The notes under the pieces are model-generated. The model had not been told where the DNA came from. It saw only the letters and a list, made by a program, of their open reading frames with translations, and searched no databases. Source: a virus (taxonomy: Duplodnaviria; Heunggongvirae; Uroviricota; Caudoviricetes). From it: a stretch of DNA of 37,471 nt. Location of the stretch: IMG/VR virus record IMGVR_UViG_2531839523_000005. One strand, 5' to 3'. Positions 1 through 37,471 of this stretch are shown here, piece after piece (position 1 is the first letter of the stretch; the number at the start of each line of letters is the position of its first letter). Both the position numbers and the translations under genes were made by a program.

Positions 1-275
1 TACCGACTGCGGCCTGAGTTTTTTAAGTGACGTAAAATCGTGTTGAGGCCAACGCCCATAATGCGGGCTGTTGCCCGGCATCCAACGCCATTCATGGCCA
101 TATCAATGATTTTCTGGTGCGTACCGGGTTGAGAAGCAGTGTAAGTGAACTGCAGTTGCCATGTTTTACGGCAGTGAGAGCAGAGATAGCGCTGATGTCC
201 GGCAGTGCTTTTGCCGTTACGCACCACCCCGTCAGTAGCTGAACAGGAGGGACAGCTGATAGAAACAGAAGCCAC
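1..275 (-). CDS. insA: IS1 InsA, GTG start at 275, stop codon falls at or just past the window edge
   Basis: Minus-strand translation from GTG (273-275) reads [43 protein letters not shown]...; not in the ORF track because the stop is not inside the window. Confidence 0.85.
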
Positions 276-330
276 TGGAGCACCTCAAAAACACCATCAT
301 ACACTAAATCAGTAAGTTGGCAGCATCACC
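1..330 (-). mobile_element. IS1 insertion sequence, left end (IRL plus insA region), truncated by window edge
   Basis: Reverse complement of 301-330 is GGTGATGCTGCCAACTTACTGATTTAGTGT, the canonical IS1 terminal inverted repeat; the InsA frame follows. Confidence 0.9.
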
Positions 331-1094
331 CAAAGCCCTGACGATCAACATCGACCATTACGGTGGCATTCGGTTTATTGCCTGTCAGATAATAATAATC
401 AACAACCGTCATACCCTGGGTATATTTCCCCTGTGTTTCCACGCCAACCCAGCGCTCAACAGAGGTAAATAACTCCGGTTTCAACAGCCTGGCGATGGTG
501 CATGGGTCATGCAGTGGTGCGCCGACAAAGCCCCATTTTTCGTCTTTATGATATTCGAGGAAGAAATCCAGCAGTTCGGCAACAATGGTTGAAACAGGGT
601 TGCCAATCGCGCGGAAACGCTCAGTGTCTTCAACGTGGATTTGTGCTTTGTGAGTAACATCCAGACCGGCCATCACCACCGGGATCCCTGACTGGAAGAC
701 AATTTCTGCCGCTTCCGGGTCAACGTAAATATTAAATTCAGCCGCAGGCGTCCAATTACCCAGCCCCATTGCGCCGCCCATAATCACGATACGGGCAATT
801 TTGCTATGCAGTTCCGGATGGCTATTGAGCAGCAAGGCAACGTTAGTTTGCGGTCCGGTAGACACAATCGTGACAGGTTCCGCACTTTCGCGCAGCGTTT
901 TCGCCATCAGCTCTACCGCCGTACAGTTTTGCGGTGCGAACGTCGGTTCCGGTAATGCCGGGCCATCCAGACCGCTTTCGCCGTGCACATTGTCCGCGAT
1001 AATCAACTCACGCATTAACGGTTTTACCGCACCGCCTGCTACCGGAATATCGGTGCGATTAAGCAAGGTCAGCATACGCAGAACATTGCGTAAG
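331..1094 (-). pseudogene. rihA: Ribonucleoside hydrolase (RihA-like, IU-nucleoside hydrolase family) internal fragment; 5' end replaced by prophage terminus, 3' end replaced by IS1
   Basis: ORF 326-1075 translation (…[24 protein letters not shown]… ending …MVDVDRQGF) matches the RihA family as recalled from memory; the reading frame continues upstream of the annotated Met to about 1095 (…LRNVLR-M), where sequence switches to phage-end-like DNA; the last codons run directly into the IS1 IRL at 330. Confidence 0.75.
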
Positions 1095-1172
1095 TGATGC
1101 GCCGCGCGATAAATGCACTCTATCTTGTGCGATAAATGGCATCCACGCGGCGTTTCATTATTTGAAAAAGAA
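1095..1172. other. Prophage right terminus (attR-like) with candidate transposase-binding repeats
   Basis: Begins TGATGCGCCGCGCGATAAATGC, resembling the Mu right end R1 site as recalled; direct repeat GCGATAAATG at 1106-1115 and 1129-1138; GCGTTTCATTATTTGAAAAAG at 1149-1169. Confidence 0.55.
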
Positions 1173-1745
1173 TTACATTTCAGGTTGCGTTATGACAGTC
1201 CCAACAGGGTGATAGCGGTAGATCGTTGACAGTCCAATATCATAGATAATTGCCAGCCGCTTTCTGTCATACCCTTTCTGGAGCAATCTTGCGATCTGCT
1301 CATGCTGCTCCTTCGTCAGTTTCGGGCGACGTCCTCCAACTCTTCCTTGTGCTCGCGCAGCAGCCAGTCCTGCCAGCGTGCGCTCAACTATCAGTTCACG
1401 CTCCATTTCTGCCAGTGCACCCATCATATGAAAAAAGAACCTTCCCATCGGAGTGCTGGTATCGATTGAATCCGTCAGACTGCGAAAATTGACACCTTTT
1501 GCGCGTAGCTCTTCTGTGAGAGCAATGAGGTGTTTCATTCTTCTACCCAACCGATCCAGCTTCCAGACCACCAATGTATCCCCTCTTTTAAGGCACTTTA
1601 AAGCGCGTTTCAGGCCTGGTCGTTCCGACTTGGTTCCGCTCATTTTGTCCTCAAAAATCTGTTCACATCCTGCGCACATTAATGCATTGCGTTGCAAATC
1701 TATGTTTTGGTCATTTGTTGACACACGTATGTAGCCAATCAGCAT
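1173..1745 (-). CDS. gin: Serine recombinase, Gin/Pin/Hin-family DNA invertase
   Basis: [49 protein letters not shown]…; true start taken as the internal Met at 1745 (RBS AAAGGGAG upstream); the longer track ORF 1173-1874 is an in-frame N-terminal extension. Confidence 0.9.
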
Positions 1746-1799
1746 TAAAAATACTCCCTTTTGAGTGGTTAAAGTACTGAGATAATGTGGGGAGGATTT

Positions 1800-1825
1800 G
1801 AGAGATAAACGTTGGTTTGGGGGAA
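1800..1825. other. Candidate gix-like crossover site at outer boundary of left inverted repeat
   Basis: CAGAGATAAACG-TT-GGTTTGGGGGAA resembles the AAACC-NN-GGTTT core of Gin/Hin recombination sites; inner half lies inside the inverted repeat. Confidence 0.4.
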
Positions 1826-2010
1826 GGCTCTGCATTGCCTGTTGGTGTACCGGTTCCATGGCCCACCGCCACACCGCCAGCAGGCTGGTTAAAGTGCGAC
1901 GGGCGCGCCTTTACAAAAGAACAATATCCTGTTCTGGCCAGAGTCTACCCGACCCTCCGTCTTCCCGATTTACGCGGTGAGTTTATCCGTGGATGGGACG
2001 ACGGGCGCAA
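1812..2010. repeat. Left arm of perfect 199-bp inverted repeat flanking the invertible tail-fiber segment
   Basis: 1812-2010 is the exact reverse complement of 3230-3428 (checked at both ends and in the middle). Confidence 0.85.
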
Positions 2011-2329
2011 AGTTGATACAGGACGTAAGTTGCTGTCCGCACAAGGGGCAACGCTGTTAAGAACAGCAATGCTGGATTATTATAACCAGGACACTACGGG
2101 AACCTCGGGGATAGTCGGCATGGGATTCAACAATGAAGATTCCATTACAGACCTTCGTGAGGGCAGCTTTAAAATGCCGGACGGGACAACATTCAGCGAT
2201 CCTGTCGTGGCAATGTCAGACAATGGTATGCAGGCTACTATTCTGACCTCTATCAGAAGCGGGTATGCGAAGGGTATCACTGTCAGACCCCGTAGCATTG
2301 CACTTAATTACATTGTGAGGGCAGTTTAA
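1817..2329 (+). CDS. Alternative tail-fiber C-terminal cassette (silent orientation); first ~65 codons lie in the inverted repeat
   Basis: Translation starts GEGSALPVGVPVPWPTATPPAGWLKCDGRAF… identical to the expressed fiber, then diverges; ends …RSIALNYIVRAV like the expressed cassette (…RNIAFNYIVRAA). No own ATG (track start is TTG inside the repeat). Confidence 0.7.
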   Translation: MGEGSALPVGVPVPWPTATPPAGWLKCDGRAFTKEQYPVLARVYPTLRLPDLRGEFIRGWDDGRKVDTGRKLLSAQGATLLRTAMLDYYNQDTTGTSGIVGMGFNNEDSITDLREGSFKMPDGTTFSDPVVAMSDNGMQATILTSIRSGYAKGITVRPRSIALNYIVRAV

Positions 2330-2943
2330 TGAGTAACACTGCAGTTCTGGATGAAAACGGTATCGCCACTGTAGCGGGCGATATCACTGTATATCACTAT
2401 GACGAGGAAACCCGGGAATACACCTCATCCTCTGTGGAGTATCTCGCCCTTGGGGTGGGTACTCCGGCACATTCGTGCGCCGATGCACCGCCGGAGGCAA
2501 TTTCGGGTTACGTGGTTTGCCGGACTGCCACGCTGAACGGGTGGGAGCATGTGCCTGATCACCGCGGCGAGACGGTATACAGCACGGAGAACGGTAACCC
2601 TGTTCTGATTACCCAACCGGGTGATTACCCGGCGGACACCACCACAAAACAGCCAGCCACGCCATGGGATACCTGGAACGGTGAGGCGTGGGTAACCGAT
2701 ACTGAACGGCAGCGAGCCGCAGAACTGGAGGTTGCCAGACAGCAACGCCAGCAACGGGTGAAACAGGCGATGGCGTCAGTCGATCTTATCAACCTCAAAC
2801 TGCGTGCTGGTCGCAGTCTGACACCAGAAGAAACGGCAAAACTGAACGCCGTGCTGGATTATATCGACGAGCTGAACGCACTGGATATCAGCACGGCACC
2901 TGAAATCAGCTGGCCGGAAGCGCCACTGGCACTTGCCAGTTGA
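2329..2943 (+). CDS. Tail fiber assembly protein (Mu U / Tfa-like), coupled to the silent cassette
   Basis: 204 aa; overlapping ATGA stop-start with upstream cassette; convergent with the expressed fiber gene. Confidence 0.75.
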   Translation: MSNTAVLDENGIATVAGDITVYHYDEETREYTSSSVEYLALGVGTPAHSCADAPPEAISGYVVCRTATLNGWEHVPDHRGETVYSTENGNPVLITQPGDYPADTTTKQPATPWDTWNGEAWVTDTERQRAAELEVARQQRQQRVKQAMASVDLINLKLRAGRSLTPEETAKLNAVLDYIDELNALDISTAPEISWPEAPLALAS

Positions 2944-2949
2944 ACGGTA

Positions 2950-4248
2950 TCACGCCGCCCTCACGATATAGTTAAACGCGATATTGCGGGGGCGGGTTAT
3001 GTTAAAGAATGCTCCGTTTAATTCGGCTTTTGCGCGACTGTTTGTTCCACCCAGAATTACGTACCACAAATAATCGCTACGGTAATTCCCCGCAAACACC
3101 TTATCGCCGCCATAGTCAATATTATTTCCGTTACTCATGTACGAGATATCAAGCGAAGAATCGTTATCGTCATGACCGCCGACCAGTGTACCTTTCTGCC
3201 ATGAAAGCAACTTACGCCCCTCGTCAATCTTGCGCCCGTCGTCCCATCCACGGATAAACTCACCGCGTAAATCGGGAAGACGGAGGGTCGGGTAGACTCT
3301 GGCCAGAACAGGATATTGTTCTTTTGTAAAGGCGCGCCCGTCGCACTTTAACCAGCCTGCTGGCGGTGTGGCGGTGGGCCATGGAACCGGTACACCAACA
3401 GGCAATGCAGAGCCTTCCCCCAAACCAAGGTAATTGAGGACATCTTTTATACTGCCCTTAGCGATAATAGCGCGACCAATAGCTGTAAGGGTTGCCAGCG
3501 CTGCGCGGTCTGCTCCGGTAAAATAAGGCAACCGATCTGCTGCAGTGGCAAGTCCTGCCAGAGCAGTGAGCGTGGCATCTGCCGGTTGTTTTCCGTTTGC
3601 CAGATCGTATGCAGCCTTGACCGCTTTCGGTGTGGCGGCCAGTATTTCAGACGTGCTGTTGATGGCACTGCTCAGTTGTACGGTGCCTTTTGCCGTCAGC
3701 GAGGCAGCAGGCACTCCCGTTATCTGACTCCACGGGTGAGTGTGGCTGACGGGCGCCTTGCCGGCTGCAAGGTCGTATGCAGCCTTGACCGCCTTCGGCG
3801 TGGCAGCCTCAGTTTCTGATTGACTGTCCGTGGCGCTGCTCAGTTGTACGGTGCCTTTTGCCGTCAGTGAAGCCGCAGGCACTCCCGTTATCTGACTCCA
3901 CGGGTGAGTGTGGCTGGCAGGCGCCTTGCCGGCTGCCAGGTCGTATGCAGCCTTGACCGCTTTTGGTGTGGCGGCCAGCGTTTCAGAGGTGCTGTTGGTG
4001 GCACTGCTCAGTTGGGTGAACCCCTTAGCTGTCAGTGTCGCGTCCGGGTGGTTACGGGAACGTACGTGTTCAGCCAGTGACTGTGCGGCTTCCTCCGTTT
4101 TCTTCTTCAGCCATTTCGTCCTGTTTGCCAGTTGCCGGGGGGCTCGATTTGATATCCCGTCTGCACCACCCAGAACCGGATCTGATGTCTCCAGTTGATA
4201 GATATTTTCTTCCCACTTTTCTGTTTCATTCAGGTTTCCCATAATCAA
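2950..4248 (-). CDS. Tail fiber protein (Mu S-like), currently expressed orientation
   Basis: 432 aa; three tandem copies of a ~56-aa PKAVKAAYDLAAGKAP…HTHPWSQITGVPA repeat; C-terminal part shared with and then divergent from the plus-strand cassette. Confidence 0.85.
   Translation of the reverse strand: MIMGNLNETEKWEENIYQLETSDPVLGGADGISNRAPRQLANRTKWLKKKTEEAAQSLAEHVRSRNHPDATLTAKGFTQLSSATNSTSETLAATPKAVKAAYDLAAGKAPASHTHPWSQITGVPAASLTAKGTVQLSSATDSQSETEAATPKAVKAAYDLAAGKAPVSHTHPWSQITGVPAASLTAKGTVQLSSAINSTSEILAATPKAVKAAYDLANGKQPADATLTALAGLATAADRLPYFTGADRAALATLTAIGRAIIAKGSIKDVLNYLGLGEGSALPVGVPVPWPTATPPAGWLKCDGRAFTKEQYPVLARVYPTLRLPDLRGEFIRGWDDGRKIDEGRKLLSWQKGTLVGGHDDNDSSLDISYMSNGNNIDYGGDKVFAGNYRSDYLWYVILGGTNSRAKAELNGAFFNITRPRNIAFNYIVRAA
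3230..3428. repeat. Right arm of perfect 199-bp inverted repeat
   Basis: Reverse complement of 1812-2010; lies inside the tail fiber coding sequence. Confidence 0.85.
3415..3440. other. Candidate gix-like crossover site at outer boundary of right inverted repeat
   Basis: Minus-strand reading CCTCAATTACC-TT-GGTTTGGGGGAA; same inner half as the left site. Confidence 0.35.
3545..4048. repeat. Three tandem 168-bp coding repeats inside the tail fiber gene
   Basis: GTCGTATGCAGCCTTGACCGC recurs at about 3604, 3772 and 3940 (period 168 bp). Confidence 0.8.
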
Positions 4249-4823
4249 CTGCTCCCGTGGTTATAACTGCCATCATGGATGGCGGTATTGTTATAGCGAA
4301 TGGCCACAGACTGATACTCCAGGCTGGCCAGATGGCAGCGGGCCGGTGCAAATGCAGCCAGCGTCTGACGCAGCATCGCGGCCTGATCGTTAGTAATGGG
4401 CTGTTTCAGAATAACGCGATAAACTGCCCAGGCGGCTGCATCTCCATGAACAAACAGTCCGTTATAGCTGCGATTGCCGTCGTAACTGAGACGACCTGTG
4501 CCTTCAATCAGATCCACTTCACCAAAGCCAAAACGGCGGATAACTTCCCGGATTGACCACGGCGTCCCTTTATACCGGTGCAGTTCGATGGCTGCTTTTA
4601 TAAGCATGCGGCGAACATCGTCCGATTCCGCCAGCTCCCAGCCATCGCCAGACAGTGAGAACTGCTCGCCCAGCCATGGCAGCGCGGAACTGTCGACGAT
4701 ATCGACGAGAAAGACCATCAGTACGCTCAGGTCGATGTTATCCAGCCGTCCTGCCAGTCTTCCCAGCGTCCTGAGACTGATATCACCCTCAAGCGGTGGC
4801 GGGAGTTGTAATGGCTCAGTCAT
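4245..4823 (-). CDS. Tail protein (P2 gpI-like / Mu gp48-like)
   Basis: 192 aa; position between baseplate J-like gene and fiber; 4-bp overlaps with neighbours. Confidence 0.7.
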   Translation of the reverse strand: MTEPLQLPPPLEGDISLRTLGRLAGRLDNIDLSVLMVFLVDIVDSSALPWLGEQFSLSGDGWELAESDDVRRMLIKAAIELHRYKGTPWSIREVIRRFGFGEVDLIEGTGRLSYDGNRSYNGLFVHGDAAAWAVYRVILKQPITNDQAAMLRQTLAAFAPARCHLASLEYQSVAIRYNNTAIHDGSYNHGSS

Positions 4824-5919
4824 CAGACACTCCAGTCATGTTAAGAGTGATTGCCGTACAGTTTGCCCATTCGTTTTCTGCCACCACCCGCAGTGCCGGT
4901 GTCACCAGTTCAACCTGGTACACCCCGGAAACGGACAATGCACTGATAATCTGGCTGGGGACAATATCGCGCCCCAGCGTGGCGGCACGTGATGCCACCC
5001 AGTTCTGTATGGCGCTGTTAGCGGCATCTTTTACAGACCTGGCATCCTGATCACGATAGATCGTAATCCTGGCTTCAATGGTGTAATCCACCTTCACTGG
5101 TGTTTTAGCCCGCACTGTATCAGTGAGTGGCCTGACTTTCTCATCAGAGCAGAAACTCTCTACCAGCGTGAGAACACCGCCGTCCGGCAGACCGGTACTG
5201 AGCAGCGGATACAGATCTACGGTCCCGGGAACCGGGGAAAGCACAGCAACATCGACAATGTTGGGATGGGCCTGCATGGCATGAAAGCGGTATGCGCCAC
5301 GGCTTCCGGCATTGGTGAATGACTCCGGGGCCAGCCTGATACGCTCCCGGAGCCTGTCATCGTCTTCCTGTTCTGAACCGCCGGAACTGGCCGTCAGATT
5401 GCTCACCAGCAGGTCGACGTTATCAATCTCATCGAGTAACTGACTGACCTGCGCAGGTTGCCAGCCGTTACCAGCGGTACCGGGTTCGGTACAGGTGGAC
5501 GTGACATTGACCAGCAGCAATCCGGCCTTCAGTACCACATCTGTATCGGTGGCAAAAATAACGCTGTCGGAAGCGCTGACGCGGGTGCCTGCCGGGATCA
5601 GCACATCAATGGCCAGTGCCTCATCTACGGAGAACTGGAGCGTGGTGGTGGCAGGCTGCGCGGCAAGACGGTATACACCAACCAGTTCACCGAGGTAATC
5701 AATCATCGGCTCACGGGCAAAGGCGACCAGATTCTGCTTTGCTGCCTCCTGTACCGCAACCCTGACCAGCATTTCGCGATAGGCCCACAGATCAATCAGC
5801 AGACGTTCTGCCTGTGCCGGGTACAGCGTTTTGCCGGTATCCGCTTCATACTTCGCAATCATTTCTGCCGTAATTTTGTCGGCATCGCGTTCAATAAAAT
5901 CGGGTTCTGTCAGCGCCAT
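4816..5919 (-). CDS. Baseplate J-like protein (Mu gp47-like)
   Basis: 367 aa; synteny and family resemblance. Confidence 0.8.
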   Translation of the reverse strand: MALTEPDFIERDADKITAEMIAKYEADTGKTLYPAQAERLLIDLWAYREMLVRVAVQEAAKQNLVAFAREPMIDYLGELVGVYRLAAQPATTTLQFSVDEALAIDVLIPAGTRVSASDSVIFATDTDVVLKAGLLLVNVTSTCTEPGTAGNGWQPAQVSQLLDEIDNVDLLVSNLTASSGGSEQEDDDRLRERIRLAPESFTNAGSRGAYRFHAMQAHPNIVDVAVLSPVPGTVDLYPLLSTGLPDGGVLTLVESFCSDEKVRPLTDTVRAKTPVKVDYTIEARITIYRDQDARSVKDAANSAIQNWVASRAATLGRDIVPSQIISALSVSGVYQVELVTPALRVVAENEWANCTAITLNMTGVSDD

Positions 5920-6257
5920 AGCAGCTCCTGAGTCCGGGTCTGTCCGTCTGAGCCTTTCCAGCTCACCCGGAGCGTAAGATGTTCGCCGTCGACGGCGGGT
6001 TTAACTGACATAAGCTGGCAGCGGGGCTCCCAGCGCCGGATGGCATCGACGGATTCGCGCACCACATGCGGAATGGCCCGGTCTACAGGCCAGTCGATAT
6101 AAAGATGCAGATTGCTGCCGAACTCCGGGCGATGCGGGTCGCTGCCGCGGGGAGTCCGCAGGATAATTTGAATCGCCTGCCGGATATCATCCAGCCCCCG
6201 GACAATTTCGCCGGGAGCCTGCAGGGCTGGTTGCCAGAATACTGAGGTTGTTTTCAT
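5910..6257 (-). CDS. Baseplate wedge protein (GPW/gp25-like, Mu gp46-like)
   Basis: 115 aa; conserved position. Confidence 0.75.
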   Translation of the reverse strand: MKTTSVFWQPALQAPGEIVRGLDDIRQAIQIILRTPRGSDPHRPEFGSNLHLYIDWPVDRAIPHVVRESVDAIRRWEPRCQLMSVKPAVDGEHLTLRVSWKGSDGQTRTQELLWR

Positions 6258-6311
6258 GGGGGCAGTATTGCCCCCGTGCGGGAACGCTGATATTAAAGGC
6301 GTTTAAAAAGC

Positions 6312-6908
6312 TCAGTGGGAGTGGTGGCTGGAGTTTTCGCCATCAGACAACATACTGCCCGTGGCATGGGCATTCCCTTTAATCTCGATATTGCCATGGA
6401 TGGTCGCGGTAACACCTTCACCACCAGAACCCGCCATGCCTCCTTCGTAAATCAGCTTACCCCTGACACGCAGATCTCCGGTAAGTTCGGTTTCCGGTGC
6501 GTCAATCGTGGCTTTCTGTGTTTTCAATACCACATCAGCACCACACTCAATGACAATATGCTCAATGCCGCCCCGGATGGTCAGAGTGTGCGTCTTCCGG
6601 TTGTAGCTGTACTCTGCACCATCAGCAAACCGGGTTCCCCGGATATTTTTGTCACTGAACGGTGGTTTATCGACGTCTGAATACACCGCGCCCAGAATAA
6701 CACCATCCTCGCCGTTGGCATCGAGCAGCACCTCAACCTGCTCCCCCACGTCAGGGAGCCAGTAATCTTTGTTATCCTGGGTATTGCGCTGCAGCACGTT
6801 AAGCCAGTTTGTGCGCAGGTTATCGCATTCAGGCAGACGAACGCGGGCCTGAACCCTGTCGGCATCAACGGCACTGACCGTACCGACCTGACGAGTGACA
6901 CCAGTCAT
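6312..6908 (-). CDS. Baseplate central spike protein (P2 gpV-like / Mu gp45-like)
   Basis: 198 aa; His-rich C-terminal tip …GENSSHHSH. Confidence 0.75.
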   Translation of the reverse strand: MTGVTRQVGTVSAVDADRVQARVRLPECDNLRTNWLNVLQRNTQDNKDYWLPDVGEQVEVLLDANGEDGVILGAVYSDVDKPPFSDKNIRGTRFADGAEYSYNRKTHTLTIRGGIEHIVIECGADVVLKTQKATIDAPETELTGDLRVRGKLIYEGGMAGSGGEGVTATIHGNIEIKGNAHATGSMLSDGENSSHHSH

Positions 6909-8059
6909 TTTTTCTTCTCCTTAATCACCGTCGATGTACTGCCATCCGGGTGATAAACCGTGAGTTTCTGAGTTTTTTGTTTTTTCCCTCTTGTGACTGG
7001 CCCCCGTGCCACTTCCAGCTCTGTGGTGTAGCCGCTGTTACGGTCAAACGCATGGCGGGCAGTGGTTATGAGCCATGGCCCGGATAACTGCCCAAAACCC
7101 ACCAGTTCAATTTTGTTGCCTGCTGTCAGTTGAGGTGTTCCCGTCAGCGTCAGGGAGCCGTTCTGCTGGTATTCGTTATGTCTGGCCAGTGCTGAATCCG
7201 CTTTAATCCGGGCACTGTCCGGGTCGCTGACGCGGCTGTTAACTTTAAGTGAGTCAGCGCTGGTAACCTTACCACCTTTGAGCTTTTTGTCGCTTTCACG
7301 GGTACCACCATCAGCTTCGTAGACGATCAGTTTTTTACTGCTGCTTTTCTGGTGTTTTACCTTTGCAGATTTATAGACCCGGTTGATGGTGTCACGCAGG
7401 GAAAAGCGGGCCACATCCTGCGGTTTTAACTGCCTGACCGGCTCCTGACTGCGCAGTGTGGCCAGATGAGAAAAAATCAGCTGGTCACTGACCACTTTCA
7501 CTGCATAACCATACTCGCTGGCCAGCCGGCGCAGAAAACCCACGTCGGTTTCAGCATACTGGGTCACCCGGTCGATTCTGATGGACTCAATGCTGCCCAC
7601 CAGTTTCAGTCGGTGCTTTCTGGCAATCCGCCCCGCAACAGCTGCCAGCGTGGTGTTCTCAAAACCACGACTGGTTTTAGTCCGCAGGGCACTGTTAACC
7701 GAGGTGGCCACCCCACGGATAGAAACAACGGAAGCGGGCGAACTCACTTCGATCTCGTCTATAGAGAACGTACCGCAGGACAGCAGCTTCTCGCCCTGAT
7801 AGCCCATTTTCAGCGTCAGCGTGTCACCCTTGCCCGGATACCACTTATCCAGCCAGCGGCCATCGGTGTCGTCCAGCTCCACCTCAATGGTATCGGACTC
7901 ATTTTTGATGTTATCGCTCCAGGTCACACGGGTGACATAAGGCGCGATATCAGAGGGGATGTTTTTCTGCAGATACCACAGAGTGAACACCGGTGTCAGC
8001 ACATCGCTGACGCCGGTTAACGCTGATGTGACTTGCGCAGTGCTGTTTATCTCAGCCAT
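6905..8059 (-). CDS. Tail protein (P2 gpD-like / Mu P-like)
   Basis: 384 aa; conserved position after tape measure cluster. Confidence 0.75.
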   Translation of the reverse strand: MAEINSTAQVTSALTGVSDVLTPVFTLWYLQKNIPSDIAPYVTRVTWSDNIKNESDTIEVELDDTDGRWLDKWYPGKGDTLTLKMGYQGEKLLSCGTFSIDEIEVSSPASVVSIRGVATSVNSALRTKTSRGFENTTLAAVAGRIARKHRLKLVGSIESIRIDRVTQYAETDVGFLRRLASEYGYAVKVVSDQLIFSHLATLRSQEPVRQLKPQDVARFSLRDTINRVYKSAKVKHQKSSSKKLIVYEADGGTRESDKKLKGGKVTSADSLKVNSRVSDPDSARIKADSALARHNEYQQNGSLTLTGTPQLTAGNKIELVGFGQLSGPWLITTARHAFDRNSGYTTELEVARGPVTRGKKQKTQKLTVYHPDGSTSTVIKEKKK

Positions 8060-8262
8060 GGGGCAATATCCTCTTCTGTACGGGCTTCTTCAGCCTCAAT
8101 CACCGGGATCAGTAACAACAGCCCGGAGGGCAGCACCGGCGTGATGGCCACGTGCGGATTGGCGGCAATAATCCGGGGATAGCCCAGCGGGTCACCGTAG
8201 TACTGCCATGCCAGCGAATCCCAGCGCTCTCCGTCACGGGTAACATGTTCAAGAAACATCAC
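8047..8262 (-). CDS. Small tail protein (P2 gpX-like)
   Basis: 71 aa; tightly packed between neighbours. Confidence 0.55.
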   Translation of the reverse strand: MMFLEHVTRDGERWDSLAWQYYGDPLGYPRIIAANPHVAITPVLPSGLLLLIPVIEAEEARTEEDIAPWLR

Positions 8263-9143
8263 ACACTCCTCGTCAGTATTCTGGCGGCCATTGCACTTAA
8301 TCCCGGAGACATGCGGTTGAATGCTGTTCCGACGGCGTTAAGCTGCCCGGAAACGGTATCCAGAGCACCTGCAATATTTCTTTTGTCCACACCACTCAGC
8401 GCAGACTGTGCCTGCTGTACATACGTGGCTGCTTCGCTGGCTGTTCTGGCCAGACTGATGGCATCGGGCATGGATTCAGAGAGTGCGTTAAACGCCGGAA
8501 CACTTTTCCCCAGAGCCCCGGAGATATTACCCAGTCCGCTCATCAGCCCCGGCACACGGGTCAGTGCGACAACGGGGTTATCCTTCATTTTCTGTGTCAC
8601 CCGAACGGCGCTGATAGTGGTCTGGAGTACAGACTGCGCCTGTTTCGCATAGTTGACGCCGTTGCGGATGAACTGCGCCACCCCGGAAGGTGAAGGAATG
8701 GCACCGGAGACCGCCCCGACACCCGGGAGCTTCGTGCGTATTGCCGGTGGTTGCAGAGGATTTTTCGGGTCACCGGTGTATTCCCGGAGAGACACGGTGG
8801 CACTGACAGCCAGCACGTTGCCGGTACTGTCAGTCTGCTCGCTGGTTGCAGTCACATCGGTAATCACGAACCAGCCGCGATAGTCACCGTTGCCGAAGAC
8901 CAGCGCCAGTGCCTGATGGGCTTTCATGGCTGTTCGCAGTCTCGCCAGCTCCACATCGGGTACACAATAATGCTGATGGAAAACCAGAGTTATCTGGATT
9001 TCGTCCAGCCTGTCGCCGACGAACTGCAGGCCAGGCTTACCCCCGATGCGGGCATGCTCCGCATAATCGACGCCGAACGTGGCCTCGAAGCCGTCCCAGT
9101 AGGTAATCAGCTCAAACTCAATATCACCCAGTACGGCAAACAT
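8259..9143 (-). CDS. Mu N-like tail-associated protein (DNA circularization protein family)
   Basis: 294 aa; immediately downstream of tape measure, 1-bp overlap. Confidence 0.55.
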   Translation of the reverse strand: MFAVLGDIEFELITYWDGFEATFGVDYAEHARIGGKPGLQFVGDRLDEIQITLVFHQHYCVPDVELARLRTAMKAHQALALVFGNGDYRGWFVITDVTATSEQTDSTGNVLAVSATVSLREYTGDPKNPLQPPAIRTKLPGVGAVSGAIPSPSGVAQFIRNGVNYAKQAQSVLQTTISAVRVTQKMKDNPVVALTRVPGLMSGLGNISGALGKSVPAFNALSESMPDAISLARTASEAATYVQQAQSALSGVDKRNIAGALDTVSGQLNAVGTAFNRMSPGLSAMAARILTRSV

Positions 9144-12100
9144 CAGCGGTACTCCTTACGTTGTTTCTGAGCAAGCAGACGCTCCAGCATTTTTTCCAGC
9201 TCATGCAGACTCATATTCAGGGCACCAGTCAGTCCTGCAGGCGCTGTGGTTTCCCTGCCATTGAGGAAAAACTGAGGATTAAAGCTGACCTGGATACCAC
9301 CAGACGTTCCACCGCCGGTTGCAGCTGCACCACGGCCTGAATATCCGGCAGCCAGGATTTCAGGCGAGGGGATACGGGGAACATCCGGTGTCATCTCATT
9401 TGCCAGACGTTGCCCTGGTAAAATCGATGCCCGGGTGGAGAGCGGAATAGCGGGCATGGAAGACAAACTATTGATTACGGCTCCGATCGCATTTTTAGCA
9501 GACGACATAAACCCATTGATATCGGGCAACGGCATACTGAAGCGAACACCTGAAGTGTTATCCCGTATTTCTGGCCCCTGAATGCTCACGGGCATTTTGG
9601 GGAGCAGTTCACTGGCCATTCGCTGCCCGGCCAGAGCTGCAAGCGGAGTGGTCCGCTGCAGGCCAATGGCGGCCCCCTGCGCGATATTGTCACCAAAGCC
9701 CATAAACACGCGGCTCGGCGAATGAATGCCCAGCTTTTCGCTGAACCAGCCACTGATGCTGTTGCCCATTCCGGTTACACTGGATTTGAGCGACTCCCAT
9801 TTGTTTTTGATACCGTTAATCAGACCATCGACAAGATGGCCACCGAAGTCGGTAAACTTTGCCGGCAGATCAACACCAAGATATTTCAGCGCAGCTGCAA
9901 AGGCTTTATAGAGCAGACCTGCCGGCGACCAGTTAATCAGCAGCTTACCAGTTCCCGCGATACCGCCGTTAAAGGCTTCCTGAATGTCAGCCCAGCACTG
10001 TTTAAACCAGCTACTGATGCTGTCACCCATTCCGGTTACACTGGATTTGAGCGACCCCCATTTGTTTTTGATACCGTTAATCAGACCGTCGATAAGATGG
10101 CCACCGAAGTCGGTGAACTTTGCCGGCAGAGTAACGCCGAAATATTTCAGCGCAGCCGCAAAGGCTTTATAGAGCAGGCCTGCCGGCGACCAGTTAATCA
10201 GCAACTTACCAGTTCCCACAATGCCGCCGTTAAAGGCTTCCTGAATGTCAGCCCAGCGCTGTTTAAACCAGCTACTGATGCTGTCACCCATTCCGGTTAC
10301 ACTGGATTTGAGCGACCCCCATTTGCTTTTGATACCGTTAATCAGACCGTCGATAAGATGGCCACCGAAGTCGGTGAACTTTGCCGGCAGAGCAACGCCG
10401 AAATATTTCAGCGCAGCCGCAAAGGCTTTATAGAGCAGGCCTGCCGGCGACCAGTTAATCAGCAACTTACCAGTTCCCACAATGCCGCCGTTAAAGGCTT
10501 CCTGAATGTCAGCCCAGCGCTGTTTAAACCAACCACTGACAGCCCCCCAGTTGCGGTAGATAAGGTAAGCTGCTGCCGCGACAGCGGTGATAACGAGACC
10601 GATGGGATTCATCATCAGCGCTCGCCCAATCCAGAGAACGGCACGTGCAGCGCTCATAAAACCGCGAACGAGGCTGCCCGCCAGAACTTTGCTGAGTTTC
10701 AGTCCTCCGCTGGTCAGTCGGCTGAATCCAGTGACAAGCCAGCGTAATTTGCCACCTTCTCCGAGTGCGGTAGTCAGTCGATGCCAGTTGGTCCGGAGTA
10801 AAACAGCATTTTTCCAGACACTTACAAAGGGGGAAATAAGGAGATTCAGCCCCAGTTTGAGACCAACAGTCGCTATCTTAATCGCAAGGAGCGCACTGAT
10901 GAGCTTAAAAGCCCCACTGACAAATTGCGGGTGAGTCGCTACCCAGTGTTTTGCCCCCTGAATGAGTGGAAGCAGTTCCTGAGTCAAAGAAATAAAAGAT
11001 GGAGCTAATTGATCGCCCAGCGTAATTGCCAGATCGCGACTGCTGACCATAAGTGTTTTAGTGGCTTCAAGGGGAGATTTCAGTCGCTGATCGTAAGCAC
11101 TGGCAAGCAAATCGTTATCCGCAGCCCTGAGAGCACCGGCACGGATCTCTCGATATCTGTCCATGTTGGCCAGCATCGGGCGGATAAATGCCATGACCTG
11201 CATATCCGCGAACATATCACCCAGACCAAAGTTTTTCGCCAGAGCCTGAAGTGCCTCATCTCTTGCCGTATCATTCTTTATTTTCATGGCGGATTTGAAG
11301 CCGGCCAGCGCTTCGGGGCTTTTGGCATTGAGGTAACGTTCTATAACACTCAACATCCCTTCAATCGGAGAGATCCCCGCAGCCTTATAACTCGCAATAG
11401 ATCCCTGCAAATCAATACCCAGATCAGCAAACTGTTTCTGAGTATCGCGGGCAAAAATTTTGGTAAGAAAGTTTTTAAAATTATTGGCTGCTTCGTCGGT
11501 GGAACCTGCACCGATTTTTGCTATCTGGAGACTGGCCCCGATTTCAGCAACAGCCTCTTTTCCACTGGCAATACCCGCCATCATTGGGGCCAGGGACTGC
11601 ATCCACTTGACCTGATCCGGGATTTCAAATGACCCCTGGTCACCGGCATAAGCCATAATATTCTGAACGGCACCAAAATCTCTGGCCGCACCTTTCAGGG
11701 AGTTTTGCCAGACTGCGGCCACTTTTGCCCAGTCCTGAGCAGACGTGCGTGTTGCCGTTGCCGCGCGGGCAATATCCGGCATCAGAAAACCGATATCTGA
11801 CACATTATCAATATTGTCGCTGATGAGTGAACCCACCGCCTCCTGCAGCTCATCCTGATACTGATTGTATTTAAGCGCCCAGCCTTTTATCTGTCCGGCA
11901 AGTGCATCCCGCGTTTTATTGTCATATTTTGCGGTGATCGACATATCAATCATTTTGTCCTGAAAAGACATGGACTGCTGAACGGCAGGGGAAACCGTAT
12001 GATAAACAGTCTGTGCCATGCCATACGCTTCAATCCCCTGACCATACAGCGCCATGCGGTTAGCTTTCAGCGCATCACTGGTAGCGGATGCCGCTGACAG

Positions 12101-12355
12101 ACGGCGCTGCTGGCGCTCAATTTGCTCCATGGTGCGGCTTACCCGCAGCAGCTCGCTGTTGAGATGCTGCATCCGGGAAGAACCCAGTTGACCATAACGT
12201 TCTGTTGCACGGGTTAAAGCGTTCTGACGTTCCTGCAGGCGGCGTGAGGTATCGCTCAGGGAATCAAGCGCACGGCGGGTACCGCTCATTGCAGAACGGA
12301 ATGTGCTGCCAATCATCCCGCCGATAACAACGCCGACTGAAAACTGTCCCGACAT
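9143..12355 (-). CDS. Tail tape measure protein
   Basis: 1070 aa; alpha-helical N-terminus; three tandem 87-aa repeats; GGAGG RBS upstream. Confidence 0.85.
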   Translation of the reverse strand: MSGQFSVGVVIGGMIGSTFRSAMSGTRRALDSLSDTSRRLQERQNALTRATERYGQLGSSRMQHLNSELLRVSRTMEQIERQQRRLSAASATSDALKANRMALYGQGIEAYGMAQTVYHTVSPAVQQSMSFQDKMIDMSITAKYDNKTRDALAGQIKGWALKYNQYQDELQEAVGSLISDNIDNVSDIGFLMPDIARAATATRTSAQDWAKVAAVWQNSLKGAARDFGAVQNIMAYAGDQGSFEIPDQVKWMQSLAPMMAGIASGKEAVAEIGASLQIAKIGAGSTDEAANNFKNFLTKIFARDTQKQFADLGIDLQGSIASYKAAGISPIEGMLSVIERYLNAKSPEALAGFKSAMKIKNDTARDEALQALAKNFGLGDMFADMQVMAFIRPMLANMDRYREIRAGALRAADNDLLASAYDQRLKSPLEATKTLMVSSRDLAITLGDQLAPSFISLTQELLPLIQGAKHWVATHPQFVSGAFKLISALLAIKIATVGLKLGLNLLISPFVSVWKNAVLLRTNWHRLTTALGEGGKLRWLVTGFSRLTSGGLKLSKVLAGSLVRGFMSAARAVLWIGRALMMNPIGLVITAVAAAAYLIYRNWGAVSGWFKQRWADIQEAFNGGIVGTGKLLINWSPAGLLYKAFAAALKYFGVALPAKFTDFGGHLIDGLINGIKSKWGSLKSSVTGMGDSISSWFKQRWADIQEAFNGGIVGTGKLLINWSPAGLLYKAFAAALKYFGVTLPAKFTDFGGHLIDGLINGIKNKWGSLKSSVTGMGDSISSWFKQCWADIQEAFNGGIAGTGKLLINWSPAGLLYKAFAAALKYLGVDLPAKFTDFGGHLVDGLINGIKNKWESLKSSVTGMGNSISGWFSEKLGIHSPSRVFMGFGDNIAQGAAIGLQRTTPLAALAGQRMASELLPKMPVSIQGPEIRDNTSGVRFSMPLPDINGFMSSAKNAIGAVINSLSSMPAIPLSTRASILPGQRLANEMTPDVPRIPSPEILAAGYSGRGAAATGGGTSGGIQVSFNPQFFLNGRETTAPAGLTGALNMSLHELEKMLERLLAQKQRKEYR
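9741..10529. repeat. Three tandem 261-bp coding repeats inside the tape measure gene
   Basis: CTACTGATGCTGTCACCCATTCCGGTTACACTGGATTTGAGCGA recurs with 261-bp period (about 9750, 10011, 10272); produces the look-alike antisense ORFs 9726-9911, 9984-10172, 10245-10433. Confidence 0.85.
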
Positions 12356-12430
12356 AGTGGTTAACCTCCGGGGAAGGTGAAAAGACGTGAGGGGATAACG
12401 CAGAACAGCCGCTACTGGCGGCTGTCTGTA

Positions 12431-12688
12431 CTATGATTTGTCGCCGTACTCGCTTTTGATTTGCTCTTCAGCCTGCTCCAGCCACATCTCCAGATCGTCA
12501 GTATCGAGGGCATCAATCTCCCCCGGCTGAAACCGGAACCATCTCGCCAGCAGCCCCTGCGCCTGCGTCAGCGCCCTGGTTGCTCTCACCCATCCCCGTG
12601 ATGAGCTGAAATCGTTTCTGTAACTGCAGGTAATCAGCCAGATCCATATTGTCGAGATCCTCCGGGAGAAGACCAGTACTGCGGGCAA
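12431..12688 (-). CDS. Possible frameshift extension of the tail assembly chaperone (+1 frame)
   Basis: C-terminal half …QPGEIDALDTDDLEMWLEQAEEQIKSEYGDKS is protein-like; N-terminal half is not; overlaps chaperone ORF by 176 nt. Confidence 0.3.
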   Translation of the reverse strand: MPAVLVFSRRISTIWIWLITCSYRNDFSSSRGWVRATRALTQAQGLLARWFRFQPGEIDALDTDDLEMWLEQAEEQIKSEYGDKS

Positions 12689-12848
12689 TCAGCGGTTCGT
12701 CCCAGTCTGCCGGGTTTTTGCTGATTTTGCGCACCTGCTTCAGGTCTTTTACCGTCAGGCGTTTCAGTTCAACCAGCTCAATTCTGGTGCCTGCAGCAGT
12801 GGTGAAGGGATAAGACAATTTAAAAGTATCGGATGGGGTCTGTGACAT
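12513..12848 (-). CDS. Tail assembly chaperone (Mu gp41-like)
   Basis: 111 aa; immediately upstream of tape measure. Confidence 0.6.
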   Translation of the reverse strand: MSQTPSDTFKLSYPFTTAAGTRIELVELKRLTVKDLKQVRKISKNPADWDEPLIARSTGLLPEDLDNMDLADYLQLQKRFQLITGMGESNQGADAGAGAAGEMVPVSAGGD

Positions 12849-12924
12849 GATTGTGCTCCTGTGTAAGTTCAGGGCAGTATGTCGGGAGAAGCGCGTGACG
12901 GATATTAAAGGAGATTAAGAAGAA

Positions 12925-12938
12925 GGGGCCGGAGCCCC
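12925..12938 (-). terminator. Weak hairpin with U-rich tail downstream of the 93-aa ORF
   Basis: Minus-strand GGGGCUCCGGCCCC followed by UUCUUCUUAAUCUCC. Confidence 0.25.
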
Positions 12939-12945
12939 TGTGATG

Positions 12946-13227
12946 TCAGCAAGTGCGAAACCCCTTGCAGTTACGCAGGAAAGCGATGAGAAGCGTCTTT
13001 CCCTCAGATTTGCCGATGCCGGAGAACCAGTGGTCGGGAGGCTCCCATGCTTCAATCAAATCCGCCAGTTTGCGGGCCTTTGAACGTGTGCAGTCAATCG
13101 GGTCATTGGTTTTACGGGTATTAAAAAGGGTTTCCACCCCCGGAATATCAAGGAGGGTAAACCACGTACCATTTGACATGCCCAGTGCCGCACATCGTCC
13201 TCCTTTATCCGTCAGTTCAACACTCAC
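12946..13227 (-). CDS. Hypothetical protein between tail tube and chaperone genes (possible moron)
   Basis: 93 aa, GTG start 3 bp after tube stop; no recognisable family. Confidence 0.4.
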   Translation of the reverse strand: MSVELTDKGGRCAALGMSNGTWFTLLDIPGVETLFNTRKTNDPIDCTRSKARKLADLIEAWEPPDHWFSGIGKSEGKTLLIAFLRNCKGFRTC

Positions 13228-13229
13228 CG

Positions 13230-13751
13230 TCAGCCCCCGATATTGATACGGTAGTCAGTCAGTTGATCAACACCGCCGACCCGGAAGATGTTGGCCAGAT
13301 AGTCCAGTTGCAGCAGCTCTTCACCATCCAGTACCTGTCTGATATACGTGCAGGTGAAGCTACTGGAGAACTCGGCGTTCTCGTGCTGTTTGAACGTCCC
13401 CAGCGGGTTCTTCTTGAACATAATCGTCAGGAAGGTGACCAGCGGGATTTCGTCAATCAGCCCCTGCGAGCTGTAGCGCTGGACGCTGGAACGACACTGC
13501 AGTGCCAGCGACCTGTACGGGTTCGCGGCAGACAGCATCGCATCGCGGTAAAAGCTGTTCCATTTGATTTCGCCTTCCAGTTTGTCAAAACCAGCCGGGA
13601 GTTCCACCTTACCCACCATCCCCAGCGCCTTGTGTTCCTGCATAATCATGGAGACATCGGGGAGTTTAACTTCCTCAGCCCGTCCCAGCAGGTTAGTACC
13701 ATCCAGATAGATGTTGGCATTCGTGATGCGGTTTATCTCAATCTTTGACAT
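13230..13751 (-). CDS. Tail tube protein (Mu M-like)
   Basis: 173 aa; directly follows sheath gene. Confidence 0.75.
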   Translation of the reverse strand: MSKIEINRITNANIYLDGTNLLGRAEEVKLPDVSMIMQEHKALGMVGKVELPAGFDKLEGEIKWNSFYRDAMLSAANPYRSLALQCRSSVQRYSSQGLIDEIPLVTFLTIMFKKNPLGTFKQHENAEFSSSFTCTYIRQVLDGEELLQLDYLANIFRVGGVDQLTDYRINIGG

Positions 13752-15178
13752 CAGTTGCCCCCTTTCAGGGTTAACAGGTATTCCGAGGTGATCTCAGTCT
13801 CAAACGTCAGTCGCTCCAGCGGCGGTGGTGGCGTATATTTGTAGCTCAGCAACAGGTGCCCGGCGGCCAGCTCCGTCTCCGGATTGCGGGCCGGATCAAA
13901 CCAGCAACGGAAGCCCAGTACCGCACCATCACCAGTCATTTTGCGACCGTAGGCGTTGACCGACTCCGTCAGTGCATCAATCAGCGCCTGAGTAATCGGC
14001 ATGTCGATGTACTGCTGGCTGAAATAACGAATGGACTCGTTGATCACATCACCGGTGCGGCGAACGTTCTCAAAGTTACGCATATGGGTGACCGTTGGCC
14101 ATGCTGCCGTCCGGTTACCCCACAGACGAAGGCCGCTGCCGTAACTGCTGAATACCGTGGTGATCCCCTGTTCGTTAAGCAGGTTCACCTCACTCTGCGG
14201 GTCATCAATCATCGCGGACAGCTGGCGCTCCACGCCGGTGATCCCCAGAATCTCCTGATTGGAGGATGACCACCAGTAGCCCTTGTCCAGATCGACTCTG
14301 GCACGCAGACCTGCTGCACGCTGGCTGAGCGGCTCCAGACGCTCTGTGTTTGTCACCGGGTCATATACCTTCACATGCGGATAGCACAGACGGACGCGGT
14401 CGGAGCTGGTATTGAAGTTGATGGTGCCTTCCGGGCCACGACCTGCCAGAGCCTGTGCAAAGGTGGTACCGACAGGCGCATCAATGTAGGTTACCGCGCC
14501 CAGCTTCTCTGCCATGGCGATAAGCTCAACTGCGACACTCTTCTGGGTGCAGAACACCGGCGCAATCAGAATTTTGGCGAAATAGCCGTACAGGTTGAAG
14601 CTGTCGTTAAGCAGCTTCATGCCGGTTCGGTTTCCGGCGCTGTTCACCCCGCCGATGATGTCCGCCGCAGTCACCTTCGACGGGTCCGCGTACTCATAGC
14701 TCACCTTCACGCTGCCACCGGCCTCAATAGCCTTGCCCGGGTTCGTGAGCACACCCGCCTGCGCATCAACACGGTAGTCCGTGTTCGCCGTGTGGGTGGT
14801 GCTGCCTTCACTGTTTTTCACCACCACATTAGCGACAACCGGATGCGCCAGTCTGGCCTGCCCTGTCGATTTGTCAAAGGTAACCACCTCATCCTCGATC
14901 GCCGTTTTATGTTTCGCCGGGTCGAGGACGTTAATGACCAGAACGGTGCCTGCACCATGGTCATAAATCGCATCCAGCGCCTGCGGAATGGTAAAGCCGG
15001 TGAACTGGCTGCCAAATGCCGCTGCGTCTTTCTCAGACAGGCACTGTACCAGCGTATTGACATCCCCCATCGGGGCGGTACCAATCAGGCCAATAACGGC
15101 AGATTTCACCGTTTTAACCGGGCGGGCACCGTTTTCCACCTCAATGGTTTCGGGACCATGCAGATAGTTAGCTGCCAT
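13751..15178 (-). CDS. Tail sheath protein (Mu L-like)
   Basis: 475 aa; conserved position and size. Confidence 0.85.
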   Translation of the reverse strand: MAANYLHGPETIEVENGARPVKTVKSAVIGLIGTAPMGDVNTLVQCLSEKDAAAFGSQFTGFTIPQALDAIYDHGAGTVLVINVLDPAKHKTAIEDEVVTFDKSTGQARLAHPVVANVVVKNSEGSTTHTANTDYRVDAQAGVLTNPGKAIEAGGSVKVSYEYADPSKVTAADIIGGVNSAGNRTGMKLLNDSFNLYGYFAKILIAPVFCTQKSVAVELIAMAEKLGAVTYIDAPVGTTFAQALAGRGPEGTINFNTSSDRVRLCYPHVKVYDPVTNTERLEPLSQRAAGLRARVDLDKGYWWSSSNQEILGITGVERQLSAMIDDPQSEVNLLNEQGITTVFSSYGSGLRLWGNRTAAWPTVTHMRNFENVRRTGDVINESIRYFSQQYIDMPITQALIDALTESVNAYGRKMTGDGAVLGFRCWFDPARNPETELAAGHLLLSYKYTPPPPLERLTFETEITSEYLLTLKGGN

Positions 15179-15422
15179 GGGTGTCCTCCGTTTTCACTTC
15201 GCTGTCACTGCTGCTTCTGCGCTTTGGTGACTGCACAGCCGGTGTGCCGGCGGGTTTAGTCTCTTCAGGTACCGGCGTCAGATGTTTCAGCGCCACCAGT
15301 ACCTTCACGTAGTCATGCTCCTCCGGCAGGGAAACCGTCTTCCCCGGCCAGAGCAGGATTTCGGTTCCGTCCGACAGCGTGACGCCGCTGGCCGGGCCGG
15401 AATAGCGGTATTCTTTCATCAC
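15168..15422 (-). CDS. Mu gp38-like small protein
   Basis: 84 aa; synteny. Confidence 0.55.
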   Translation of the reverse strand: MMKEYRYSGPASGVTLSDGTEILLWPGKTVSLPEEHDYVKVLVALKHLTPVPEETKPAGTPAVQSPKRRSSSDSEVKTEDTHGS

Positions 15423-15883
15423 TCGCTTTCCTCATAGTTCACTTCGGTTAACAGCGGGCCGGACGGTAAATCGCTGTCTTCGATAAAGACGCTTTCAGTC
15501 GCGAAGTCGAGGGCGTACTGCCACAGCCCCCTGACTTCACCGATAAACACCTCGCGGGTCAGCCAGATACGGCGGCGGCAGCCGGGCGGGGTGTGGCCAC
15601 CGAGAATGCGGCGGACAGCATCCAGGACATTAATCGCCCCTTTTTTACCGTTGAGCTGGCGGAAGACCACCGTGACGCAGAGCTGGATAGTCTGAGACTG
15701 GATCACCGCACCGGTATCATCCGGCCTGTCAAAGCGCGAACCGGCATAGCTCAACAGCAACGCGCCAACCGGATGGTTCAGGCGATATTCAGCCGGTTTC
15801 TCCGGGAAGTACTCCACCTGCAGTTGCGGCAGCTTCTCGCGTAACCGGGCCAGTACCGCATCAAGGACGGGCAGAACGTTCAT
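15419..15883 (-). CDS. Mu gp37 (K)-like head-tail protein
   Basis: 154 aa; synteny. Confidence 0.6.
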   Translation of the reverse strand: MNVLPVLDAVLARLREKLPQLQVEYFPEKPAEYRLNHPVGALLLSYAGSRFDRPDDTGAVIQSQTIQLCVTVVFRQLNGKKGAINVLDAVRRILGGHTPPGCRRRIWLTREVFIGEVRGLWQYALDFATESVFIEDSDLPSGPLLTEVNYEESE

Positions 15884-16329
15884 CAGTATTTCTCCAGTAA
15901 ACCGTCACGACCGCCGAAAGTAGCCGGGCGACTGCGTACACGAAACTCGCCAGGCTCAGGCACATCTTTCTGAGTGGACGGCAGCCCCAGCGTGAGCCTG
16001 TTATCACGTAACTCCCTGAGTTGCCGCAGCGCTTCTTTGTGGTCATCCTTCACCGTATCCGGGAGGTCACCTTCCGGGCGGCGGGCGTAGAGCCGGTAAC
16101 GGACCAGCGTGATGGCAATGTCCCGCAGAACAGTCGGTATCTCTGCCAGTGGCAGGATATAGCGTCCGCGCAGATGGGCATCAATCAGCTCGTCGGCATA
16201 GCGGATACAGCTGTCCACCACACGGGTATTCACTGTTGCAGGTGAGTCGAAGTCCATCTCTTCACTGGTGAGCTCGATAAGCGTCCGCTCCGGCACCTGC
16301 GCAAGCAAATCCTCCAGGGTGCAGTACAT
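15883..16329 (-). CDS. Mu gp36 (J)-like protein
   Basis: Start taken at internal Met (MYCTLEDLLAQ…); the track ORF 15883-16491 overlaps the upstream gene. Confidence 0.6.
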   Translation of the reverse strand: MYCTLEDLLAQVPERTLIELTSEEMDFDSPATVNTRVVDSCIRYADELIDAHLRGRYILPLAEIPTVLRDIAITLVRYRLYARRPEGDLPDTVKDDHKEALRQLRELRDNRLTLGLPSTQKDVPEPGEFRVRSRPATFGGRDGLLEKY

Positions 16330-16330
16330 G

Positions 16331-16669
16331 TCACACCCCGCGCAGGATACGAATGACGTCGCCTTCACCCCCGGCTTCATCAAGTGCAATACCACAGGAT
16401 TTACCGTCGCCGGACTGCGGCACGGCTCTGGCCTGAGCATCTGACTGAACAGCCACACCACGGCTGACAGCGGCCCCGGCCTCGACAGCAATAATGCCCA
16501 GAACGCTCACCGGCGTGCTGTCGCCGGTAACAGCATCCACTTCGGCAACCCCGAGCGCTGCGGCACCGGCTTTACAGGGGGTATTATCTGCCCCGACAAA
16601 ACGCTGCTGTGCCAGTGCTGCCCCTGCCGTTACGGTTGTGATCAGAATGACCTGCTGAGTGGTTCCCAT
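16331..16669 (-). CDS. Hypothetical head-associated protein (Mu gp35 position)
   Basis: 112 aa, Ala/Gly/Val-rich. Confidence 0.5.
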   Translation of the reverse strand: MGTTQQVILITTVTAGAALAQQRFVGADNTPCKAGAAALGVAEVDAVTGDSTPVSVLGIIAVEAGAAVSRGVAVQSDAQARAVPQSGDGKSCGIALDEAGGEGDVIRILRGV

Positions 16670-16678
16670 AACGCCTCC

Positions 16679-17632
16679 TTATTTACTGATACCGGTAATG
16701 AGATACCCGGCATCGCCACCAACCACGGCGACTTTGTAGATATCGGTATAACGGCAGTACTTCACCTTGCCACCGGCTCCGTCGTATTTGTCGGCAACAG
16801 GCATCCCCTTACGACGCAGGGTGTAGCCGAAGGACGGCTCGTTCTCGTCCGCGCTGTCCGCCCCCGGCTGCGGTTTGCCGACATAGTGCAGCATCAGATT
16901 GTCTCCCCAGATATCCGCCGGCACGCTGTTCTTATCCATTGCCGCTTTCATGGACGGCAGGGAGACTGGGGCACCGATGACGATCTCTTCGATCTGAAAG
17001 AGGTCCTGCAGGATTTCTGTGGTGATGCGCTTGCGTTCGTTGGCTCCGATGGCGGCCTGAATCGCCGGGTGGAACTTCAGCAGCGCCATCACGCCGGCCC
17101 CCATGGTCATCAGGTTAGGACGCAGCCCCGTGGCCGTACGGACCGCTTCCATACCGGCTTCAATCACCCCGATGGGGTCCCCCTTACCACCGGCCCAGCG
17201 ATCACTGGCTGTCAGTTTTTTGACGTGCCCGGTACGGTAGACCTTTTCATCCTGAGCCAGACGGGCAGCGATAAGTTCACGGCGCAGGTTCACGCCATTC
17301 GTGGCGCGACGGATGGCCTTGCTCTCTTCGTTAAACATGGACTCCGCCTGCTCGCGATAGTCCACCGGCGCAGCCAGATCGTGTTCACCCAGCACCAGGT
17401 CCAGCGTGCCTGTTTTTTCACGGACCAGAACATTGCTGTCCGCCCCGACGGCACGCTCGGTGTCATATTCCACAAAGGCGGTTTTCCCGAAGGTCGGTAC
17501 ACGCACGCCTTCCTTGTCCGTCAGCACGACGGGGAAAATACGTTCGCCGATGAATGCGGCATTTTTATAGCCACGGGCGATACTGGTCAGTACCGGATCA
17601 ACGACACGTTTACCTTTTAAGTAATCAGACAT
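16679..17632 (-). CDS. Major head subunit (Mu T-like)
   Basis: 317 aa; conserved position after I. Confidence 0.85.
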   Translation of the reverse strand: MSDYLKGKRVVDPVLTSIARGYKNAAFIGERIFPVVLTDKEGVRVPTFGKTAFVEYDTERAVGADSNVLVREKTGTLDLVLGEHDLAAPVDYREQAESMFNEESKAIRRATNGVNLRRELIAARLAQDEKVYRTGHVKKLTASDRWAGGKGDPIGVIEAGMEAVRTATGLRPNLMTMGAGVMALLKFHPAIQAAIGANERKRITTEILQDLFQIEEIVIGAPVSLPSMKAAMDKNSVPADIWGDNLMLHYVGKPQPGADSADENEPSFGYTLRRKGMPVADKYDGAGGKVKYCRYTDIYKVAVVGGDAGYLITGISK

Positions 17633-17646
17633 GCTCTCTCCTTAAA

Positions 17647-18762
17647 TTACAGGCAGCGTGCGACAGCAGCCTCATAGCTGATGCCTTCTTTTTTGGACAG
17701 GGCCACTGCTTTCTGATGCAGGGCCAGACGCTCAGGATCGGCTTCCGCAAACTCTGCCACATCCACCTTCACCGTGTCGCCGACACGCTCTTTTGTGGCC
17801 TGTTCGGCGAAATTCATCACCGGCTCCCCGTCGGAGAGCAATGAACGAAAGGCGGTGGCCAGCGGTGTGCGGCTTTCCCCCTCAGCAAACTCCCCCGGCT
17901 TGTCGCCACCGGCGACGGCATCCAGCAGGGCAACCACCACGGAGGAGGCGCGGGGAGCCAGACGGCCCTCTGCGACCAGTTTTTCTGCAAAGGCCACATT
18001 GTCCTTATGCAGTTGCTCCTGTCTGACCTGTGCATCACGCGCATCGCGATCAGCAGCCTGCTGCTTCAGGCGGCGGTTCTCCTCCTGAAGGGCTTCAATC
18101 TCTTCTTTTGTCATCGATGATTCCTCGTTACTTGCGGAAGACGGCCCCGGGCCTGTCTCACTGAATTGTGCACCTGCTGCATCCTGCGACAGTGTGTCGC
18201 GGTACGCCTCTTCGCGCAGACTGTTGAGCTGCCATTCCGGCAGGACTTTTTCTGCCTCGTCCAGACTGAAGCGGGCGATCAGAAAATCGCGCAGCTTTCC
18301 CCACAGGGAGGCATTCGTGATGGCCTGCCAGTCGGCGAACTCCACCACACCTTCTTCCTGCTCACTGAAGGACACCTGTTTCAGCCCCTTGACGGAAGGT
18401 GGCTGTGCCCCGAGAAAGCCCACATGGCGAAGGTAGAGCACGCCGGGCTTCGGATTGGACGGTGAATCCGGGAGGTAGAAAGAGGCGGACACTTTTTTGA
18501 ATCGTCCGTCGGTGACCATCTCAGCAAACTGCGGGTCCAGCTGGGCAGGCTCTGCCATCAGATCGACGCCGCTGAGCGACAGGGCTTTCACCCAGCCCCA
18601 CGCCGGGTCTTCCGTTCTGGGATGACCAATCACGAGTGGTGCTTCATGGACGGACGGGTCATAGGCTTTCACGCAGGCGGCAAGATCGTCTGGCGTGAAC
18701 GGCAGTTTTTTGCCGTGCATATCGGTATGAGTACCGGCTTTAAAAATGTGAATGGCTGACAT
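17647..18762 (-). CDS. Mu I-like protease/scaffold protein
   Basis: 371 aa, MSAIHIFKAGTHTDMHGKKLPF…; coiled-coil C-terminal half. Confidence 0.85.
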   Translation of the reverse strand: MSAIHIFKAGTHTDMHGKKLPFTPDDLAACVKAYDPSVHEAPLVIGHPRTEDPAWGWVKALSLSGVDLMAEPAQLDPQFAEMVTDGRFKKVSASFYLPDSPSNPKPGVLYLRHVGFLGAQPPSVKGLKQVSFSEQEEGVVEFADWQAITNASLWGKLRDFLIARFSLDEAEKVLPEWQLNSLREEAYRDTLSQDAAGAQFSETGPGPSSASNEESSMTKEEIEALQEENRRLKQQAADRDARDAQVRQEQLHKDNVAFAEKLVAEGRLAPRASSVVVALLDAVAGGDKPGEFAEGESRTPLATAFRSLLSDGEPVMNFAEQATKERVGDTVKVDVAEFAEADPERLALHQKAVALSKKEGISYEAAVARCL

Positions 18763-18898
18763 TTTGCTGTCCCGCGTTATGTTGTCGGAGACAGTTTGTG
18801 AGAAATGCAGGCCCGGCGATTTTAATCTGCTTTAGAAAACATCAGGGGAGAAGGACAGGGAAAGCAATGCGGTGAACCGGAGGCGGTTATAAAACAGA

Positions 18899-18930
18899 GG
18901 CTGTAAAGCCTTTATAAAGGTAATACAGCC
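18899..18930 (-). terminator. Nested palindrome between G-like and I genes; candidate intrinsic terminator or regulator site
   Basis: GGCTGTA…TACAGCC enclosing perfect palindrome CCTTTATAAAGG (18909-18920); on the minus strand followed by CUCUGUUUUAUAA. Confidence 0.4.
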
Positions 18931-18976
18931 CCTCATTCGCTGGCAATGATAAATCACCCGCCTGAAGAGAGAAAAC

Positions 18977-19435
18977 TCAGCGACGGGCCGCTGATTCAAG
19001 ATGGCGGACAATGGTATCGAGGATGGGGATTACCACTTCAAGCTGTAGTTCTCCATCCCCCGTCACCGGCAGGAACGGGCGGGCCGGAAGTTCAACAGAC
19101 TCATTACGCCCCGTTTTACCCCCGAACTGGTGAATGGCACCGTAAACAACGTTGGTCCCCACAACAGCCTGCCGGTCGTCATGGTCGGTTGATACTGACC
19201 CCATCAGACGCCCGGTATCCTGCAGTGTCTGCCCGTCACGTTCTTCCGCTGCCAGCGAGGGCATCCACCCCGGACGCCCCTCATCAAGAAAGTTAAACTG
19301 TGTTTCCGCCAGCAGGGTTCCGGCGATTTTGCGCATCGCGGGCTCCAGGTCTGTGGCAGCAAGATCCAGCGCACGGAGGCTCCGGCGCAGGGACTTATCG
19401 TTAATGGTGATACTGACCAGGTTATCGGAAGCCAT
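18977..19435 (-). CDS. Virion morphogenesis protein (Mu G-like)
   Basis: 152 aa; synteny. Confidence 0.65.
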   Translation of the reverse strand: MASDNLVSITINDKSLRRSLRALDLAATDLEPAMRKIAGTLLAETQFNFLDEGRPGWMPSLAAEERDGQTLQDTGRLMGSVSTDHDDRQAVVGTNVVYGAIHQFGGKTGRNESVELPARPFLPVTGDGELQLEVVIPILDTIVRHLESAARR

Positions 19436-19437
19436 TG

Positions 19438-20259
19438 TTATCCTCTCAGTTCCTGTTGTGCCAGTGGCTGAAGCGTACCCTGATAGCGGGCCAGGTCGGG
19501 ACGGTATGCTGCCCCCGGAGCATAAGACCAGCCGACGTCGGTGGTCACCTTCGTGGTGCCGGTATTAAAGGTGGCCACGTTCCGCATTTCGCCGGTTTTC
19601 TCTGAGACCAGTTTCAGTTCCTGGCCCATGGCAGAGCCGGAGCTGATAACCTTCAGGCCACGGGCACGTACATCCGCCGCACTCAGGGCAATCACACTAC
19701 AGCGGCAGCGCCAGCCGTTCGGCGGGTAAAATGCCTGCCAGAACGGGTCATCCCAGCGCAGCACCAGACCATGCAGCGCCAGATGGCTCCTGCGGGTATG
19801 GCTGTCGTTGATGCCGGTATACATCCAGTACGGCCTGTCGTCGACGTTTTCCATCTGTTCCGCCCAACGACCGGCGCTGTAGAGTACGGACATATTGGTG
19901 CGAAAGATGGTATCGAGCCGCCACGGACTGCCCTGCTGAATGGTGACCGGCTCACCCGTTACCGGGTCAGTCGTGTCACGTGGTCCCCACCATCCCTTAC
20001 GCTTCAGCACCGGCTCCAGCTCCTGCCGGAACCAGCGATCGGTTTTTCCTTCATCGACAGCCTGCTGCAGTGCCCCGCGAATATCTTCCAGGATATCCAG
20101 GCGGGTCACTTTAGCAACGGTAAAGGCGTGGGCATGGGCCTCCTGCCACATTTCTTCCCAGTCCCAGGTAATCTGATATCCTTTGGACTTCAGGTAGTTG
20201 ATTGCCCGCTTCGGGGGAAGCGTCATGCAGTACGCCAGTTCAGCCGTTGTCACGCTCAT
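19438..20259 (-). CDS. Head morphogenesis protein (Mu F-like)
   Basis: Start taken at Met 20259 (MSVTTAELAY…); track ORF extends to 20286. Confidence 0.75.
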   Translation of the reverse strand: MSVTTAELAYCMTLPPKRAINYLKSKGYQITWDWEEMWQEAHAHAFTVAKVTRLDILEDIRGALQQAVDEGKTDRWFRQELEPVLKRKGWWGPRDTTDPVTGEPVTIQQGSPWRLDTIFRTNMSVLYSAGRWAEQMENVDDRPYWMYTGINDSHTRRSHLALHGLVLRWDDPFWQAFYPPNGWRCRCSVIALSAADVRARGLKVISSGSAMGQELKLVSEKTGEMRNVATFNTGTTKVTTDVGWSYAPGAAYRPDLARYQGTLQPLAQQELRG

Positions 20260-21736
20260 GCAGACGCCCCCAGATATTTGCCACAAAGAGAATGCGGGCC
20301 AGCCGCTCCTGCAGATCGTCCGTGTTCATCTGAGGGTAGAGCTCCGCCAGTTCGCCCAGCAGCTCAGACGGGTTAACCCCGTTTTCGACCCGCCTGAACA
20401 GAGGTGCCAGGACGGGTTCCAGCGTGCCATTTAACGCGCCTCCGTTCATCAGAATGTCCAGCGCGTCGTCAAGCTGCTGCTGAGCCTGAATATCAGCATC
20501 AATCGCCTCGGCAAATGACAGCGGCAGCATGTTATTCTGGCGTTCCGACGGTGGTGTCTCGTCAATATCGCCGTCCTGCAGTTGGTACTCACGCTTGAAG
20601 TACTGCGGGGTCAGACGCAGACCCGCCCGGGTGAGTTTTTCGTCGCGGGTGGCACGGGTGTCATCAATGGCCTCCTGTTCCCACATGGCCCAGACCGGAC
20701 ACGGCACATCGCCGAAGTTCAGGGTGACCACCGTTCTGATGACCTGATTCACTGCCGCCTGAATGATGTCCGCATCCGCATCGCGGATATCAGCCGTTAC
20801 CTCCAGCCCGGCCTGTGCAGAGGCCTTGTTACTGTTCGCTTCCGTGGTCTGATTCTGACCGAGTAATGCAATGGAGATCTTACTGCGTGACAGTGTGATC
20901 AGCTCGCGAAATACCTCGCTGCTGTCTGCCTTGCCATCCGCTGCCCTGAGCTCAATACTGCTGTCATCGGGGATGGCGGCCACCGCTTCCTCCACCATCT
21001 GCTCCATGGAGTCCAGCAGTTTTTCAATCTCTGCATCATTTGCGCCCCTCGGGTGCTTACCGATCACCCACGGGGAGCCAAACTTTTCGGCAAAGCGGAG
21101 CCAGAATTTCATCCCGCCTTTCTTGAAGGCGACCGGCCAGAAGCACATGGACAGGTCCGGGAAACCGTAAGGATTGTCATACGAGGCATCCTGTGCCGGC
21201 ACCACGAATTTTGACGGTGACAGCAGCTCACCCTCCACACCCGCATCACGCGCCCGAAAGCGCAGGCAGTTGTCCGTATCAAACTGAAACCACTCAGGCG
21301 GTTTGCCGACAATATCCGTCACCGCCCACGACCTGACCGAACGGCCCCACATGATTTCACAGGGCTGATACCCGTAGAGCACGGCATCGCTCATTTCACC
21401 GATGATGCGGGACAGATCCAGATCGTCGAGCATGTCGCGGATGAAACGGAAGACCCGGGCAGAGGCGTGACCACGCTCCAGTCCACGCTCCAGCGATTTG
21501 AGCGCTGCTTTACGTCTGCGGATACAGCCCCCGACCAGCGGGTCGGTGCGCAGTTCGCGGTAGATACGGATATCCCGTCCCTGAGCCTTGAGAATGGGAT
21601 CAGGATTGGGCAGATACATGCCCAGTCCGTAAAAGTCGATCGCGCGGCTGCGGGAGGCAATCTGCGCGGTCAGTGATTTCTGAGGCTCAGAAAAAGCAAC
21701 AAATTCATCGGGTGAAACCCAGATACCCCTCGCCAT
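20240..21736 (-). CDS. Portal protein (Mu gp29-like)
   Basis: 498 aa; follows terminase large subunit. Confidence 0.85.
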   Translation of the reverse strand: MARGIWVSPDEFVAFSEPQKSLTAQIASRSRAIDFYGLGMYLPNPDPILKAQGRDIRIYRELRTDPLVGGCIRRRKAALKSLERGLERGHASARVFRFIRDMLDDLDLSRIIGEMSDAVLYGYQPCEIMWGRSVRSWAVTDIVGKPPEWFQFDTDNCLRFRARDAGVEGELLSPSKFVVPAQDASYDNPYGFPDLSMCFWPVAFKKGGMKFWLRFAEKFGSPWVIGKHPRGANDAEIEKLLDSMEQMVEEAVAAIPDDSSIELRAADGKADSSEVFRELITLSRSKISIALLGQNQTTEANSNKASAQAGLEVTADIRDADADIIQAAVNQVIRTVVTLNFGDVPCPVWAMWEQEAIDDTRATRDEKLTRAGLRLTPQYFKREYQLQDGDIDETPPSERQNNMLPLSFAEAIDADIQAQQQLDDALDILMNGGALNGTLEPVLAPLFRRVENGVNPSELLGELAELYPQMNTDDLQERLARILFVANIWGRLHERDNG

Positions 21737-23331
21737 CAGAATCCCCCCAGCATACGGGCCGCCTGACGACGACGGCGTGAGCTTGCCTTCACCGGCCCTT
21801 TGTTAATTTCACGGCTGGCGAAATACGCCAGCGCCAGTGCGATGGCTGAATCCCCGTGGCGTTTACCACCGTCAGCCTTTGCTTTTGAGCGTTGCTCCGG
21901 TACGCGGGGGACACCGTTCACCACCTGAACGGCCCGCAGGTCATCCAGTGTGTCTTCATCCTTTGGTAAGTCCACCAGGTTGCCGTCTTCCAGTGCAGCT
22001 TTGACCGGAGGCATATGCTCCCGGTACCAGCCTTCGGTTGGCATCACCTGCTGAACCCGGCCGGAGCCGTAGCGCTGCATGGCGTATTCAGCCAGATAGG
22101 CACCATTACCACGGGCATCAAACGCTGCACCCAGCAGACCGGGCAGGCCATCCATCAGATACCAGGTGATTTGCTCCTGCTGTCTGAACGGCACGTTACG
22201 CAGCTCCAGTACGAATGGCACGCGTCGTACCAGGTTCTTCTCCTGCAGCAGGGGATAGTCCACCGACAAATCACCGCTACGGCCAAAGTCGCGCCCCAGG
22301 AAAGAGCGGGCATCAGTGGGGAGTGCCTCCAGCAATGGTTTCAGATACTCATCAAGCCAGTCCTGCGTCTCGCGGAAGCGAACCTCATCAGACAGCAGTT
22401 CATAACCTTCCTTGCAGGTCAGACGCAATACCGGCGTATCAGCGGACATGCGGGACTCTATCAGGGCACGGGACAGCCAGGCACCGCCACCGTTGGCCGG
22501 AATACAGTCAAGCTCTTCGGATGCGCCGGCACCGTAGAATTTGTACACCGATGCCATCCAGGCCTGCTCGGATGCCTCCGACCATTCCTTCCCGGTGCGC
22601 AGACAGACGCGCCGGAACAGCCCCTCAGATACGGCTTCCCGGAAAGTGATGCGATGTATGCTGCCTCCCTGACGTCCGGCACGGATATCCCCGATAAGCG
22701 TATTGAACGGATTGTCGTCACCGTCATGGGTGGAGATAACGCGTACCTTTCCCCCCCAGATAAGCATCGCCAGCGCCGCTTTCAGCAGTTCGTCCAGTTG
22801 CTCATGGAACGCCGCTTCGTCGATAACAATAATACCCTGACGGCCACGCAGGTTAGACGGGCGGCTGGAGAGCGCAACAATACGAAAGCCGGAGTCAGGA
22901 AATTTGATGGTGTAAGTCTTGATGTGTTTGTCGTCGTCGTCCTCTTCCCAGAATCCTTCTTCAATTTCACTGGCCGCATAGTTGAATGCCCGTGCCCACA
23001 TCGCACACGCCTGAATGTATTCGACGGTCATGTCCTGGTTATAAGCGATGTAATACACATTCATCCCGCCTGCTGGCGCAGAAGAGGCGGCGGTCAGTAC
23101 GTTATCGGATGCCTCAGCCCATGTAATACCGGTACGACGGCTCTTTTCTATCACCTTAAGCGGAGAGGTGTCTGCCACCCAGCGCTGCTGGTAAGGCAAC
23201 AGAACGGGAGGGGCATCCAGCGCCGAGGTATCAGGCAAAACGGGAGCAAGGTTATTCCTCCCGTCCATGGGACTCATCCCTTCGGGGCCGCCGCCAGCGG
23301 CGTTTAAAATCACTCCGGATGATTTTGTCAT
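21736..23331 (-). CDS. Terminase large subunit (Mu gp28-like)
   Basis: 531 aa; conserved position. Confidence 0.85.
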   Translation of the reverse strand: MTKSSGVILNAAGGGPEGMSPMDGRNNLAPVLPDTSALDAPPVLLPYQQRWVADTSPLKVIEKSRRTGITWAEASDNVLTAASSAPAGGMNVYYIAYNQDMTVEYIQACAMWARAFNYAASEIEEGFWEEDDDDKHIKTYTIKFPDSGFRIVALSSRPSNLRGRQGIIVIDEAAFHEQLDELLKAALAMLIWGGKVRVISTHDGDDNPFNTLIGDIRAGRQGGSIHRITFREAVSEGLFRRVCLRTGKEWSEASEQAWMASVYKFYGAGASEELDCIPANGGGAWLSRALIESRMSADTPVLRLTCKEGYELLSDEVRFRETQDWLDEYLKPLLEALPTDARSFLGRDFGRSGDLSVDYPLLQEKNLVRRVPFVLELRNVPFRQQEQITWYLMDGLPGLLGAAFDARGNGAYLAEYAMQRYGSGRVQQVMPTEGWYREHMPPVKAALEDGNLVDLPKDEDTLDDLRAVQVVNGVPRVPEQRSKAKADGGKRHGDSAIALALAYFASREINKGPVKASSRRRRQAARMLGGF

Positions 23332-23873
23332 GTGGCAATCCCCAGAATCTCGCGACGAAGCGCCTGTACTGCGTCGCTTGACAGTCCCCCCTTACGGGCA
23401 ATTTTCTCGGCGTTGCTGGCTGCCTGCTGCGCTCTGGCCCGTACTTCAGACTGGAACTTTTTGAGGTTGACGGACGCGCGGGACAGCGTAGCCACATTCT
23501 TCGCCACCTTCGACAGCAGGGCCACGCGTTCTTTAGGATCGACTTCGCCTTCTTCCGCCTCCTGCAACTGGACAATACTCTCGAACAGCTCGGTCTGAAT
23601 AAGGGCTATCACAGCCTCCGAACGCGCATCCTGATCGTCTGCTGCGCCTTCGGTCAGCATGCGGGCCGCTTCTGTTGCCGCACGGATAGCACCATAGCGG
23701 CGCTCAATCTTCTGTCCATAGCGATGGATAGCGGATTTGCTGATGACGTACCCCCGCTCACGCAACAGGGACTCCAGCTCGTTATACCCGCTGAAGCCGG
23801 ATTCAGTCAGCGCCCGTTCAAGCCAGCGGCGCACGTCTTCCGGCAGCTTTTCTATTGTGCTGCGTCTGGCCAT
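23328..23873 (-). CDS. Terminase small subunit-like protein (Mu gp27-like)
   Basis: 181 aa; N-terminal HTH-like segment; directly upstream of large terminase. Confidence 0.65.
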   Translation of the reverse strand: MARRSTIEKLPEDVRRWLERALTESGFSGYNELESLLRERGYVISKSAIHRYGQKIERRYGAIRAATEAARMLTEGAADDQDARSEAVIALIQTELFESIVQLQEAEEGEVDPKERVALLSKVAKNVATLSRASVNLKKFQSEVRARAQQAASNAEKIARKGGLSSDAVQALRREILGIAT

Positions 23874-24184
23874 TATTCACTCCAGTACTTTTCCGGGCGG
23901 GCAATACCCGGACCACATTCCACGGTGTATTCCACCAGGTCTACGCCGAGGCGGGTCAGGTCAGCAAACCAGTCGCCAGAAGGTTTTTTCTCCAGCTCAA
24001 CCATTTTACGGTCAGCCAGATAATCCAGTTCGCGGCGCAGTTCCAGCGGTGTGGTGTCCGGGTAGATGGCACGGGACACATCCAGCAGCAGCGTCTCGCT
24101 GGCGGTGTAAGGGCGGGTCTTGTTCAGGGCAACCAGCAGACTCCAGCGCAGGGATTCGCGGCGTACCCGGGTAATATCGACCAT
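23873..24184 (-). CDS. Hypothetical protein (Mu gp26 position)
   Basis: 103 aa. Confidence 0.5.
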   Translation of the reverse strand: MVDITRVRRESLRWSLLVALNKTRPYTASETLLLDVSRAIYPDTTPLELRRELDYLADRKMVELEKKPSGDWFADLTRLGVDLVEYTVECGPGIARPEKYWSE

Positions 24185-24510
24185 TATTGACCTCCGGTAT
24201 TGCGGTACTGCTGTACCACTTCCAGTTTGTTATAAAGCGCGTCCAGTTTGGCCTCAATGACTGTCTGGCCACGGATATAATCCTCTCGACGGACATAATT
24301 CAGCGGTAAATCCGCTTTAAATCGCATAAATTCTTTTTCCAGCTCGCCCCAGTTGGAGGCGGATTGTTGCAGGGCCTGTTCAAGGGAGGCGAATCGTGCC
24401 GCCTGGCGTTCTTCTGTTTTACTGAACAACCATTTGGCGAGCCCTCCCACAAACCCCATGAAGGTGAGCAGAAAACTCACCACCGTCCAGAATTCAACCT
24501 GCAGTGTCAT
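24184..24510 (-). CDS. Small membrane protein downstream of spanins
   Basis: 108 aa; N-terminal hydrophobic helix. Confidence 0.5.
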   Translation of the reverse strand: MTLQVEFWTVVSFLLTFMGFVGGLAKWLFSKTEERQAARFASLEQALQQSASNWGELEKEFMRFKADLPLNYVRREDYIRGQTVIEAKLDALYNKLEVVQQYRNTGGQ

Positions 24511-25259
24511 TTCTGTAATCCTTCCCGTTCATCCAGCAGCGCGTTTATCTGGTTCCGCCAGCGACGACATTGCCATGCGTTGTCGATGATGTTGGCGAGA
24601 ACGTCACGCTGGGAGACACCCGAATCGCGTAACCGGGGGTCAGTGGTTTCAGGTTGCCCGGTCGCTGTGCCAGAGCGGGTGCCAGTGGCGGCAACTGAGT
24701 CTGAATGACCGGTGTCGACGGATGCGTTGTCATATCCGAGTGCGGCGTTGTACTGGCGCACGAAACCGCGAGTAAACACGCACTCAATGGGATGACTCTT
24801 ACCTTTTTCATCAATCCAGCGCTGTGTGACATCGTTAATTTGCCCCTGTAGTTGTTTGTTCCGGCTCTCCAGTTGAGCAATCTGCTCAAGATAACCGGCT
24901 TCAGCCCGCTGCCCGGCGGCCACCTGCTCCTGATACCGTCTGGCCCAGGCCCGCAGCGCAGCATTCTCAAGCGTTGCCTGCTCCGTTTTGTACGCGTCAA
25001 ATGCTGACTGCAACTGACTTAGCGCGGTATCACCGTCACGCTTTGCAGAGTCATGACCACTTCTGTATCCCATGGCATACAGGCCGACCAGAAAGGCATT
25101 GATAAGAATGGCCAGCAGAATGCCGCGCCACGGCAGCTTTTTAACCAGATGCCACACAACTGCTGCCTCCCCATGTGAGATATCGCGGTGCCAGTTCGTG
25201 CAGGATGCGCTGCGGATAATGGCGGTTCTCCCGCCAGCTGGCCGCATTGCGTCCGGCAT
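24507..25259 (-). CDS. i-spanin (Rz-like); true start probably downstream, near the TM segment
   Basis: TM helix ILLAILINAFLVGLY then coiled-coil; candidate GTG start 25157 with GGGGAGG upstream. Confidence 0.6.
   Translation of the reverse strand: MPDAMRPAGGRTAIIRSASCTNWHRDISHGEAAVVWHLVKKLPWRGILLAILINAFLVGLYAMGYRSGHDSAKRDGDTALSQLQSAFDAYKTEQATLENAALRAWARRYQEQVAAGQRAEAGYLEQIAQLESRNKQLQGQINDVTQRWIDEKGKSHPIECVFTRGFVRQYNAALGYDNASVDTGHSDSVAATGTRSGTATGQPETTDPRLRDSGVSQRDVLANIIDNAWQCRRWRNQINALLDEREGLQK
24545..24811 (-). CDS. o-spanin (Rz1-like lipoprotein) embedded out of frame in the i-spanin gene
   Basis: MKKVRVIPLSACLLAVSC lipobox, Pro-rich mature part; start at internal Met 24811. Confidence 0.6.
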   Translation of the reverse strand: MKKVRVIPLSACLLAVSCASTTPHSDMTTHPSTPVIQTQLPPLAPALAQRPGNLKPLTPGYAIRVSPSVTFSPTSSTTHGNVVAGGTR

Positions 25260-25881
25260 TCACCGTGGCGACATGTCCGAACCAGCGGGTGCTGTCCAGA
25301 CCTTTCTGTGATGCAAGCCGCCTGTCCCGTTGTACCCAGCCCAGACCACCGTTATAGCCCGACAGTGTCATGGCCATACGCTCGCAGTCACTGGCGGCGC
25401 TGACACGCTGCCACAGCCAGCGGTCATAGCTGACCAGCGCCCGGATAGCCCATGCCGGATTAAACGGCTCACGACTGCTCAGCATCGGTATCAACTGGCT
25501 TATCCAGTCGGCAGTGGCAGGCATGAACTGCGCCAGTCCCTGAGCGCCAGCCGGCGAGATCGCATCAGGTCGCCAGCCGCTTTCCTGATGCAGTTGCGCG
25601 GCGAAATCGGCCACCGGCGCAGACAGTCCCCATTCAAGCCGGGCATTACGGATCACATCATCGCGATACTGCAGCGCAGCCTGCGGAGGTTGTGCTGCGC
25701 ATGCCTGGCTGAAAAAGCCGCCACACCAGAGCAACATTGCGACAAAGAATACCCATGCCATATGAACCAGAAAGGTCCCGGCGCGGACTGACAGGCGTTC
25801 GGTTCTGATGAAGACCCGAAAGGCTTCGAAAGCCAGTTTCAGGGACATGCATACAATCCAGGTGATCTGCGGCCAGTTCAT
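25141..25881 (-). CDS. Endolysin, lytic transglycosylase (SLT domain), possible signal-anchor type
   Basis: GLAQFMPATA SLT motif; hydrophobic segment MAWVFFVAMLLWCGGFF; start abuts holin stop. Confidence 0.8.
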   Translation of the reverse strand: MNWPQITWIVCMSLKLAFEAFRVFIRTERLSVRAGTFLVHMAWVFFVAMLLWCGGFFSQACAAQPPQAALQYRDDVIRNARLEWGLSAPVADFAAQLHQESGWRPDAISPAGAQGLAQFMPATADWISQLIPMLSSREPFNPAWAIRALVSYDRWLWQRVSAASDCERMAMTLSGYNGGLGWVQRDRRLASQKGLDSTRWFGHVATVNAGRNAASWRENRHYPQRILHELAPRYLTWGGSSCVASG

Positions 25882-25883
25882 GA

Positions 25884-26234
25884 TTAAAGCCCCATCGCAA
25901 CAGCCAGGCAGACCGCTGCAACAATCAGTGCACGGCGGATTAACGCAGCAGAAAACACCAGGTGAAGGCCGGTCTGTACCGGGAAACGCCCTTCAGCCAT
26001 CAGCCTGTCGTCATGTTTCAGGTACTGACCGGGACGGGCTTTGGGGAAGAGCGAACGGTCAAGCCAGTAACCCAGCACTGCTGCCAGCGTGATGAGTGCC
26101 AGCTTGTAGATCACAACAGGCAGCTGCTGTGGTGAGACCAGAGCGATGGTGCCCAGCAACAGCACTGAGGTCAGCAGCCAGCCGCTGAGGCGAGGTTTTT
26201 TAACAGGGGGAATGAATTTTTTCAGGTTTTTCAT
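25884..26234 (-). CDS. Putative holin, first gene of the lysis/late operon
   Basis: Start MKNLKKF at 26234 with AAGGAGA RBS; three predicted TM helices. Confidence 0.55.
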   Translation of the reverse strand: MKNLKKFIPPVKKPRLSGWLLTSVLLLGTIALVSPQQLPVVIYKLALITLAAVLGYWLDRSLFPKARPGQYLKHDDRLMAEGRFPVQTGLHLVFSAALIRRALIVAAVCLAVAMGL

Positions 26235-26364
26235 GTGTGTCTCCTTATCTGGTGGAGACAGCATCACAAATACAGGGCGCGAAGGATTTTAAAGCGCGTT
26301 AAGAGAGCCGGGGATACGGGATGTGCAGGATAAACGATGAATTATTCACAGAGGAGAATACGAT

Positions 26365-27093
26365 ATGACGCAGACACTGAATCCGGTCATCACTGTCACC
26401 GTGTCCGGTCCTGTGGGCAGCGGTAAAAGTTACGTACTGGCGCGAATAGAGGAAGTGGTGAAACAGGAATTCGGAAACAGCGTCATTGTCGACGCCGCAG
26501 ACGTGGACGGTGAGCGCCGTATGAGTGGGGATGATCTGAGCACATGGCAGAAACCACGGGCTGGCACAGTGATCAGGCTGGAGGAATACACGGGACAGGG
26601 CCTGTTGTCATACGGCGAGGAGCGTATCTGTCGGACGAATGAGCTGCTGGATGTTATATGCCCCACGGGCCGGCAACCCTGGATACTGCCCGATGCACTG
26701 CATGCCACCATTGCGGCACTGATGACAGTTTACGATCAGGAGCTGCTCATGAAGGAGTTACGTAAACTCACTGGTCAGTCAACAGAATGTTGTTCGTCCC
26801 CGAAGTACGGCAAACAGGAACACATCCCGATTAACCAGCCTCCCCGGTTCTTCGACGAATACCTTCTGACACCGGAAAATAAAGCTGAGCATGAAGAGAT
26901 CAAAGCGGCGTTGTTCCGGGAAATCAGGAAGATTGCTGAAATGCAACTGGAGGGCGGGCTGGACAGAGTGATGGCGAGAGGAGAATGGGCATCGCTGTTT
27001 GAAAGAGTTTCCCCGGAATTACTTCCCCTCGCACTGGCTATCGGGATTATGCAGACAGCGGATAAACCTCACTTACGTTCATTAAACACGTAA
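26365..27093 (+). CDS. P-loop NTPase-like protein of unknown function
   Basis: Walker A VSGPVGSGKSYV near N-terminus; GAGGAG RBS; opposite strand to late operon. Confidence 0.6.
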   Translation: MTQTLNPVITVTVSGPVGSGKSYVLARIEEVVKQEFGNSVIVDAADVDGERRMSGDDLSTWQKPRAGTVIRLEEYTGQGLLSYGEERICRTNELLDVICPTGRQPWILPDALHATIAALMTVYDQELLMKELRKLTGQSTECCSSPKYGKQEHIPINQPPRFFDEYLLTPENKAEHEEIKAALFREIRKIAEMQLEGGLDRVMARGEWASLFERVSPELLPLALAIGIMQTADKPHLRSLNT

Positions 27094-27473
27094 CGCATAA
27101 TCCGGGATACGCATTCAGCGATGACTGCATTTTCACCGGTTTTTACTGCATCCAGAAGTGACTCTTTAAATGGTACGGGCCGGGGCTGCAGAAAGGTCGG
27201 CATGGCATTGAGCAGACAGAGCGTTTTTTCCGTGAGGACGACATCAGCCGCTCCCACAGCCAGCAACTGAGAGTAACGAATATAGCTGTTATCCCGAAGC
27301 CATATCAGCGTATCAATAAAACACCGGCACTTTTTCTGGTCGTGATCAACCTGGTCCGGGATATCGAAAAAACCAGAATAAATCAAAACCTGAGGTGCCG
27401 GATGCGTGTTCAGTAATCGGCAGAATATTTTGCCGGTGAGTACATAAAAATCATCATTTAAGGAGTGCATCAT
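27069..27473 (-). CDS. Hypothetical protein, head-to-head with 27472-27687
   Basis: 134 aa; 3' end overlaps P-loop gene by 25 nt. Confidence 0.4.
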   Translation of the reverse strand: MMHSLNDDFYVLTGKIFCRLLNTHPAPQVLIYSGFFDIPDQVDHDQKKCRCFIDTLIWLRDNSYIRYSQLLAVGAADVVLTEKTLCLLNAMPTFLQPRPVPFKESLLDAVKTGENAVIAECVSRIMRYVFNERK

Positions 27474-27687
27474 GAATCCCCGATTAACGTTAACAGAACA
27501 TCAGCGCCGTGCTGAAGCAGTGAACAATGTTCTGGAAGATATTATCCGGTTATACCGCGGAGAACTGAGTGTCTGTCGTGCCGCTTTTCATTTTCAGGGA
27601 ATACAAAAGCAGTTTGATACTTCTGTTTTTGCAGAAGGTATTACTTATGCCCTGGACCGGATAAGGTCAGAAAATCGCCCCGGATAA
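27472..27687 (+). CDS. Hypothetical small protein
   Basis: 71 aa; strong AAGGAG RBS 6 nt upstream of ATG. Confidence 0.4.
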   Translation: MNPRLTLTEHQRRAEAVNNVLEDIIRLYRGELSVCRAAFHFQGIQKQFDTSVFAEGITYALDRIRSENRPG

Positions 27688-27742
27688 TCCCTAAACCACA
27701 TTAACAGAAATCCCGCCATCCCTGCCGCATCATGAAAGAACG

Positions 27743-27772
27743 ACCAGCCCGGCACCCGAAAGCCGGGCTGGT
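27743..27772. terminator. GC-rich stem-loop between the small ORF and the methyltransferase gene
   Basis: ACCAGCCCGGC-acccgaaa-GCCGGGCTGGT, perfect 11-bp stem; no clear T-tract on plus strand. Confidence 0.35.
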
Positions 27773-27877
27773 CATCGCCCCACAGGAATGCGCTGTGAGC
27801 CGACCAAGGTTCAGTCAGTCTCGCGAGACCTGACCAGACTGCCATATTTTTTAATAATTGTAAAAGGCTTACAGATT

Positions 27878-28642
27878 ATGAAAATGCAGACATTACCCAT
27901 CGTGCCGTGGATTGGTGGCAAACGCCGCCTTGCAAAACACATTCTGCCGCTGTTTCCGGCGCATGAATGTTATGTGGAGCCGTTTTGTGGGGCAGCAGCG
28001 CTCTATTTTCTTAAGACACCCGGCAAGATCGAAGTCATCAATGATATCAACGGTGAACTGGTGAATCTGTACCGGGTGGTAAAGCATCACCTGGAAGAAT
28101 TTGTCCGCCAGTTCAAATGGGCGCTGGTCAGCCGTCAGATCTACAAATGGCTGCAGATCACCCCGGAAGAAACACTGACGGATATCCAGCGTGCGGCACG
28201 GTTCTACTACCTTCAGAAGCAGGCGTTTGGCGGCAAGGTGGCAGAGCACAGCTTCGGTACCTCCACCACATCCCCGCCACGCTTCAACCTGCTACGTATT
28301 GAAGAAGAACTGTCAGCGGCACACCTGCGGCTTTCCAGAACAGTCATAGAACACATGGACTGGCAACAGTGCATTGAGCGTTATGATCGTCCGCACACGC
28401 TGTTCTACTGCGACCCACCGTACCTGGGTACGGAAGGCTATGGTGTGGATTTTCCTGAAGGGAACTACTCGCGGCTGGCAGAGCTGGCCCGGTGCATCAG
28501 AGGAAAAATGATAATTTCGGTGAACGACATCCCGCAGATGCGCGAGGTGTTCACTGGACTGAACATACAGACAGTGAATATCAACTACAGTCTGGCGGGT
28601 AAACCCACGCCGCGCCGTGAACTGCTAATCTGCAACTTCTGA
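27878..28642 (+). CDS. Dam-family N6-adenine DNA methyltransferase (orphan)
   Basis: VPWIGGKRRL, VEPFCGAAALYF, DINGELVNLYRVVK and YCDPPY motifs; start taken at MKMQTLP (27878), the track ORF begins at 27788. Confidence 0.9.
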   Translation: MKMQTLPIVPWIGGKRRLAKHILPLFPAHECYVEPFCGAAALYFLKTPGKIEVINDINGELVNLYRVVKHHLEEFVRQFKWALVSRQIYKWLQITPEETLTDIQRAARFYYLQKQAFGGKVAEHSFGTSTTSPPRFNLLRIEEELSAAHLRLSRTVIEHMDWQQCIERYDRPHTLFYCDPPYLGTEGYGVDFPEGNYSRLAELARCIRGKMIISVNDIPQMREVFTGLNIQTVNINYSLAGKPTPRRELLICNF

Positions 28643-28649
28643 AACAAAA

Positions 28650-28672
28650 CCGGAAAGCACAATGCTTTCCGG
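28650..28672 (-). terminator. Intrinsic terminator downstream of the repressor gene
   Basis: CCGGAAAGCA-caa-TGCTTTCCGG, 10-bp stem; on the minus strand followed by UUUUGUUUC. Confidence 0.5.
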
Positions 28673-28758
28673 TAAACCAAACAACTTCCACTATGTCACT
28701 GGCGATGTTTTCTGAAAGCATCCAGATCAACCACCTGTCCTTTGTGTCCGGGTCAGTA

Positions 28759-29115
28759 TCAGCCTGCGATTTTTCCTGGTTTTGGCTGAGTATAGAATCG
28801 CCCAATCTCAAGAAATGAGCGTTGTTGGTCTGGTGTCATGTCGTCAAAAGTATCTATTAGTTTTTGTTTTTCTGGGGAAATTTGATTCTGGTTTCTAGTC
28901 ATACCATCTGTGCTCATTCCAGTGAGCAACCAATTTACATCAACATTAAACTCTTGATGCATCTTTAACAGAAACTCCCCTCCAGGCATCGCCTTTCCAT
29001 TTTCAATCTGACTGATACCACCATTAGAAATACCTAAACGAGCTGCAAATTCTCTCTGGTTCAACCCTGCTTTCTTCCTCACAGAAATAACGCGCTCTCC
29101 TATATCTTTGCTCAT
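28759..29115 (-). CDS. XRE-family HTH transcriptional repressor (phage repressor candidate)
   Basis: N-terminal HTH LNQREFAARLGISNGGISQIENGK; divergent from early operon. Confidence 0.8.
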   Translation of the reverse strand: MSKDIGERVISVRKKAGLNQREFAARLGISNGGISQIENGKAMPGGEFLLKMHQEFNVDVNWLLTGMSTDGMTRNQNQISPEKQKLIDTFDDMTPDQQRSFLEIGRFYTQPKPGKIAG

Positions 29116-29161
29116 AAAAGTGAATCTCTATCTTGATATGCTCATAATTATGAGCAATAAT
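29107..29161 (+). promoter_or_regulatory. Early promoter/operator region
   Basis: -35 TTGATA (29133-29138), 17-bp spacer, -10 AATAAT (29156-29161); perfect 16-bp palindrome GCTCATAATTATGAGC (29140-29155) in the spacer; half-site CTCATAA also at 29111-29117. Confidence 0.45.
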
Positions 29162-29208
29162 CTAACACATATAAGGCAAACATCATTGCATCAACAAAGG
29201 AGACAACG

Positions 29209-29397
29209 ATGACTGCAGAACAAGTCAAAGCTCTCTTCCGCCAGCGCGGGATCACTTTCACCCGCTGGGCAGAAGAAAACGGCTACAACCGCAATGAGGT
29301 ATACCGCGTTCTCAACGGGCAGACCAAAGCCCGTTACGGTAAATCCCATGAAATCGCCGTGAAGTTGGGACTGAAATCAACAGCTCAGGCGGCCTAA
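29209..29397 (+). CDS. Ner/Cro-like small DNA-binding protein, first gene of early operon
   Basis: 62 aa; pattern resembles Mu Ner; AAAGGAG RBS. Confidence 0.55.
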   Translation: MTAEQVKALFRQRGITFTRWAEENGYNRNEVYRVLNGQTKARYGKSHEIAVKLGLKSTAQAA

Positions 29398-29449
29398 ATA
29401 TTTTGAGTCTTTGTAAAAGGTTATCACATATCGCAAAAGAGGTATGCAG

Positions 29450-29758
29450 ATGAGTAAGACGAATGTTTCAAGCTCCGGCAGTCGCATCCTCCGGGTACTC
29501 AAAGCGCTGCGCGGTCATGCCCTGAACGGTATTTCTAACGGTGAACTGGCGACAGCACTGCACGAGTCACCGGCAAACATCAACCGGGCACTCAACACCC
29601 TCATTGAAGAAGGGCTGGCTCTGAAACTGGAGAACGGACGTTTTGCACCGGGCATCCAGTTACTGCAGATCGCCATGGCCCACAGTAACGAGATGGCACG
29701 TGCACAGGATCGTATTAACGAAATTAACCAACGTGTCATTTCAGGTAGTCGTTTGTAA
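29450..29758 (+). CDS. Hypothetical winged-helix-like protein
   Basis: Start taken at second Met (better RBS spacing); …ISNGELATALHESPANINRALNTLIEEGL…. Confidence 0.45.
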   Translation: MSKTNVSSSGSRILRVLKALRGHALNGISNGELATALHESPANINRALNTLIEEGLALKLENGRFAPGIQLLQIAMAHSNEMARAQDRINEINQRVISGSRL

Positions 29759-29768
29759 GGAGTAATCA

Positions 29769-30689
29769 ATGGGACGTACCAAATCACCGATTAACACTGA
29801 ACTGAACGCCGATGTACCGCTGTCGGATGATCTCAACGTCAGCCTGAATGCCATGACACAGCATCGCATGGAGATCATGCAGCAGTTTGGTGATGGACTG
29901 CCTTATGAACGTGAACGCATCGTTCACGAAGCACGTTTTTATATGGCGCAGAGTGCTGAATCTATGTTGGAAGCGGGTAAGCGGCTGATCATCTTAAAAG
30001 AAAATGAACCGCATGGTGATTTCACAAATATTCTGGAAAACGACCTCGGATTAGCACCACAGGTAGCTCGTCGCATGATGCAGGCCAGCGTGAAATTTCT
30101 CGGCAATGGAGATGAACAGCCAAAACGCTCAGCGCTGAGCGTTTTGGGAAAAACCAAGTTATATGAACTGATGGTTCTGGATGACGAAGAACTCGACGCA
30201 TTAGCTGATGGTGGAACCGTCGCCGGTGCAACGCTTGATGATATTGATCGCATGACCAGCCGCGAACTGAAGGCCGCCCTGCGTGAAGCGCGCGAAACCA
30301 ACGCAGCTCAGCAACAGGTGCTTGCCGGAAAGGACGAAAAAATCAACGAACTGGCCACAAAACTGGAGAAGAAATCGCGCCTGCAACCTCCGCCGCCAGA
30401 CGAAGAACTGAAAAAATTGCGGGCGGAAGTGACGGCATTAGCGGTTGAGGCCGAATCGGCTATCGCCGTCCGGCTGTCCAGTGTTTTTGAGACCCTGTGT
30501 GAATACTGCACCAAAAACATGATCGATACCCCCAGAGATTTCATGGCCGGTCTGGTCTGCCAGATTGAACGCAGTGTTCATGCATTACGTGAGACGTTTG
30601 ACCTTGAGGCCGCTCCATCGGGTAACGATGCCCCCGCCTGGCTGACCGAACCGGAACCTGAAATCAACCGACCGGAGGATATGCAGTAA
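29769..30689 (+). CDS. Hypothetical early protein with coiled-coil and Pro-rich linker
   Basis: 306 aa; TAAGGAG RBS. Confidence 0.55.
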   Translation: MGRTKSPINTELNADVPLSDDLNVSLNAMTQHRMEIMQQFGDGLPYERERIVHEARFYMAQSAESMLEAGKRLIILKENEPHGDFTNILENDLGLAPQVARRMMQASVKFLGNGDEQPKRSALSVLGKTKLYELMVLDDEELDALADGGTVAGATLDDIDRMTSRELKAALREARETNAAQQQVLAGKDEKINELATKLEKKSRLQPPPPDEELKKLRAEVTALAVEAESAIAVRLSSVFETLCEYCTKNMIDTPRDFMAGLVCQIERSVHALRETFDLEAAPSGNDAPAWLTEPEPEINRPEDMQ

Positions 30690-31006
30690 TGAATACGAAT
30701 AACACACAAAATACCCTGATGGACAGCCCGGAGGCACTGGGGCACGCACTGTGTAATCTGCTGCCGGAGATGGTGCAGGGTTTCCGCGTGGTGACCCCTT
30801 CCGGTGAAATCTGCGTACCCGCACAGGAGACGCACCCGTTTGTACTGACGATGGAGGTGATGCTGATGCAGCAGATAAGACGTCTGCAGAATCAGTCAGC
30901 ATTACGCCCGGTAGTTGCACCGCAACCGGTAAATACCGTGGTGAAAACCTGCGATGGCGAAACACTGTGCGACCTCGCCAGAAAAATTGCCGCCAGAATC
31001 GGATAA
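30689..31006 (+). CDS. Hypothetical early protein
   Basis: 105 aa; start overlaps upstream stop. Confidence 0.45.
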   Translation: MNTNNTQNTLMDSPEALGHALCNLLPEMVQGFRVVTPSGEICVPAQETHPFVLTMEVMLMQQIRRLQNQSALRPVVAPQPVNTVVKTCDGETLCDLARKIAARIG

Positions 31007-31021
31007 CAGGGAAGACAAGCT

Positions 31022-32791
31022 ATGACCCCGGCACTGACTGAAAAACTGGTTGAAACAGCCCGCGCGGCACGTGACGCGGGGCATGGTAAACGCGGTGCAA
31101 TATACGACGCTGCCTGTGCTGAACTTGGCATGTCCCGCGCCACTCTGCTGCGCAGGCTGAAGGAGGTATCTGTGACTGATAAACGCAAAAACCGCGCCGA
31201 TGCCGGGCGCAGCGCCCTGACCCGCGACGAAGCCGCGCTGATATCTGCCACACTGCGTGAGGCCACCCGCAAGAACGGTAAGCGTCTCTATTCCATCGCA
31301 GATGCAGTGGAAACCCTGCGGGCTAACGGCTTTATCACCGCAGGCAGAACAGATGAAACCACCGGTGAGTTTTTCCCGTTGTCTGAAGATGCCATCAGCC
31401 GTGCTCTGCGTAACTATGGCCTGCACCCGGAACAACTGGATGCCCCTGCACCACATACCGAAGTGGCCAGTCTGCATCCCAATCATGTCTGGCAGATTGA
31501 CGCCTCACTCTGCACGCTTTACTACCTGAGCAATGGACATAAAGGGCTGCAGGTGATGGACAGCGCGAAGTTCTACAAGAACAAGCCCGCTAACCTTGCC
31601 CGTATCGCCAGTGACCGCGTGTGGAGTTACGAGATTACCGACCATGCCAGCGGCTGGATTTACGTTGAGTATGTGACGGGCGCGGAATCAGGTGAGAACC
31701 TGTGTTCTGTGCTTATCAACGCCATGCAGGAGCGTGGCGGCGCAGACGTGCTGCACGGCGTGCCGAAAATACTCTATCTCGACCCCGGCTCGGCAAACAC
31801 CGCGGGTATGACGAAAAACATGTGCCGCTCACTGGGCATCGACCTGATAGCGCACAAGCCGCATAACGCCCGCGCCACCGGACAGGTGGAAAAGGCGCGT
31901 GACATTATCGAACGCAAGCTGGAGCCGGGTCTGAAGTTCCGGCCGGTTCACAGTCTGGAAGAACTCAACGCGCTGGCCGCGAAATGGCGCAGCCACTTTA
32001 ACGCCACGGCTGTTCACAGCCGCCACGGTAAAACCCGCACGGATATCTGGCTGAAGATTACTGCTGAGCAGCTGAAAAAAGCGCCTTCCGTTGAGGTATG
32101 TCGTGAACTGGCTGTGGCGGCACCAGAACTCCGCAAAGTCACGCCAAAACTTCGTGTCTCGTTCCGGGGCACTGAATTTGACGTATCAACGGTACCGGGC
32201 GTACTGGTTGGTGAAAAACTGATGATTACCCGTAACCCATGGCGCAGCGATGTGGCACAGGTGGTTCTGACCGGTGAGGACGGCCACGAGACGTTCTTCC
32301 TGGTCGAAGAGGTCAGAAAGAACAAGTTTGGCTTTGCTGAAGGCGCGGCGGTATTTGGCGAAAGTTACAAAGCCCTGCCGGAAACCCCGGCACAGATGGC
32401 GGCAAAAGAAACCGAAGCGCTGGTTACCGGTACAGACAACGCCGCAGATGCAGCCGCCGCACGCAAGGCGAAGGCGCTGCCGTTCGGCGGGCGGCTTGAC
32501 CCGTATAAACATATCGACGACACCACACTTCCGGCCTATATGCCGAAGCGTGGTCAGGCCTCTGACGTACGCGGGCCGCGCACTGAACAACGTCCCATGA
32601 CTCATGTGGAGGCCGCGAAAGCCCTGCGCGATAAGTTCAGCGCCGACGGCCTTACCTGGACGCCGGAACATTACCGCCAGTTAACGGCACAGTACCCGGA
32701 CGGCGTACCGGAAGCCGCACTGGATGAAGTCATGGCCACGCTGACCACACCGGCCCGCAGCAGTGTTATCAGCATTGTTAACGGCAACTGA
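31022..32791 (+). CDS. DDE transposase (MuA-like transposase A)
   Basis: 589 aa; N-terminal HTH, integrase-core-like HPNHVWQIDASLCTLYY … ILYLDPGSANTAG. Confidence 0.85.
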   Translation: MTPALTEKLVETARAARDAGHGKRGAIYDAACAELGMSRATLLRRLKEVSVTDKRKNRADAGRSALTRDEAALISATLREATRKNGKRLYSIADAVETLRANGFITAGRTDETTGEFFPLSEDAISRALRNYGLHPEQLDAPAPHTEVASLHPNHVWQIDASLCTLYYLSNGHKGLQVMDSAKFYKNKPANLARIASDRVWSYEITDHASGWIYVEYVTGAESGENLCSVLINAMQERGGADVLHGVPKILYLDPGSANTAGMTKNMCRSLGIDLIAHKPHNARATGQVEKARDIIERKLEPGLKFRPVHSLEELNALAAKWRSHFNATAVHSRHGKTRTDIWLKITAEQLKKAPSVEVCRELAVAAPELRKVTPKLRVSFRGTEFDVSTVPGVLVGEKLMITRNPWRSDVAQVVLTGEDGHETFFLVEEVRKNKFGFAEGAAVFGESYKALPETPAQMAAKETEALVTGTDNAADAAAARKAKALPFGGRLDPYKHIDDTTLPAYMPKRGQASDVRGPRTEQRPMTHVEAAKALRDKFSADGLTWTPEHYRQLTAQYPDGVPEAALDEVMATLTTPARSSVISIVNGN

Positions 32792-32801
32792 GGAGGGAAA
32801 C

Positions 32802-33968
32802 ATGCTGGTACTGAAGCAGCAACTGAAAGAGGCCCGTATTCCACAGGCGGTGGTGGCGAGAGCTGTCGATGTTTCTGAGGCCACGCTGGCCCAGATTGTG
32901 AATCATAACGCGTGGCCCCGCACCAGCCCCGGAGAAGTGCGCCGGCGTCTTGCGTCCTGGCTGGAAAGTCAGGGGATTGATACAACGAAGAGTTTTGATG
33001 CTGTACAGGGCGCGGCCACGCCCCGTACAGCGGGTACCACAGATAAAACGAGCCTCAGTGAGGAAGAGAATATGTTACTCAAAAAACAGGTGTTATTTCC
33101 AGCAACCAAAAAAGCGTTTGGTCTTTTCCGTGACCCGTTCGCCGACGAAGCCATGCAGGGTTCTGATGATGTGTTCACCACCCCGGATATTCGCTACGTG
33201 CGTGAGGCGTTGTACCAGACAGCCCGTCATGGTGGGTTTATGGCCGTCATCGGTGAGTCCGGTGCGGGTAAATCCACGCTGCGCCGCGACCTGACTGAAC
33301 GTATCAACCGCGAGAATGCGCCGGTAATTGTTATCGAGCCATACATCATCGCTATGGAAGACAACGATGTGAAAGGGAAAACCCTGAAGGCAGCAGCGAT
33401 TGCCGAAGCCATTATCAGTACCATCGCACCACTGGAAAGCATCAGACGCAGTCAGGACGCCCGCTTTCGCCAGTTGCATCGCGTCCTGAAAGACAGCAGC
33501 CAGGCGGGGTTCAGCCACGTTCTGGTGATTGAGGAGGCCCACAGTCTGCCCATTCCGACACTGAAACACCTCAAACGCTTTTTTGAGCTGGAGTCCGGTT
33601 TCAAAAAACTGCTGTCCATCGTGCTGATTGGCCAGCCGGAACTGGCGACAAAACTGTCTGAACGCAATATGGAAGTCCGTGAAGTCGTTCAGCGCTGTGA
33701 GGTGGTCGAACTTCTGCCTCTGGACAATAACCTTGAAGAGTTTCTGACGTTCAAACTGCAACGGGCCGGTAAACAACTGACGGACATTATGGACGCCAGC
33801 GCAGTGGATGCCATACGTGCCCGCCTGAGCAATCCGGGAAGTCATCGTAAAAATATGGTCAGCCTGCTGTATCCGCTGGCCGTCAGTAACCTGGTAATAG
33901 CCGCCATGAATCTGGCCGCTGAAATCGGGGTTCCACAGGTCAACGCTGACGTTGTCAAAGGGGTTTAA
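32802..33968 (+). CDS. AAA+ ATPase transposition protein B-like
   Basis: Walker A GESGAGKST; N-terminal HTH; AGGAGGG RBS; follows transposase. Confidence 0.8.
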   Translation: MLVLKQQLKEARIPQAVVARAVDVSEATLAQIVNHNAWPRTSPGEVRRRLASWLESQGIDTTKSFDAVQGAATPRTAGTTDKTSLSEEENMLLKKQVLFPATKKAFGLFRDPFADEAMQGSDDVFTTPDIRYVREALYQTARHGGFMAVIGESGAGKSTLRRDLTERINRENAPVIVIEPYIIAMEDNDVKGKTLKAAAIAEAIISTIAPLESIRRSQDARFRQLHRVLKDSSQAGFSHVLVIEEAHSLPIPTLKHLKRFFELESGFKKLLSIVLIGQPELATKLSERNMEVREVVQRCEVVELLPLDNNLEEFLTFKLQRAGKQLTDIMDASAVDAIRARLSNPGSHRKNMVSLLYPLAVSNLVIAAMNLAAEIGVPQVNADVVKGV

Positions 33969-33970
33969 TA

Positions 33971-34240
33971 ATGAAATCCACCACAGGTATCAACCAGCAA
34001 ATCAGCAAAGTGCAGTCAGCCATTATGGCGCTTAAGGCGACGAACACGGATGTACAAAGCATCACCATCAGGGGTAACAAACCTGTCATCCGCGTTTCCC
34101 GGAGTGCGCATTGCATGCGCATGCTTGAGCAGGGAAAGGCCTGTTATCTGTATACCGGTCATGACCACAGGGGACATTTCCGTCAGGGCGTTTTCGAACT
34201 GCACGGCTGTCGCGTCGTGTGGCCGGAATCTTTGTGGTAA
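33971..34240 (+). CDS. Hypothetical early protein
   Basis: 89 aa. Confidence 0.45.
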   Translation: MKSTTGINQQISKVQSAIMALKATNTDVQSITIRGNKPVIRVSRSAHCMRMLEQGKACYLYTGHDHRGHFRQGVFELHGCRVVWPESLW

Positions 34241-34267
34241 TCAGCACAACAGGAGGAGTCATAAAAT

Positions 34268-34798
34268 ATGGCAAAAAGTACAAAAGGGGCAAAACGTATC
34301 AAAGCCGCAGCAGCACTCTGGGTGCCGGGGACACGCGAAGAGGTCATTGAGGGAATCAGACTGCTTGGTGACGCGCAACGTGAACTGGTCAGGGCTGAAA
34401 CAGAAATGAATGACACCATTGGCGACATCACTGCACGTTATGCCCCGCTCACCGAGAGCCTGAAAAAACGCATGGCCGAACTGCAGTCCGGTATCCAGAC
34501 ATGGTGTGAGGCGCACCGTGATGAACTGACCGGCAACGGGAAGGTGAAGTTCGCTAACCTCACCACCGGCGAGGTGCAGTGGCGAAACCGTCCGCCGTCA
34601 GTCAGCATTCGCGGGGCGGATAATGTCATTGAACTGCTGAGACGTCTGGGGCTTGAGCGCTTTATTCGTGTAAAGGAGGAAATAAATAAAGATGCCATTC
34701 TGAATGAAAAAGAGGCTGTGAAAAATATTCCCGGTATTACCATAAAAAGTGATATTGAGGATTTTTCAATAATTCCTTTTGAGCAGGATGTGCAGTAA
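34268..34798 (+). CDS. gam: Gam-like host-nuclease inhibitor (Ku-like DNA-end-binding protein)
   Basis: MAKSTKGAKRIKAAAALWVP… and …ITIKSDIEDFSIIPFEQ match Mu Gam as recalled. Confidence 0.85.
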   Translation: MAKSTKGAKRIKAAAALWVPGTREEVIEGIRLLGDAQRELVRAETEMNDTIGDITARYAPLTESLKKRMAELQSGIQTWCEAHRDELTGNGKVKFANLTTGEVQWRNRPPSVSIRGADNVIELLRRLGLERFIRVKEEINKDAILNEKEAVKNIPGITIKSDIEDFSIIPFEQDVQ

Positions 34799-34895
34799 AC
34801 ACACCACGTTAATTATTTAATAAAAACATTTTCTTTTTTATTCCGGCGTCAGCGCCGCGGGCTTCTGCACGCCGGAAACAGAGGAGAATTAAATT

Positions 34896-35090
34896 ATGAT
34901 ATTTAAATGTATTCAGTGCGAGAGGGATATAACAGCCCTGCGTTTTCACAGCGCCATCGCCGTGATGTCCGGTAAGTATCACATACCTGCAGTACGTGTC
35001 ACCCTGGTCTGCCCGTACTGCAGCCAGCATTTTTCGGCGGACGTGCCCGTCATGGAATTCTCCCGCCCTGACAGGGAGGACGCGCAATGA
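34896..35090 (+). CDS. Small zinc-ribbon-like protein
   Basis: 64 aa with CxxC … CxxC. Confidence 0.45.
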   Translation: MIFKCIQCERDITALRFHSAIAVMSGKYHIPAVRVTLVCPYCSQHFSADVPVMEFSRPDREDAQ

Positions 35091-35359
35091 TTACCCCACA
35101 GGAAGCACGACAGCGCACCCGAACTCTTGTTGAACACTATGTCAACGAGTGTGAATGCCGCGACCTCACCGATGTGAAGCACGTCCTGACGGCGCTAATC
35201 AGCATGGCCACACAGGCCATTGTGGCGACCAACGGAAAGGAGGCTGCCCTGCAGGTACTGATGAACACACTCACCCACACGGCAGAGCATGAGGTGCCGT
35301 ACCGGATGGAAACCACTGCAGAAGGCGGCCTGCACATCACCGTCAGCCGGAAGCACTGA
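35087..35359 (+). CDS. Hypothetical early protein
   Basis: 90 aa. Confidence 0.4.
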   Translation: MITPQEARQRTRTLVEHYVNECECRDLTDVKHVLTALISMATQAIVATNGKEAALQVLMNTLTHTAEHEVPYRMETTAEGGLHITVSRKH

Positions 35360-35368
35360 GGGCGCGGC

Positions 35369-35665
35369 ATGACACGAAACACCGAACTCACCCGCACCGC
35401 CCTCTACCGTCTGGCCCTGCAGCGTTTCGGGCCGGACGCACAGGCCCTGAAACTGGCAGAAGAGGCCGCTGAACTGGCGGCCAGTGCCGCCCGCAACCTG
35501 AACGGACAGGGCAGCGAAAGTGACCTCGCGGCAGAGCTGGCAGACGTGGAAATCATGACAGAGCAACTGCGCCTTCAGGGGATGGACCGGCTGATTGACT
35601 TCCACAAACAGAAAAAACTGGAACGTCTGGCTGCACGACTGGGCGTGATTTACACGAACGAGTAA
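35369..35665 (+). CDS. Small all-alpha protein, possibly MazG-like NTP pyrophosphohydrolase
   Basis: …LAEEAAELAASA…ELADVEIMTEQL… resembles MazG-type motifs; not verified. Confidence 0.4.
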   Translation: MTRNTELTRTALYRLALQRFGPDAQALKLAEEAAELAASAARNLNGQGSESDLAAELADVEIMTEQLRLQGMDRLIDFHKQKKLERLAARLGVIYTNE

Positions 35666-35679
35666 CCGGGAGGCATTCA

Positions 35680-35895
35680 ATGGCTGACATACTCAGGGAA
35701 ATCACCGCATGGACACTGATTCTTACTGGCCTGGCGACATGCCTCAGTGCGGGGGCAGCCCTGGCTGCCCTGCTGATGCACATAACAACACAGTGGTTAT
35801 GGGAAAAGCTTAAAGCAGCATACAGCCTGAAAGAGCTGTCCGACGCTGTCCGGGCATGGAAACGGCAGAAAAATACCGGAGATACAGAACAATGA
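35680..35895 (+). CDS. Small membrane protein
   Basis: 71 aa; one TM helix; GGGAGG RBS. Confidence 0.4.
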   Translation: MADILREITAWTLILTGLATCLSAGAALAALLMHITTQWLWEKLKAAYSLKELSDAVRAWKRQKNTGDTEQ

Positions 35896-36575
35896 CAGAC
35901 CAGAATAAACACATTGAGAAACTGAAAAAGTTGCTGGCGCTGGCCGCATCCGGCAACCCGCACGAGGCCGCTCTGGCACTGCGCCGAGCCCGTAAACTGA
36001 TGGATGTTCACGGCATCACACATTCCGACATTGCTATGAGTGATATTGATGAAACCATCAGTCACTACTGGCCGACAGGCAGTCTCCGTCCACCGCGCTA
36101 CATGCTGGGCCTGATGAACATCATCCGCGAGGTATTTGGTGTTAACTCCATCATTCACCCCGGCACGCATCCGTCTGTGGGGTTCTACGGCAACCGGGAA
36201 CGTGCGGCACTGGCTGCATACACCTGGGAAGTGCTGGCCCGTCAGCTGAAAAAGGCGCGTCAGCAGTATATCAGTGCACAGAACAAAAGAATAAAAACCG
36301 CCACCCGCACCAGCCGTGGAGACCAGTTTGCCGAAGGCTGGGTGCTGGCCGTTATCAGTGAAATACAGTCCTTTGCCCTGACCGATGATGAGCGTGAATT
36401 GATGCAGCAGTGGCTGGAACATAAATACCCGCAGACGCAAACCACCAGGGCGCGTAAACCGGGAAGAAGCCGCAATGGCGACGCCTCGCGCTATGCGGGG
36501 TTTCGTGAAGGGCAGAACGTCAGACTGCACCGCCCGGTCAGTGGGCAGGAACAACAGAAACTGGAGGCCAGATGA
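35892..36575 (+). CDS. DUF2786-like protein
   Basis: Start at MTDQNKHIEKLKKLLALAASGNPHEAALALRRA (35892). Confidence 0.55.
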   Translation: MTDQNKHIEKLKKLLALAASGNPHEAALALRRARKLMDVHGITHSDIAMSDIDETISHYWPTGSLRPPRYMLGLMNIIREVFGVNSIIHPGTHPSVGFYGNRERAALAAYTWEVLARQLKKARQQYISAQNKRIKTATRTSRGDQFAEGWVLAVISEIQSFALTDDERELMQQWLEHKYPQTQTTRARKPGRSRNGDASRYAGFREGQNVRLHRPVSGQEQQKLEAR

Positions 36576-36802
36576 TTACGCTATCAGGTAAAAGCCGGAA
36601 ATTAAAAGCCTGCCGAATATCTGCCAGATACCTTTTTGCCCGCGCCTTTTTTAAGAACGTCAGGCCGGGGATCACAATTGGTGTTATTGCCGGACGCGAA
36701 CAGGTTGAAAAATACATGTCAGGTGCATGGTGGAATAACGACCCTGTCATTGCTGCCCGTAATATTCATATCGAATGGGGAGGTATTCAGAATGACTACT
36801 GA
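36572..36802 (+). CDS. Hypothetical small protein
   Basis: 76 aa. Confidence 0.35.
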   Translation: MITLSGKSRKLKACRISARYLFARAFFKNVRPGITIGVIAGREQVEKYMSGAWWNNDPVIAARNIHIEWGGIQNDY

Positions 36803-36998
36803 AACCATTGTCTGTTTTCTTTTCTGGTATATGTACGCAGGATCATGCAGCGCAAGACTTCATCGTTCCCTGGGCTATGGCAGGCACTACGACACCGCGC
36901 ATTACATCCTGTACATGACCGCCGTCATGTTGTTCTGGCCAGTCACCCTGCCAGCTGCAACCGACATTGTTGCCGACAGACTGAAAAAAAGGAGATGA
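36792..36998 (+). CDS. Small membrane protein
   Basis: Start at MTTETIVCF (36792), GGGGAGG RBS. Confidence 0.4.
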   Translation: MTTETIVCFLFWYMYAGSCSARLHRSLGYGRHYDTAHYILYMTAVMLFWPVTLPAATDIVADRLKKRR

Positions 36999-36999
36999 T

Positions 37000-37177
37000 A
37001 TGCAGAAAAAACGCCTGATACAGCTTATCCATATTGCCCGTAATGAACTGGGTATGGATGAAGACACCTACCGCCAGATGTTACAGGGGCTGACCGGTAA
37101 AGCCTCAACCAAAGGAATGGATACCACACAACTAAACTGCGTGCGTAAGCGTCGTCTCAGCACCGTCTGGCAGATCC
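37000..37177 (+). pseudogene. GemA-like (Mu gp16 / DUF1018-like) gene, interrupted by IS insertion
   Basis: N-terminus …LIQLIHIARNELGMDEDTYRQMLQGLTGKASTKGM… fits the GemA pattern; reading frame runs into the IS terminus and stops after 65 codons. Confidence 0.5.
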
Positions 37178-37471
37178 TGAAATTCCTGAGAGAATAGTGG
37201 ACACCAAATATGGTGGACGCTATTCATGAAATCATTAACCGCAGTGCGTAAAAAAAGCCCTAATTATCCCGTTGAGTTCAAAATCAAAATGGTGGAACTC
37301 TCGCATCGACCAGAGATCTCCGTAGCGCAACTCGCTCGTGAGCATGGGATCAACGATAATTTGCTGTTCAAGTGGCGCCAGTACTGGCGCGAAGGAAAAC
37401 TACGTCCTCCTTCAACAACAGAAAACAACGTGCCTGAGCTGCTCCCGATAACACTTGATGCCGAAGATGTT
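37178..37471 (+). mobile_element. IS3-family insertion sequence, left end (continues beyond window)
   Basis: Terminus TGAAATTCCTGAGAGAATAGTGGACACC resembles the IS3 left inverted repeat (AATAGTGGACAC core) as recalled. Confidence 0.6.
37226..37471 (+). CDS. IS3-family transposase OrfA (HTH), 3' end beyond window
   Basis: MKSLTAVRKKSPNYPVEFKIKMVELSHRPEISVAQLAREHGINDNLLFKWRQYW…. Confidence 0.65.
   Translation, partial: MKSLTAVRKKSPNYPVEFKIKMVELSHRPEISVAQLAREHGINDNLLFKWRQYWREGKLRPPSTTENNVPELLPITLDAEDV

Follow-up and report, generated by a model that had tools for sequence, protein, structure and literature searches.

Early and late arms of a BcepMu-type transposable prophage in rihA of Escherichia coli

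Organisation of the locus

The stretch of DNA analysed here (the window; 37,471 nucleotides, with E. coli as the host of its prophage) starts inside a fragment of IS1 (1–330), a non-phage sequence that shares 99.4% identity with the IS1 of P1, SfIV and others. It is followed by codons for residues ~52–299 of the host gene rihA (331–1094, minus strand; NCBIfam RihA equivalog, 2.2e-152). The prophage interrupts this gene at 1094/1095 and IS1 truncates its 3′ end; the DNA adjoining 1095 is rihA, not an IS. From 1095 to ~26.2 kb the prophage reads leftward (late arm), while from 29.2 kb to 37144 it reads rightward (early arm), with a ~3-kb accessory and immunity region between the two. Both the gene strands and a sign change of AT and GC skew at ~26 kb bear out the original prediction that early and late operons diverge from a central region.

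Next to the right end lies a gene for a Gin-like serine DNA invertase (1173–1745, minus strand; Resolvase and HTH_7 domains), and beyond it an invertible tail-fibre segment (1809–3431) bounded by 229-nt inverted repeats (1809–2037 and 3203–3431) whose arms are 96% complementary. The segment matches the description of the invertible region of prophage Phi2 in the ST131 strain EC958 (PMC4134206), and its alternative tail-fibre cassettes (1817–2943) are the only plus-strand ORFs within 1173–26234. All genes in this interval that match late genes of BcepMu or Mu (invertase, tail, head, terminase, lysis) are on the minus strand, so that the late genes do run leftward to the invertase and the right terminus, as had been proposed. 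The late structural genes (2950–23873, minus strand, transcribed right to left) were assigned from collinear tblastn matches to BcepMu gp27–gp52 (31–76% identity) and from the annotation of PhiKM and ZH063. They encode the small terminase (23328–23873), large terminase (21736–23331), portal (20240–21736), F (19438–20286), G (18977–19435), protease/scaffold (17647–18762), capsid (16679–17632), sheath (13751–15178), tube (13230–13751), tape measure (9143–12355), a P2-type baseplate (4245–9143) and a fibre (2950–4248). Upstream of them, on the same strand, a lysis cassette with two small genes (23873–26234; Holin_2-3 and SLT domains, matches to BcepMu gp21–gp26) comprises a holin (25884–26234), an SLT endolysin (25141–25881), an Rz-like spanin (24507–25259), a membrane protein (24184–24510) and a further small gene (23873–24184).

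The central accessory region (26365–28642) differs in gene content among relatives. Three of its ORFs belong to PHROGs of unknown function (26365–27093, plus; 27069–27473, minus; 27472–27687, plus) and the fourth encodes a Dam-type methyltransferase (27788–28642, plus; MethyltransfD12); a comparison of these ORFs with known defence systems gave no match except the methyltransferase itself. A gene for a CI-type HTH repressor (28759–29115, minus strand; HTH_3, 4.6e-15, Phage_CI_repr and repressor PHROGs) follows, with a terminator-like hairpin at its 3′ side (28649–28673, minus strand; an 11-bp stem, then a T run). The early operon (29209–37144, plus strand; Pfam, PHROGs and the RefSeq annotation of relatives) contains genes for a Ner-like HTH protein (29209–29397), a wHTH regulator (29444–29758), a DUF3102 protein (29769–30689), an rve transposase (31022–32791), an AAA_22/ExeA-type ATPase analogous to MuB (32802–33968) and Gam (34268–34798), as well as ORFs at 30689–31006 and 33971–34240, seven further ORFs (34896–36998; six small ones and one DUF2786 protein) and the 5′ part of gemA (37000–37144), which encodes the GemA N-terminus. 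The original prediction had the repressor, the Ner-like gene, the transposase, B and Gam all reading rightward; this applies to all but the repressor, which is divergent from the early operon and shares the direction of the late genes.

Phage ends and target duplications

Homology to relatives starts at the right end of the phage (1095–1138, plus strand), which consists of a terminal TG and two direct GCGATAAATG repeats (1106–1115 and 1129–1138), presumed to be transposase binding sites. Alignments to many E. coli genomes with differing flanks begin at 1093–1095, and we therefore confirmed position 1095 as a real terminus. The GCGATAAATG repeat is present in the window solely at 1106 and 1129, and the right end of BcepMu has the same architecture, a terminal TG followed by two repeats nearly identical to these. 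The opposite end, finishing in CA, was seen in relatives only, so that TG...CA termini with repeated transposase sites are here composed of a right end in the window and a left end from relatives; such termini together with an rve transposase are a trait of the BcepMu family (PMC2628397). The layout of the window recurs in intact copies from ZH063, FDAARGOS_1267, cS51a and L4_E1441, each flanked by a 6-bp target duplication (TCTCGA, ATTATT, CACCGA and GGTGAC) at a different chromosomal site. Together with the varied flanks in many genomes, this is insertion of the transposition type at many sites with a short duplication. The duplication is 5 bp in Mu, and a 5-bp duplication had been expected here too, which the four relatives contradict; for the window copy we predict a 6-bp duplication, CGTAAG. 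Transposition uses TG...CA ends, paired GMGATAWWT repeats and 6-bp target duplications.

An alternative explanation for the switch of orientation at 26.3–29.2 kb is that two prophage fragments, one with late and one with early genes, were joined side by side, and the mixed orientation and variable content of the central genes would suit such a junction. However, the search of this region for a second phage end found neither the terminal repeat (zero GCGATAAATG matches at ≤1 mismatch) nor a TG end motif, in keeping with the original prediction that no phage end lies there. The junction is also continuous in PhiKM and the same in BcepMu, and four complete copies at different sites each have one 6-bp duplication spanning both arms. 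These duplications rule out two juxtaposed fragments, an origin to which we assign a negligible probability, and uphold the view that the two arms form a single genome. Its limits are now fixed, with the right end at 1095 and the left end past the IS that closes the window (see below). As the window includes neither the left end nor mor nor the matching duplication, the completeness of this copy is judged from its relatives only.

Relationship to BcepMu, Mu and KS10

The prophage is 99.4–99.5% identical in nucleotide sequence over 3296–37144 to Escherichia phage PhiKM (PQ738613, classified Bcepmuvirus), whose record is permuted and partial. The window copy differs from PhiKM in its location in rihA, in an IS66-family insertion in gemA and in a tape measure gene with three 261-bp repeats. 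Phi2 of EC958, which has the same tail-fibre inverted repeat as described, is probably another close relative. Bcepmuvirus prophages have been reported in ST131, and a common E. coli prophage, found in ST131 strains among others, is nearly identical to the one in the window; overall, close relatives were found in ~520 of 5,426 complete E. coli genomes.

Compared with Burkholderia phage BcepMu (NC_005882) by tblastn, 34 genes matched, every one on the opposite strand and in strict reverse order, so that gene order and orientation agree across the whole genome, the inversion of the early region with respect to Mu included. Matches in the early operon follow the order gp16, gp12, gp10, gp09, gp08, gp02. 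The transposase, in which only the rve domain was detected, is 68% identical to BcepMu gp09, and its AAA_22 partner is 59% identical to gp08; the pairing of an rve (Tn552/IS-type) DDE transposase, rather than MuA, with an ExeA-type AAA+ ATPase is that of Bcepmuvirus. Also common to the two phages are a cassette with a holin and an SLT endolysin, head genes of the Mu type, a P2-type tail and TG ends with paired GMGATAWWT repeats; BcepMu has its single Mor at the left end, the position that mor occupies in intact relatives of the window phage. BcepMu and the window phage differ in that the latter has a Mu-like Gam, a Dam methylase in its centre and no matches to BcepMu gp03–gp07 and gp13, and in that its right end carries the Gin invertase and invertible fibre segment where BcepMu has an acyltransferase. 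Collinearity with BcepMu and the opposite relative orientation in Mu agree with the original prediction of a BcepMu-type layout with an inverted left-end region, which the passage of PMC3091646 citing Summer et al. (2004) gives as a trait common to the BcepMu family. We conclude that the window very probably holds one BcepMu-type (genus Bcepmuvirus) transposable prophage in rihA, its two arms diverging from a central immunity and accessory region. The divergent layout is real but ordinary, being a published and already known hallmark of the BcepMu family, and with a prophage nearly identical to a deposited phage it has little significance beyond correct annotation.

In principle, an inversion that arose recently in one strain of a Mu-like prophage, through IS elements or the invertase, or an assembly error could produce the same layout; the prophage does have IS1 and IS66 elements on its flanks and encodes a Gin-like invertase. 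Against this, the layout recurs in the ~520 E. coli genomes, PhiKM, KP12 and BcepMu, and among 63 related gamma- and betaproteobacterial loci with a detectable large terminase, drawn from many genera, 60 have this gene on the other strand and upstream of the transposase. Moreover, the IS elements do not border the inverted block but are found outside it or at its far end. We consider a recent inversion or misassembly extremely improbable.

Escherichia phage Mu (NC_000929) is likewise transposable and temperate. Its repressor also diverges from its early operon, in which a ner-like gene, transposase, ATPase, gam and gemA follow one another as in the window phage, with mor next as in the intact relatives. 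The terminase, portal, F and G genes are related, and both phages have a Gin/G-segment. A rearranged member of the Mu lineage proper (Muvirus) would fit these likenesses, the identity of Gin (76%), Gam (62%), large terminase (49%) and F (47%) to Mu proteins, and the presence of GemA and Mu gp27 domains. However, tblastn with MuA, MuB, Ner and c of Mu gave zero matches in the window. The four transposase domains of MuA (DDE_2, HTH_Tnp_Mu_1, HTH_Tnp_Mu_2, Mu-transpos_C) and the C-terminal domain of MuB were found in the Mu proteins themselves, but not in the transposase of the window, which has only an rve core, or in its ATPase. The 6-bp duplication and the P2-type tail, as in BcepMu, are also unlike Mu, as is the single Mor/C homologue of BcepMu-type phages, where Mu has two. 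Finally, the late genes and gam/gemA map in opposite relative orientation to Mu, in which early and late genes all read from the left to the right end, the early block being flipped relative to the late genes. Membership of the Mu lineage is thus very unlikely, if not quite as remote as the preceding alternative, and the BcepMu-type assignment is preferred. Burkholderia phage KS10 (PMC2628397) is also Mu-like with an inverted left part. Its flipped block runs through lysis, terminase, portal and F, which come after mor on the early strand, so that regulatory genes interrupt the head module; we found this arrangement in three related loci (L037, L043 and L072). In contrast, the window phage is broken between mor and the lysis genes, and its genes from lysis to G directly adjoin the other head genes on the late strand.

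Candidate regulatory sites and the IS66-family insertion

Between the repressor gene and the early operon we identified a candidate early promoter (TTGATA-17-AATAAT, 29133–29161, plus strand; 10 of 12 positions matching the consensus), the spacer of which contains a perfect 18-bp palindrome, TGCTCATAATTATGAGCA (29139–29156), unique in the window. The CI-type repressor probably binds this putative operator inside the promoter. Once repression is lifted, one rightward operon would be transcribed, with the Ner-like regulator, the rve-type DDE transposase, its AAA+ partner, Gam and GemA, and then a Mor-family activator. In all four intact relatives, mor (Pfam Mor, 1e-43) is the next gene after gemA, beside the left end, as a single copy and the last early gene, and Mor lies downstream of the transposase on the same strand in 68 related loci.

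Upstream of the lysis operon lies a candidate late promoter, TTAAAATC-N20-ATGCTG (26259–26292, minus strand), with exact sister matches on the same strand at 18792–18825, 12875–12908 and 6263–6296. All four sites fall in late-arm intergenic gaps and face leftward, with 0.02 matches expected, a count that is circular within the window because the motif was built from these sites; at 6263–6296 the motif ends 5 nt ahead of a start codon, which is odd for a promoter. In 21 further loci from Enterobacterales, the holin gene is preceded by the same site with zero mismatches and a varying spacer. When two mismatches were allowed, related loci yielded 87 matches compared to ~41 in shuffles, mostly noise, and evidence from these loci was restricted to lysis-position matches at ≤1 mismatch. 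BcepMu itself matches only with two mismatches. Independent support for the motif comes solely from the lysis-promoter position in other genera.

The single Mor-family activator would act in trans on late promoters, and targets of a trans-acting protein can face either way. The four promoter-like sites (26.3, 18.8, 12.9 and 6.3 kb) would drive leftward transcription toward the right end in units for lysis and head, head completion, tail, and baseplate and fibre. Compared with Mu, the segment running from the repressor to mor is turned round in its place between the left end and the promoter of the lysis genes. Tentatively, and with somewhat less than an even chance in our estimate, TTAAWATC-N20-AWRCTG may mark Mor-dependent late promoters in enterobacterial BcepMu-type phages, with layout breakpoints bounding promoter-defined units and module orientation free. 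The breakpoints lie between mor and lysis in the window phage and BcepMu, and between G and I in the three loci with the KS10-type order and as described for KS10. If this reading holds, two things would free the orientation: late operons that are self-contained and driven by one activator in trans, and an rve transposase without the enhancer-binding domain of MuA, which ties the operator region of Mu to its left end.

The original prediction that the window holds no recognisable Mor/C-like activator was corroborated by tblastn, which found no Mor/C homologue in it. Comparison with intact gemA revealed that an IS66-family element (37145–37471, plus strand; terminal GTAAGCG repeat, tnpA accessory gene from 37226, IS66 TnpA 2e-24) interrupts the gene at 37144/37145 and that the window ends inside the element; mor, the next gene in intact relatives, would lie beyond the insertion, which explains its absence from the window. 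The element would separate mor from the early promoter, and the insertion probably cripples late gene expression, leaving this copy unable to switch on its late genes. All 522 E. coli matches end at 37144, and an identical IS66 junction was absent from all complete E. coli genomes in the collection. The element itself is 99.4% identical to IS66-family copies in Stx2 phages.

Divergent arms and the BcepMu-type layout

In the late arm, every gene with phage homologues between 1173 and 26234 lies on the minus strand, running from right to left through holin, SLT endolysin and spanin, a Mu gp27-type small terminase and the large terminase, portal, F and G, protease/scaffold and capsid, sheath, tube and tape measure, to a P2-type baseplate, the fibre and a Gin-like invertase. 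The only plus-strand ORFs in this interval are alternative fibre cassettes of the invertible segment. The genes from 29209 to 37144 are on the plus strand. The first encodes a 62-aa HTH protein with a match to BcepMu gp16 and a weak one to HTH_35 of the Ner family; after it come IclR-type wHTH and DUF3102 proteins, an rve DDE transposase, an ATPase of the AAA_22/ExeA type, Gam, a set of seven ORFs (a DUF2786 protein and six small ones) and the first 48 codons of gemA. These strands bear out the divergence of early and late arms proposed in the original prediction, and the base skews change sign at approximately 26 kb.

Fifty-three window ORFs were compared by tblastn to Burkholderia phage BcepMu (NC_005882). 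Every one of the 34 matches is on the opposite strand and their order is exactly reversed; the window thus corresponds to BcepMu read backwards. Window positions 26267 down to 2950 match BcepMu 11552 up to 33077 in the late arm, and 29209 up to 37197 match 9086 down to 1003 in the early arm. Compared to Escherichia phage Mu (NC_000929), the late genes map minus to plus while gam and gemA map plus to plus, which makes the early block inverted with respect to the late one. Both comparisons agree with the BcepMu-type layout, with an early region inverted relative to Mu, that had been suggested from the sequence. MuA, MuB, Ner, c, Mor and C of Mu found no tblastn match in the window. MuA carries the domains DDE_2, HTH_Tnp_Mu_1, HTH_Tnp_Mu_2 and Mu-transpos_C, whereas the window transposase, similar to BcepMu gp09, has the rve core only. 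The right ends are also alike (window, TGATGCGCCGCGCGATAAAT; BcepMu, TGAAGCGCGGCGCGATATTT), and TGAGATAWWT repeats are found at the mor-proximal ends of both the window-type phage and BcepMu. The divergent layout is a published, defining feature of a known phage family: PMC3091646, citing Summer et al. 2004, describes the inverted left-end region as a shared trait of the BcepMu family, and PMC2628397 characterises its members by TG...CA termini and an rve transposase.

The repressor had been expected to read rightward, but the CI-type repressor gene (28759-29115) is on the minus strand. It is co-directional with the late genes because the whole repressor-to-mor block is flipped; BcepMu gp17 (repressor) likewise points the same way as the BcepMu late genes.

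The invertible tail-fibre segment is flanked by 229-nt inverted repeats (1809-2037 and 3203-3431; 96% complementary), the same inversion repeat as in the EC958 prophage Phi2, and the adjacent Gin-like invertase shares 76% identity with Mu Gin. As the segment is now oriented, the fibre gene and the fibre assembly gene (2329-2943) are encoded on opposite strands. The tape measure gene contains a 261-bp tandem repeat (9744-10539; 3.0 copies, 95% identity) and is exactly 261 and 522 nt shorter in relatives, which suggests that repeat copy number varies and that tail lengths possibly differ with it.

Termini, target duplications and the IS66-family insertion

Position 1095 is the first base of the right end, which reads TGATGCGCCGCGCGATAAATG... 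and contains two copies of the repeat GCGATAAATG, at 1106 and 1129. This repeat occurs nowhere else in the window, and scanning 26.3-29.2 kb with at most one mismatch gave no match, consistent with the earlier reading that no phage end lies in the junction between the arms. Four intact relatives speak to whether the arms are one genome or two juxtaposed prophage fragments: ZH063 (inserted in ssuB), FDAARGOS_1267 (adjoining yibQ), cS51a (between torZ and cmoB) and L4_E1441 (inside a lambdoid tail gene). The layout of the window is reproduced exactly in all four, which measure 37.4-38.5 kb and have TG...CA ends and a 6-bp direct target duplication (TCTCGA, ATTATT, CACCGA and GGTGAC; loci L005, L008, L009 and L010). 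Since a single duplication brackets both arms in each, one transposition event moves them together, and the one-genome reading was upheld. The duplication of Mu is 5 bp, and 5 bp had been anticipated here as well, but 6 bp was found in four of four relatives; the window's own duplicated hexamer is predicted to be CGTAAG (1089-1094).

The window opens with an IS1 fragment (1-330) and residues ~52-299 of the host gene rihA (331-1094). The prophage is inserted within rihA, whose other end is truncated by the IS1 copy; 764 bp of rihA thus separate IS1 from the phage end, which had been thought to adjoin the IS. After 36,050 bp of visible phage DNA, an IS66-family element (37145-37471) begins with a GTAAGCG terminal repeat, followed by IS66-family TnpA coding sequence.

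No Mor/C-like activator had been recognised in the window, and tblastn likewise found none. Intact relatives carry a single Mor-family gene (Pfam Mor, 1.1e-43; product 54-56% identical to BcepMu gp01 and 30-35% to Mu Mor and C) after gemA (Pfam GemA, 2.7e-40), and the left end comes next. Because the IS66-family element is inserted after gemA codon 48, the remainder of gemA, together with mor and the left end, is expected on its far side; the corresponding stretch is 1,783 bp long in ZH063 and 829 bp in the FDAARGOS_1267 type. With mor at the end of the early operon, the insertion, which would cut mor and the left end off from that operon, probably blocks mor expression and hence late gene activation. 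A search of 5,426 complete E. coli genomes found this IS66/gemA junction in none. The ST131-type copy ZH063 (L003, 7435-8232) has two additional ORFs between mor and the left end, one of 210 aa with no family match in NCBIfam or PADLOC and one small; FDAARGOS_1267-type copies have neither.

Candidate regulatory sites and the central region

The repressor gene is separated from the first early gene by 93 bp, in which lies a good rightward candidate promoter of the sigma-70 type (29133-29161; 10/12 matches). The spacer between its -35 and -10 is a perfect 18-bp palindrome, TGCTCATAATTATGAGCA (29139-29156), which occurs once in the window and is a likely repressor operator. A strong terminator-like hairpin lies downstream of the repressor gene.

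The motif TTAAWATC-N20-AWRCTG is present in four late-arm intergenic gaps, all on the minus strand (26259-26292, 18792-18825, 12875-12908 and 6263-6296), compared to 0.02 expected by chance in the window for a pattern derived from these same four sites. Independent support comes from relatives: the holin-upstream site recurs exactly in 21 other Enterobacterales loci and with a single mismatch in a further five, and its 20-nt spacer varies between them; these were the only exact matches in 1.55 Mb, where we calculated ~0.1 from the motif information content. BcepMu has versions with two mismatches at equivalent positions, before gp19 and gp49. We infer that the sites may be Mor-dependent late promoters, with the caveat that the 6.3-kb site stops 5 nt short of a start codon. 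Because Mor is trans-acting and every late unit would be transcribed from a promoter of its own, it would make no functional difference which way the early block faces with respect to the late genes.

The central stretch that separates the lysis genes from the repressor (26365-28642) differs in content between relatives and looks like an accessory-gene hot spot. It holds three ORFs of unknown function and Dam in the window; in cS51a and L4_E1441 (L009, 26929-29904), Dam is accompanied by a nucleoid-associated protein and by one of 401 aa that weakly matches KwaA.

Distribution of the layout and of the prophage

Using a transposase alignment as query against one genome per species, relatives were found in 246 genomes and 80 loci were kept. 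A large terminase was found within 10 kb in 63 loci, and in 60 of these it is upstream of the transposase and oppositely oriented, matching the window; Mor is downstream on the transposase strand in 68 loci. The remaining three (L037, 1-21734; L043; L072) carry early genes, mor, lysis genes, terminase, portal and F on one strand. Protease and capsid are on the other strand past the repressor in L037 and L043, together with the sheath in L037, and the L072 contig ends just past the repressor. This arrangement fits the description of KS10 in PMC2628397 as having a head module interrupted by regulatory genes. The alternative break point (G/I) coincides with the window's second candidate late-promoter site.

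The element is a common E. coli prophage: the final 2.6 kb of its visible sequence (34500-37144) was found at ≥80% coverage in 522 of 5,426 complete E. coli genomes, with all 522 alignments ending at 37144, and Bcepmuvirus prophages have been reported in ST131 E. coli. Megablast aligns 3296-37144 at 99.4-99.5% identity with Escherichia phage PhiKM, classified in its record as genus Bcepmuvirus, and Klebsiella 'phage KP12' and Phi06_2974 B are ~85-87% identical to the window phage. The PhiKM record (L001, PQ738613) is a permuted partial genome; its phage left end is at 20577, and the ~330 bp before it (20247-20577) carry the annotation of a host-like ABC permease. The KP12_2 record (L002, OM835952) is placed in Vequintavirinae despite its BcepMu-type sequence.

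Follow-up and report, generated by a model that had tools for sequence, protein, structure and literature searches.

A probable Gin/Min-type tail fibre inversion switch with a single assembly gene on a BcepMu-like prophage of Escherichia coli

Introduction

Inversion of part of a tail fibre gene is known from several phage systems. Mu is a transposable phage whose gene for the invertase Gin lies at its far right end, and inversion of its 3-kb G segment exchanges the 3′ portion of the fibre gene. This segment has repeats of ~34–39 bp, is recombined at 26-bp sites of the form TTCC...AAACC NN GTTT with a GA core, and contains two complete Sv-U operons, with U and U′. The C segment of P1, inverted by Cin, is 4.2 kb in size and has inverted repeats of 636 bp which are coding sequence of both fibre variants, with the cix crossover sites outermost; it possesses the chaperone genes U and U′, and its enhancer lies within the 5′-terminal part of the gene for Cin. 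The Min-type regions of P1-like phages have collar-coding repeats of ~210 bp with 90–92% identity, and one of these phages, vB_EcoM-673R5, has one tfa for several cassettes. The Min multiple-inversion system of plasmid p15B, on which Sandmeier, Iida and Arber reportedly published in 1990 and 1992, is said to possess six crossover sites.

A collar-type tip is also found on T4 gp37, the chaperones of which are gp38 and gp57A. This fibre has a long iron-binding needle and does not undergo inversion. A gin-dependent tail fibre shufflon with three isoforms has been reported for the Enterobacter prophage FR-phi (PMC13418256), as have prophage inversions in EPEC, together with a three-repeat shufflon in a P2-like prophage (PMC4272514). 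By description, a Gin-like invertase in these systems joins a constant 5′ part of the fibre gene to alternative 3′ cassettes. Mixed populations were detected by long reads or PCR and locked variants, obtained in FR-phi by deleting the invertase, differ in infectivity, while chaperone supply is not discussed in either report (PMC13418256; PMC4272514).

The locus described here lies within a window of 37,471 nt (the whole stretch of DNA that was analysed). It resembles the Mu system in its transposable carrier, in an invertase gene at the extreme right end, in homologous 26-bp sites and in a fibre gene whose 3′ part is swapped by inversion. It differs from Mu in its 199-bp repeats, AA core and 1.6-kb segment, in having one tfa, in a collar-type rather than an S-type fibre tip, and in a backbone which is BcepMu-like. 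As in P1, the long repeats are coding sequence of both fibre variants with crossover sites at their outer ends, and a putative counterpart of the P1 enhancer is present. The Min region has the closest invertase and repeats of the same family, but is carried by P1-like plasmid prophages and has six sites compared with two here. FR-phi and the EPEC shufflon share the joining of constant and alternative parts but contain three cassettes and are set in different phage backbones. The tip itself matches that of T4 gp37 (PDB 2XGF; E 2.8e-14) over the collar domain and a C-terminal ...NIAFNYIVR(L/A)A.

Results and Discussion

General Features of the Carrier Prophage

The carrier is a transposable E. 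coli prophage of the BcepMu type (Table 1). Its genes include an rve transposase, an AAA protein and Mu Gam, with the early genes opposed to the late genes, and the close relative PhiKM has been classed as Bcepmuvirus. The reading frame of rihA halts at the junction of CGTAAG with TGATGCGCC. Related prophages were found at unrelated chromosomal sites, with insertions in rihA, paaJ, Lom and rfaH and next to aroA.

Table 1. Features of the inversion locus and its carrier, with positions in the window.
Feature	Position	Strand	Basis or comment
BcepMu-like transposable prophage	1095..37471	-	Invertase-proximal end at 1094/1095 inside rihA; other end beyond the window
Gin/Min-family serine DNA invertase, 190 aa	1173..1745	-	Pfam, PDB matches, identity to Gin, Cin and Min-like invertases
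Putative Fis-dependent recombinational enhancer	1656..1727	-	Equivalent to +19 to +90 of cin, the enhancer annotated in P1
Invertase-proximal gix-like crossover site	1800..1825	-	Core TT/AA at 1812-1813; gixR alignment and pattern search
Left repeat arm, collar domain of silent cassette	1812..2010 (at 96%: 1809-2037)	+	Pfam Collar, 9.8e-16
Variable part of silent cassette (type 10, C position)	2011..2329	+	Ends NYIVRAV
tfa, sole tail fibre assembly (chaperone) gene, 204 aa	2329..2943	+	Pfam Caudo_TAP, 3.5e-28
Variable part of presently fused cassette (type 6, A position)	2950..3229	-	Ends NYIVRAA; stop at 2950
Right repeat arm, collar domain of fused fibre	3230..3428 (extended 3203-3431)	-	Repeat search and Pfam
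Fibre-side gix-like crossover site	3415..3440	+	Core AA at 3427-3428
Constant part of tail fibre gene	3429..4242	-	Pfam Phage_fiber_2, 5.3e-56

Invertase and Putative Enhancer

A Gin/Pin-family invertase beside the segment had been proposed from the sequence, and the gene product was found to match Pfam Resolvase (5.6e-51) and HTH_7 (1.3e-12) with identities of 76% to Mu Gin, 72% to Cin and ~82% to the Min-like invertase of a P1-like phage. In the PDB it is most similar to two structures of Gin, 4M6F and 3UJ3 (E ~1e-91), with the catalytic serine aligned. A mutated catalytic serine had been named as a sign of an inactive enzyme; Ser9 is intact, within the motif YIRVSTNDQ. The true start is the ATG at 1745, which matches the gin start in the alignment, and the long ORF returned by the ORF finder (1173–1874) does not represent the gene.

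In a four-way alignment of the 5′ ends of cin, gin, the Min-like gene and the window gene, the stretch equivalent to the enhancer has a mean column identity of 84%. Fis-like motifs, recognized by sequence alone, occur at equivalent positions in gin and in the window gene. The switch may depend on Fis and on this putative enhancer.

Inverted Repeats and Crossover Sites

The longest perfect inverted repeat obtained by a repeat search of the window was 199 bp, a length which cannot be due to chance, and it grows to 229 bp at 96% complementarity. The segment measures 1617 bp from outer end to outer end, and both the repeats and the segment have the same coordinates as originally predicted. A pattern search of the window identified exactly two gix-like sites of 26 bp, inverted to each other at the segment ends, rather than the more than two sites of Min-type systems. 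The invertase-proximal site reads TTCCCCCAAACC AA CGTTTATCTCTC on the minus strand and the fibre-side site TTCCCCCAAACC AA GGTAATTGAGGA, and both line up with Mu gixR. Their AA cores are identical and the perfect repeat begins with them, which places the sites at the outer repeat ends as had been suggested. It had also been noted that the repeats are far longer than the gix sites of Mu. This is correct, but the implied peculiarity is not, as P1 has even longer repeats with its sites likewise outermost. The long repeats are coding sequence for the collar domain common to both tips and are not the recombination substrate.

Fibre Gene, Cassettes and tfa

The tail fibre gene likely starts, judging from a GGGAG motif, at the ATG at 4242 behind it rather than at the TTG at 4248 chosen by the ORF finder. 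Its constant part holds three shaft repeats of 168 nt (3590–4093). In agreement with the original prediction, ORFs and Pfam matches place one cassette on the minus strand, presently fused to the constant part, and the other on the plus strand together with a single chaperone gene. The stop codon of the silent cassette overlaps the start of tfa (TAATG). When the segment was flipped in silico, an in-frame alternative fibre of 445 aa was obtained, in which the last 91 residues are exchanged for an alternative 104 and which is followed directly by tfa through this overlap, and it is only in this flipped state that a cassette is coupled to tfa, as had been proposed. The shared ending NYIVRA(A/V) of the two cassettes was also recognized beforehand; it is real but not peculiar to the locus, as the last residues of the T4 gp37 tip are NIAFNYIVRLA. 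In the structure of the T4 gp37 tip, the ...NYIVRA end is the strand which returns to complete the collar.

Tfa scores 98.8 bits against PF02413 (gathering score 22.1), and one copy was detected at the window locus in an HMM survey. The layout with U and U′, where each fibre 3′ part has its own assembly gene, is absent from the window, which has one Caudo_TAP gene. The fused cassette and tfa lie tail-to-tail, and a second tfa would not fit between them because their convergent stop codons are only 6 bp apart. A second chaperone hidden antisense in tfa was considered and rejected, the long antisense frame being limited to this tfa type and broken in diverged ones. A sequence search of the PDB with Tfa returned no match, and against species-representative genomes the Tfa query gave a single short locus.

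Inversion in Public Genomes

Detection of both orientations had been put forward as the test of inversion, and both were found at one and the same site in nature. Among complete E. coli genomes at ≥80% coverage, 178 have the window orientation and 120 are like the flipped construct, counts which pool two- and three-cassette variants. In strains AR_0013 and CE10 the prophage is inserted in the same Lom gene in opposite orientations. Flipping positions 2213–3829 of the AR_0013 locus, exactly core to core, yields the CE10 sequence with zero mismatches over the invertase, segment and junctions. Similarly, the core-to-core flip of ST131 strain S2 equals strain REF2 bar 1 base; here the repeat copies are only 86% alike, and the exchange maps no more than 19 bp away from either core. 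A deletion of 439 bp in strain R11 ends exactly at two direct AA cores and turns a three-cassette array into a two-cassette array. The switch flips in nature, and it does so at the cores.

Survey of Collar-Type Fibre Arrays

The survey comprised 80 IMG/VR loci plus relatives. Exactly one tfa, with 2–9 sites, was found in 45 of the 53 long-repeat loci. There are 3 sites in relatives whose invertase is 99% identical, up to 9 in other loci, and 5 in vB_EcoM-673R5. The surveyed arrays contain at least 20 cassette (tip) types and only 4 Tfa N-domain types, and the collar and the RPRNIAFNYIVRAA end are kept in all cassettes. The window has ~200-bp collar repeats, packed cassettes ending ...NYIVRAA and one tfa, which are traits of this class as drawn from the survey rather than from any published definition. 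It is the two-site minimum of a widespread Min/shufflon-like class, whose arrays have 2–9 sites and one tfa each and together hold at least 20 types of tip. The original prediction was correct that the locus has a single chaperone gene, but this is not the oddity that was implied, since one tfa is the rule among collar-type inversion arrays, a class which is widespread and has been described before.

The type 10 cassette adjoins tfa in 21 of 21 cases, and the Tfa N-domain type follows the co-oriented cassette and not the tail-to-tail one. Although a tail-to-tail cassette is never able to share a transcript with tfa, purifying selection acts on cassette types of this kind, with dN/dS values of 0.06–0.24. 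For type 6, the type fused in the window, dN/dS is 0.07, and 15 loci have intact reading frames. Tail-to-tail types were also found co-oriented with tfa in other arrays. A window-like state was observed in 8 of the 40 IMG/VR loci with a visible junction as well as in many complete E. coli genomes, and matching E. coli genomes have a median of 4 homologous places.

Proposed Mechanism and Chaperone Supply

Taken as a whole, the locus is very probably a Gin/Min-type site-specific inversion switch for host range on a BcepMu-like E. coli prophage. The serine invertase would pair the two gix-like sites and exchange strands at their identical AA cores, flipping the segment. The fibre tip would be swapped by the flip, and a switch of receptor may follow. 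Most likely, the single Tfa would act as an array-wide helper with a genetic link to the adjacent cassette of the same orientation. The presently fused cassette would be made without co-transcribed Tfa and would therefore either fold without Tfa or be supplied with it in trans. A scan of positions 1000–4400 for sigma-70-like promoters found 0, compared with 3.1 expected by chance, and terminator-like matches were at chance level. The promoter scan lends no support to separate transcription of tfa and is no strong evidence against it.

It is plausible, though we hold it tentatively, that the single Tfa is generic for every cassette by way of the common collar and C-terminal strand, and that it is at present supplied in trans. 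Possible sources would be an unrecognized promoter, oppositely oriented copies of the prophage present while it transposes replicatively, or the tfa genes of other resident prophages. The excess of cassette types over Tfa N-domain types, the presence of one tfa in arrays of up to 9 sites, and the same collar and RPRNIAFNYIVRAA end throughout are consistent with this reading, as are the several homologous places per genome. Lambda Tfa is able to replace T4 gp38 for the collar-type tip of gp37. The empty promoter scan argues against such a supply, and Tfa N-domains have been reported to be fibre-specific, which speaks against a fully generic chaperone (PMC9608196). A further step, which we consider rather unlikely, would be that one Tfa is a universal helper for at least 20 interchangeable tips through the invariant collar and RPRNIAFNYIVRAA strand, and that the array is arranged to keep tfa available in the antisense state as well, for example from an unrecognized promoter on the invertase side.

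It is also possible, if somewhat doubtful, that the fused cassette needs no Tfa, being folded by host or general chaperones, and that tfa serves only the linked neighbour. The co-variation of the Tfa N-domain type with the co-oriented neighbour alone points in this direction, as does the selection on tail-to-tail types despite their never sharing a transcript with tfa, although this selection could act in the other arrays where they are co-oriented with it. A precedent exists in T4 gp12, which has the collar fold seen in the window tips and requires gp57A but is not known to require gp38/Tfa. Folding without Tfa is nevertheless not the default expectation, because each collar-type tip of HK97 and of the P2-like phages pro483 and T22 has its own tfa behind it.

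That the present orientation is an "off" state, in which the tip misfolds without a coupled chaperone and the cassette serves as no more than a reservoir for recombination, is improbable: tfa is indeed antisense to late transcription in this orientation, but the low dN/dS and intact frames of the cassette type and the commonness of the orientation argue against it. RecA-dependent homologous recombination between the long repeats, with the invertase incidental, is highly improbable, for although a perfect 199-bp repeat suffices in length, the ST131 relatives show exchange close to each core with no chimeric repeat, the R11 deletion ends exactly at two cores, and inversion of the Mu G segment takes place with repeats no longer than ~39 bp.

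Significance

The element itself would be a textbook host-range switch, and it occurs frequently in E. coli lineages of clinical importance, among them ST131 and CE10, a meningitis strain. The survey accounts for the annotation of such fibre genes as fragments or pseudogenes in RefSeq. What is gained by comparison is a modular library of at least 20 collar-type tips set between conserved 5′ and 3′ coding sequence and shuffled by a Gin-like invertase, with one assembly gene to serve each array. The position which is never co-transcribed with tfa offers a clean genetic test of chaperone dependence. Phages and tailocins would be easier to re-target if one Tfa really matures many tips or if some tips can do without Tfa, and if Tfa does prove to be a universal helper, the array would provide a portable "one chaperone, many tips" chassis.

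Organization of the inversion module

The invertase of the window was found to match the Pfam families Resolvase (5.6e-51) and HTH_7 (1.3e-12), with Gin structures (4M6F, 3UJ3) as top PDB matches and the catalytic Ser9 kept within YIRVSTNDQ, which bears out the original prediction of a Gin-family invertase beside the segment. Sequence identity is 76% with Mu Gin, 72% with P1 Cin and ~82% with the Min-like invertase that a P1-like phage encodes. A 233-aa ORF from 1874, listed by the ORF finder, was rejected as an artefact; the start of gin aligns with the ATG at 1745. The P1 annotation places the Cin enhancer at +19 to +90 of cin, and the equivalent stretch of the window's gene has a mean column identity of 84%. 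On sequence grounds, this conserved 5' stretch is consistent with a putative enhancer, though not proof of one.

A pattern search identified exactly two gix-like 26-mers in the window, both alignable to Mu gixR (TTCCTGTAAACC GA GGTTTTGGATAA). The perfect repeat has these AA cores at its very ends on the outer side, so the sites sit at the outer repeat boundaries, as predicted, and in P1 the cix sites and crossover points are likewise annotated at the outer repeat ends. The 199-bp perfect repeat was also recovered at the predicted position, but its length, noted as far greater than that of Mu gix sites, has a precedent in the P1 C segment, with 636-bp repeats of 98% complementarity.

Features of the inversion module and its surroundings in the window
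Feature	Position	Strand	Remarks
rihA (ribonucleoside hydrolase)	326-1094	minus	cut by prophage end
Serine recombinase gene	1173-1745	minus	190 aa; left of repeat
gix-like site	1800-1825	read on minus	TTCCCCCAAACC AA CGTTTATCTCTC
gix-like site	3415-3440		TTCCCCCAAACC AA GGTAATTGAGGA
Perfect inverted repeat	1812-2010 / 3230-3428		199 bp; longest perfect inverted match
Inverted repeat, extended form	1809-2037 / 3203-3431		229 bp; 96% complementarity
Silent cassette (collar and tip)	begins in other repeat arm, ends 2329	plus	
tfa (tail-fibre assembly gene)	2329-2943	plus	Caudo_TAP, E 3.5e-28
Tail-fibre gene	start 4242 or 4248, stop 2950	minus	right of repeat
Fibre shaft	3590-4093		three tandem 168-nt repeats
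Stretch encoding RPRNIAFNYIVRAA	2290-2329 / 2950-2990		closes each cassette

The tail-fibre gene carries three Phage_fiber_2 repeats and one Collar domain, and the inverted repeat is the coding sequence of the collar. The shaft repeats (100, 85 and 62% identity) are the Phage_fiber_2 units; fibre length among relatives ranges from 428 to 531 aa, which suggests variation in repeat number. The stop of the silent cassette overlaps the tfa start (TAATG), and the convergent stop codons lie 6 bp apart, leaving no room for a second assembly gene. A conserved antisense frame was looked for within tfa and none was found, so the predicted single chaperone gene stands. Flipping the segment in silico between the cores resulted in an in-frame 445-aa fibre with tfa directly after it; the flipped orientation thus couples a cassette to the chaperone, as had been proposed.

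Inversion and deletion in natural genomes

The window's orientation was found in 178 of 5,426 complete E. coli genomes and the flipped construct in 120 (matches at ≥80% coverage). The original prediction had named detection of both orientations as its check, and public genomes provide it at one site: in AR_0013 and CE10 the prophage lies within one and the same Lom gene but in opposite orientations, and AR_0013 flipped core-to-core equals CE10 with zero mismatches over invertase, segment and both junctions. A three-cassette version adjoins aroA in ST131 isolates (from a single study), where a core-to-core flip of strain S2 gives the sequence of strain REF2 save for one base. As the repeat arms of these copies are only 86% alike, the exchange could be mapped to at most 19 bp from each core, with no chimeric repeats. 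Strain R11 (locus L006) equals REF2 (locus L005) minus 439 bp (L005 3818-4249), one cassette being lost. This deletion starts and stops exactly at AA cores, those of two sites in direct repeat, so the invertase is also able to remove cassettes and make the array smaller. The flips and the deletion favour site-specific recombination over exchange by RecA, and show how a three-cassette array can give rise to one with two cassettes, such as the window's.

Perfection of the repeat is limited to this window; in AR_0013 (locus L003) 11 positions differ, eight in one arm and three in the other. It therefore reflects recent homogenisation and not a requirement, and suggests that the arms underwent gene conversion with each other recently.

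Single-chaperone arrays and their cassettes

Repeat copies and Tfa genes were mapped in 80 IMG/VR loci with invertases 84–99% identical to the window's. Seventeen loci lack a long repeat and mostly have two tail-to-tail tfa genes, on the Mu/P1 plan. A further 53 (a set taking in the window, loci L001-L008 and Mu, L009) have ~220-bp collar-coding repeats in 2–9 copies per locus, and 45 of these have exactly one tfa. The number of sites in these 45 is two in 11 loci, three in 15, four in six, five in six, six in four, eight in two and nine in one; a P1-like phage with a Min-like region also has one tfa, with five sites. The window is thus the minimal member of a shufflon-like class, of which the single-chaperone layout, originally implied to be unusual, is typical and no exception. 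Some IMG/VR arrays within L025-L089 (e.g., L054, L046, L073) have 8–9 collar-type sites and a single tfa. In most genomes (L002-L008, E. coli RefSeq loci) PGAP splits the fibre gene and silent cassettes into several "incomplete" pseudogene fragments, an artefact of annotation caused by the inversion module and shaft repeats.

At least 20 tip types were distinguished across the survey at 60% identity, all framed by the collar and RPRNIAFNYIVRAA. A conserved stretch of ~35–40 nt encoding RPRNIAFNYIVRAA closes every cassette (at 2605-2639 and 3128-3162 in locus L002). With the collar repeat it gives homology on both sides of each tip, through which cassettes could be exchanged by homologous recombination. 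The NYIVRA ending was correctly predicted to be common to both cassettes of the window. The T4 gp37 receptor-binding tip (2XGF) matches a window tip (2.8e-14) and also ends in ...NIAFNYIVRLA; in the gp37 structure the C-terminus comes back to complete the collar, which accounts for the shared ending. HxH motifs (e.g., DHAHY, SHYHN, KHRHI) resembling the metal-binding motifs of T4 gp37/gp12 occur in many tip types and are absent from the window's two tips.

Maturation of the tip uncoupled from tfa

Each array holds one cassette placed tail-to-tail with tfa, making co-transcription with it impossible. The window's fused cassette (the 3' part currently joined to the fibre gene) is of type 6, which holds this position in 13 of 15 occurrences, and its silent cassette is of type 10, which adjoins tfa, co-oriented, in 21 of 21. 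Between arrays, swapping affects the tail-to-tail neighbour of tfa more often than its co-oriented neighbour, in keeping with the possible exchange of cassettes by homologous recombination.

Our tentative first choice is that Tfa is shared across cassettes or supplied in trans. Four Tfa N-domain types against the far more varied tips favour sharing, as do the collar tips of HK97 and P2-like phages, each with its own tfa. Against easy supply in trans, a promoter-like site was searched for and none was found. Ranked second, yet still a serious possibility, is that the current tip matures independently of Tfa, for which T4 gp12 is a precedent; the Tfa N-domain type tracks the co-oriented neighbour only, and not the tail-to-tail one. 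That the present orientation is a non-functional "off" state is improbable, given the purifying selection on the fused type (dN/dS of tail-to-tail types is 0.06–0.24, similar to all others, indicating functional coding sequence) and how often assembled genomes show this state (in the survey, 8 of the 40 junctions that were visible).

Host element

The prophage breaks rihA at 1094/1095 (…CGTAAG followed by TGATGCGCCGCG…), and near-identical copies in other strains lie beside aroA and within paaJ, the lambdoid Lom gene and rfaH. Its gene content includes an rve transposase with an AAA partner, Mu Gam, and P2/Mu-type baseplate and sheath genes; the host element is a transposable phage. The regions 27788-28642 and 29769-34798 (both plus strand) hold a gene for a D12-class (Dam-like) adenine methyltransferase and the early/transposition genes (DUF3102 protein, rve transposase, AAA protein, Gam). 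The early genes and the late genes occupy opposite strands, a layout that probably matches that of BcepMu and not that of Mu. Phage PhiKM, classed as Bcepmuvirus, has a 99%-identical fibre region.

Published related systems include Min of p15B. Others are the shufflon of an EPEC prophage, together with a Mu prophage that inverts (PMC4272514), and a gin-dependent three-isoform fibre shufflon in an Enterobacter prophage (PMC13418256). BcepMu was reported without an invertible region (PMC2628397), so the presence of the module here is a mosaic acquisition. The element is a tail-fibre inversion module of the Gin/Min type, a known kind of system, carried by a BcepMu-like prophage.

Follow-up and report, generated by a model that had tools for sequence, protein, structure and literature searches.

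[quoted passage not shown] An analogue of P2 E+E' is probably made from the pair by a +1 ribosomal frameshift at a conserved CGA_UUU_C sequence. The predicted fusion coding sequence, join(12848..12609, 12607..12431) on the minus strand, would specify 138 aa, consisting of the chaperone domain (residues 1-80) and a 58-aa E' domain. The feature is most likely an unannotated case of textbook tail-chaperone frameshifting and not a sequencing error.

The window, that is, the whole stretch of 37,471 nt that we analysed (IMG/VR record IMGVR_UViG_2531839523_000005), is a transposable BcepMu-like prophage of E. coli with a Mu-type head and a P2-type tail. All genes considered here lie on the minus strand. 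The contractile-tail module includes a tail sheath gene (15178-13751) and a gpU-like gene (9143-8259). Between them, the tail tube gene (13230..13751; PF04985, E = 2.9e-53) lies upstream of the chaperone and the tape measure gene (9143..12355; PF10145; phrog_28 and phrog_5690) downstream of it, and an ORF of 93 aa (13227-12946) separates tube and chaperone. The frame-0 chaperone ORF (12513..12848) ends with TGA at 12513..12515; it shares 176 nt with a second ORF of 85 codons (12431..12688), which stops 75 nt before the tape measure start at 12355. These coordinates, the overlap and the gap agree exactly with those of a preliminary description of the locus. The starts of the two ORFs are offset by 12848-12688 = 160 nt and 160 mod 3 = 1, which puts the second ORF in +1 (equivalent to -2) relative to the first, again as described. 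A stable hairpin (12401..12428; -18.1 kcal/mol, z = -4.4) directly follows the stop codon of the second ORF and precedes the tape measure start; its AGCCGC...GCGGCT stems are retained among relatives in the alignment. This hairpin is no part of the shift signal.

The 111-aa product of the frame-0 ORF matches PF10109 (Phage_TAC_7) over residues 8-81 (E = 5.5e-21, 74.8 bits at a cutoff of 25) as well as phrog_166. The Pfam family is described as 'Phage tail assembly chaperone proteins, E, or 41 or 14', and the 111-aa protein is a gpE/gp41-type tail assembly chaperone and presumably the major product of the locus. Residues 81-111 form a low-complexity tail whose length differs among relatives. 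Depending on the relative, the frame-0 stop lies between +27 and +108 nt past the TTT of the proposed shift site, and a tail that varies from 8 to 35 codons is as expected if this segment is unimportant.

The coding part of the second ORF most likely starts at TTC 12610-12608 and runs to TAG 12433-12431; this translated +1 part, the E' analogue (12431..12610), reads F SSSRGWVRATRALTQAQGLLARWFRFQPGEIDALDTDDLEMWLEQAEEQIKSEYGDKS. The last 52 residues match phrog_8286 with an E-value of 7.9e-34. An earlier impression that the C-terminal half of the ORF looks like real protein is borne out by this match and by the homology to P2 E', but the coding part is larger than a half, about 70% of the 85 codons. 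A profile of the +1 peptide built from 80 unique relatives aligns with a profile of -1-type E' proteins (P2, Pasteurella AFS-2018a and L145) at 97.4% in hhalign (E = 1.5e-11), and an HMM of the clade scores P2 E' at 19.9 bits and the -2 extension of Mu at 1.0 bit. PF06528 (Phage_P2_GpE) is found on residues 100-132 of the fusion with E = 0.0015 and 18.4 bits, under its curated cutoff of 23; NCBIfam contains no match for either the fusion or the extension. The +1 frame of the window reads ...LLARWFRFQPGEIDALDTDDLEMWLEQAEEQ and P2 after its -1 shift reads ...DVAVIFHWPPSELYPMSLTELITWREKA; the segment LLARWFRFQP, kept in the +1 frame, aligns with VAVIFHWPP of P2 E'. Because of these E' profile, HMM and Pfam comparisons we assign the system, by sequence, to the P2-type E/E' pairs and not to the Mu type, despite the Mu-like head of the phage. 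With an extension that is homologous to P2 E', sits at the classic place for such extensions and stays in the +1 frame across clades, the initial reading of the locus as a frameshift-extended chaperone stands.

To place the arrangement among its relatives, we collected 191 loci holding chaperone and E', drawing on GenBank phages, IMG/VR and a single genome for each GTDB species. E' is in the +1 frame in 182 of them, in the -1 frame in four and in frame 0 in five; the 182 loci, which reduce to 129 unique ORFs, are phylogenetically related and their counts do not represent independent events. Enterobacterales hosts of the +1 group comprise E. coli, Klebsiella, Salmonella, Pantoea, Mixta, Erwinia, Dickeya and Lonsdalea. 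Further +1 loci occur in Ralstonia, Pandoraea, Undibacterium, Verminephrobacter, Burkholderia (BcepMu, phiE255) and Pseudomonas (Komp_PAO1_1, Bise). The +1 frame is thus shared by clades whose chaperones are 29-53% identical, with identity to the window down to 29%. The retention of +1 in 182/191 loci and the homology of the +1 peptide to P2 E' put the arrangement far beyond chance. The lambda-type heptamer G_GGA_AAG is present in each of the four -1 loci (Pasteurella, Volucribacter, Mannheimia and L145).

Comparison of the +1 loci points to CGA_TTT_C (12608..12614) as the shift site. It consists of CGA 12614-12612 (Arg79), TTT 12611-12609 (Phe80) and C 12608. Within the permitted window, from the opening of the +1 frame to the frame-0 stop, exactly one in-frame TTT_C, at the homologous Phe codon, is present in 129/129 unique +1 ORFs, representing all 182 loci. 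TTTC is also invariant in 86 unique 130-mers in which third positions nearby vary, although these 130-mers were anchored on TTTC and do not constitute an independent test. The combined clades confine the shift to an interval of 35 nt, from -8 to +27 relative to the first T: all Ralstonia-type sequences (13/13) have a TGA in the +1 frame two codons before GAT TTC, and the frame-0 stop of some Salmonella-type loci comes 27 nt (8 codons) after TTT. The slippery motif anticipated in the 176-nt overlap is found there, at TTT_C, 93 nt upstream of the frame-0 stop, and not at a run of five G (G5) close to that stop.

The pattern of variation changes frame around the same place. Per-site entropy in 93 unique sequences peaks upstream at frame-0 position 3 (1.2-1.6 vs 0.5-0.8 bits) and, from about +45 nt, at frame-0 position 1, where the third positions of +1 codons fall; the switch occurs between -15 and +45. 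From the Phe codon onward, the +1 peptides read FSSSRGWV, FRPCLAWL, FWNSWV, FAAWL or FGNWW, depending on the clade, and a W[VL] motif follows the Phe in all clades but Pseudomonas Bise. Phe80 is an invariant column among six clade representatives and is not conserved in the -1-type relatives, P2 or Mu, suggesting that the shift, not the protein, is the reason for keeping the codon. Even the GC-rich Burkholderia and Ralstonia clades, in which the rest of these genes more often encode Phe by TTC, have TTT here.

The context of TTT is conserved in part. CGA precedes it in 99/129 unique ORFs, namely in the E. coli, Salmonella and Ralstonia clades; other clades have GTG, TCC, GCC or GCA at this position, and one Lelliottia locus has CGG. 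Outside this site, CGA accounts for 2-6% of the Arg codons of these genes, and for 9% in the structural genes of the window. The 0-frame codon after TTT is CAG in 69 of the 129 unique ORFs, CAA in 21, CTG in 14, CGC in 13 and CGG in 9, and never a stop; in the window this A-site codon is CAG. CAG and CTG are common codons in E. coli, and the slow A-site codon (stop or rare) usual for +1 sites is therefore lacking. No conserved purine-rich stretch that would constitute a Shine-Dalgarno-like element is present 3-10 nt upstream of the site, and no downstream RNA structure is conserved (consensus -1.76 kcal/mol, z = -0.59). At the P site, UUU_C has the property of programmed +1 sites, since it lets tRNA-Phe (GAA) pair with UUC.

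A Mu-like shift at the G5 run (12520..12524) adjoining the frame-0 stop, in either the -2 or the +1 direction, would be a different way to reach the same frame and is improbable. Mu gp41, a member of the same Pfam family, shifts by a verified -2 on CGG GGG CGA (PMC3498833). In the window, GCC GGG GGA GAT TGA contains the longest homopolymer of the overlap and re-pairs perfectly in either direction: tRNA-Gly could slip by -2 from GGA to GGG to yield ...SAGGGEID, or by +1 from GGG to GGG to yield ...SAGEID. The run is, however, limited to part of the E. coli-type clade. It is absent from the Salmonella (CCCAGTGAA), Ralstonia (CCGAGTGAG), BcepMu (CCGTCCGAG) and Pseudomonas clades, all of which are still +1, and KP12-type relatives (29/54 unique sequences) close frame 0 before reaching it, at GTT TAG. 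In addition, the run encodes the Gly of the conserved E' motif QPGEID inside the E' domain, and a shift there would drop LLARWFRFQP, conserved in the +1 frame; the variability is already that of the +1 frame some 45 nt before the run; and the extension has no detectable similarity to that of Mu (1.0 bit). We reject the G5 run because it is not conserved, lies past the frame-0 stop in many relatives and falls within the E' domain. A run of four G in GCA GGG GCT (12556-12553) was likewise considered as a shift site and rejected; it is lost in L063, L065 and L077-L080.

It is less probable still that no frameshift takes place and that E' is a separate small protein made from an internal +1 start. 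Gene callers do choose such a start in the window, a GTG at 12589 in the +1 frame; members of phrog_8286 are annotated as stand-alone ORFs of 54 aa, and BcepMu gp42 was deposited as a separate CDS. Yet no start is conserved at a homologous place across clades: it lies at +43 nt in the window clade (32/54), +52 in the Salmonella clade, +37 in the BcepMu clade and +16 in the Ralstonia clade (7/13). In the window, Salmonella and BcepMu clades the W[VL] motif, conserved except in Pseudomonas Bise, is located upstream of these starts, and P2 produces its homologous E' exclusively in fused form (PMC3091744). In BcepMu the E' homologue is gp42, which lies in +1 relative to gp41; the slippage proposed in the deposited BcepMu annotation, from gp42 to gp43, is a different event.

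Productive transcriptional slippage usually needs about 8-9 A or T. The conserved site holds only three T and the longest run in the overlap, G5, is not conserved, which makes it very unlikely that RNA polymerase stuttering supplies the missing or extra base, even though such slippage can replace ribosomal frameshifting in some bacterial genes (PMC5009743; PMC4256274).

The least credible explanation, to which we assign practically no weight, is that a sequencing or assembly indel, or decay into a pseudogene, split one continuous ORF, the first of which the preliminary description had kept as an alternative. Its proposed comparison with relatives finds a single continuous ORF in only 5/191 loci, and these five owe their frame to single-base indels that differ from locus to locus, also in position, as assembly errors or decaying prophages would produce. 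In-frame 138-aa ORFs also exist in a public protein collection, the commonest of which, with G5 read as G4, is on 242 contigs and absent from RefSeq genomes. We probed RefSeq complete E. coli genomes with 70 nt containing the G5 run and with a version one base shorter (G4). Among the 633 matching genomes, 584 have the G5 sequence exactly, the probe matching at >=99%, and none has G4. The junctions of the fused ORFs are scattered over various short homopolymers, a read-error pattern; these junctions and the lack of G4 in the 633 genomes led us to reject the fused ORFs as a natural continuous gene, and they are read or assembly errors. Finally, the +1 arrangement is conserved across bacterial orders, and the chaperone region of Escherichia phage PhiKM (PQ738613, genus Bcepmuvirus), an isolated phage, is 100% identical to that of the window.

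With the +1 ribosomal shift at CGA_UUU_C as the preferred reading, expression of the locus may be pictured as follows. Most ribosomes would read frame 0 to TGA 12515-12513 and make the 111-aa short form, and a minority would shift by +1 at CGA_UUU_C (12614-12608). There is a single tRNA-Phe, with anticodon GAA. Along one route, peptidyl-tRNA-Phe bound to UUU by G:U wobble would re-pair one base downstream on UUC; along another, the incoming Phe-tRNA would take UUC out of frame after CGA, decoded by an I:A pair. Both routes would yield the same protein, with the junction ...LQKRF|SSSRGW.... UUU followed by a pyrimidine was reportedly described as a +1-prone context in E. coli by Schwartz and Curran in 1997. 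In an in vitro screen, UUU in the P site ranks with the codons most prone to shifting (bioRxiv 10.1101/2025.10.02.679949). Two bases back from UUU lies GAU (CCU in BcepMu), which offers no cognate pairing; a -2 shift is thus not credible and the shift should be +1. Of the 'rarer +1 or -2 event' suggested at the outset, the first part therefore fits, through UUU to UUC, and the second does not. Since the site has no rare or stop codon in the A site, no Shine-Dalgarno-like element and no structure, its efficiency may be low. The upstream CGA may act as an enhancer, a hypothesis tempered by the clades that lack it.

Homology with P2 E/E+E' (PMC3091744) and analogy with lambda gpG/gpGT (PMC5009743) suggest that the short and long forms would both bind and coat the tape measure protein, and that the E' part of the rare long form may recruit tube subunits and so let the tail grow to its correct length. 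We infer this two-form function in tail assembly, along with a need for both products in a low, fixed ratio and their absence from virions, from those better-known phages.

A more far-reaching interpretation, which we offer tentatively and consider rather doubtful, is that CGA_UUU_C is a distinct, minimal bacterial +1 signal that has been selected in a large proteobacterial prophage clade whose ancestors went from -1 to +1. CGA with its I:A wobble in the P or E site would perturb the frame, Phe-tRNA would read UUC, and a stop codon, a rare A-site codon, a Shine-Dalgarno element and an RNA structure would all be unneeded. Such a signal would parallel both the influenza A PA-X site and CGA-dependent +1 shifting in yeast, where CGA, through I:A wobble, can promote +1 from the P site in Ty3-type assays (PMC5009743).

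Among known systems, P2 gpE/gpE+E' is the closest. Both phages have a chaperone of family PF10109 and a homologous E' (PF06528, below cutoff in the window), and in both the gene lies between those for the tube (FII in P2) and the tape measure (T). The shift site falls just where the chaperone domain ends, about 4 codons or fewer from the aligned position, the long products are similar in size (138 aa in the window, 142 aa in P2), and neither site has a downstream stimulatory structure (PMC3091744 for P2). The two differ in that P2 shifts by -1 at T_TTT_TTG, a U6G heptamer, whereas the window has no U6G and would shift by +1 at CGA_UUU_C; frame 0 continues past the site for 31 codons in the window and about 6 in P2, and sequence identity is only about 21%. 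The system of the window would work like P2 E/E+E' and reach E' from the other direction.

Similarities to Mu gp41/gp41-42 (Mu_41/Mu_56) are the shared Pfam label 'E, or 41 or 14', an extension that is nominally +1/-2, the transposable phage with its Mu-like head and the presence of a G5 run. Mu, however, shifts by -2 on CGG_GGG_CGA, and at the UUU_C of the window -2 re-pairing is impossible; the G5 run of the window is neither followed by CGA nor conserved, and the chaperones are about 19% identical, with similarity between the extensions undetectable (1.0 bit).

Lambda gpG/gpGT, which shifts by -1 at G_GGA_AAG, also produces two proteins with a shared N-terminus of which the long form is rare (PMC5009743), from a locus flanked by the major tail gene and the tape measure gene. 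No similarity of the window to G/T was detected, and direction and site differ; the lambda heptamer with its -1 frame is used by the Pasteurellaceae members of the E/E' family. Phages differ in the direction of their tail chaperone frameshifts, which may be -1, -2 or +1 (PMC5009743), and SEA-PHAGES annotations of actinophages record 350 forward vs 2368 backward frameshifts (PMC10885494).

The nearest counterpart of the site itself is UCC_UUU_CGU of influenza A PA-X, where P-site tRNA-Phe moves from UUU to UUC, as proposed here. It is a proven +1 site of low efficiency that works with no RNA structure (PMC3498833), and [U/G]CC_UUU_CGC of the BcepMu clade has almost the same sequence. In contrast to PA-X, whose A-site CGU is rare in its host, the window clade has common A-site codons (CAG, CAA, CUG); the upstream CGA is specific to this clade, and the setting is a bacterial phage.

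Of 5426 complete E. coli genomes, 641 (~12%) carry the prophage, 577 of them at >=99% identity, and related elements are spread over Gamma- and Betaproteobacteria. The +1 arrangement is carried by viable phages, including PhiKM, BcepMu, phiE255, Komp_PAO1_1 and Bise. The frameshift product is unannotated in the PhiKM record and in RefSeq, as is the long chaperone form in every record that we inspected (PhiKM, RefSeq and relatives including BcepMu). Neither the fusion predicted for the window nor the one predicted for BcepMu occurs in a collection of 15 billion proteins. In the literature we found no description of a +1 shift in BcepMu-like phages, nor of +1 in the P2 E/E' family, its UUU_C site and its spread; an earlier mention of the shift in BcepMu-like phages is possible.

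Annotation pipelines would thus miss an essential tail gene product at such loci, and noisy assemblies yield artificial fused ORFs. For research on recoding, the family would provide a natural E. coli +1 site that lacks a stop codon, in a family that also uses -1 (P2, Pasteurellaceae), and the clade is a simple system in which the effect of the CGA context can be tested. Mu, a more distant member of the same Pfam family, uses -2, and its extension has no detectable similarity to E'. The occurrence of +1, -1 and -2 across the family illustrates that the two-product outcome is conserved, not the mechanism.

The chaperone and its extension, E', also occur in the databases as one continuous reading frame. 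On 242 contigs of public assemblies the two are encoded in frame as a single artificial product of 138 aa, entered as a "hypothetical protein" (BDY93827.1 is one such entry) and represented by the database proteins P0007-P0011 and P0117. It arises when the G5 run at window positions 12520-12524 is read as G4, and it was found in none of the 633 matching RefSeq complete genomes. The in-frame ORF is a recurrent homopolymer error that mimics a fused gene.

In the RefSeq E. coli genome NZ_CP023844 (L001), the locus tags run from CRT35_RS04920 to CRT35_RS04910, with RS04915 missing exactly at the E' ORF; a gene call may formerly have been present there and then withdrawn. In BcepMu (AY539836, L004; 4603-5364), the deposited annotation presents gp42 as the "Lambda G" analogue and gp43 as a slippage product of gp42. 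By homology, however, the PF10109 chaperone is gp41, and gp42, which lies in the +1 frame relative to gp41, is the E' domain. gp43, a GC-rich ORF overlapping the tape measure start, is without support in the present analysis.

Members of the E/E' family from Pasteurellaceae carry E' in the -1 frame and use G_GGA_AAG as the slip site (Pasteurella phage AFS-2018a, L150; L145; L175 from Volucribacter; L177 from Mannheimia). This heptamer is identical to that of lambda G/T. Thus, a single protein family employs at least three different slip sites and two directions of frameshifting.

The +1 arrangement on CGA_TTT_C is intact in short Salmonella elements of ~15 kb, represented by the IMG/VR contigs L102-L120 and by L006 of Salmonella Infantis, whose locus tags correspond to STM4210-STM4215 of LT2. 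Because these elements appear to consist mainly of the tail module and retain the shift arrangement, they suggest a tail-only element still under selection, possibly a tailocin.

Further features flank the chaperone and E' genes on the minus strand of the window. Between the tube and chaperone genes lies a 93-aa ORF (12946-13227) that matches phrog_1239 (E 4.7e-48) and, below threshold, DUF7739; it is followed by a terminator-like hairpin (12924-12939). The ORF is absent from BcepMu and from the Salmonella-type elements, and so has the look of an accessory gene acquired by insertion. A stable hairpin, ACAGCCGC-CAGTA-GCGGCTGT (12401-12428), occupies the gap that separates the stop codon of E' from the start of the tape measure gene. 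Its folding energy is -18.1 kcal/mol (z -4.4), and an alignment of relatives revealed that its stems are retained though the sequence changes. The U-tract that follows is too weak to register in a terminator scan. This hairpin may set the chaperone:tape measure ratio, either by terminating some of the transcripts or by stabilising the mRNA.

The tape measure gene itself (9143-12355, minus strand) contains a tandem repeat at 9744-10539, with 3.0 copies of a 261-nt (87-aa) unit at 95% identity. Its product comprises 1070 aa in the window versus 983 aa in E. coli NZ_CP023844, a difference of exactly one 87-aa unit, and the record of Escherichia phage PhiKM has a sequencing gap at the repeat position. 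Variation in repeat copy number would alter the length of the tape measure between strains, and through it tail length would probably differ as well.

What the first reader, a model, noticed from the sequence alone, without database searches (positions are those of the whole stretch)
26235..28758. Opposite-strand accessory module between the lysis operon and the repressor
Between the holin start (26234) and the repressor stop (28759) lie four genes with no counterpart in canonical Mu at this position: a P-loop protein, two small head-to-head ORFs and a Dam-family methyltransferase. Three are on the plus strand, against the late operon. The module is punctuated by GC-rich hairpins (27743-27772, 28650-28672). 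This is the best candidate in the window for an undescribed prophage-carried accessory system (defence, anti-defence or lysogeny control).
Basis: partly seen in the sequence, partly recalled or inferred. Interest (0 to 1): 0.7.

Follow-up and report, generated by a model that had tools for sequence, protein, structure and literature searches.

The report
Composite cargo slot in BcepMu-like prophage
The interval is the variable cargo region of a common E. coli ST131 prophage. It holds two separate units: a silent orphan DNA methylase with an undescribed structured RNA, and a three-gene cassette of unknown function whose core gene pair recurs in the accessory and defence hotspots of unrelated phages.

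Summary
The four ORFs and both hairpins are real. The phage is not Mu-organised. It is BcepMu-like, identical to phage PhiKM and to prophage Phi2 of E. coli ST131 EC958, and in this group the repressor and lysis cassette normally face each other mid-genome.

The interval is hypervariable: 45 gene arrangements in 70 related loci. It is not one four-gene system.

**Unit 1** is the orphan Dam-family methylase M.EcoMIV. Published data show it poorly transcribed in the lysogen and dispensable. It always travels with a roughly 120-nt structured RNA on the opposite strand. This RNA contains the 27743-27772 hairpin, is supported by covariation, and has no Rfam match.

**Unit 2** is a 1.4-kb insert of three ORFans. 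Its core is the p134 family plus a small partner. In 67 of 80 viral loci their two ATGs overlap head to head as CATG. The pair occurs in BcepMu-like, P2-like (the validated gpA-portal defence hotspot) and lambdoid phages. The "P-loop" protein is a mosaic: a 75-residue mini Walker-A domain fused to shuffled modules. Its last module is homologous to p134 partners elsewhere.

No known defence, toxin-antitoxin or regulator family matches. Function is inferred: a conflict-related accessory cassette with antisense-interlocked expression.

The parts
25884..26234 (-). Holin, first gene of the lysis/late operon. It forms the left boundary of the slot.
   Evidence: Pfam Holin_2-3, E = 1e-41. PHROG 1528, holin.
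26284..26302 (-). Conserved motif TTAACGC-N2-TTTAAAATCC just upstream of the holin gene. It is a putative late (Plys) promoter with a TAAAAT -10 element. The left edge of the 1.4-kb insert lies immediately beyond it, at about 26310.
   Evidence: The motif is retained both in loci with cargo and in loci where Dam abuts the holin gene. It occurs only once in the window. Its promoter function is inferred.
26365..27093 (+). Mosaic 'mini P-loop' protein, 242 aa. Residues 1-76 form a conserved N-domain with Walker A motif GPVGSGKS. Residues 77-170 and 171-242 are shuffled helical modules. The last one, called module X here, is coded at 26875-27090.
   Evidence: An exhaustive phmmer search shows that only the first roughly 75 residues are shared with proteins that have different C-termini. 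P-loop Pfam hits are all below threshold. In the AlphaFold2 model only the N-domain is confident. Module X is 46% identical to a standalone Serratia ORF. It also aligns with the head-to-head partners of p134 homologues in other phages.
27069..27473 (-). p134, a member of a roughly 140-aa helical protein family. This family is the constant component of the cassette. The 3' end of p134 overlaps the 3' end of the P-loop gene by 25 nt.
   Evidence: PHROG 2266. Homologues: 53% identity in Serratia, about 31% in P2-like phages, and 37-45% in a third group. The family alignment has 13 invariant columns.
27471..27474 (.). CATG, where the start codons of p134 (-) and p71 (+) overlap by 2 nt. Each gene's ribosome-binding site and promoter must therefore lie inside the other gene.
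   Evidence: The overlap is visible in the sequence. The same 2-nt overlap is found in 67 of 80 IMG/VR loci that carry a p134 homologue.
27472..27687 (+). p71, the small head-to-head partner of p134. It has a strong Shine-Dalgarno sequence (AAGGAG) 5 nt upstream of the ATG.
   Evidence: PHROG 4490. The Serratia counterpart is 31% identical. A profile match to module X is weak: hhalign E = 7e-4, probability 26%.
27729..27847 (-). Conserved structured RNA element on the strand opposite Dam. It has three hairpins and a closing helix, and ends in the 12-bp GC stem (27742-27773) followed by GUUCUUUC.
   Evidence: RNAalifold predicts 37 pairs, 11 of them with compensatory changes. 98.4% of cells are paired, and 0 of 500 shuffles reach the observed values. 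The minus strand folds better than the plus strand, -65 versus -51 kcal/mol. The single-sequence z-score is -4.3. A covariance model finds the element in every Dam locus tested. Rfam gives no match.
27878..28642 (+). Orphan Dam-family (D12 class) N6-adenine DNA methyltransferase, identical to M.EcoMIV of EC958 prophage Phi2.
   Evidence: Pfam PF02086, E = 6e-29, and TIGR00571 above its cut-off. The EC958 protein at the same position is identical. The literature is PMC4659465. dN/dS is 0.04-0.15.
28649..28673 (-). Intrinsic terminator of the repressor transcript: an 11-bp stem followed by UUUGUUUC on the minus strand.
   Evidence: Terminator scan and inverted repeat I5.
28759..29115 (-). HTH_3 (XRE-type) prophage repressor. 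It forms the right boundary of the slot.
   Evidence: Pfam HTH_3, E = 5e-15. It is essential in EC958 TraDIS, with 1 insertion.

Best explanation
The interval is the hypervariable accessory slot between the immunity gene and the lysis cassette of a BcepMu-like transposable prophage (Phi2 of E. coli ST131, identical to phage PhiKM). It holds two independent units.

**Unit 1: Dam cassette (27729-28673)**
- This is the orphan methyltransferase M.EcoMIV, preceded by a roughly 120-nt structured RNA on the opposite strand and followed by the repressor terminator.
- Shown: the methylase and the RNA travel together through different phage contexts. The methylase is barely transcribed and is dispensable in the lysogen.
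- Inferred: the methylase acts during lytic growth to methylate progeny DNA against restriction, a role like Mu's Mom.
- Inferred: the RNA either terminates minus-strand transcription heading for the holin gene or acts as an antisense regulator that keeps Dam off.

**Unit 2: 1.4-kb insert (about 26310-27725)**
- Shown: the insert carries p134 flanked by two opposite-strand genes, p71 and the mosaic mini-P-loop protein. These overlap p134's 5' and 3' ends.
- Shown: the constant core is a p134-family protein plus a small partner. The partner in the third phage group is homologous to module X, the last module of the mini-P-loop protein. p71 matches module X only weakly, and the P2-like partners show no detectable sequence similarity to it.
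- Shown: the two start codons overlap as CATG in unrelated phages.
- Inferred: because each promoter must lie inside the other gene, transcription of the two strands interferes. The cassette would then behave as a two-state switch.
- Inferred: it is a self-contained conflict module, most likely superinfection exclusion or anti-phage defence, less likely counter-defence. It is not part of core phage development.
For: **Identity and layout**
- The interval is 100% identical to PhiKM, classified as Bcepmuvirus.
- It is identical to EC958 Phi2, which sits next to ycaL.
- BcepMu has the same repressor-slot-holin layout with different genes in the slot.
- The slot is variable: 45 arrangements in 70 loci.

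**The units are independent**
- Dam is present in 52 of 70 loci, often directly beside the holin gene.
- P-loop-family genes occur without Dam, and p134 is internally deleted in L066 and L067.
- The insert boundaries were mapped against loci that lack the insert.

**Dam**
- In EC958 it is transcribed significantly below the host dam gene, and no methylation motif could be assigned to it (PMC4659465).
- It tolerated 78 transposon insertions and is scored non-essential. Methylases with a cognate restriction enzyme are scored essential in the same table (PMC3789825 Table S1).

**RNA element**
- Covariation and strand asymmetry support a minus-strand structure.
- Dam lies divergently 70-105 nt away in 77 of 80 motif hits. 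These include phages where the pair follows the tail-fibre genes.
- The element is present without Dam at operon ends in L078, L086 and L117.

**Cassette**
- The trio is conserved in Serratia.
- Homologous pairs sit in the gpA-portal hotspot of three P2-like phages, next to a reverse transcriptase, a Fic protein and DinI.
- That locus is an experimentally validated defence hotspot (PMC9122126).
- The CATG overlap occurs in 67 of 80 loci across at least three phage contexts.
- In P2-like phages both genes are under purifying selection, with dN/dS 0.05-0.10.
- Module X partners align with each other.
- In the third group, one lambdoid locus has the pair directly upstream of the lysis genes, and another locus has it between terminase and portal.
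Against: - No experiment shows any phenotype for the three unknown genes.
  - In EC958 TraDIS they are neutral in LB and in serum.
- No PADLOC model matches any member of the pair.
- Structure prediction failed. The p134 model has mean pLDDT 54, and only the N-domain of the P-loop protein is confident. No fold evidence is therefore available.
- The promoters required for the interference model were not found by the consensus scan.
- The link between p71 and module X is weak.
- The RNA has no mapped 5' end. Its putative -10 element is poorly conserved.
- In some loci the element could be explained as a terminator alone.
- Some p134-family genes occur without a partner: L042, L073, L089 and three IMG/VR loci.
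Confidence: 0.55

Rival explanations
1. The p134 / small-partner pair is a toxin-antitoxin or addiction module that stabilises the prophage. Any anti-phage effect would be secondary.
For: - The pair consists of two small, mobile, tightly coupled genes found in many mobile-element hotspots.
- The overlapping antisense geometry resembles RNA-controlled toxin loci.
- In the same TraDIS table the known antitoxin yeeU is also scored non-essential. Non-essentiality therefore does not exclude this reading.
Against: - The genes are divergent, not an operon.
- Both p134 (39 insertions) and p71 (27 insertions) tolerate transposon insertion at normal density.
- p134 is cleanly deleted in L066 and L067 while p71 is kept.
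- p134-family genes occur without a partner in L073 and L089.
- There is no match to any toxin or antitoxin family in Pfam, NCBIfam or PADLOC.
Confidence: 0.15
2. The three unknown genes are counter-defence genes expressed early or late in the lytic cycle, with modules that each inhibit a host defence. They are not lysogen-expressed defence genes.
For: - The P-loop family is a mosaic of small helical modules that also exist as standalone ORFs. This resembles polyvalent anti-defence proteins.
- The neighbouring Dam is silent in the lysogen.
- The P-loop gene is back to back with the late lysis promoter.
- The depositors of phage Midge note an HHpred similarity (91% probability) of the p134 homologue to T7 gp5.5/5.7.
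- dN/dS is higher than for backbone genes.
Against: - There is no homology to any characterised anti-defence protein.
- The proteins are not markedly acidic, with pI 5.2-8.0, so a DNA-mimic role has no support.
- The P2 gpA-portal hotspot has so far yielded defence systems.
- Expression timing is unknown.
Confidence: 0.2
3. All four genes form one methylation-based system, either restriction-modification-like or MADS-like. Dam would be the modification subunit, and the P-loop protein with the small ORFs would be the effector.
For: - The genes are physically adjacent.
- Dam matches PADLOC type II methyltransferase models and PD-Lambda-5_B.
- The P-loop protein has a faint hit to mad8, E = 0.003.
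Against: - Dam is distributed independently of the other three.
- Dam is non-essential in TraDIS, whereas methylases of active restriction-modification systems are essential in the same data set.
- No nuclease domain was found.
- The mad8 hit covers only the Walker A region and scores 15 bits.
- Dam is barely transcribed in the lysogen.
Confidence: 0.04
4. The genes are intrinsic regulators of phage development: an antirepressor, a lysis-timing regulator or a late-gene switch.
For: - The genes lie next to the holin gene in this phage, and the pair lies next to lysis genes in a lambdoid locus.
- p134 carries a motif (...GYI...VVLTEKTL..LN) that resembles winged-helix proteins. This is inference only.
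- The repressor lacks a peptidase domain, so induction may need an antirepressor.
Against: - The genes are absent from most close relatives, which still have the same backbone.
- The same alleles occur with three unrelated repressor types.
- There is no LexA box in the interval.
- The pair also occurs in the P2 gpA-portal hotspot and between terminase and portal.
- No helix-turn-helix family hit was found.
Confidence: 0.1

Closest known systems
Defence and accessory hotspots of temperate phages: the P2 old/tin locus between gpA and gpQ (Rousset et al. 2022, PMC9122126), lambdoid Q-S morons, and BcepMu gp18-gp20
   Same: - It is a fixed backbone position with rapidly exchanged small cassettes, often with their own regulation.
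- The p134 pair itself is found in the P2 hotspot.
- In one lambdoid locus the pair lies directly upstream of the lysis genes.
   Different: - None of the cassettes here matches a validated system.
- The hotspot in BcepMu-like enterobacterial prophages has not been described, as far as the searched literature shows.
Face-to-face promoter switches of P2 (Pe/Pc) and coliphage 186 (pR/pL). This comparison rests on established knowledge.
   Same: Both are divergent gene pairs whose transcripts must overlap at their 5' ends. This predicts transcriptional interference and two exclusive expression states.
   Different: - In P2 and 186 the genes are separated by an intergenic control region and encode known repressors.
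- Here the two ATGs overlap (CATG), so there is no intergenic DNA at all.
- No DNA-binding domain could be demonstrated.
Phage orphan Dam methyltransferases (T4 Dam, P1 Dmt) and the Mu mom modification function. This comparison rests on established knowledge.
   Same: - The enzyme is a D12-class adenine methyltransferase with a DPPY motif.
- It has no partner nuclease and is silent in the lysogen.
- In some phages the cassette sits after the tail-fibre genes, which is where Mu carries mom.
   Different: - It is not an orthologue of E. coli Dam: NF008152 scores 67 bits against a cut-off of 441.
- Its specificity is unknown, and no motif could be assigned in EC958.
- It is not related to Mom.
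- It is linked to a structured antisense-strand RNA instead of Com/OxyR control.
Cis-antisense control RNAs of mobile elements (IS10 RNA-OUT, P22 sar, lambda OOP) and insulating terminators. This comparison rests on established knowledge.
   Same: The element is a stable, structured, terminator-ended RNA encoded opposite the 5' region of a mobile-element gene. The structure is conserved on one strand only.
   Different: - Neither the transcript nor its promoter has been demonstrated.
- It has a three-helix architecture with invariant loop and junction residues.
- It has no Rfam family.

Membership tests
Dam family / D12-class N6-adenine DNA methyltransferase | Match to the family profile above the curated threshold | tested here: met
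   PF02086 scores 102 bits against a cut-off of 22. TIGR00571 scores 116.6 against 114.85.
Dam family / D12-class N6-adenine DNA methyltransferase | Catalytic DPPY motif and an N-terminal SAM-binding FxGxG-like motif | tested here: met
   The translation contains YCDPPYLG and EPFCGAAALYF. The alignment to DpnM spans both motifs.
Dam family / D12-class N6-adenine DNA methyltransferase | GATC specificity, i.e. orthology with host Dam | tested here: not met
   The equivalog model NF008152 scores 67 bits against a cut-off of 441. No motif could be assigned in EC958. The real specificity cannot be tested with these tools.
Orphan (solitary) methyltransferase | No cognate restriction enzyme, so loss of the methylase is tolerated | tested here: met
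   No nuclease domain was found in the neighbouring genes. EC958_1101 has 78 insertions and is non-essential, whereas M1/M2.EcoMI are essential in the same table.
P-loop NTPase | Walker A motif GxxxxGK[ST] | tested here: met
   GPVGSGKS occupies residues 15-22. G20 and K21 are invariant in 27 sequences.
P-loop NTPase | Complete NTPase core (Walker B, full alpha/beta domain) matching a family profile | tested here: not met
   - All Pfam, NCBIfam and PADLOC hits are below threshold and cover only about 40 residues.
- The conserved domain is only 75 residues long.
- Several members have GKN instead of GK[ST].
- No fold match was found.
Known anti-phage defence systems (PADLOC-DB v2.0.0) | Profile match of the component proteins | tested here: not met
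   - p134, p71 and their P2-like and Serratia homologues give no hits even at E <= 10.
- The P-loop protein has only marginal hits driven by the Walker A motif.
Rst_3HP (three hypothetical proteins from the P2 hotspot that protect against P1; Rousset 2022) | Sequence homology to its three proteins | not testable with these tools
   - The paper describes the system.
- The terms '3HP', '3 HP' and 'three HP' and the three WP accession numbers were not found in its supplements.
- I could not tell whether PADLOC-DB holds a model for this system, so the absence of PADLOC hits is not evidence against membership.
Type II toxin-antitoxin module | Co-directional bicistronic operon, with the antitoxin required for viability | tested here: not met
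   - The genes are divergent with overlapping starts.
- Both tolerate insertions.
- p134 is deleted in L066 and L067.
- Caveat: the known antitoxin yeeU is also scored non-essential.
DUF2513 (the name UniRef gives to the Serratia homologue P0031) | Match to the Pfam profile | tested here: not met
   No Pfam hit for any of 7 family members at E <= 10, nor for 3 members of the second subfamily.
Any Rfam RNA family (for the element at 27729-27847) | Covariance-model match | tested here: not met
   cmscan of 25800-29500 on both strands found no match at E <= 1.
Rho-independent terminator (hairpin 28649-28673) | GC-rich stem followed by a T-run on the transcribed strand, placed after a gene | tested here: met
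   On the minus strand there are 11 pairs followed by TTTGTTTC, 86 nt after the repressor stop codon.

The most novel reading that the evidence does not exclude
Two undescribed elements share this slot.

1. **A two-gene phage cassette.** It consists of a p134-family protein plus a small partner of 63-91 aa. Its hallmark is a pair of start codons overlapping as CATG. It would work as an antisense- or interference-driven toggle that controls a new anti-phage or anti-defence activity, and it has spread through the hotspots of P2-like, BcepMu-like and lambdoid phages.
2. **A new structured RNA family.** It is roughly 120 nt long and is encoded opposite the 5' region of phage Dam genes. It would silence or insulate the methylase in lysogens.
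Probability: 0.3. Interest if true: 0.7.

Novelty: new variant of a known kind. Interest (0 to 1): 0.55.

Why it matters
- **Prevalence.** The full interval is present at 80% coverage or more in 494 of 5,426 complete E. coli genomes, mostly pandemic ST131. Any function of its cargo therefore bears on a clinically dominant lineage.
- **A new hotspot.** The analysis defines a cargo hotspot in BcepMu-like enterobacterial prophages. It links that hotspot to the validated P2 hotspot through a shared cassette.
- **A tractable regulatory puzzle.** The CATG head-to-head geometry is conserved in 67 of 80 loci. It raises a simple question: how are two genes expressed when they have no intergenic DNA?
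- **A candidate RNA family.** The Dam-linked RNA has covariation support and no Rfam entry. It may explain why prophage methylases such as M.EcoMIV are silent in lysogens.

Tried and rejected
- **Profile searches.** Pfam, NCBIfam, PHROGs and PADLOC on all proteins gave only 'unknown function' PHROG families and sub-threshold P-loop hits.
- **Protein homology searches.** The word-indexed search found only close relatives in E. coli and Serratia. Exhaustive phmmer showed that only the N-domain of the P-loop protein is conserved more widely.
- **Structure prediction.** The p134 model has mean pLDDT 54, so it was not used for fold search. In the P-loop model only residues 10-70 are confident.
- **Fold searches.**
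  - Foldseek against PDB found nothing significant.
  - Foldseek against BFVD found nothing significant.
  - The afdb50 library was unavailable.
- **PDB sequence and profile searches.** These returned nothing useful: a designed P-loop protein and guanylate kinase at E > 0.1, and RdgC at E = 1.3.
- **M.EcoGII identity for Dam.** Rejected, because M.EcoGII is a beta-class enzyme.
- **LexA control.** Rejected. The interval has no LexA box, and the one match in the window, at 16518, is at chance level.
- **DNA-mimic idea.** Not supported, because the pI values are ordinary.
- **A shared late-promoter motif upstream of Dam or the P-loop gene.** The Plys motif occurs only once in the window.
- **Genome scan for the N-domain.** Across 185,579 species representatives it found only one real extra locus, in Salmonella diarizonae.
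- **Literature searches.** Searches for the WP accession numbers and for DUF2513 found nothing.
- **Rousset 2022 supplements.** None of the search terms, including the three WP accession numbers, was found there.


Full report
**1. Observation**

The ORF list and the sequence show four ORFs between the holin ATG (26234) and the repressor stop codon (28759):
- a 242-aa protein with GPVGSGKS, at 26365-27093 (+);
- p134, at 27069-27473 (-);
- p71, at 27472-27687 (+);
- a Dam-family methyltransferase, whose likely start is 27878 and whose stop is at 28642 (+).

NCBI's PGAP pipeline annotates the same four genes in an identical E. coli chromosome. The start codons of p134 and p71 overlap within CATG at 27471-27474. 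Both reported hairpins are perfect inverted repeats, at 27742-27773 and 28649-28673.

**2. What phage this is**

The interval is 100% identical to Escherichia phage PhiKM, classified as Bcepmuvirus. It is also identical to prophage Phi2 of ST131 strain EC958, which is inserted next to ycaL. It matches 626 of 5,426 complete E. coli genomes, 494 of them at 80% coverage or more.

In BcepMu the repressor (gp17) and the holin (gp21) are also neighbours mid-genome, with gp18-gp20 between them. 'No counterpart in Mu at this position' therefore reflects the wrong reference genome.

**3. The slot is hypervariable and the four genes are not one unit**

I fetched 80 IMG/VR loci through the holin protein.
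- Seventy of them span the region from the holin gene to the IclR-like gene. Slot length in these runs from 2,352 to 4,806 bp.
- They show 45 different ORF arrangements and 59 ORF clusters. The ORF calls are mechanical.
- Dam is present in 52 of the 70, often only about 250 bp from the holin gene.
- The P-loop gene, p134 and p71 occur in a minority.
- Six loci have a P-loop-family gene but no Dam.
- L066 and L067 carry an internal 318-nt deletion of p134 but keep p71 and the P-loop gene.
- The same alleles of the three unknown genes sit next to three unrelated repressor types.

Other cargo at this position includes lipoproteins, membrane proteins, an NA37 nucleoid-associated protein paired with a 393-aa ORF that has no family match, a DUF2441 protein, and a protein with a weak match to a 2TM effector model.

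**4. Insert boundaries**

I aligned the window with loci where Dam abuts the holin gene.
- The roughly 75 nt next to the holin gene are backbone. They include TTAACGC-N2-TTTAAAATCC, a likely late promoter.
- The roughly 145 nt upstream of Dam are also backbone.
- The P-loop gene, p134 and p71 form a 1.4-kb insertion between about 26310 and 27725.

**5. Dam cassette**

The methylase is a bona fide D12-class enzyme under strong purifying selection, with dN/dS 0.04-0.15. It is not an orthologue of host Dam.

It is M.EcoMIV, locus EC958_1101. Forde et al. 2015 (PMC4659465) found it transcribed significantly below the host dam gene in mid-log LB culture and could assign it no methylation motif. In the EC958 TraDIS data (Phan et al. 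2013, PMC3789825, Table S1) it has 78 insertions and is non-essential. Methylases of active restriction-modification systems are essential in the same table, and so is the Phi2 repressor EC958_1102, with 1 insertion. M.EcoMIV is therefore a true orphan that is silent in the lysogen. A lytic-phase anti-restriction role, analogous to Mu's Mom, is my inference.

**6. A conserved structured RNA**

The hairpin at 27742-27773 is part of a conserved block upstream of Dam.

*Evidence for structure on the minus strand*
- On a 36-sequence alignment, RNAalifold predicts 37 pairs on the minus strand, 11 of them with compensatory changes.
- 98.4% of cells are paired, against 28-51% when the 3' partners are slid by 1-3 columns. 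None of 500 shuffles reaches any of the five measures.
- Many pairs are G-U on the minus strand, which would be C-A mismatches on the Dam strand. In the terminal hairpin I counted about 33 such cells against about 5 of the reverse kind (my hand count from the pair table).
- The consensus energy is -65 kcal/mol for the minus strand and -51 for the plus strand.
- The single sequence folds with a z-score of -4.3.
- The element ends in the 12-bp GC stem followed by GUUCUUUC.
- Rfam has no match.

*Distribution*
- A covariance model finds the element in every Dam locus tested.
- It occurs twice in L042, where the two copies flank an inserted gene.
- It occurs without Dam, directly after the last gene of a same-strand operon, in L078, L086/L088 and L117.
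- A core-motif scan of IMG/VR found 87 stretches. In 77 of the 80 loci examined, Dam lies divergently 70-105 nt away. These include high-GC phages where the pair follows the tail-fibre genes.

*Readings*
- The element may be a complex terminator or insulator that blocks minus-strand transcription heading for the holin gene.
- It may be an antisense regulator of Dam.
- No 5' end is known, and the candidate promoter is poorly conserved.

The second hairpin, 28649-28673, is an ordinary minus-strand terminator of the repressor gene.

**7. The three unknown genes**

Profile libraries give only PHROG families of unknown function.

*The 'P-loop' protein*
- Exhaustive phmmer shows that only residues 1-75 are conserved, at 35-57% identity, in proteins of 177-364 aa that have unrelated, shuffled C-terminal modules.
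- The Walker A motif is nearly invariant, but some members have GKN.
- Every NTPase profile hit is sub-threshold and covers about 40 residues.
- This is not a demonstrable NTPase.
- The gene is positionally conserved as the first gene diverging from the holin gene in E. coli, in Salmonella diarizonae and in a further enterobacterial prophage.

*The trio in Serratia*
- Serratia prophages keep the arrangement in a reduced form.
- An 89-aa ORF is 46% identical to residues 177-228 of the P-loop protein (module X). It lies convergent with, and overlapping, a p139 gene that is 53% identical to p134.
- That gene is in turn head to head with a p73 gene, 31% identical to p71.

**8. The core pair is widespread**

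*P2-like phages*
- tblastn finds p134 homologues at about 31% identity in the P2-like phages Midge, FSL SP-004 and Klebsiella ST147-VIM1phi7.1.
- In each, the 143-aa gene is head to head with a 63-64-aa ORF, and the starts overlap.
- In each, the pair lies in the cos-proximal gpA-portal interval, next to a reverse transcriptase with an XRE regulator, a Fic protein, or DinI.
- Rousset et al. 2022 (PMC9122126) showed this locus to be a defence hotspot, with 1,650 arrangements and several validated systems.

*IMG/VR survey*
- Eighty loci were fetched with the family alignment.
- In 67 of them a divergent ORF of 63-91 aa has its ATG overlapping the p134-family ATG by exactly 2 nt (CATG). Four more have a 4-nt gap.
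- The contexts are BcepMu-like, P2-like, and a third group. In the third group one lambdoid locus has the pair directly upstream of the lysis genes, and another locus has it between terminase and portal.
- Within the P2-like group both genes are under purifying selection, with dN/dS 0.05-0.10.

*Partner identity*
- In the third group the head-to-head partner is itself homologous to module X.
- p71 matches module X only weakly: hhalign E = 7e-4, probability 26%.
- The constant theme is therefore a p134-family protein plus a small partner. In the window p134 is flanked by two candidates, p71 and module X fused to the mini-P-loop mosaic.

**9. Mechanism**

*Shown:*
- There is no intergenic DNA between p134 and its partner.
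- The 3' end of p134 overlaps the opposite-strand mosaic gene by 25 nt.

*Inferred:*
- Promoters and ribosome-binding sites lie inside the partner genes. Transcripts are then complementary at both ends of p134.
- Transcription of the two strands should interfere, giving two exclusive states.
- The biochemical activity is unknown.
- The hotspot contexts, independent gain and loss, faster evolution than the backbone and dispensability in the lysogen favour a conflict-related accessory function.
- Defence or superinfection exclusion is most likely. Counter-defence and toxin-antitoxin roles are the alternatives. The TraDIS data weaken the toxin-antitoxin reading but do not exclude it, because the known antitoxin yeeU is also non-essential in that table.

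**10. Comparison and novelty**

The slot is a known kind of thing: a phage accessory hotspot holding an orphan methylase. The specific contents appear undescribed:
- no PADLOC model matches;
- the PHROG families have no assigned function;
- no Rfam family matches;
- no literature hit was found for the accession numbers.

I could not compare the cassette with Rst_3HP. That is the three-hypothetical-protein system from the P2 hotspot that protects against P1, and no sequences for it were available here.

**Verdict**

Interest is moderate to good. It rests on two findings: the conserved CATG head-to-head cassette and the Dam-linked structured RNA.

Noticed in passing
window 27729-27847 (-): A structured RNA element of about 120 nt lies on the strand opposite Dam. 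It has three hairpins, a closing helix and a U-rich tail. Covariation supports it strongly, and it has no Rfam match. It is linked to phage Dam genes in several phage types and is duplicated in L042 around an inserted gene.
   Followed up: yes
window 26238-26260 (-): The inverted repeat TGTCTCC-N9-GGAGACA lies immediately upstream of the holin ATG. On the mRNA the 3' arm contains the Shine-Dalgarno GGAG, so the hairpin could sequester the holin ribosome-binding site. It is conserved in related loci.
   Followed up: partly
window 28759-29115 (-): The prophage repressor (EC958_1102) is one of the essential genes unique to EC958 in published TraDIS data, with 1 insertion. This implies that Phi2 is an active prophage that is lethal when derepressed.
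   Followed up: yes
whole window: GATC is under-represented, with 95 observed against 179 expected from a second-order model. CTAG is almost absent, with 1 observed against 9.8 expected. The GATC result agrees with the under-representation reported for EC958 mobile elements.
   Followed up: partly
window 27467-27476 and 27727-27736; 27475-27498 and 27686-27709: Short direct repeats bracket the p71 gene: GCATCATGAA (10 of 10 identical) and AATCCC...ATTAACAGAA (75% identical). They may be scars of the recombination that built the insert, or they may be chance matches.
   Followed up: no
related loci L026/L034/L049 (3778-5993), L036 (6059-6929), L031/L040, L078 (5144-5821): Other cargo found in the same slot includes an NA37 nucleoid-associated protein next to a 393-aa ORF with no family match, a DUF2441 protein convergent with a small ORF, a protein with a weak 2TM-effector match, and several lipoproteins. 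None is a recognised defence system.
   Followed up: partly
window 28693-28818 (+): PhiKM annotates a 126-nt 'hypothetical protein' between Dam and the repressor. This corresponds to a 41-aa ORF that overlaps the repressor 3' end and the terminator region. It is probably spurious.
   Followed up: no
L187 (Klebsiella phage ST147-VIM1phi7.1) 4556-5792: A reverse transcriptase and an XRE regulator sit directly beside the p134-type pair in the P2-like hotspot. This may be a retron- or Abi-type system.
   Followed up: no

What the first reader, a model, noticed from the sequence alone, without database searches (positions are those of the whole stretch)
27069..27687. Two small ORFs with overlapping divergent start codons
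The minus-strand 134-aa ORF starts at 27473 and the plus-strand 71-aa ORF at 27472, so their ATGs overlap on a CATG, and each has a Shine-Dalgarno-like element inside the other's 5' end (AAGGAG for the plus ORF, GGGGA for the minus ORF). The minus ORF also overlaps the P-loop gene's 3' end by 25 nt. Both cannot have a conventional upstream promoter, so this is either a mutually exclusive regulatory switch or one ORF is spurious.
Basis: seen in the sequence. Interest (0 to 1): 0.45.

Follow-up and report, generated by a model that had tools for sequence, protein, structure and literature searches.

The report
Back-to-back phage gene pair
Two small prophage genes that start on opposite strands at the same spot (CATG) are both real, and the arrangement is kept in several unrelated phage types, so each gene's ribosome-binding site, and probably the larger gene's promoter, lies inside the other gene; what the pair does is unknown.

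Summary
ORF 27069-27473 (-) and ORF 27472-27687 (+) share a CATG, each has an SD-like element inside the other, and the minus ORF overlaps the P-loop gene by 25 nt.

In one sequence this geometry is not statistically unusual: 35% of random windows give an equivalent pair. Comparison settles it, and neither ORF is spurious.

- The 134-aa ORF belongs to a large phage family (phrog_2266, at least 195 clusters at 50% identity). It has a confident winged-helix model.
- The 71-aa ORF is a conserved three-helix protein.
- The back-to-back junction (CATG, CAT-N-ATG, or starts 4 nt apart as called in L087) with embedded SDs recurs in E. coli and Serratia BcepMu-like prophages, a third BcepMu-like lineage, a tail-cluster insertion, and 48 of 48 P2-like loci.
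- Big-protein identity falls to about 25-30% across these lineages.

In all of them the winged-helix gene lies antisense between co-directional genes. A terminator on its own strand sits upstream of the pair in the BcepMu-like loci.

The best reading is a noncontiguous-operon or excludon-like unit with no spacer. Mutual antisense and transcriptional interference is inferred, not shown. Function is unknown. In 11 loci the small gene survives without its partner.

The parts
27069..27473 (-). 'Big' gene: a 134-aa (133 aa from the second ATG at 27470) winged-helix protein of family phrog_2266. PGAP calls it WP_000972294.1.
27472..27687 (+). 'Small' gene: a 71-aa three-helix protein of family phrog_4490. 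PGAP calls it WP_001069611.1.
   Evidence: phrog_4490, E 7e-53. Homologues in Serratia (25-29% identity), L028 and L087. dN/dS about 0.3. AF2 gives helices 3-28, 34-47 and 51-67, pLDDT 72.
27468..27474 (.). Junction CATCATG: the minus ATG-ATG and the plus ATG back to back.
   Evidence: Invariant in all E. coli-lineage copies and in Serratia. CATG in L028 and in 48/48 full-length plus 11/11 truncated P2-like loci. CATGGAAATG in L087.
27460..27465 (+). AAGGAG Shine-Dalgarno for the small gene, inside big-gene codons 3-5.
   Evidence: Sequence. Equivalents are GGAGG in Serratia, AGGAG in L028 and GAGG/GAGA in P2-like loci.
27477..27481 (-). GGGGA SD-like element for the big gene, inside small-gene codons 2-4.
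   Evidence: Sequence. Equivalents are AAGGGA in Serratia, GGTGAG in L028 and (A/T)GGGA or TGGA in P2-like loci.
27732..27773 (-). GC-rich hairpin (27742-27773) with a U-rich tail on the minus strand only. It is a terminator-like insulator upstream of the big gene's transcription unit.
   Evidence: MFE -36.3 kcal/mol on the minus strand, z about -6. Pairing is kept through double changes in relatives. The Serratia copy passes the terminator scan.
26365..27093 (+). Upstream co-directional P-loop gene (phrog_3787). Its 3' end overlaps the big gene's 3' end by 25 nt.
   Evidence: Mosaic relatives also end in a convergent overlap with the big gene in Serratia (37 nt) and L028 (4 nt).
27878..28642 (+). 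Downstream co-directional DNA adenine methylase (context only).
   Evidence: Pfam MethyltransfD12, E 6e-29. PGAP annotation.
27418..27435 (.). Near-palindrome CGGCAGAATATTTTGCCG, 37-54 nt upstream of the small ATG. It is a candidate operator or promoter element (speculative).
   Evidence: The core CAGAATATTTTGCC is identical in Serratia, including most third codon positions.

Best explanation
Both ORFs are genuine genes of a conserved two-gene cassette carried in the accessory regions of temperate enterobacterial phages. Here it sits in a BcepMu-like transposable prophage of E. coli.

The larger gene encodes a winged-helix protein, probably a DNA-binding regulator, of an uncharacterised family (phrog_2266). 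The smaller gene encodes a fast-evolving three-helix protein.

The winged-helix gene lies antisense between co-directional neighbours (P-loop gene -> [<- wHTH] -> small gene -> dam). Its start codon sits back to back with that of the small gene, so each gene's ribosome-binding site lies in the partner's first codons.

Most likely the small gene is transcribed from the left, by read-through from the P-loop gene's promoter and/or a weak promoter inside the wHTH gene. The wHTH gene is most likely transcribed from a promoter inside the small gene, insulated from upstream minus-strand transcription by the terminator at 27732-27773. The two transcription units then necessarily face each other, and their mRNAs are complementary across both translation-initiation regions. 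Expression of one would depress the other through RNA polymerase collision or promoter occlusion and through double-stranded RNA. This would be a zero-spacer version of a noncontiguous operon or excludon.

Shown: the geometry, that both genes are real, the conserved embedded SDs, the nesting, and the terminator-like hairpin. Inferred: the promoter positions, the interference, and DNA binding by the wHTH protein. The biological output (defence, anti-defence or regulation) is unknown. The confidence given is for the whole statement including the interference mechanism; that both ORFs are real genes I hold at about 0.95.
For: The big ORF is real:
- phrog_2266, E 2.6e-44.
- 53%-identical Serratia and about 31%-identical P2-like homologues of the same length.
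- 195 cluster representatives at E<=1e-3.
- Variable sites by codon position 67/45/130.
- dN/dS 0.20-0.55.

The small ORF is real:
- It stays open and alignable in Serratia, L028 and L087.
- An HMM of A8 scores the L087 partner 14.6 bits, against at most 7.7 in 2000 shuffles.
- dN/dS is about 0.3.
- The P2-like partner forms 58 clusters of constant 63-64 aa, with third-position bias 24/17/42 in codons 21-64 and an in-frame indel.

The geometry is conserved: Serratia 3999/4001, L009, L028, three annotated P2-like phages, 45/45 further P2-like loci and L087. SDs for both genes are present in every lineage.

Nesting is seen in all lineages. No terminator is predicted on the array strand between the P-loop stop and the small gene's start. 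A terminator on the big-gene strand lies upstream of the pair.

Precedent exists: an antisense gene nested in a prophage operon gives mutually exclusive expression in phage 80alpha (PMC11087260). Divergent overlaps are very rare in E. coli, at 2 of 663 overlapping pairs (PMC4161906).
Against: There are no transcript data.

A sigma-70 PWM scan found no strong or positionally conserved promoter inside either partner in five lineages, and the consensus scan found none near the junction.

Synonymous variation near the junction is only mildly reduced in the P2-like set. Beyond the SD and ATG there is therefore little evidence of embedded regulatory sequence.

The small gene persists without the big gene in 11 P2-like loci, and beside a nonsense-mutated big gene in L018. 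The two are thus not obligate partners.

The P2-like small partner is not detectably homologous to the window's.

Half of the sampled family lineages (L025, L026, L088, L089, L090) lack a back-to-back partner.
Confidence: 0.5

Rival explanations
1. Neutral compaction. Both genes are real, but the back-to-back junction is only a frozen by-product of genome compaction or of how the cassette was assembled. The genes are expressed independently, the small gene from the upstream operon promoter and the big gene from its own, with no regulatory cross-talk of consequence.
For: The geometry is not statistically unusual in one sequence. No conserved embedded promoters were found. Synonymous diversity near the junction is only mildly reduced. 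The small gene works without the big gene in 11 loci. Many family members have ordinary upstream regions.
Against: The zero-spacer junction and both SDs survive from 100% down to about 25-30% protein identity, across at least three phage backbones and a change of small-partner family. Neutral drift would be expected to open a spacer somewhere. Any two opposing transcripts over the same DNA are expected to interfere to some degree (established knowledge; PMC7154746, PMC11087260).
Confidence: 0.27
2. Two-component functional system. The wHTH protein is the dedicated regulator (or antitoxin-like neutraliser) of the small protein. The pair acts as one accessory system (defence, anti-defence or superinfection exclusion), and the geometry mainly ensures co-inheritance and tight autoregulation at a shared control region.
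For: One conserved big family is paired with three fast-evolving small families: phrog_4490, phrog_25421 and phrog_2454. The pair sits in variable accessory loci of BcepMu-like phages and in the accessory region between the replication genes and cos/portal of P2-like phages. Family members precede Fic, HipA_2-like and PIN genes and sit beside an AbiJ-like gene. Palindromes flank the junction.
Against: There is no PADLOC, Pfam or NCBIfam match for either protein. The small gene is retained without the big gene in 11 loci and in L018. The small protein has no recognisable fold match. No phenotype is known.
Confidence: 0.2
3. One of the two ORFs is a spurious shadow ORF.
For: Some annotations drop one of the two: PhiKM lacks the 134-aa CDS, and PGAP for strain 4/4 lacks the 71-aa CDS. 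Random sequence often yields such pairs.
Against: Both ORFs are conserved in length and sequence in distant relatives. Both show purifying selection and third-position bias, both have SDs, and each matches independent PHROG families.
Confidence: 0.02
4. Leaderless pair. Both mRNAs start at or next to their ATGs from back-to-back promoters embedded in the partner genes, so the transcripts barely overlap and do not interfere.
For: The start codons abut. Leaderless divergent regulators exist, such as lambda cI from PRM (established knowledge).
Against: SD elements at functional spacing are conserved for both genes in all lineages. No -10-like hexamer lies at the required 7-12 nt upstream in a conserved way.
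Confidence: 0.04

Closest known systems
Noncontiguous operon (S. aureus menE-menC/MW1733; phage 80alpha cI-tha operon with antisense ith-1; PMC11087260, PMC11034616)
   Same: One gene lies in the opposite orientation between co-directional genes of a (pro)phage gene array. In 80alpha this arrangement gives mutually exclusive expression states tied to lysogeny versus lysis.
   Different: Here the antisense gene's start codon touches the start codon of the next array gene (0 to -2 nt). The antisense gene's promoter must therefore lie inside that gene, and both translation-initiation regions fall in the overlap. Co-transcription and reciprocity are not demonstrated. The proteins are unrelated to Tha/Ith.
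Excludon (Listeria; PMC3377988, PMC7154746, PMC12288877)
   Same: Divergent neighbouring genes have 5' transcript regions that overlap and are antisense to each other, which favours either/or expression.
   Different: Classical excludons have an intergenic region and a long 5' UTR of one gene covering the other. Here there is no intergenic region at all, so the overlap is obligatory for both genes.
Face-to-face promoter switches of P2/186-type phages (pR/pL transcriptional interference; from general knowledge, not checked here)
   Same: Opposed promoters fire through each other, and a small DNA-binding protein is encoded at the site.
   Different: Those promoters lie in a defined intergenic control region and govern the lysis-lysogeny choice. 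This cassette sits in accessory regions, and its promoters are unmapped.
MarR-type and other winged-helix transcription regulators

Membership tests
Noncontiguous operon | A gene in antisense orientation nested between co-directional genes | tested here: met
   Window: P-loop(+) / big(-) / small(+) / dam(+). The same pattern holds in Serratia, L028, the P2-like phages and L087.
Noncontiguous operon | The flanking co-directional genes are co-transcribed on one RNA that spans the antisense gene | not testable with these tools
   The support is only indirect. No terminator-like site lies on the plus strand between 27093 and 27472. No RNA data were available.
Noncontiguous operon | The antisense gene has its own promoter | tested here: inconclusive
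   A terminator on its strand at 27732-27773 implies a promoter within 27474-27741. Neither the PWM scan nor the consensus scan finds a convincing sigma-70 site.
Noncontiguous operon / excludon | Reciprocal (mutually exclusive) expression of the opposed units | not testable with these tools
   This needs strand-specific RNA-seq or reporters in a lysogen, with and without induction.
Excludon | Divergent genes whose 5' transcript ends overlap in antisense | tested here: inconclusive
   The geometry forces an overlap unless both mRNAs are leaderless. Conserved SDs argue for leaders. TSSs are unmapped.
Winged-helix (MarR-like) transcription regulators | Winged-helix fold | tested here: met
Winged-helix (MarR-like) transcription regulators | Sequence membership in a curated HTH family, and demonstrated DNA binding | tested here: not met
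   No Pfam hit for the protein or for 44 family members, apart from scattered E>0.001 hits. No NCBIfam hit. The PDB profile search gives only E>0.1 hits to AspA/YjcQ. DNA binding was not tested.
Pfam DUF2513 (a source's name for the Serratia homologue P0012) | A match to the Pfam model above threshold | tested here: not met
   A Pfam scan of 44 members including P0012 shows no DUF2513 hit at E<=0.1.
Type II toxin-antitoxin module | Co-directional bicistronic operon, a recognisable toxin fold, and an antitoxin needed wherever the toxin is present | tested here: not met
   The genes are divergent. No toxin domain was found. Either gene can be lost: big is absent from 11 P2-like loci and nonsense-mutated in L018, and family members occur without a small partner.
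Known anti-phage defence systems (PADLOC-DB v2) | A match of a component to a defence-system HMM | tested here: not met
   No hits for the big or small proteins of four lineages. The P-loop neighbour has only weak P-loop-level hits (E>0.002).

The most novel reading that the evidence does not exclude
The phrog_2266 winged-helix gene and its abutting small partner form a previously unrecognised, horizontally mobile 'zero-spacer' genetic switch. The wHTH protein binds at the junction. Together with obligatory face-to-face transcription, this makes expression of the small, fast-evolving effector (a defence or anti-defence protein) strictly dependent on the prophage's state. That would amount to a compact regulator-plus-payload cassette comparable in logic to aca-acr or 80alpha tha/ith, but built on overlapping start codons.
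Probability: 0.18. Interest if true: 0.72.

Novelty: new variant of a known kind. Interest (0 to 1): 0.5.

Why it matters
Divergent gene overlaps are the rarest class of gene overlap in E. coli, at 2 of 663 overlapping pairs (PMC4161906). They are usually suspected to be annotation errors.

Here the arrangement is genuine. It is carried by about 9-10% of complete E. coli genomes (492-545 of 5426) and is conserved across phage backbones. It offers a clean natural system for studying how two genes are expressed when their ribosome-binding sites, and at least one promoter, must lie inside each other.

It also defines an uncharacterised winged-helix family that travels with variable cargo in prophage accessory loci, including Fic, HipA-like, PIN and Abi-like genes. 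Such a family could serve as a marker for finding new accessory, defence or anti-defence genes.

A practical point follows. Annotation pipelines drop one or other member of the pair inconsistently.

Tried and rejected
- Pfam, NCBIfam and PADLOC scans of both proteins and of relatives gave no family.
- An Rfam search of 26200-28000 at E<=1 found nothing.
- A PDB sequence-profile search for the big family gave only insignificant hits.
- A Foldseek PDB search with the small-protein model gave no hit at E<1. That model is only pLDDT 72, from a shallow alignment.
- Profile-profile comparison of the BcepMu-type and P2-type small proteins found no relation. An HMM test agrees. I therefore do not claim that they are homologous.
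- Genome-contig scans were nearly empty: 0 loci, then 4. The diverse-family alignment was too divergent for locus searches.
- Sigma-70 promoter searches, by both consensus and PWM, found no convincing or conserved promoter in either partner. I rejected the Midge candidate TTGATA-17-TTTACT because it lacks the -11 A and is not conserved.
- Reduced divergence around the junction between the window and L009 was not used as evidence of embedded elements. It rests on one sequence pair and could reflect recombination, and the larger P2-like set shows only a mild effect.
- Literature searches for the protein accessions, for DUF2513 and for 'overlapping start codons' in prophages found nothing.

Full report
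**What the window is**

The region is 100% identical to Escherichia phage PhiKM (genus Bcepmuvirus, a Mu-like transposable phage). A 2.4-kb stretch around the finding occurs in 626 of 5426 complete E. coli genomes, many of them ST131. The 751-nt stretch holding the two ORFs occurs in 545 genomes, 492 of them at 80% coverage or more.

The two ORFs lie in an accessory stretch between the leftward lysis genes (holin, SLT transglycosylase) and the repressor/transposase early region. The local order is P-loop gene 26365-27093 (+), the 134-aa ORF (-), the 71-aa ORF (+), then dam (+).

In a related Klebsiella phage, KP12, the same holin-dam interval holds a different gene, so this is a variable cargo site.

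**Checking the observation**

- CATG at 27471-27474, shared by the two ATGs.
- AAGGAG 6 nt upstream of the plus ATG.
- GGGGA upstream of the minus ATG.
- A 25-nt convergent overlap with the P-loop gene.

The minus ORF starts ATGATG. The second ATG (27470) has the better SD spacing (6 nt against 3 nt). It is also where the PHROG profile and the gene calls in relatives begin.

The geometry by itself is weak evidence. The window has 14 CATG sites with both divergent frames open for at least 60 codons. Random sequence of the same composition yields a pair of at least 71 and at least 133 codons in 35% of trials.

**Are both ORFs genes? Yes**

The 134-aa ORF:
- It matches phrog_2266 (E 2.6e-44).
- It has a 53%-identical, 139-aa homologue in Serratia-type BcepMu-like prophages. 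About 31%-identical, 143-147-aa homologues occur in another BcepMu-like prophage (L028) and in P2-like phages of Klebsiella, E. coli and Salmonella.
- A profile search of 1.84 billion cluster representatives found 195 full-length relatives of about 125-150 aa.
- No Pfam, NCBIfam or PADLOC model matches.

The 71-aa ORF:
- It matches phrog_4490.
- It stays open and alignable in Serratia (25-29% identity), L028 and L087.
- An HMM built without L087 scores the L087 partner 14.6 bits, against a maximum of 7.7 in 2000 shuffles.
- Its model is a three-helix protein (pLDDT 72) with no informative structural neighbour.

Nei-Gojobori estimates:

| Gene | Comparison | dN/dS |
|---|---|---|
| Big | Serratia | 0.20 |
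| Big | L009 | 0.55 |
| Small | L009 and other E. coli-lineage pairs | about 0.3 (0.27-0.59) |

In the better-sampled P2-like set (37 unique sequences), variable sites by codon position are:

| Region | Position 1 | Position 2 | Position 3 |
|---|---|---|---|
| Big gene | 67 | 45 | 130 |
| Small partner, codons 21-64 | 24 | 17 | 42 |

The small partner's first 20 codons vary freely (15/14/16). They nevertheless keep the ATG, the frame and an in-frame indel.

The 'one ORF is spurious' alternative is therefore rejected. Annotation is nonetheless inconsistent: the PhiKM record lacks the 134-aa CDS, and PGAP omits the 71-aa CDS in strain 4/4.

**The junction is conserved far beyond sequence similarity**

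- Serratia loci have the small ORF ending at 3999 and the big ORF starting at 4001, with the same CATCATG heptamer.
- L009 is arranged the same way.
- L028 has CATG.
- The three annotated P2-like phages have 2-nt start overlaps, and the Midge annotators even marked each RBS inside the other gene.
- All 45 further full-length P2-like loci from IMG/VR and GTDB have CATG.
- L087, a family member inserted antisense in a tail/baseplate gene cluster, has CATGGAAATG, with a 90-aa partner 4 nt (or -2 nt) away.

In each lineage both genes have an SD-like purine run at 5-10 nt, built from different partner codons.

The small partners fall into three PHROGs: 4490, 25421 and 2454. The first two are related. 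The P2-type partner is not detectably related to them.

The geometry is not universal in the family. Five other sampled lineages have ordinary upstream regions.

**Architecture and likely expression**

In every back-to-back lineage the winged-helix gene is the odd one out. It is nested antisense between genes that run the other way, and the small gene is the next gene of that array.

On the array strand no terminator is predicted between the P-loop stop and the small gene's start.

On the big gene's strand a strong hairpin with a U-rich tail lies just beyond the small ORF (27732-27773; -36 kcal/mol, z about -6). It keeps pairing through double changes in relatives. In Serratia it abuts the small ORF's stop codon and passes the terminator scan.

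If it terminates, the big gene's promoter must lie inside the small ORF. The small gene can be reached by read-through from the P-loop gene's promoter. It may also have a promoter inside the big gene: in 11 P2-like loci where the big gene was replaced, its first 19 codons are retained upstream of the intact small gene.

Either way the two transcription units face each other across both translation-initiation regions. That is the layout of a noncontiguous operon or excludon, where polymerase collision and double-stranded RNA make the two units reciprocally expressed. In S. aureus phage 80alpha exactly such a nested antisense gene couples an accessory immunity system to the lysogeny/lysis state (PMC11087260; reviews PMC7154746, PMC12288877).

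I consider this the most likely mode of operation. Promoter positions and interference are inferences, however. Simple sigma-70 scans found nothing convincing or conserved, and there are no transcript data.

**What the proteins do is open**

The big family rides with varied cargo in mobile-element accessory loci:
- It is followed co-directionally by a Fic gene (FSL SP-004) and by a HipA_2-like gene in a P4-like element.
- It sits next to a PIN toxin-antitoxin pair and an AbiJ-like gene.

This pattern fits a cargo-associated regulator. The small gene survives without the big gene in 11 loci, and beside a nonsense-mutated copy in L018. A classical toxin-antitoxin relationship is therefore unlikely.

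**Comparison with what is known, and novelty**

The principle of antisense nesting and overlapping divergent transcription is known. Neither protein family is characterised, and no paper in the searchable library mentions them.

The new element is the conserved zero-length junction, where start codons and RBSs interpenetrate. Divergent overlaps are almost absent from E. coli chromosomal genes, at 2 of 663 overlapping pairs (PMC4161906).

I rate this a new variant of a known kind, of moderate interest. It would be more interesting if the pair proves to be a self-contained switch controlling a defence or anti-defence payload.

Noticed in passing
L074-L084 (e.g. L074 about 1560-1640 and about 1990-2060); L033 about 1930-2000: A roughly 70-nt element (TAACGCCTCGC...GTTCAACCCCGCCAGCACTGAAAGCGAGTTTCAGCACCGGCGGCGTTT) follows the big gene in P2-like loci. 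It occurs twice in 11 loci where the big gene body was replaced by other cargo, bounding the replaced segment. It looks like a cassette-boundary or terminator-like repeat.
   Followed up: partly
window 27732-27773: A strong GC hairpin has a U-rich tail on the minus strand only, between dam and the small ORF. The stem keeps pairing through GGCA/TGCC -> GGTG/CACC changes in relatives and in Serratia. What minus-strand transcription it stops, possibly read-through from the repressor gene or antisense-dam transcription, is unknown.
   Followed up: partly
window 26365-27093: The P-loop gene is a mosaic. Its N-terminal 74 aa are 54% identical to a 258-aa protein in L028. Its C-terminal 54 aa are 46% identical to a stand-alone 89-aa ORF in Serratia. 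All three end in a convergent overlap with the big gene, of 25, 4 and 37 nt.
   Followed up: partly
window 27418-27435 and 27484-27493: A near-palindrome, CGGCAGAATATTTTGCCG, lies inside big codons 13-18, and its core is nucleotide-identical in Serratia. A perfect 10-bp palindrome, TTAACGTTAA, lies inside small codons 5-8. Both are possible binding sites for the winged-helix protein.
   Followed up: no
L001 (PQ738613) and L003 (NZ_CP023826): Annotation pipelines drop one member of the pair. PhiKM has no CDS for the 134-aa gene, and PGAP for E. coli strain 4/4 has none for the 71-aa gene, although the DNA is identical.
   Followed up: yes
L018 about 3115-3120 (homologous to window about 27352-27357): One metagenomic viral contig carries CAG->TAG at codon 40 of the big gene while the small gene is intact. 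This is either a pseudogene or a sequencing error.
   Followed up: partly
L024, L088, L089, L090: Members of the same winged-helix family sit directly beside Fic, AbiJ-like, PIN toxin-antitoxin and HipA_2-like genes in other mobile elements. This suggests a cargo-associated regulator family.
   Followed up: partly
window 27788 vs 27878: The dam start codon differs between annotations. PhiKM uses 27788 (284 aa) and PGAP uses 27878 (254 aa). The Pfam domain and the PADLOC MTase_II model match from residue 4-11 of the shorter form.
   Followed up: no
L023 (phage Midge) 44-957: In P2-like phages the orientation alternates (+ - + -) across four genes next to cos: 047, small, big and DinI. Each strand's pair of genes is therefore interrupted by a gene of the other strand, giving two interleaved potential noncontiguous units.
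   Followed up: no

Follow-up and report, generated by a model that had tools for sequence, protein, structure and literature searches.

The methylase gene studied here lies in a BcepMu-like transposable prophage carried on a 37,471-nt stretch of viral DNA (IMG/VR record IMGVR_UViG_2531839523_000005; hereafter "the window"), where its neighbours are the holin on one side and the repressor on the other. Genes for tail, head, and lysis are oriented leftward, and those for the repressor, a Ner-like protein, a transposase, a B-like ATPase, Gam, and others are oriented rightward. This prophage copy adjoins IS elements as well as a nucleoside hydrolase gene that is truncated. The features of the locus that enter the analysis are, in window coordinates:

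26365-27093, a 242-aa P-loop-like protein, with a weak P-loop/AAA signal
27069-27473, minus strand, a 134-aa protein
27472-27687, a 71-aa protein
27732..27830, minus strand, a predicted structured small RNA gene of ~100 nt (covariance model, MFE fold, and covariation; ends inferred)
27836..27844, minus strand, a putative extended -10 element, TGgCAGTCT (TG at 27844-27843, hexamer CAGTCT at 27841-27836)
27830-27817, minus strand, P4 hairpin of the RNA, self-complementary and variable in sequence
27812-27809 pairing with 27741-27738, minus strand, helix J of the RNA
27804-27774, minus strand, helix P2 of the RNA, G.U-rich
27773-27742, minus strand, helix P1 of the RNA, GC-rich
to ~27732, minus strand, pyrimidine/U-rich tail of the RNA
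27864..27867, plus strand, Shine-Dalgarno AAGG within an invariant AAAAGGCTTAC block (sequence and Enterobacterales alignment)
27878..28642, plus strand, a solitary D12-class (alpha-group) N6-adenine DNA methyltransferase of 254 aa (motifs, PF02086, TIGR00571, RefSeq, and dN/dS)
28649..28673, no strand assigned, an 11-bp hairpin between the convergent methylase and repressor genes (terminator scan and sequence)

The methylase boundaries can be read directly from the sequence, with an ATG at 27878 and a TGA at 28640-28642, and the Shine-Dalgarno AAGG located 10 nt before the ATG is invariant in the aligned Enterobacterales relatives. A longer in-frame ORF starting from an ATG at 27788, as in the PhiKM record, was rejected as coding because relatives display a 1-nt indel in the extension and four of five substitutions there would be non-synonymous. 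The protein is identical to RefSeq WP_000783854.1 ("DNA adenine methylase"), annotated at exactly 27878-28642, and its dN/dS ratio of 0.05-0.10 against relatives indicates a real gene under strong purifying selection. All four motifs on which an earlier note on this DNA had relied were recovered, i.e., PWIGGK (aa 10-15), VEPFCGAA (aa 33-40), DINGELVNLY (aa 56-65), and DPPY (aa 179-182), along with a PF02086 match that covers positions 1-248 of the 253 in the profile and, at 102 bits (E=6e-29), passes the cut-off of 22. Motif IV (DPPY) lies C-terminal to the AdoMet motif I, which is the alpha order, and the protein is a D12-class (alpha-group) N6-adenine DNA methyltransferase whose catalytic motifs are intact; it is predicted to be active, with the low dN/dS as indirect evidence. 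Motif I reads FCGAA at aa 36-40 and not FxGxG, the last Gly being replaced by an Ala that is invariant in the methylase clade. This deviation would count against the reading we favor below, even though it is clade-conserved. Downstream of the gene, the T-run of the 28649..28673 hairpin lies on the minus strand, which is why we read this hairpin as the terminator of the repressor transcript. In that role it would keep antisense read-through out of the methylase gene, and it may form the end of the methylase transcript as well.

The locus is widespread and, on the protein side, previously catalogued. Across a 1.8-kb region, identity is 99.9-100% with Escherichia phage PhiKM (Bcepmuvirus) as well as with prophages in chromosomes, and the locus was matched in 547 of 5426 complete E. 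coli genomes, 403 of these 547 containing at least 80% of the region. In strain JJ1886 (ST131), WP_000783854.1 is encoded in a Mu-like prophage between aroA and ycaL, and no other methylase gene occurs within the 50 kb surrounding that prophage. An orphan type II methyltransferase with a D12 domain, named M.EcoMIV (EC958_1101), has been described from prophage Phi2 of E. coli ST131 EC958 and is 100% identical to P423_04965 of JJ1886; its transcription was low in the EC958 lysogen, neither a recognition site nor a methylation motif being assignable (Forde et al. 2015, PMC4659465). Since the JJ1886 protein is 100% identical and the prophage stretch holds a single methylase gene, the window methylase is almost certainly the REBASE entry M.EcoMIV. 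All enterobacterial BcepMu-like prophages examined carry a methylase at the same position, so that in BcepMu-like transposable prophages it appears to be a fixed core gene between the lysis cassette and the immunity repressor. An adenine methylase is also listed among the proteins conserved across Mu-like phages (PMC8541194), and the Mu-like Pseudomonas phage B3 encodes a homologue 64% identical to the one in the window. A phage-encoded copy is thus common in Mu-like phages, in several lineages even the rule, where the earlier note had considered it notable. By itself, a methylase that is already known, annotated, REBASE-named, and typical of temperate phages is ordinary.

Beyond the BcepMu-like group, homologues with 52-66% identity were found in unrelated phages, at the ends of lysis or tail blocks. 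Besides the Mu-like B3, these include phiE125 (gp27), phi1026b (gp26/27), the linear-plasmid prophage VP882, and phiHAP-1, all with 62-66% identity, as well as Acinetobacter and Stenotrophomonas phages. In nine relatives including B3, a Com-type zinc-finger ORF lies directly before the methylase and overlaps it, between the methylase and the upstream RNA described below. Neither tblastn with the B3 or Mu Com nor a CxxC...CxxC scan recovered a com gene in the window, whose only zinc-finger match is an IS1 InsA fragment at 3-284. With respect to membership in a com-mom module, the window phage therefore has no Com ORF, and its enzyme is a D12 methyltransferase and not a Mom-type one.

Directly upstream of the methylase, on the minus strand, lies a predicted ~100-nt structured small RNA gene. 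In relatives whose adjacent gene is saturated at synonymous sites (dS ~1), the ~150 bp preceding the ATG retain 84-86% identity, and this region includes hairpins with compensatory changes. With a covariance model (R1), the RNA scored 151.9 bits (E=2e-34) and was the single full-length strong match in the window, and the single-sequence MFE fold reproduced P4, J, P2, and P1 (z=-3.7). The predicted structure is a three-way junction in which helix J covaries (GAAC/GUUC, GGGC/GCCC, GAGC/GCUC, CAGC/GCUG) and the joining strand CCUUGG is conserved. Across a 62-sequence alignment, 92.7% of the cells were paired and 38 of 40 pairs had changed on both sides in a compensatory manner, for a covariation score of 0.602 compared to 0.218 in shuffles (reached in 0/500) and at most 0.113 when the partners were slid. 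The palindrome AGTCTCGCGAGACC was also considered as an operator shared with the early region, a candidate we rejected as the window holds no second copy. Because this palindrome changes sequence in relatives yet stays self-complementary, we read it as RNA helix P4.

In 60 of 62 loci, the minus strand carries a (T/C)ANNNT hexamer (TAGAAT, TAGGCT, CAGGCT) located 22-26 nt 5' of helix J. Around half of these hexamers are preceded by the TGn of an extended -10, and from the position of the hexamer the RNA start was placed at the base of P4. In silico, the element thus combines its own promoter element, a structure specific to one strand, and a terminator-like 3' end with GC-rich helices and a U-rich tail, as would a small RNA gene. 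The window copy had no credible match in Rfam 15 at E<=10, all hits being far below gathering scores; nine diverse loci had no match at E<=0.1, and PGAP annotates no ncRNA at the RNA locus. A "D12-methyl" motif is reportedly among those of Weinberg et al. 2017; no such motif was found in the main text of that paper, nor a match in Rfam. The earlier reading of the locus, sound as to methylase class and orphan status, had missed both this abutting RNA and the catalogue entry M.EcoMIV.

We then evaluated how consistently the RNA and the methylase occur together. A covariance model built from 19 Enterobacterales copies detected the RNA on the strand opposite to the methylase and directly upstream of it in ~60 of 66 genome and phage loci. 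These represent gamma-, beta-, and delta-proteobacteria and include B3, VP882 (copy at ~EF057797 20852-21013, minus strand), and phiE125, and the RNA also adjoins the 52-58% identical methylases of Stenotrophomonas and Acinetobacter phages. It was not detected beside 35-44% identical methylases of Sinorhizobium, Clostridium, and Campylobacter phages, and is absent from the com-mom region of Mu. In a reciprocal scan of IMG/VR, which started from a short pattern in the RNA and not from the protein, 74 RNAs were confirmed by a covariance model, 66 of them with an adjacent divergent methylase. The others comprised one next to a frameshifted methylase, three at contig ends, and four without a methylase, and in two of these last four contigs a 679-aa tailspike-like ORF starts at the 5' side of the RNA. 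In the 66 of 74 matches, the RNA gene and the methylase operon stand head-to-head, and ~35-45 bp separate the -10 element from the first start codon of the operon. These comparisons indicate that the RNA belongs to the methylase clade with rare exceptions, and is not strictly methylase-specific. They also suggest that the clade moves between unrelated temperate phages as a small cassette made of the divergent RNA, an optional Com-type gene, and the methylase. What is new here is the RNA family and its near-constant pairing with the methylase clade, neither of which we found in the databases and literature reachable, although one member has perhaps been studied under another name.

Overall, the reading we favor, and consider reasonably probable, is that of a stand-alone phage methylase that shares a cassette with the RNA and provides a Mom-like protection of progeny, with the RNA as its regulator. 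What is established is which gene this is, its fold class, its lack of a restriction partner, the purifying selection on it, and that the RNA element exists, with its strand, structure, and linkage; the timing of the methylase, its anti-restriction role, and the regulatory role of the RNA are what we infer. The methylase would be kept nearly silent in the lysogen and be made during lytic growth, when it would methylate progeny phage DNA, which would then be protected from restriction in the next host, as proposed by analogy with Mom in Mu. The RNA, which probably controls the methylase, would act on the methylase operon as a negative regulator or by setting a threshold, either by antisense pairing with transcripts that cross the RNA region or through competition between back-to-back promoters. 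For the antisense route, it is relevant that late genes on the same strand precede the cassette in phiE125, VP882, and B3. For the E. coli type, a reading of the alignment gives weak support to an overlap between the minus-strand TGgCAGGCT and a putative plus-strand TGcCATATT; the methylase promoter itself was not located. If started at P4, the RNA does not overlap the ribosome-binding site of the methylase, and duplex energies between the RNA and the methylase initiation region could not be told apart for cognate and non-cognate pairs, i.e., no cognate-specific pairing was obtained with this crude method. In a phi1026b lysogen, the homologue was moderately transcribed (RPKM 21,563; PMC2920897), hence silence of the methylase in lysogens is not universal.

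Alternatives to this reading concern either the enzyme or the RNA. For the enzyme, it may be asked whether the methylase is a true Dam orthologue that methylates GATC and gives the phage its own Dam activity, which we consider unlikely; such an activity might, for example, serve to escape MutH or DpnII-type cleavage, or to time phage promoters. Its TIGR00571 "dam" subfamily score narrowly passes the cut-off (116.6 vs 114.85 bits), its closest relatives of solved structure are DpnM and EcoDam, both GATC enzymes, F117 in place of Y119 keeps an aromatic residue at the intercalating position, and the P..R-aromatic part of the recognition hairpin is retained. Lysogen methylomes without an extra motif (PMC4659465, PMC3868858) would likewise fit a GATC specificity masked by host Dam, although the low transcription explains the missing motif equally well (PMC4659465). 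However, the enzyme is only 27% identical to E. coli Dam, and with NF008152, the equivalog model for Dam, it reaches 67 bits where the cut-off is 441. Within the E. coli enzyme, R124 reads a G:C pair and R124A abolishes discrimination at the fourth base pair, Y119 intercalates, L122, P134, and N120 contact bases, and K9 and Y138 read the first pair (PMC4417163). According to phmmer and MAFFT alignments, which agree, the residues R124, L122, P134, Y119, N120, K9, and Y138 correspond here to A122, K120, P133, F117, G118, P10, and F136, replacements that are invariant within the methylase clade, so that the set of GATC-contact residues is not retained and its key Arg is absent. GATC moreover occurs 95 times in the window against 179 expected (O/E 0.53), a depletion that only one other 4-bp palindrome exceeds, and the phage has a 6.1-kb GATC-free stretch. 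Such a pattern would be unexpected if the phage protected GATC itself, and it is suggestive only as to specificity.

Given the failed equivalog match, the replaced contact residues, and the GATC depletion, a GATC specificity is not supported; the methylase appears to belong to the Dam family at the subfamily level only, is not demonstrably a Dam orthologue, and probably does not read its recognition sequence as Dam reads GATC. The earlier placement "firmly in the Dam family" thus holds for the TIGR00571 subfamily and fails at NF008152, at 27% identity, and at the replaced R124, L122, N120, and K9; we agree with the same note that the target specificity is not readable from the sequence. Another alternative, that the methylase is one half of an unrecognised restriction-modification or defence system with its nuclease among the 242-aa, 134-aa, and 71-aa neighbours, strikes us as highly improbable. 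These three genes, which together with the HTH repressor form its neighbourhood, belong to phrog_3787, 2266, and 4490, all of no known function, the P-loop/AAA signal of the 242-aa protein is weak, and the closest PADLOC model is labelled MTase_II and not orphan. Yet no nuclease domain was detected in the neighbours with Pfam or PADLOC, nor any significant PDB relative; 85-88% identical methylases occupy the same slot in Klebsiella, Salmonella, Citrobacter, and other prophages where the genes on both sides differ and DUF2441 or other ORFs are found instead, and in the ST131 strain JJ1886 an IS66 disrupts the 242-aa gene next to an intact methylase. No nuclease is annotated adjoining the B3 and VP882 homologues either. 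In Burkholderia phages (phiE125), a VRR-NUC gene lies 1.7 kb downstream of the methylase homologue, in a block termed a restriction-modification moron (PMC2920897), and this counts against a solitary reading. A linked, co-occurring endonuclease as in type II restriction-modification was thus not found for the window methylase, and because its neighbours are without a nuclease domain and vary between related prophages, it is solitary, in line with the earlier claim that it has no linked restriction partner.

For the RNA, one could instead propose a plus-strand 5' leader of the methylase mRNA, either a SAM/SAH riboswitch or a structure like the Mu mom TIS, which we judge very improbable. The element does always lie directly 5' of the first methylase-operon gene, a plus-strand fold can pair CUGUGAGCC with GGCUUACAG beside the Shine-Dalgarno, an AGCCU...AGGCU repeat (helix A) has no strand preference, and in two contigs the element precedes a different gene, as a portable leader would. 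But G.U wobbles are strongly asymmetric, with 178 cells in P2 on the minus strand compared to 3 on the plus strand, 61 vs 21 in P1, and 5 vs 0 in J, a trend that is the same in sequences outside the model-building set and that leads us to assign the RNA to the minus strand. In the core set, P2 is also 98% paired when read as minus strand vs 69% as plus strand, and RNAalifold yielded -42.7 kcal/mol for the minus strand vs -27.7 kcal/mol for the plus strand. Whereas the minus-strand TAnnnT hexamer, often TGn-extended, is fixed in 60 of the 62 loci, a plus-strand TAnnnT at the corresponding offset occurs only in the E. coli-type loci (8/62), and Rfam offers no match to a riboswitch family. A plus-strand leader or riboswitch is hence disfavoured by the G.U asymmetry and the minus-strand -10 element. 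A serious rival, even if we lean clearly against it, is that the RNA acts in trans as an independent phage sRNA, for example an Hfq-dependent one, with host or other phage mRNAs as its targets, and shares the cassette without regulating the methylase. Consistent with this, its 3' end is a GC-rich helix followed by a U-rich tail as in trans-acting sRNAs, it is kept without a methylase in 4 of 74 viral loci, the crude duplex method revealed no specific pairing potential with the initiation region of its own methylase, and VP882, which carries the RNA, is reported to make Hfq-binding sRNAs including VpdS (Sprenger et al. 2024, cited in PMC13397905). The very tight head-to-head linkage argues in the opposite direction, as does a covarying three-way junction more elaborate than a typical seed-plus-terminator sRNA. 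Finally, and only as a tentative idea, the RNA may be an obligate functional partner of the methylase clade in a self-contained cassette, where its three-way junction would gate a relaxed, non-Dam methylase, through enzyme binding or through promoter or translation switching. Uncontrolled expression of a methylase with relaxed specificity would be harmful.

If this last reading, with the RNA as an obligate partner, is true, phage DNA modification would be under an RNA-based control of a new kind, found in ~10% of complete E. coli genomes including the pandemic ST131, as well as in the model phages VP882, B3, and phiE125. The RNA would provide a testable handle on how DNA-modifying enzymes are silenced in lysogens and switched on in lytic growth. 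More broadly, the constant partner of a mobile methylase cassette appears to be a structured RNA not described before, for which the comparative support is unusually strong. Since Com-containing variants tie the methylase clade to the Mu com-mom paradigm, this RNA may be another layer of a mom-type, multi-layer control. For the interpretation of methylomes from ST131 and other lysogens, it also matters that the enzyme is not to be handled as a GATC Dam.

Compared to known systems, the window methylase does not differ from M.EcoMIV at the protein level, both having the D12 domain; its gene lies in another chromosomal insertion than the Phi2 copy, and the paper describing M.EcoMIV does not mention an adjacent RNA (PMC4659465). 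The GATC-specific D12 enzymes E. coli Dam, T4 Dam, and DpnM (PDB 2G1P, 2DPM) resemble it in their fold class, in the order of their motifs, in the catalytic DPPY, in the aromatic residue at the intercalating position, and in how the recognition hairpin ends (P..R-aromatic), whereas it displays A, K, G, and P where E. coli Dam has R124, L122, N120, and K9. The homologues of phiE125, phi1026b, VP882, and phiHAP-1 come last in late gene blocks (lysis or tail), and in phiE125 and VP882, the two tested, the same RNA immediately precedes them. Their phage backbones are different (lambdoid siphovirus, linear-plasmid prophage), and they are codirectional with the late genes, unlike the methylase of the window phage, which is opposite to them. 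VpdS of VP882 is reportedly an Hfq-binding sRNA, one of those with targets among host and phage mRNAs (Sprenger et al. 2024, cited in PMC13397905). VP882 has both a copy of the RNA and reported sRNAs, and VpdS is a candidate for being the same RNA.

The Com-Dam pair of B3 (ORF47/ORF48) is preceded by the same upstream RNA as the window methylase and, as in the com-mom module of Mu, its DNA-modification gene follows a Com zinc-finger translational regulator; the window phage, unlike B3 and Mu, is without com, and Mom, unlike the window enzyme, is not a methyltransferase. Expression of mom in Mu is controlled through host Dam/OxyR and protein C. This control has no visible counterpart in the window, where the conserved region is without GATC. 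Also comparable are the cis-encoded antisense or divergent regulatory RNAs of phages and plasmids, such as lambda OOP, P22 sar, and R1 CopA. The RNA described here has no sequence or structural homology to these, its covarying three-way junction would be unusual for the class, and an overlap with the target transcript is putative in its case. What they do have in common is a small, highly structured, and constitutively promoted RNA, encoded opposite to and, here, immediately upstream of the gene proposed to be under its control.

The small RNA gene that lies divergently upstream of the solitary adenine methyltransferase gene is not confined to that position. In the IMG/VR contigs L134 (4806-4971) and L177 (10570-10735), the RNA is kept while the methylase is replaced, and a gene for a 679-aa tailspike or pectate-lyase-like protein begins at the RNA 5' side. 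The RNA-containing region can thus be re-used ahead of another gene. Public records place protein-coding sequence across the RNA gene in two phages, and these annotations are probably erroneous:

PQ738613.1 (PhiKM), 29908-30762: methylase, with its start annotated too far upstream
EF057797 (VP882), 20588-20920, minus strand: hypothetical ORF

The other flank of the RNA gene is variable. Between the RNA gene and the holin gene is a cargo slot (window 26365-27687) that is occupied in relatives by DUF2441 or other ORFs, and in the E. coli ST131 strain JJ1886 carries an inserted IS66 element. In the window, the slot encodes three proteins whose families are unassigned in function:

242 aa, P-loop-like: phrog_3787
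134 aa, encoded on the opposite strand: phrog_2266
71 aa: phrog_4490

GATC is depleted across the whole window (95 observed vs 179 expected; O/E 0.53) and is entirely missing over 6.1 kb of the early region encoding the transposase, B, and gam (30521-36670). CTAG occurs once in the whole window, against 9.8 expected.

At the right end of the window, gemA (gp16), which starts at 37001, is seemingly interrupted (window ~37150-37471), and an ORF running from ~37206 to the window end appears, from a reading of its translation, to resemble an IS3-family orfA transposase. The late activator Mor, which comes after gemA in JJ1886 and PhiKM, is absent from the window, and late gene expression may be defective in this prophage copy. 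The left end is non-phage DNA:

3-284, minus strand: IS1 InsA-like zinc-finger ORF fragment
326-1075, minus strand: inosine-uridine nucleoside hydrolase gene, 5'-truncated (PF01156)

This fragment and truncated gene indicate a chromosomal site different from that of Phi2, the ST131 prophage located between aroA and ycaL. An IS thus adjoins this prophage copy at its left end.

With respect to known systems, Burkholderia phages with a homologous methylase carry a VRR-NUC nuclease-domain gene 1.7 kb downstream of it (phiE125 locus L007, 5506-6240; phi1026b gp28-30), a gene without counterpart in the window. In the window, the following genes adjoin one another:

1173-1874, minus strand: Gin-like serine invertase
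1817-2943, plus strand, and 2950-4248, minus strand: tail-fibre and tail-fibre-assembly genes, in opposed orientations

Taken as a whole, this region (1173-4248) looks like an invertible host-range switch of the Mu G-segment type.

Follow-up and report, generated by a model that had tools for sequence, protein, structure and literature searches.

The stretch of DNA analysed here (37,471 nucleotides, called the window below) is a transposable prophage of the BcepMu/B3 type from Escherichia coli. Phages of this type are common as prophages in Enterobacterales, Pseudomonas and Burkholderia. The 6.1-kb early region of the window is 99.3% identical to phage PhiKM (Bcepmuvirus) and was found in 644 of 5426 complete E. 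coli genomes (approximately 12%), and carriers of the prophage include ST131-type clinical strains. The minus strand bears the gene of a cI-type (HTH_3/XRE) repressor (28759-29115; PF01381, 4.6e-15; phrog_8), which belongs to a swappable immunity module. The other genes considered here lie on the plus strand. They begin with a gene for a Ner-like small HTH protein of the BcepMu gp16 family (29209-29397; TIGR04111, 97 bits for a cut-off of 34; phrog_925, 4e-33), followed by three open reading frames, ORF1 (29450-29758), ORF2 (29769-30689) and ORF3 (30689-31006), by the gene for transposase A, a DDE/rve protein of the Tn552-type BcepMu/B3 family (31022-32791; PF00665, phrog_310), and by that for transposition ATPase B (AAA_22, ExeA-like; 32802-33968 with the RefSeq start; PF13401, 4e-20; phrog_296, 1.5e-93). 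Gam, GemA and Mor are encoded later in the same early operon.

The three genes that the initial annotation had placed between the Ner-like gene and the transposase gene are real, and the same three genes are annotated in RefSeq and GenBank. Each of them matches a PHROG family from end to end (phrog_1368 for ORF1, 5e-45; phrog_1748 for ORF2, 1e-143; phrog_5446 for ORF3, 1e-73, over residues 1-105). These matches, the database annotations, the dN/dS values given below and the detection in an E. coli proteome of proteins likened to them by gene order (PMC9927464) indicate that ORF1 to ORF3 are not chance frames. In this proteome, two neighbouring accession numbers belong to an HTH and a DUF3102 protein; both were detected, and their levels changed in step with that of a Gam protein five accessions away (PMC9927464). 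This spacing fits the gene order described above, and it is on this order that their likeness to the window proteins is based.

The ribosome-binding sites and the tight stop-start coupling initially reported were also found, with GAGG upstream of ORF1, GGAG 6 nt upstream of the ATG of ORF2 and GGAGGA upstream of ORF3, whose start overlaps the ORF2 stop in the sequence TAATG. The proposed location in the early operon was borne out as well. The sole good sigma-70-like promoter lies upstream of the Ner-like gene, the first gene of the operon, and no convincing plus-strand terminator was detected in the interval from Ner to the transposase. This early-promoter-like site (TTGATA-17-AATAAT, 29133-29161, plus strand) scored 10/12 in a consensus scan and is a consensus match only. 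It is overlapped by a perfect palindrome, TGCTCATAATTATGAGCA (29140-29157), which is a candidate operator. A putative end repeat, GCGATAAATG, did not recur in the early region. In Fc02, a related phage, transcription from pE was seen by RNA-seq to extend from ner across the early genes (PMC9936078). ORF1 to ORF3 are genuine genes; our reading, held with moderate confidence, is that they are co-transcribed early genes and comprise a core pair (ORF1 and ORF2, which go with A and B) and a cargo gene, ORF3.

The ORF1 frame is open from 29444 to 29758. Translation more likely begins at the ATG at 29450, since a GAGG (29439-29442) is located 7 nt upstream and RefSeq uses this codon. The protein is then 102 amino acids long, a likelier length than the 103 proposed before, and its description as winged-helix-like was correct. 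ORF1 matches the Pfam domain HTH_IclR (PF09339) with 26.0 bits for a gathering cut-off of 22, and an ORF1 profile of 17 homologues matched the N-terminal domains of IclR proteins in the PDB (TtgV, 2e-7; 3r4k, 1.6e-6; KdgR, 4.7e-6). It is a basic protein (pI 10.7) that consists of a stand-alone IclR-type winged helix and a C-terminal helix. IclR-family regulators are proteins of approximately 250 amino acids with a C-terminal effector-binding domain. A Pfam scan of ORF1 found no such domain (PF01614), and the matches of IclR-family PDB chains to the ORF1 profile stop at approximately profile position 78-97. Placing ORF1 among the IclR-family regulators would thus be wrong, as only its DNA-binding domain is of the IclR type. 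Against diverged relatives its dN/dS is 0.03-0.04.

ORF2 encodes an acidic protein (306 amino acids, pI 4.7; dN/dS 0.10-0.19 against diverged relatives). Its N-terminal domain, DUF3102 (PF11300), extends approximately from residue 36 to 176. It was recognized with 27.0 bits for a cut-off of 24.4 (residues 65-173 on model positions 24-128/129), and PF11300 was also matched by 31 of the 36 homologues of this domain. It contains a conserved acidic stretch, DDIDRMxxRELxxALRE, and an HTH-like motif, from which one may guess that ORF2 binds DNA. The helical C-terminal domain (approximately residues 165-295, matched by phrog_4623) is preceded by a coiled coil. The coiled-coil character put forward initially is plausible, the model being all-helical with long helices at residues 164-204 and 212-250, although of low confidence. 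The AlphaFold2 models of ORF2 (pLDDT 48) and ORF3 (pLDDT 58) were poor; they were built on shallow alignments (73-100% and 66-100% identity, respectively), and a profile query for more diverse homologues returned the same close enterobacterial set again. Foldseek searches of the PDB and BFVD with both models yielded no match below E 0.1, and profile searches of PDB sequences with full-length ORF2 and with its N-terminal domain gave nothing significant, the best match of the latter being Myb-like (E 1.3). Fold-level support is thus absent for ORF2 and ORF3, and the remote homology and structure searches that had been recommended led to a match for ORF1, with the IclR N-terminal domain, and to no fold or solved-structure match for the two others.

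The two halves of ORF2 also occur separately, in proteins of 324-350 amino acids whose genes lie directly 5' of a transposase gene. Gp13 of Pseudomonas phage Fc02 has only the C-terminal domain in common with ORF2 (2e-27; BLAST 2e-10), and its gene sits between a wHTH (winged-helix) homologue and A/B. Its N-terminal half is not detectably DUF3102; a divergent version of this domain was considered, as the motif aligns, and was rejected on an hhalign probability of 1.4%. Conversely, gp15 of Burkholderia phage KS10 shares only the N-terminal domain (4e-16); its gene lies ahead of one for a Mu-type transposase, and a wHTH gene is absent. Among 69 phage records with the transposase of the window, 32 match the ORF2 type and 35 carry the full-length Fc02 type. 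The C-terminal domain of ORF2 tracks the set formed by the wHTH gene and the Tn552-type A and B genes, and the N-terminal domain occurs elsewhere. DUF3102 proteins also occur where there is no transposase: on Lactobacillus plasmids their gene neighbours a primase-type replication gene, and on IncF-type plasmids with phage-like genes it is the first of an operon in which a Mor-family activator is also encoded. Such surroundings are as compatible with a general function in regulation or replication as with one in transposition. An exhaustive homologue search with ORF2 yielded 1585 clusters. Eight of the 150 best representatives were longer, by unannotated N-terminal extensions, some of them Cys-rich (CxxC...H), and no fusion with a wHTH domain or a transposase was found among these 150. 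An apparent natural wHTH-DUF3102 fusion turned out to be an over-extended ORF, and a link between a hypervariable segment of ORF2 and the Ner immunity type was also discarded, as the two assort independently.

ORF3 (105 amino acids) has a core of approximately 60 residues (residues 9-68), predicted as helix, beta-hairpin and helix, which belongs to the PHROG 5446/27325 family, and a lineage-specific C-terminal tail. All ten aligned members of the family match phrog_5446 and nine of them phrog_27325, and the core motif reads L.YAL.K.VP.M.RGF.I.T.YG.I.I.A.DA.PF. No Pfam match was obtained for ORF3 and only isolated ones (E 0.03 or weaker) for other members, and no PDB match below E 0.1 was obtained with the family profile. 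ORF3 DNA is present in 410 E. coli genomes, compared with 644 for the early region, approximately a third of which thus lack it. It was not found in KP12, BcepMu or B3, nor at any of the 74 species loci described below, and members of its family occupy different slots in other phages. Its dN/dS against diverged relatives, 0.44-0.52, points to relaxed constraint. From its sequence and distribution, ORF3 is classed as a small movable accessory cargo gene.

The wHTH, DUF3102, A and B genes are contiguous in eight named phages (BcepMu, phiE255, B3, PM105, phiSHP3, Bise, KP12 and Mae-JY22). At genome loci sought with DUF3102, a wHTH gene was present upstream in 70 of 74 cases and A downstream in 69 of 74, with a median gap of 3 nt between the DUF3102 gene and A. 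The exceptions are mostly contig ends or degraded copies; two loci from Spirochaetia have room for a wHTH gene with none detectable. When the transposase was used as the seed, both a wHTH and a DUF3102-type gene were present at all 71 viral loci with enough upstream sequence. The pair spans phage genera and bacterial classes, from Enterobacterales to metagenome-assembled genomes of Spirochaetia. These genes, with the pair translationally coupled, form an invariant four-gene block, and the window shows the same order on one strand, with the divergent repressor and Ner genes upstream; its sole departure is the insertion of ORF3. The presence/absence comparison proposed in the initial annotation hence separates an invariant ORF1 and ORF2 from a variable ORF3, and the three genes do not constitute a single block.

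The pair is also distinct from the immunity module. In the heteroimmune relatives L088 and KP12 the repressor/Ner region is unrelated to that of the window, while the region from ORF1 through B is 75-95% identical, and from these sequences we place a recombination boundary between the pair and the swappable repressor/Ner module. The distance matrices of the wHTH and DUF3102 proteins correlate with those of A and B (r 0.68-0.84), in contrast to that of Ner (r 0.23-0.33). Where TnpA divergence is below 15%, 42% of the pairs have an unrelated Ner allele, and in none of them is the wHTH protein replaced. The dN/dS values of A and B are similar to the 0.03-0.19 of the pair. At the sequence level, then, the pair was shown to be under strong purifying selection and to co-diverge with A and B, independently of the immunity module. 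Adjacency and co-divergence could nevertheless reflect linkage within one phage lineage together with selection for immunity swaps, rather than a shared mechanism.

The most likely role of the pair, as we read it from these comparisons, would be that of a DNA-binding protein and an adaptor working with the transposition machinery. ORF1 would bind a conserved site in the phage DNA. ORF2 would serve as an adaptor or scaffold that touches ORF1 or A/B through its C-terminal domain, and DNA or some general partner through DUF3102. The two would jointly build or regulate the nucleoprotein complex used in replicative transposition, and they might replace in trans the enhancer-binding function of the MuA N-terminus. 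To our knowledge, Tn552, Mu and D3112 transpose without proteins like ORF1 and ORF2, which means that the transposition chemistry itself cannot depend on the pair. ORF3, for its part, belongs to a phage-specific family of small proteins that moves between slots on either side of the pair, and would act on the host or on competing phages. A more specific version sees the wHTH and DUF3102-type proteins as dedicated trans-acting assembly factors of Tn552-type phage transpososomes, with ORF1 at an enhancer-like or end-proximal site, the ORF2 C-terminal domain bridging to A/B and the MuA N-terminal function thus supplied in trans while immunity is freely exchanged; this we consider speculative and rather doubtful.

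Several other explanations were weighed. The one that we regard as a possible, if tentative, alternative is that ORF1 and ORF2 are ordinary early regulators, of early or middle promoters or of the lysis-lysogeny decision, with no direct part in transposition, their adjacency to A/B reflecting operon order. Winged helices of the IclR and MarR types mostly belong to simple transcription factors, ORF1 carries a winged helix of this type and phrog_1368 is labelled 'transcriptional regulator', the early operon has both genes in its 5' part, and the DUF3102 protein that heads an operon with a Mor-family activator on transposase-free plasmids speaks in the same direction. However, regulators would be expected neither from a pair that does not travel with the independently swapped immunity and regulatory module, nor from a C-terminal domain of ORF2 that follows the Tn552-type A/B genes through the exchange of its N-terminal domain. 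Moreover, the KS10 relative again directly precedes a transposase, of a different family, and no candidate operator repeat was detected beyond the Pe palindrome, itself part of the swappable region. A reading in which ORF1 to ORF3 are split transposase accessory domains, such as equivalents of the enhancer- or end-binding N-terminal parts of MuA, was named in the initial annotation as the one that would overturn it, and we judge it extremely improbable. Transposase A does align with PHROG 310 only from profile position 130 on and has only approximately 150 residues ahead of the catalytic core, and domain I-alpha of MuA is itself a winged helix. Yet the ORF1 profile did not resemble MuA residues 1-81, the enhancer-binding domain (hhalign probability 0.7%), A has no BLAST similarity to MuA, no Mu DNA-binding Pfam domain was found in ORF1 or ORF2 at E values up to 0.1, and the 150 best family representatives include no fusion of a wHTH or DUF3102 domain with a transposase.

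Host takeover or anti-defence functions had also been suggested for the three genes. That all of them are such morons at the head of the early operon is unlikely indeed. In D3112 and DMS3, small early genes at this place target the host proteins PilB or LasR, and ORF3 behaves as cargo, but ORF1 and ORF2 are found across the whole of this phage group and are constrained like the transposase, which does not fit host-specific accessory genes. The PADLOC-DB matches were weak and uninformative: none of the three ORFs matched a defence or counter-defence family, ORF1 giving a weak HTH-level match (1.7e-5, the HTH region of a CARF-associated protein), ORF2 one at 6e-3 and ORF3 none. The suggestion is accordingly plausible for ORF3 alone, whose probable target, judging from D3112 Gp05 in the equivalent slot, is the host or competing phages. 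It is very unlikely that ORF3, instead of being a host-directed effector, is a small protein of the antitoxin-like or DNA-binding kind with a Phd/YefM-like fold. Its predicted order of secondary structures is compatible with this fold and the top three Foldseek PDB matches of its model are YefM/RelJ antitoxins, but these matches lack significance (E 0.6-1.3; TM at most 0.34; rmsd 13-14 Å) and come from a low-confidence model (pLDDT 58), the family has no Phd/YefM match in Pfam and no Phd/YefM chain in the PDB by profile, and no toxin-like partner gene adjoins ORF3.

Transposition of B3/BcepMu-type phages has been assumed, by analogy with Mu, to run on A and B alone. An invariant, co-diverging pair ahead of A/B suggests two further parts in the transposition machinery or its control, which, if true, bears on replicative transposition outside the Mu paradigm and on mini-transposon tools derived from these phages. 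If the pair acts as assembly factors, it would represent a new class of transposition accessory proteins; should its members prove to be mere regulators, it would be a routine finding. With ORF3, the list of candidates for exclusion or anti-defence functions grows by one small movable early gene.

Among known systems, Mu (c, ner, A, B) had served as the initial yardstick. As in the window, Mu has the genes of a DDE transposase and an ATPase after a divergent repressor and a Ner-type switch, with Gam, GemA and Mor further along the same operon. However, the repressor of the window is cI/XRE-type, unlike that of Mu, and Mu, where ner abuts A, has no relative of ORF1, ORF2 or ORF3. This yardstick was inapt, as the phage has a Tn552-type transposase of the BcepMu/B3 family, and its true relatives, of the BcepMu/B3 type, all carry genes between ner and A. 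Pseudomonas phage D3112 likewise has three small genes (orf3-orf4-orf5) between a Ner-like gene and A, with no sequence relationship to ORF1-3 and with a Mu-type transposase. The product of its orf5, Gp05, is known as 'Tip'. The position of orf5, directly 5' of the transposase gene, makes it a precedent for ORF3; Gp05 inactivates the pilus ATPase PilB, resulting in superinfection exclusion (PMC11436027). With IclR regulators such as TtgV (PDB 2xrn) ORF1 shares the winged-helix DNA-binding domain, and it has a single C-terminal helix in place of their C-terminal effector domain.

The closest systems are BcepMu (NC_005882; gp12-gp11-gp10-gp09-gp08) and B3 (NC_006548; ORF14-ORF13-ORF12-ORF11), with the same order of wHTH, DUF3102, Tn552-type transposase and AAA+ B genes and, as in the window, an early operon inverted with respect to the late genes. 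The early regions of Bcepmuvirus and Beetrevirus were reportedly described by Summer et al. in 2004 and Braid et al. in 2004. ORF1 is 34% identical to BcepMu gp12 and 57% to B3 ORF14, ORF2 39% to gp10 and 48% to ORF13, and transposase A 68% to BcepMu TnpA and 56% to that of B3. The differences are an unrelated gene, gp11, between the wHTH and DUF3102 genes of BcepMu, a CII-like gene upstream of the wHTH gene in BcepMu and B3 that is absent from the window, and ORF3, located between the DUF3102 and transposase genes in the E. coli lineage. By sequence, ORF1 and ORF2 are the long-annotated pair gp12/gp10 of BcepMu and ORF14/ORF13 of B3, and as all three ORFs are already catalogued, the locus is an ordinary one for its phage type.

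A 6.1-kb early stretch of the window was 99.3% identical to Escherichia phage PhiKM, which is classified as a Bcepmuvirus, and was present in 644 of 5426 complete E. coli genomes, at 712 places, all but one of them chromosomal and usually one per genome. The early region comprises a cI/XRE-type repressor gene (28759-29115, minus strand), a gene for a Ner-like protein of the BcepMu gp16 family (29209-29397), the winged-helix (wHTH) gene ORF1, the DUF3102 gene ORF2, the small gene ORF3, a DDE/rve transposase gene (TnpA or A, 31022-32791), an AAA_22/ExeA-like ATPase gene (TnpB or B, 32802-33968) and, downstream of the latter, a small ORF followed by Gam. The initial annotation had compared this layout with Mu, which was the wrong comparator. 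The transposase is 68% identical to TnpA of BcepMu and 56% to that of B3 and has no BLAST similarity to MuA, so that the element belongs with the B3/BcepMu-type, Tn552-related transposable phages; to judge by sequence, it is not Mu-type in the narrow sense.

The right edge of the window (36998-37471) cuts through the GemA/Mor part of the early operon, and the early-operon end of the prophage therefore lies outside the window. A host nucleoside hydrolase gene (IU_nuc_hydro, 326-1140), in which the first ~48 profile positions are absent, borders on what is probably the prophage end, and there GCGATAAATG occurs twice without mismatch (1106-1115 and 1129-1138), the two copies 23 bp apart. These copies are candidate transposase-binding sites; no further copies were found in the early region. 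A Gin/Cin-like serine invertase gene (Resolvase and HTH_7, 1173-1874, minus strand) adjoins tail-fibre C-terminal and tail-fibre-assembly genes in opposite orientation, and, like the G region of Mu, this part of the window (1173-4248) seems to be an invertible segment for host range. A Dam-type N6-adenine methyltransferase gene (MethyltransfD12, 27788-28642) is located between the lysis genes and the repressor gene, and the nearby ORFs at 26365-27093 and 27069-27473 had no Pfam match.

The tight coupling of the three ORFs, with ribosome-binding sites and a stop-start overlap, is present as initially annotated. For ORF1 the ATG at 29450, giving 102 aa, is a likelier start than 29444, since a GAGG (29439-29442) sits 7 nt upstream and both RefSeq and the homologue alignment use 29450. 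ORF2 (29769-30689) has a GGAG 6 nt upstream of its ATG, and ORF3 (30689-31006) is preceded by GGAGGA, overlaps the ORF2 stop as TAATG and ends 15 nt before the transposase start. The dN/dS values against diverged relatives support coding in all three (ORF1 0.03-0.04, ORF2 0.10-0.19, ORF3 0.44-0.52; for comparison, TnpA 0.08-0.13 and TnpB 0.03-0.11), and none of the genes is a split-off transposase domain. The suggested co-expression was also borne out. By consensus match there is one good sigma-70-like site, TTGATA-17-AATAAT (29133-29161), 5' of the Ner-like gene and overlapped by the perfect palindrome TGCTCATAATTATGAGCA, and no convincing plus-strand terminator was found ahead of the transposase gene. 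In the related phage Fc02, RNA-seq revealed a pE transcript running from ner through the early genes, of which, as the authors pointed out, only A, B, gemA and mor had been assigned functions (PMC9936078). A proteome study of an ESBL E. coli detected Gam (QGA32865), a DUF3102 protein (QGA32870) and an HTH protein (QGA32871), with joint changes in all three. Their accession numbers are spaced as expected for the gene order wHTH, DUF3102, ORF3, A, B, small ORF, Gam, which makes them candidate counterparts of the window proteins (PMC9927464).

The three genes had been annotated as a single set of unknowns. All are indeed without assigned function; they do not form one novel block. Their division into a core pair (ORF1 and ORF2) and cargo (ORF3) is well supported, and we consider it very probably correct. 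In E. coli, ORF1 and ORF2 represent a gene pair that entered the databases with the BcepMu and B3 genome sequences. A ~100-aa wHTH protein, a ~300-aa DUF3102 protein, TnpA and TnpB are encoded contiguously in eight named phages, i.e. BcepMu (gp12, gp10, gp09, gp08), phiE255, B3 (ORF14-11), PM105, phiSHP3, Bise, KP12 and Mae-JY22. A scan seeded with DUF3102, using one genome per species and scored with custom HMMs, yielded 74 loci from Enterobacterales, Burkholderiales, Cellvibrionales, methanotrophs and Spirochaetia MAGs. The wHTH gene was directly upstream of the DUF3102 gene in 70 of the 74 and the transposase gene directly downstream in 69, at a median gap of 3 nt. Exceptions were mostly contig ends or decayed copies; two Spirochaetia loci with enough room upstream had no detectable wHTH gene. 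To avoid the circularity of this seeding, a second scan started from the transposase. Every IMG/VR locus with 1.5 kb or more of sequence 5' of tnpA, 71 in all, carried both pair genes; these loci were drawn from the 80 closest of 576 relatives, so that the result holds for transposases at least 58% identical to that of the window.

The pair also diverges together with the transposition genes. Between the window and either KP12 or the related locus L088, DNA from ORF1 through TnpB is 75-95% identical, whereas the alignment of the repressor and Ner region does not rise above noise. Over 96 non-redundant loci, the distance matrices of wHTH, DUF3102, TnpA and TnpB correlated with one another at r = 0.68-0.93, and that of Ner with these four at r = 0.23-0.33. 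Among pairs of loci differing by less than 15% in TnpA, 42% had an unrelated Ner allele, and wHTH divergence never exceeded 26%. On these comparisons the core pair is part of the transposition block and not of the immunity module, and the co-divergence shows the pair and A/B to be a shared evolutionary unit. Such a unit does not prove a shared mechanism, since tight linkage together with selection for immunity swapping gives the same pattern. Three loci from Arsenophonus and Symbiopectobacterium carry a second DUF3102 gene, in reverse orientation and a short way 5' of the Ner/wHTH genes, which could be a paralogue or reflect two prophages head to head.

ORF1 is basic (pI 10.7) and scores above the Pfam HTH_IclR cut-off (26 vs 22 bits). 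A profile of 17 homologues matched the N-terminal DNA-binding domains of IclR-family structures (TtgV 2e-7, KdgR 5e-6), with MarR proteins next; as the IclR effector domain is absent, ORF1 consists of the winged helix alone plus a single C-terminal helix. ORF2 has an acidic pI (4.7) and is tentatively modelled as all-helical. Its DUF3102 match (residues 65-173, 27.0 vs 24.4 bits) contains an HTH-like motif, HGDF...LGLAPQVARRMMQA, and a strongly conserved acidic stretch, LDDIDRM-x-x-RELKAALRE, and is followed by a coiled coil and a helical C-domain. An exhaustive HMMER search gave 1585 clusters of relatives at 50% identity, mostly of ~300 aa. The predicted models of ORF2 and ORF3, built from shallow alignments, had pLDDT values of 48 and 58, and fold and PDB profile searches with these two returned nothing usable. 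PADLOC gave only weak, uninformative matches. In the literature searched, DUF3102 was mentioned in few papers, none of them functional, and BcepMu gp10/gp12 appeared only in similarity tables.

A hypervariable segment of ORF2 (30000-30200, residues ~78-145) covers the HTH-like motif and the next loop, with 55-64% nucleotide identity vs 85-92% in the flanks. At least three allelic forms recur across Enterobacterales (e.g. LGLAPQVARRMMQASVKFLGNGDE vs LSLSKRTAQVMMQASLKYLSPKLE) and assort independently of Ner/immunity type; the segment may be a specificity determinant.

The two halves of ORF2 occur with different partners. Fc02, Komp_PAO1_1 and about 35 other Pseudomonas phage records have at the ORF2 position an Fc02 gp13-type protein (324 aa), flanked by the wHTH homologue gp14 (4e-23) and by TnpA and TnpB. 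It has only the C-domain in common with ORF2 (HMM 2e-27, positions 165-280; BLAST 2e-10 against the KP12 homologue), with no DUF3102 detectable in its N-half. This transposase occurs in 69 phage records, of which 32 have a match to the ORF2 type and 35 carry the Fc02 type at full length. Conversely, the similarity of KS10 gp15 to ORF2 is confined to the N-domain (4e-16, residues 39-205), and its gene directly precedes a Mu-type transposase gene (Mu-transpos_C), without a wHTH gene. Proteins of ~240-320 aa with DUF3102 only are encoded at the start of an operon that includes a Mor-family activator gene on IncFIB/IncFIC plasmids carrying phage tail genes, and next to a primase-type replication gene on Lactobacillus plasmids; transposase is absent from both plasmid contexts. 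The C-domain thus tracks the wHTH gene and Tn552-type A/B, and DUF3102 is a more general mobile-element module.

On two such IncFIB/IncFIC plasmids, from Enterobacter and Citrobacter (L172 5899-7506, L174 5899-7680), the operon starts with the gene for a 243-aa DUF3102 protein and continues with a 95-aa ORF and the Mor-family activator. It runs divergently to a small gene, with a tail tape-measure gene nearby, and this arrangement resembles a genetic switch. No fusion of an ORF2 homologue to a domain of known function was found. Three DUF3102 homologues of 526-537 aa (P0270, P0274, P0317) carry a ~230-aa N-terminal extension with repeated Cys/His-rich motifs (CxxCxH...C...C), which had no Pfam match and look like zinc-binding modules.

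These differing partners, in a small number of architectures, are the main basis for proposing ORF2 as an adaptor. ORF1 would bind DNA at specific sites, ORF2 would serve as the adaptor, and both, together with the Tn552-type A and B, would assemble or control the replicative transposition complex. Of the mechanisms considered this is the best supported, although we give it clearly less than even chances, and a purely transcriptional role of ORF1 and ORF2 appears about equally probable.

ORF3 behaves differently from the pair. Its DNA was present in 410 E. coli genomes, vs 644 with the early region; tblastn against 50,697 phage records found PhiKM alone, and KP12, BcepMu, B3 and every one of the 74 species loci lack it. 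Against KP12 it appears as a clean insertion or deletion, and viral contigs with a transposase 97-98% identical to that of the window have a 3-nt gap at its place. A word-indexed search gave no more than 11 clusters, which were nearly identical and confined to E. coli or Salmonella. Iterative searching through the ORFs of all the loci collected uncovered a family with a ~60-aa core (ORF3 residues 9-68, L.YAL.K.VP.M.RGF.I.T.YG.I.I.A.DA.PF...LL..KL); the last ~35 residues of ORF3 are lineage-specific. Members occupy the DUF3102-tnpA interval in E. coli, Salmonella, Xenorhabdus and one viral contig, and lie directly upstream of the wHTH gene in seven other loci. Every aligned member has a match to PHROG 5446, and nine have one to PHROG 27325. 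On this distribution ORF3 is cargo, a movable accessory gene of a catalogued PHROG family and not an orphan, and its dN/dS of ~0.5 is in keeping with weaker or changing constraint on an accessory gene.

Other viral contigs have unrelated small genes in the same slot, a 99-aa ORF ending in ITHWMLVPELPE, a motif we take to be DUF551-like (L130, 4699-4998), and a basic 78-aa ORF (L133, 4768-5004), which makes the DUF3102-tnpA junction a recurrent cargo insertion point. In BcepMu the unrelated gp11 lies between the two core genes. By position only, and not by homology, ORF3 has a precedent in D3112 orf5, directly 5' of the transposase gene, whose product Gp05 confers superinfection exclusion and inactivates PilB, the pilus ATPase (PMC11436027).
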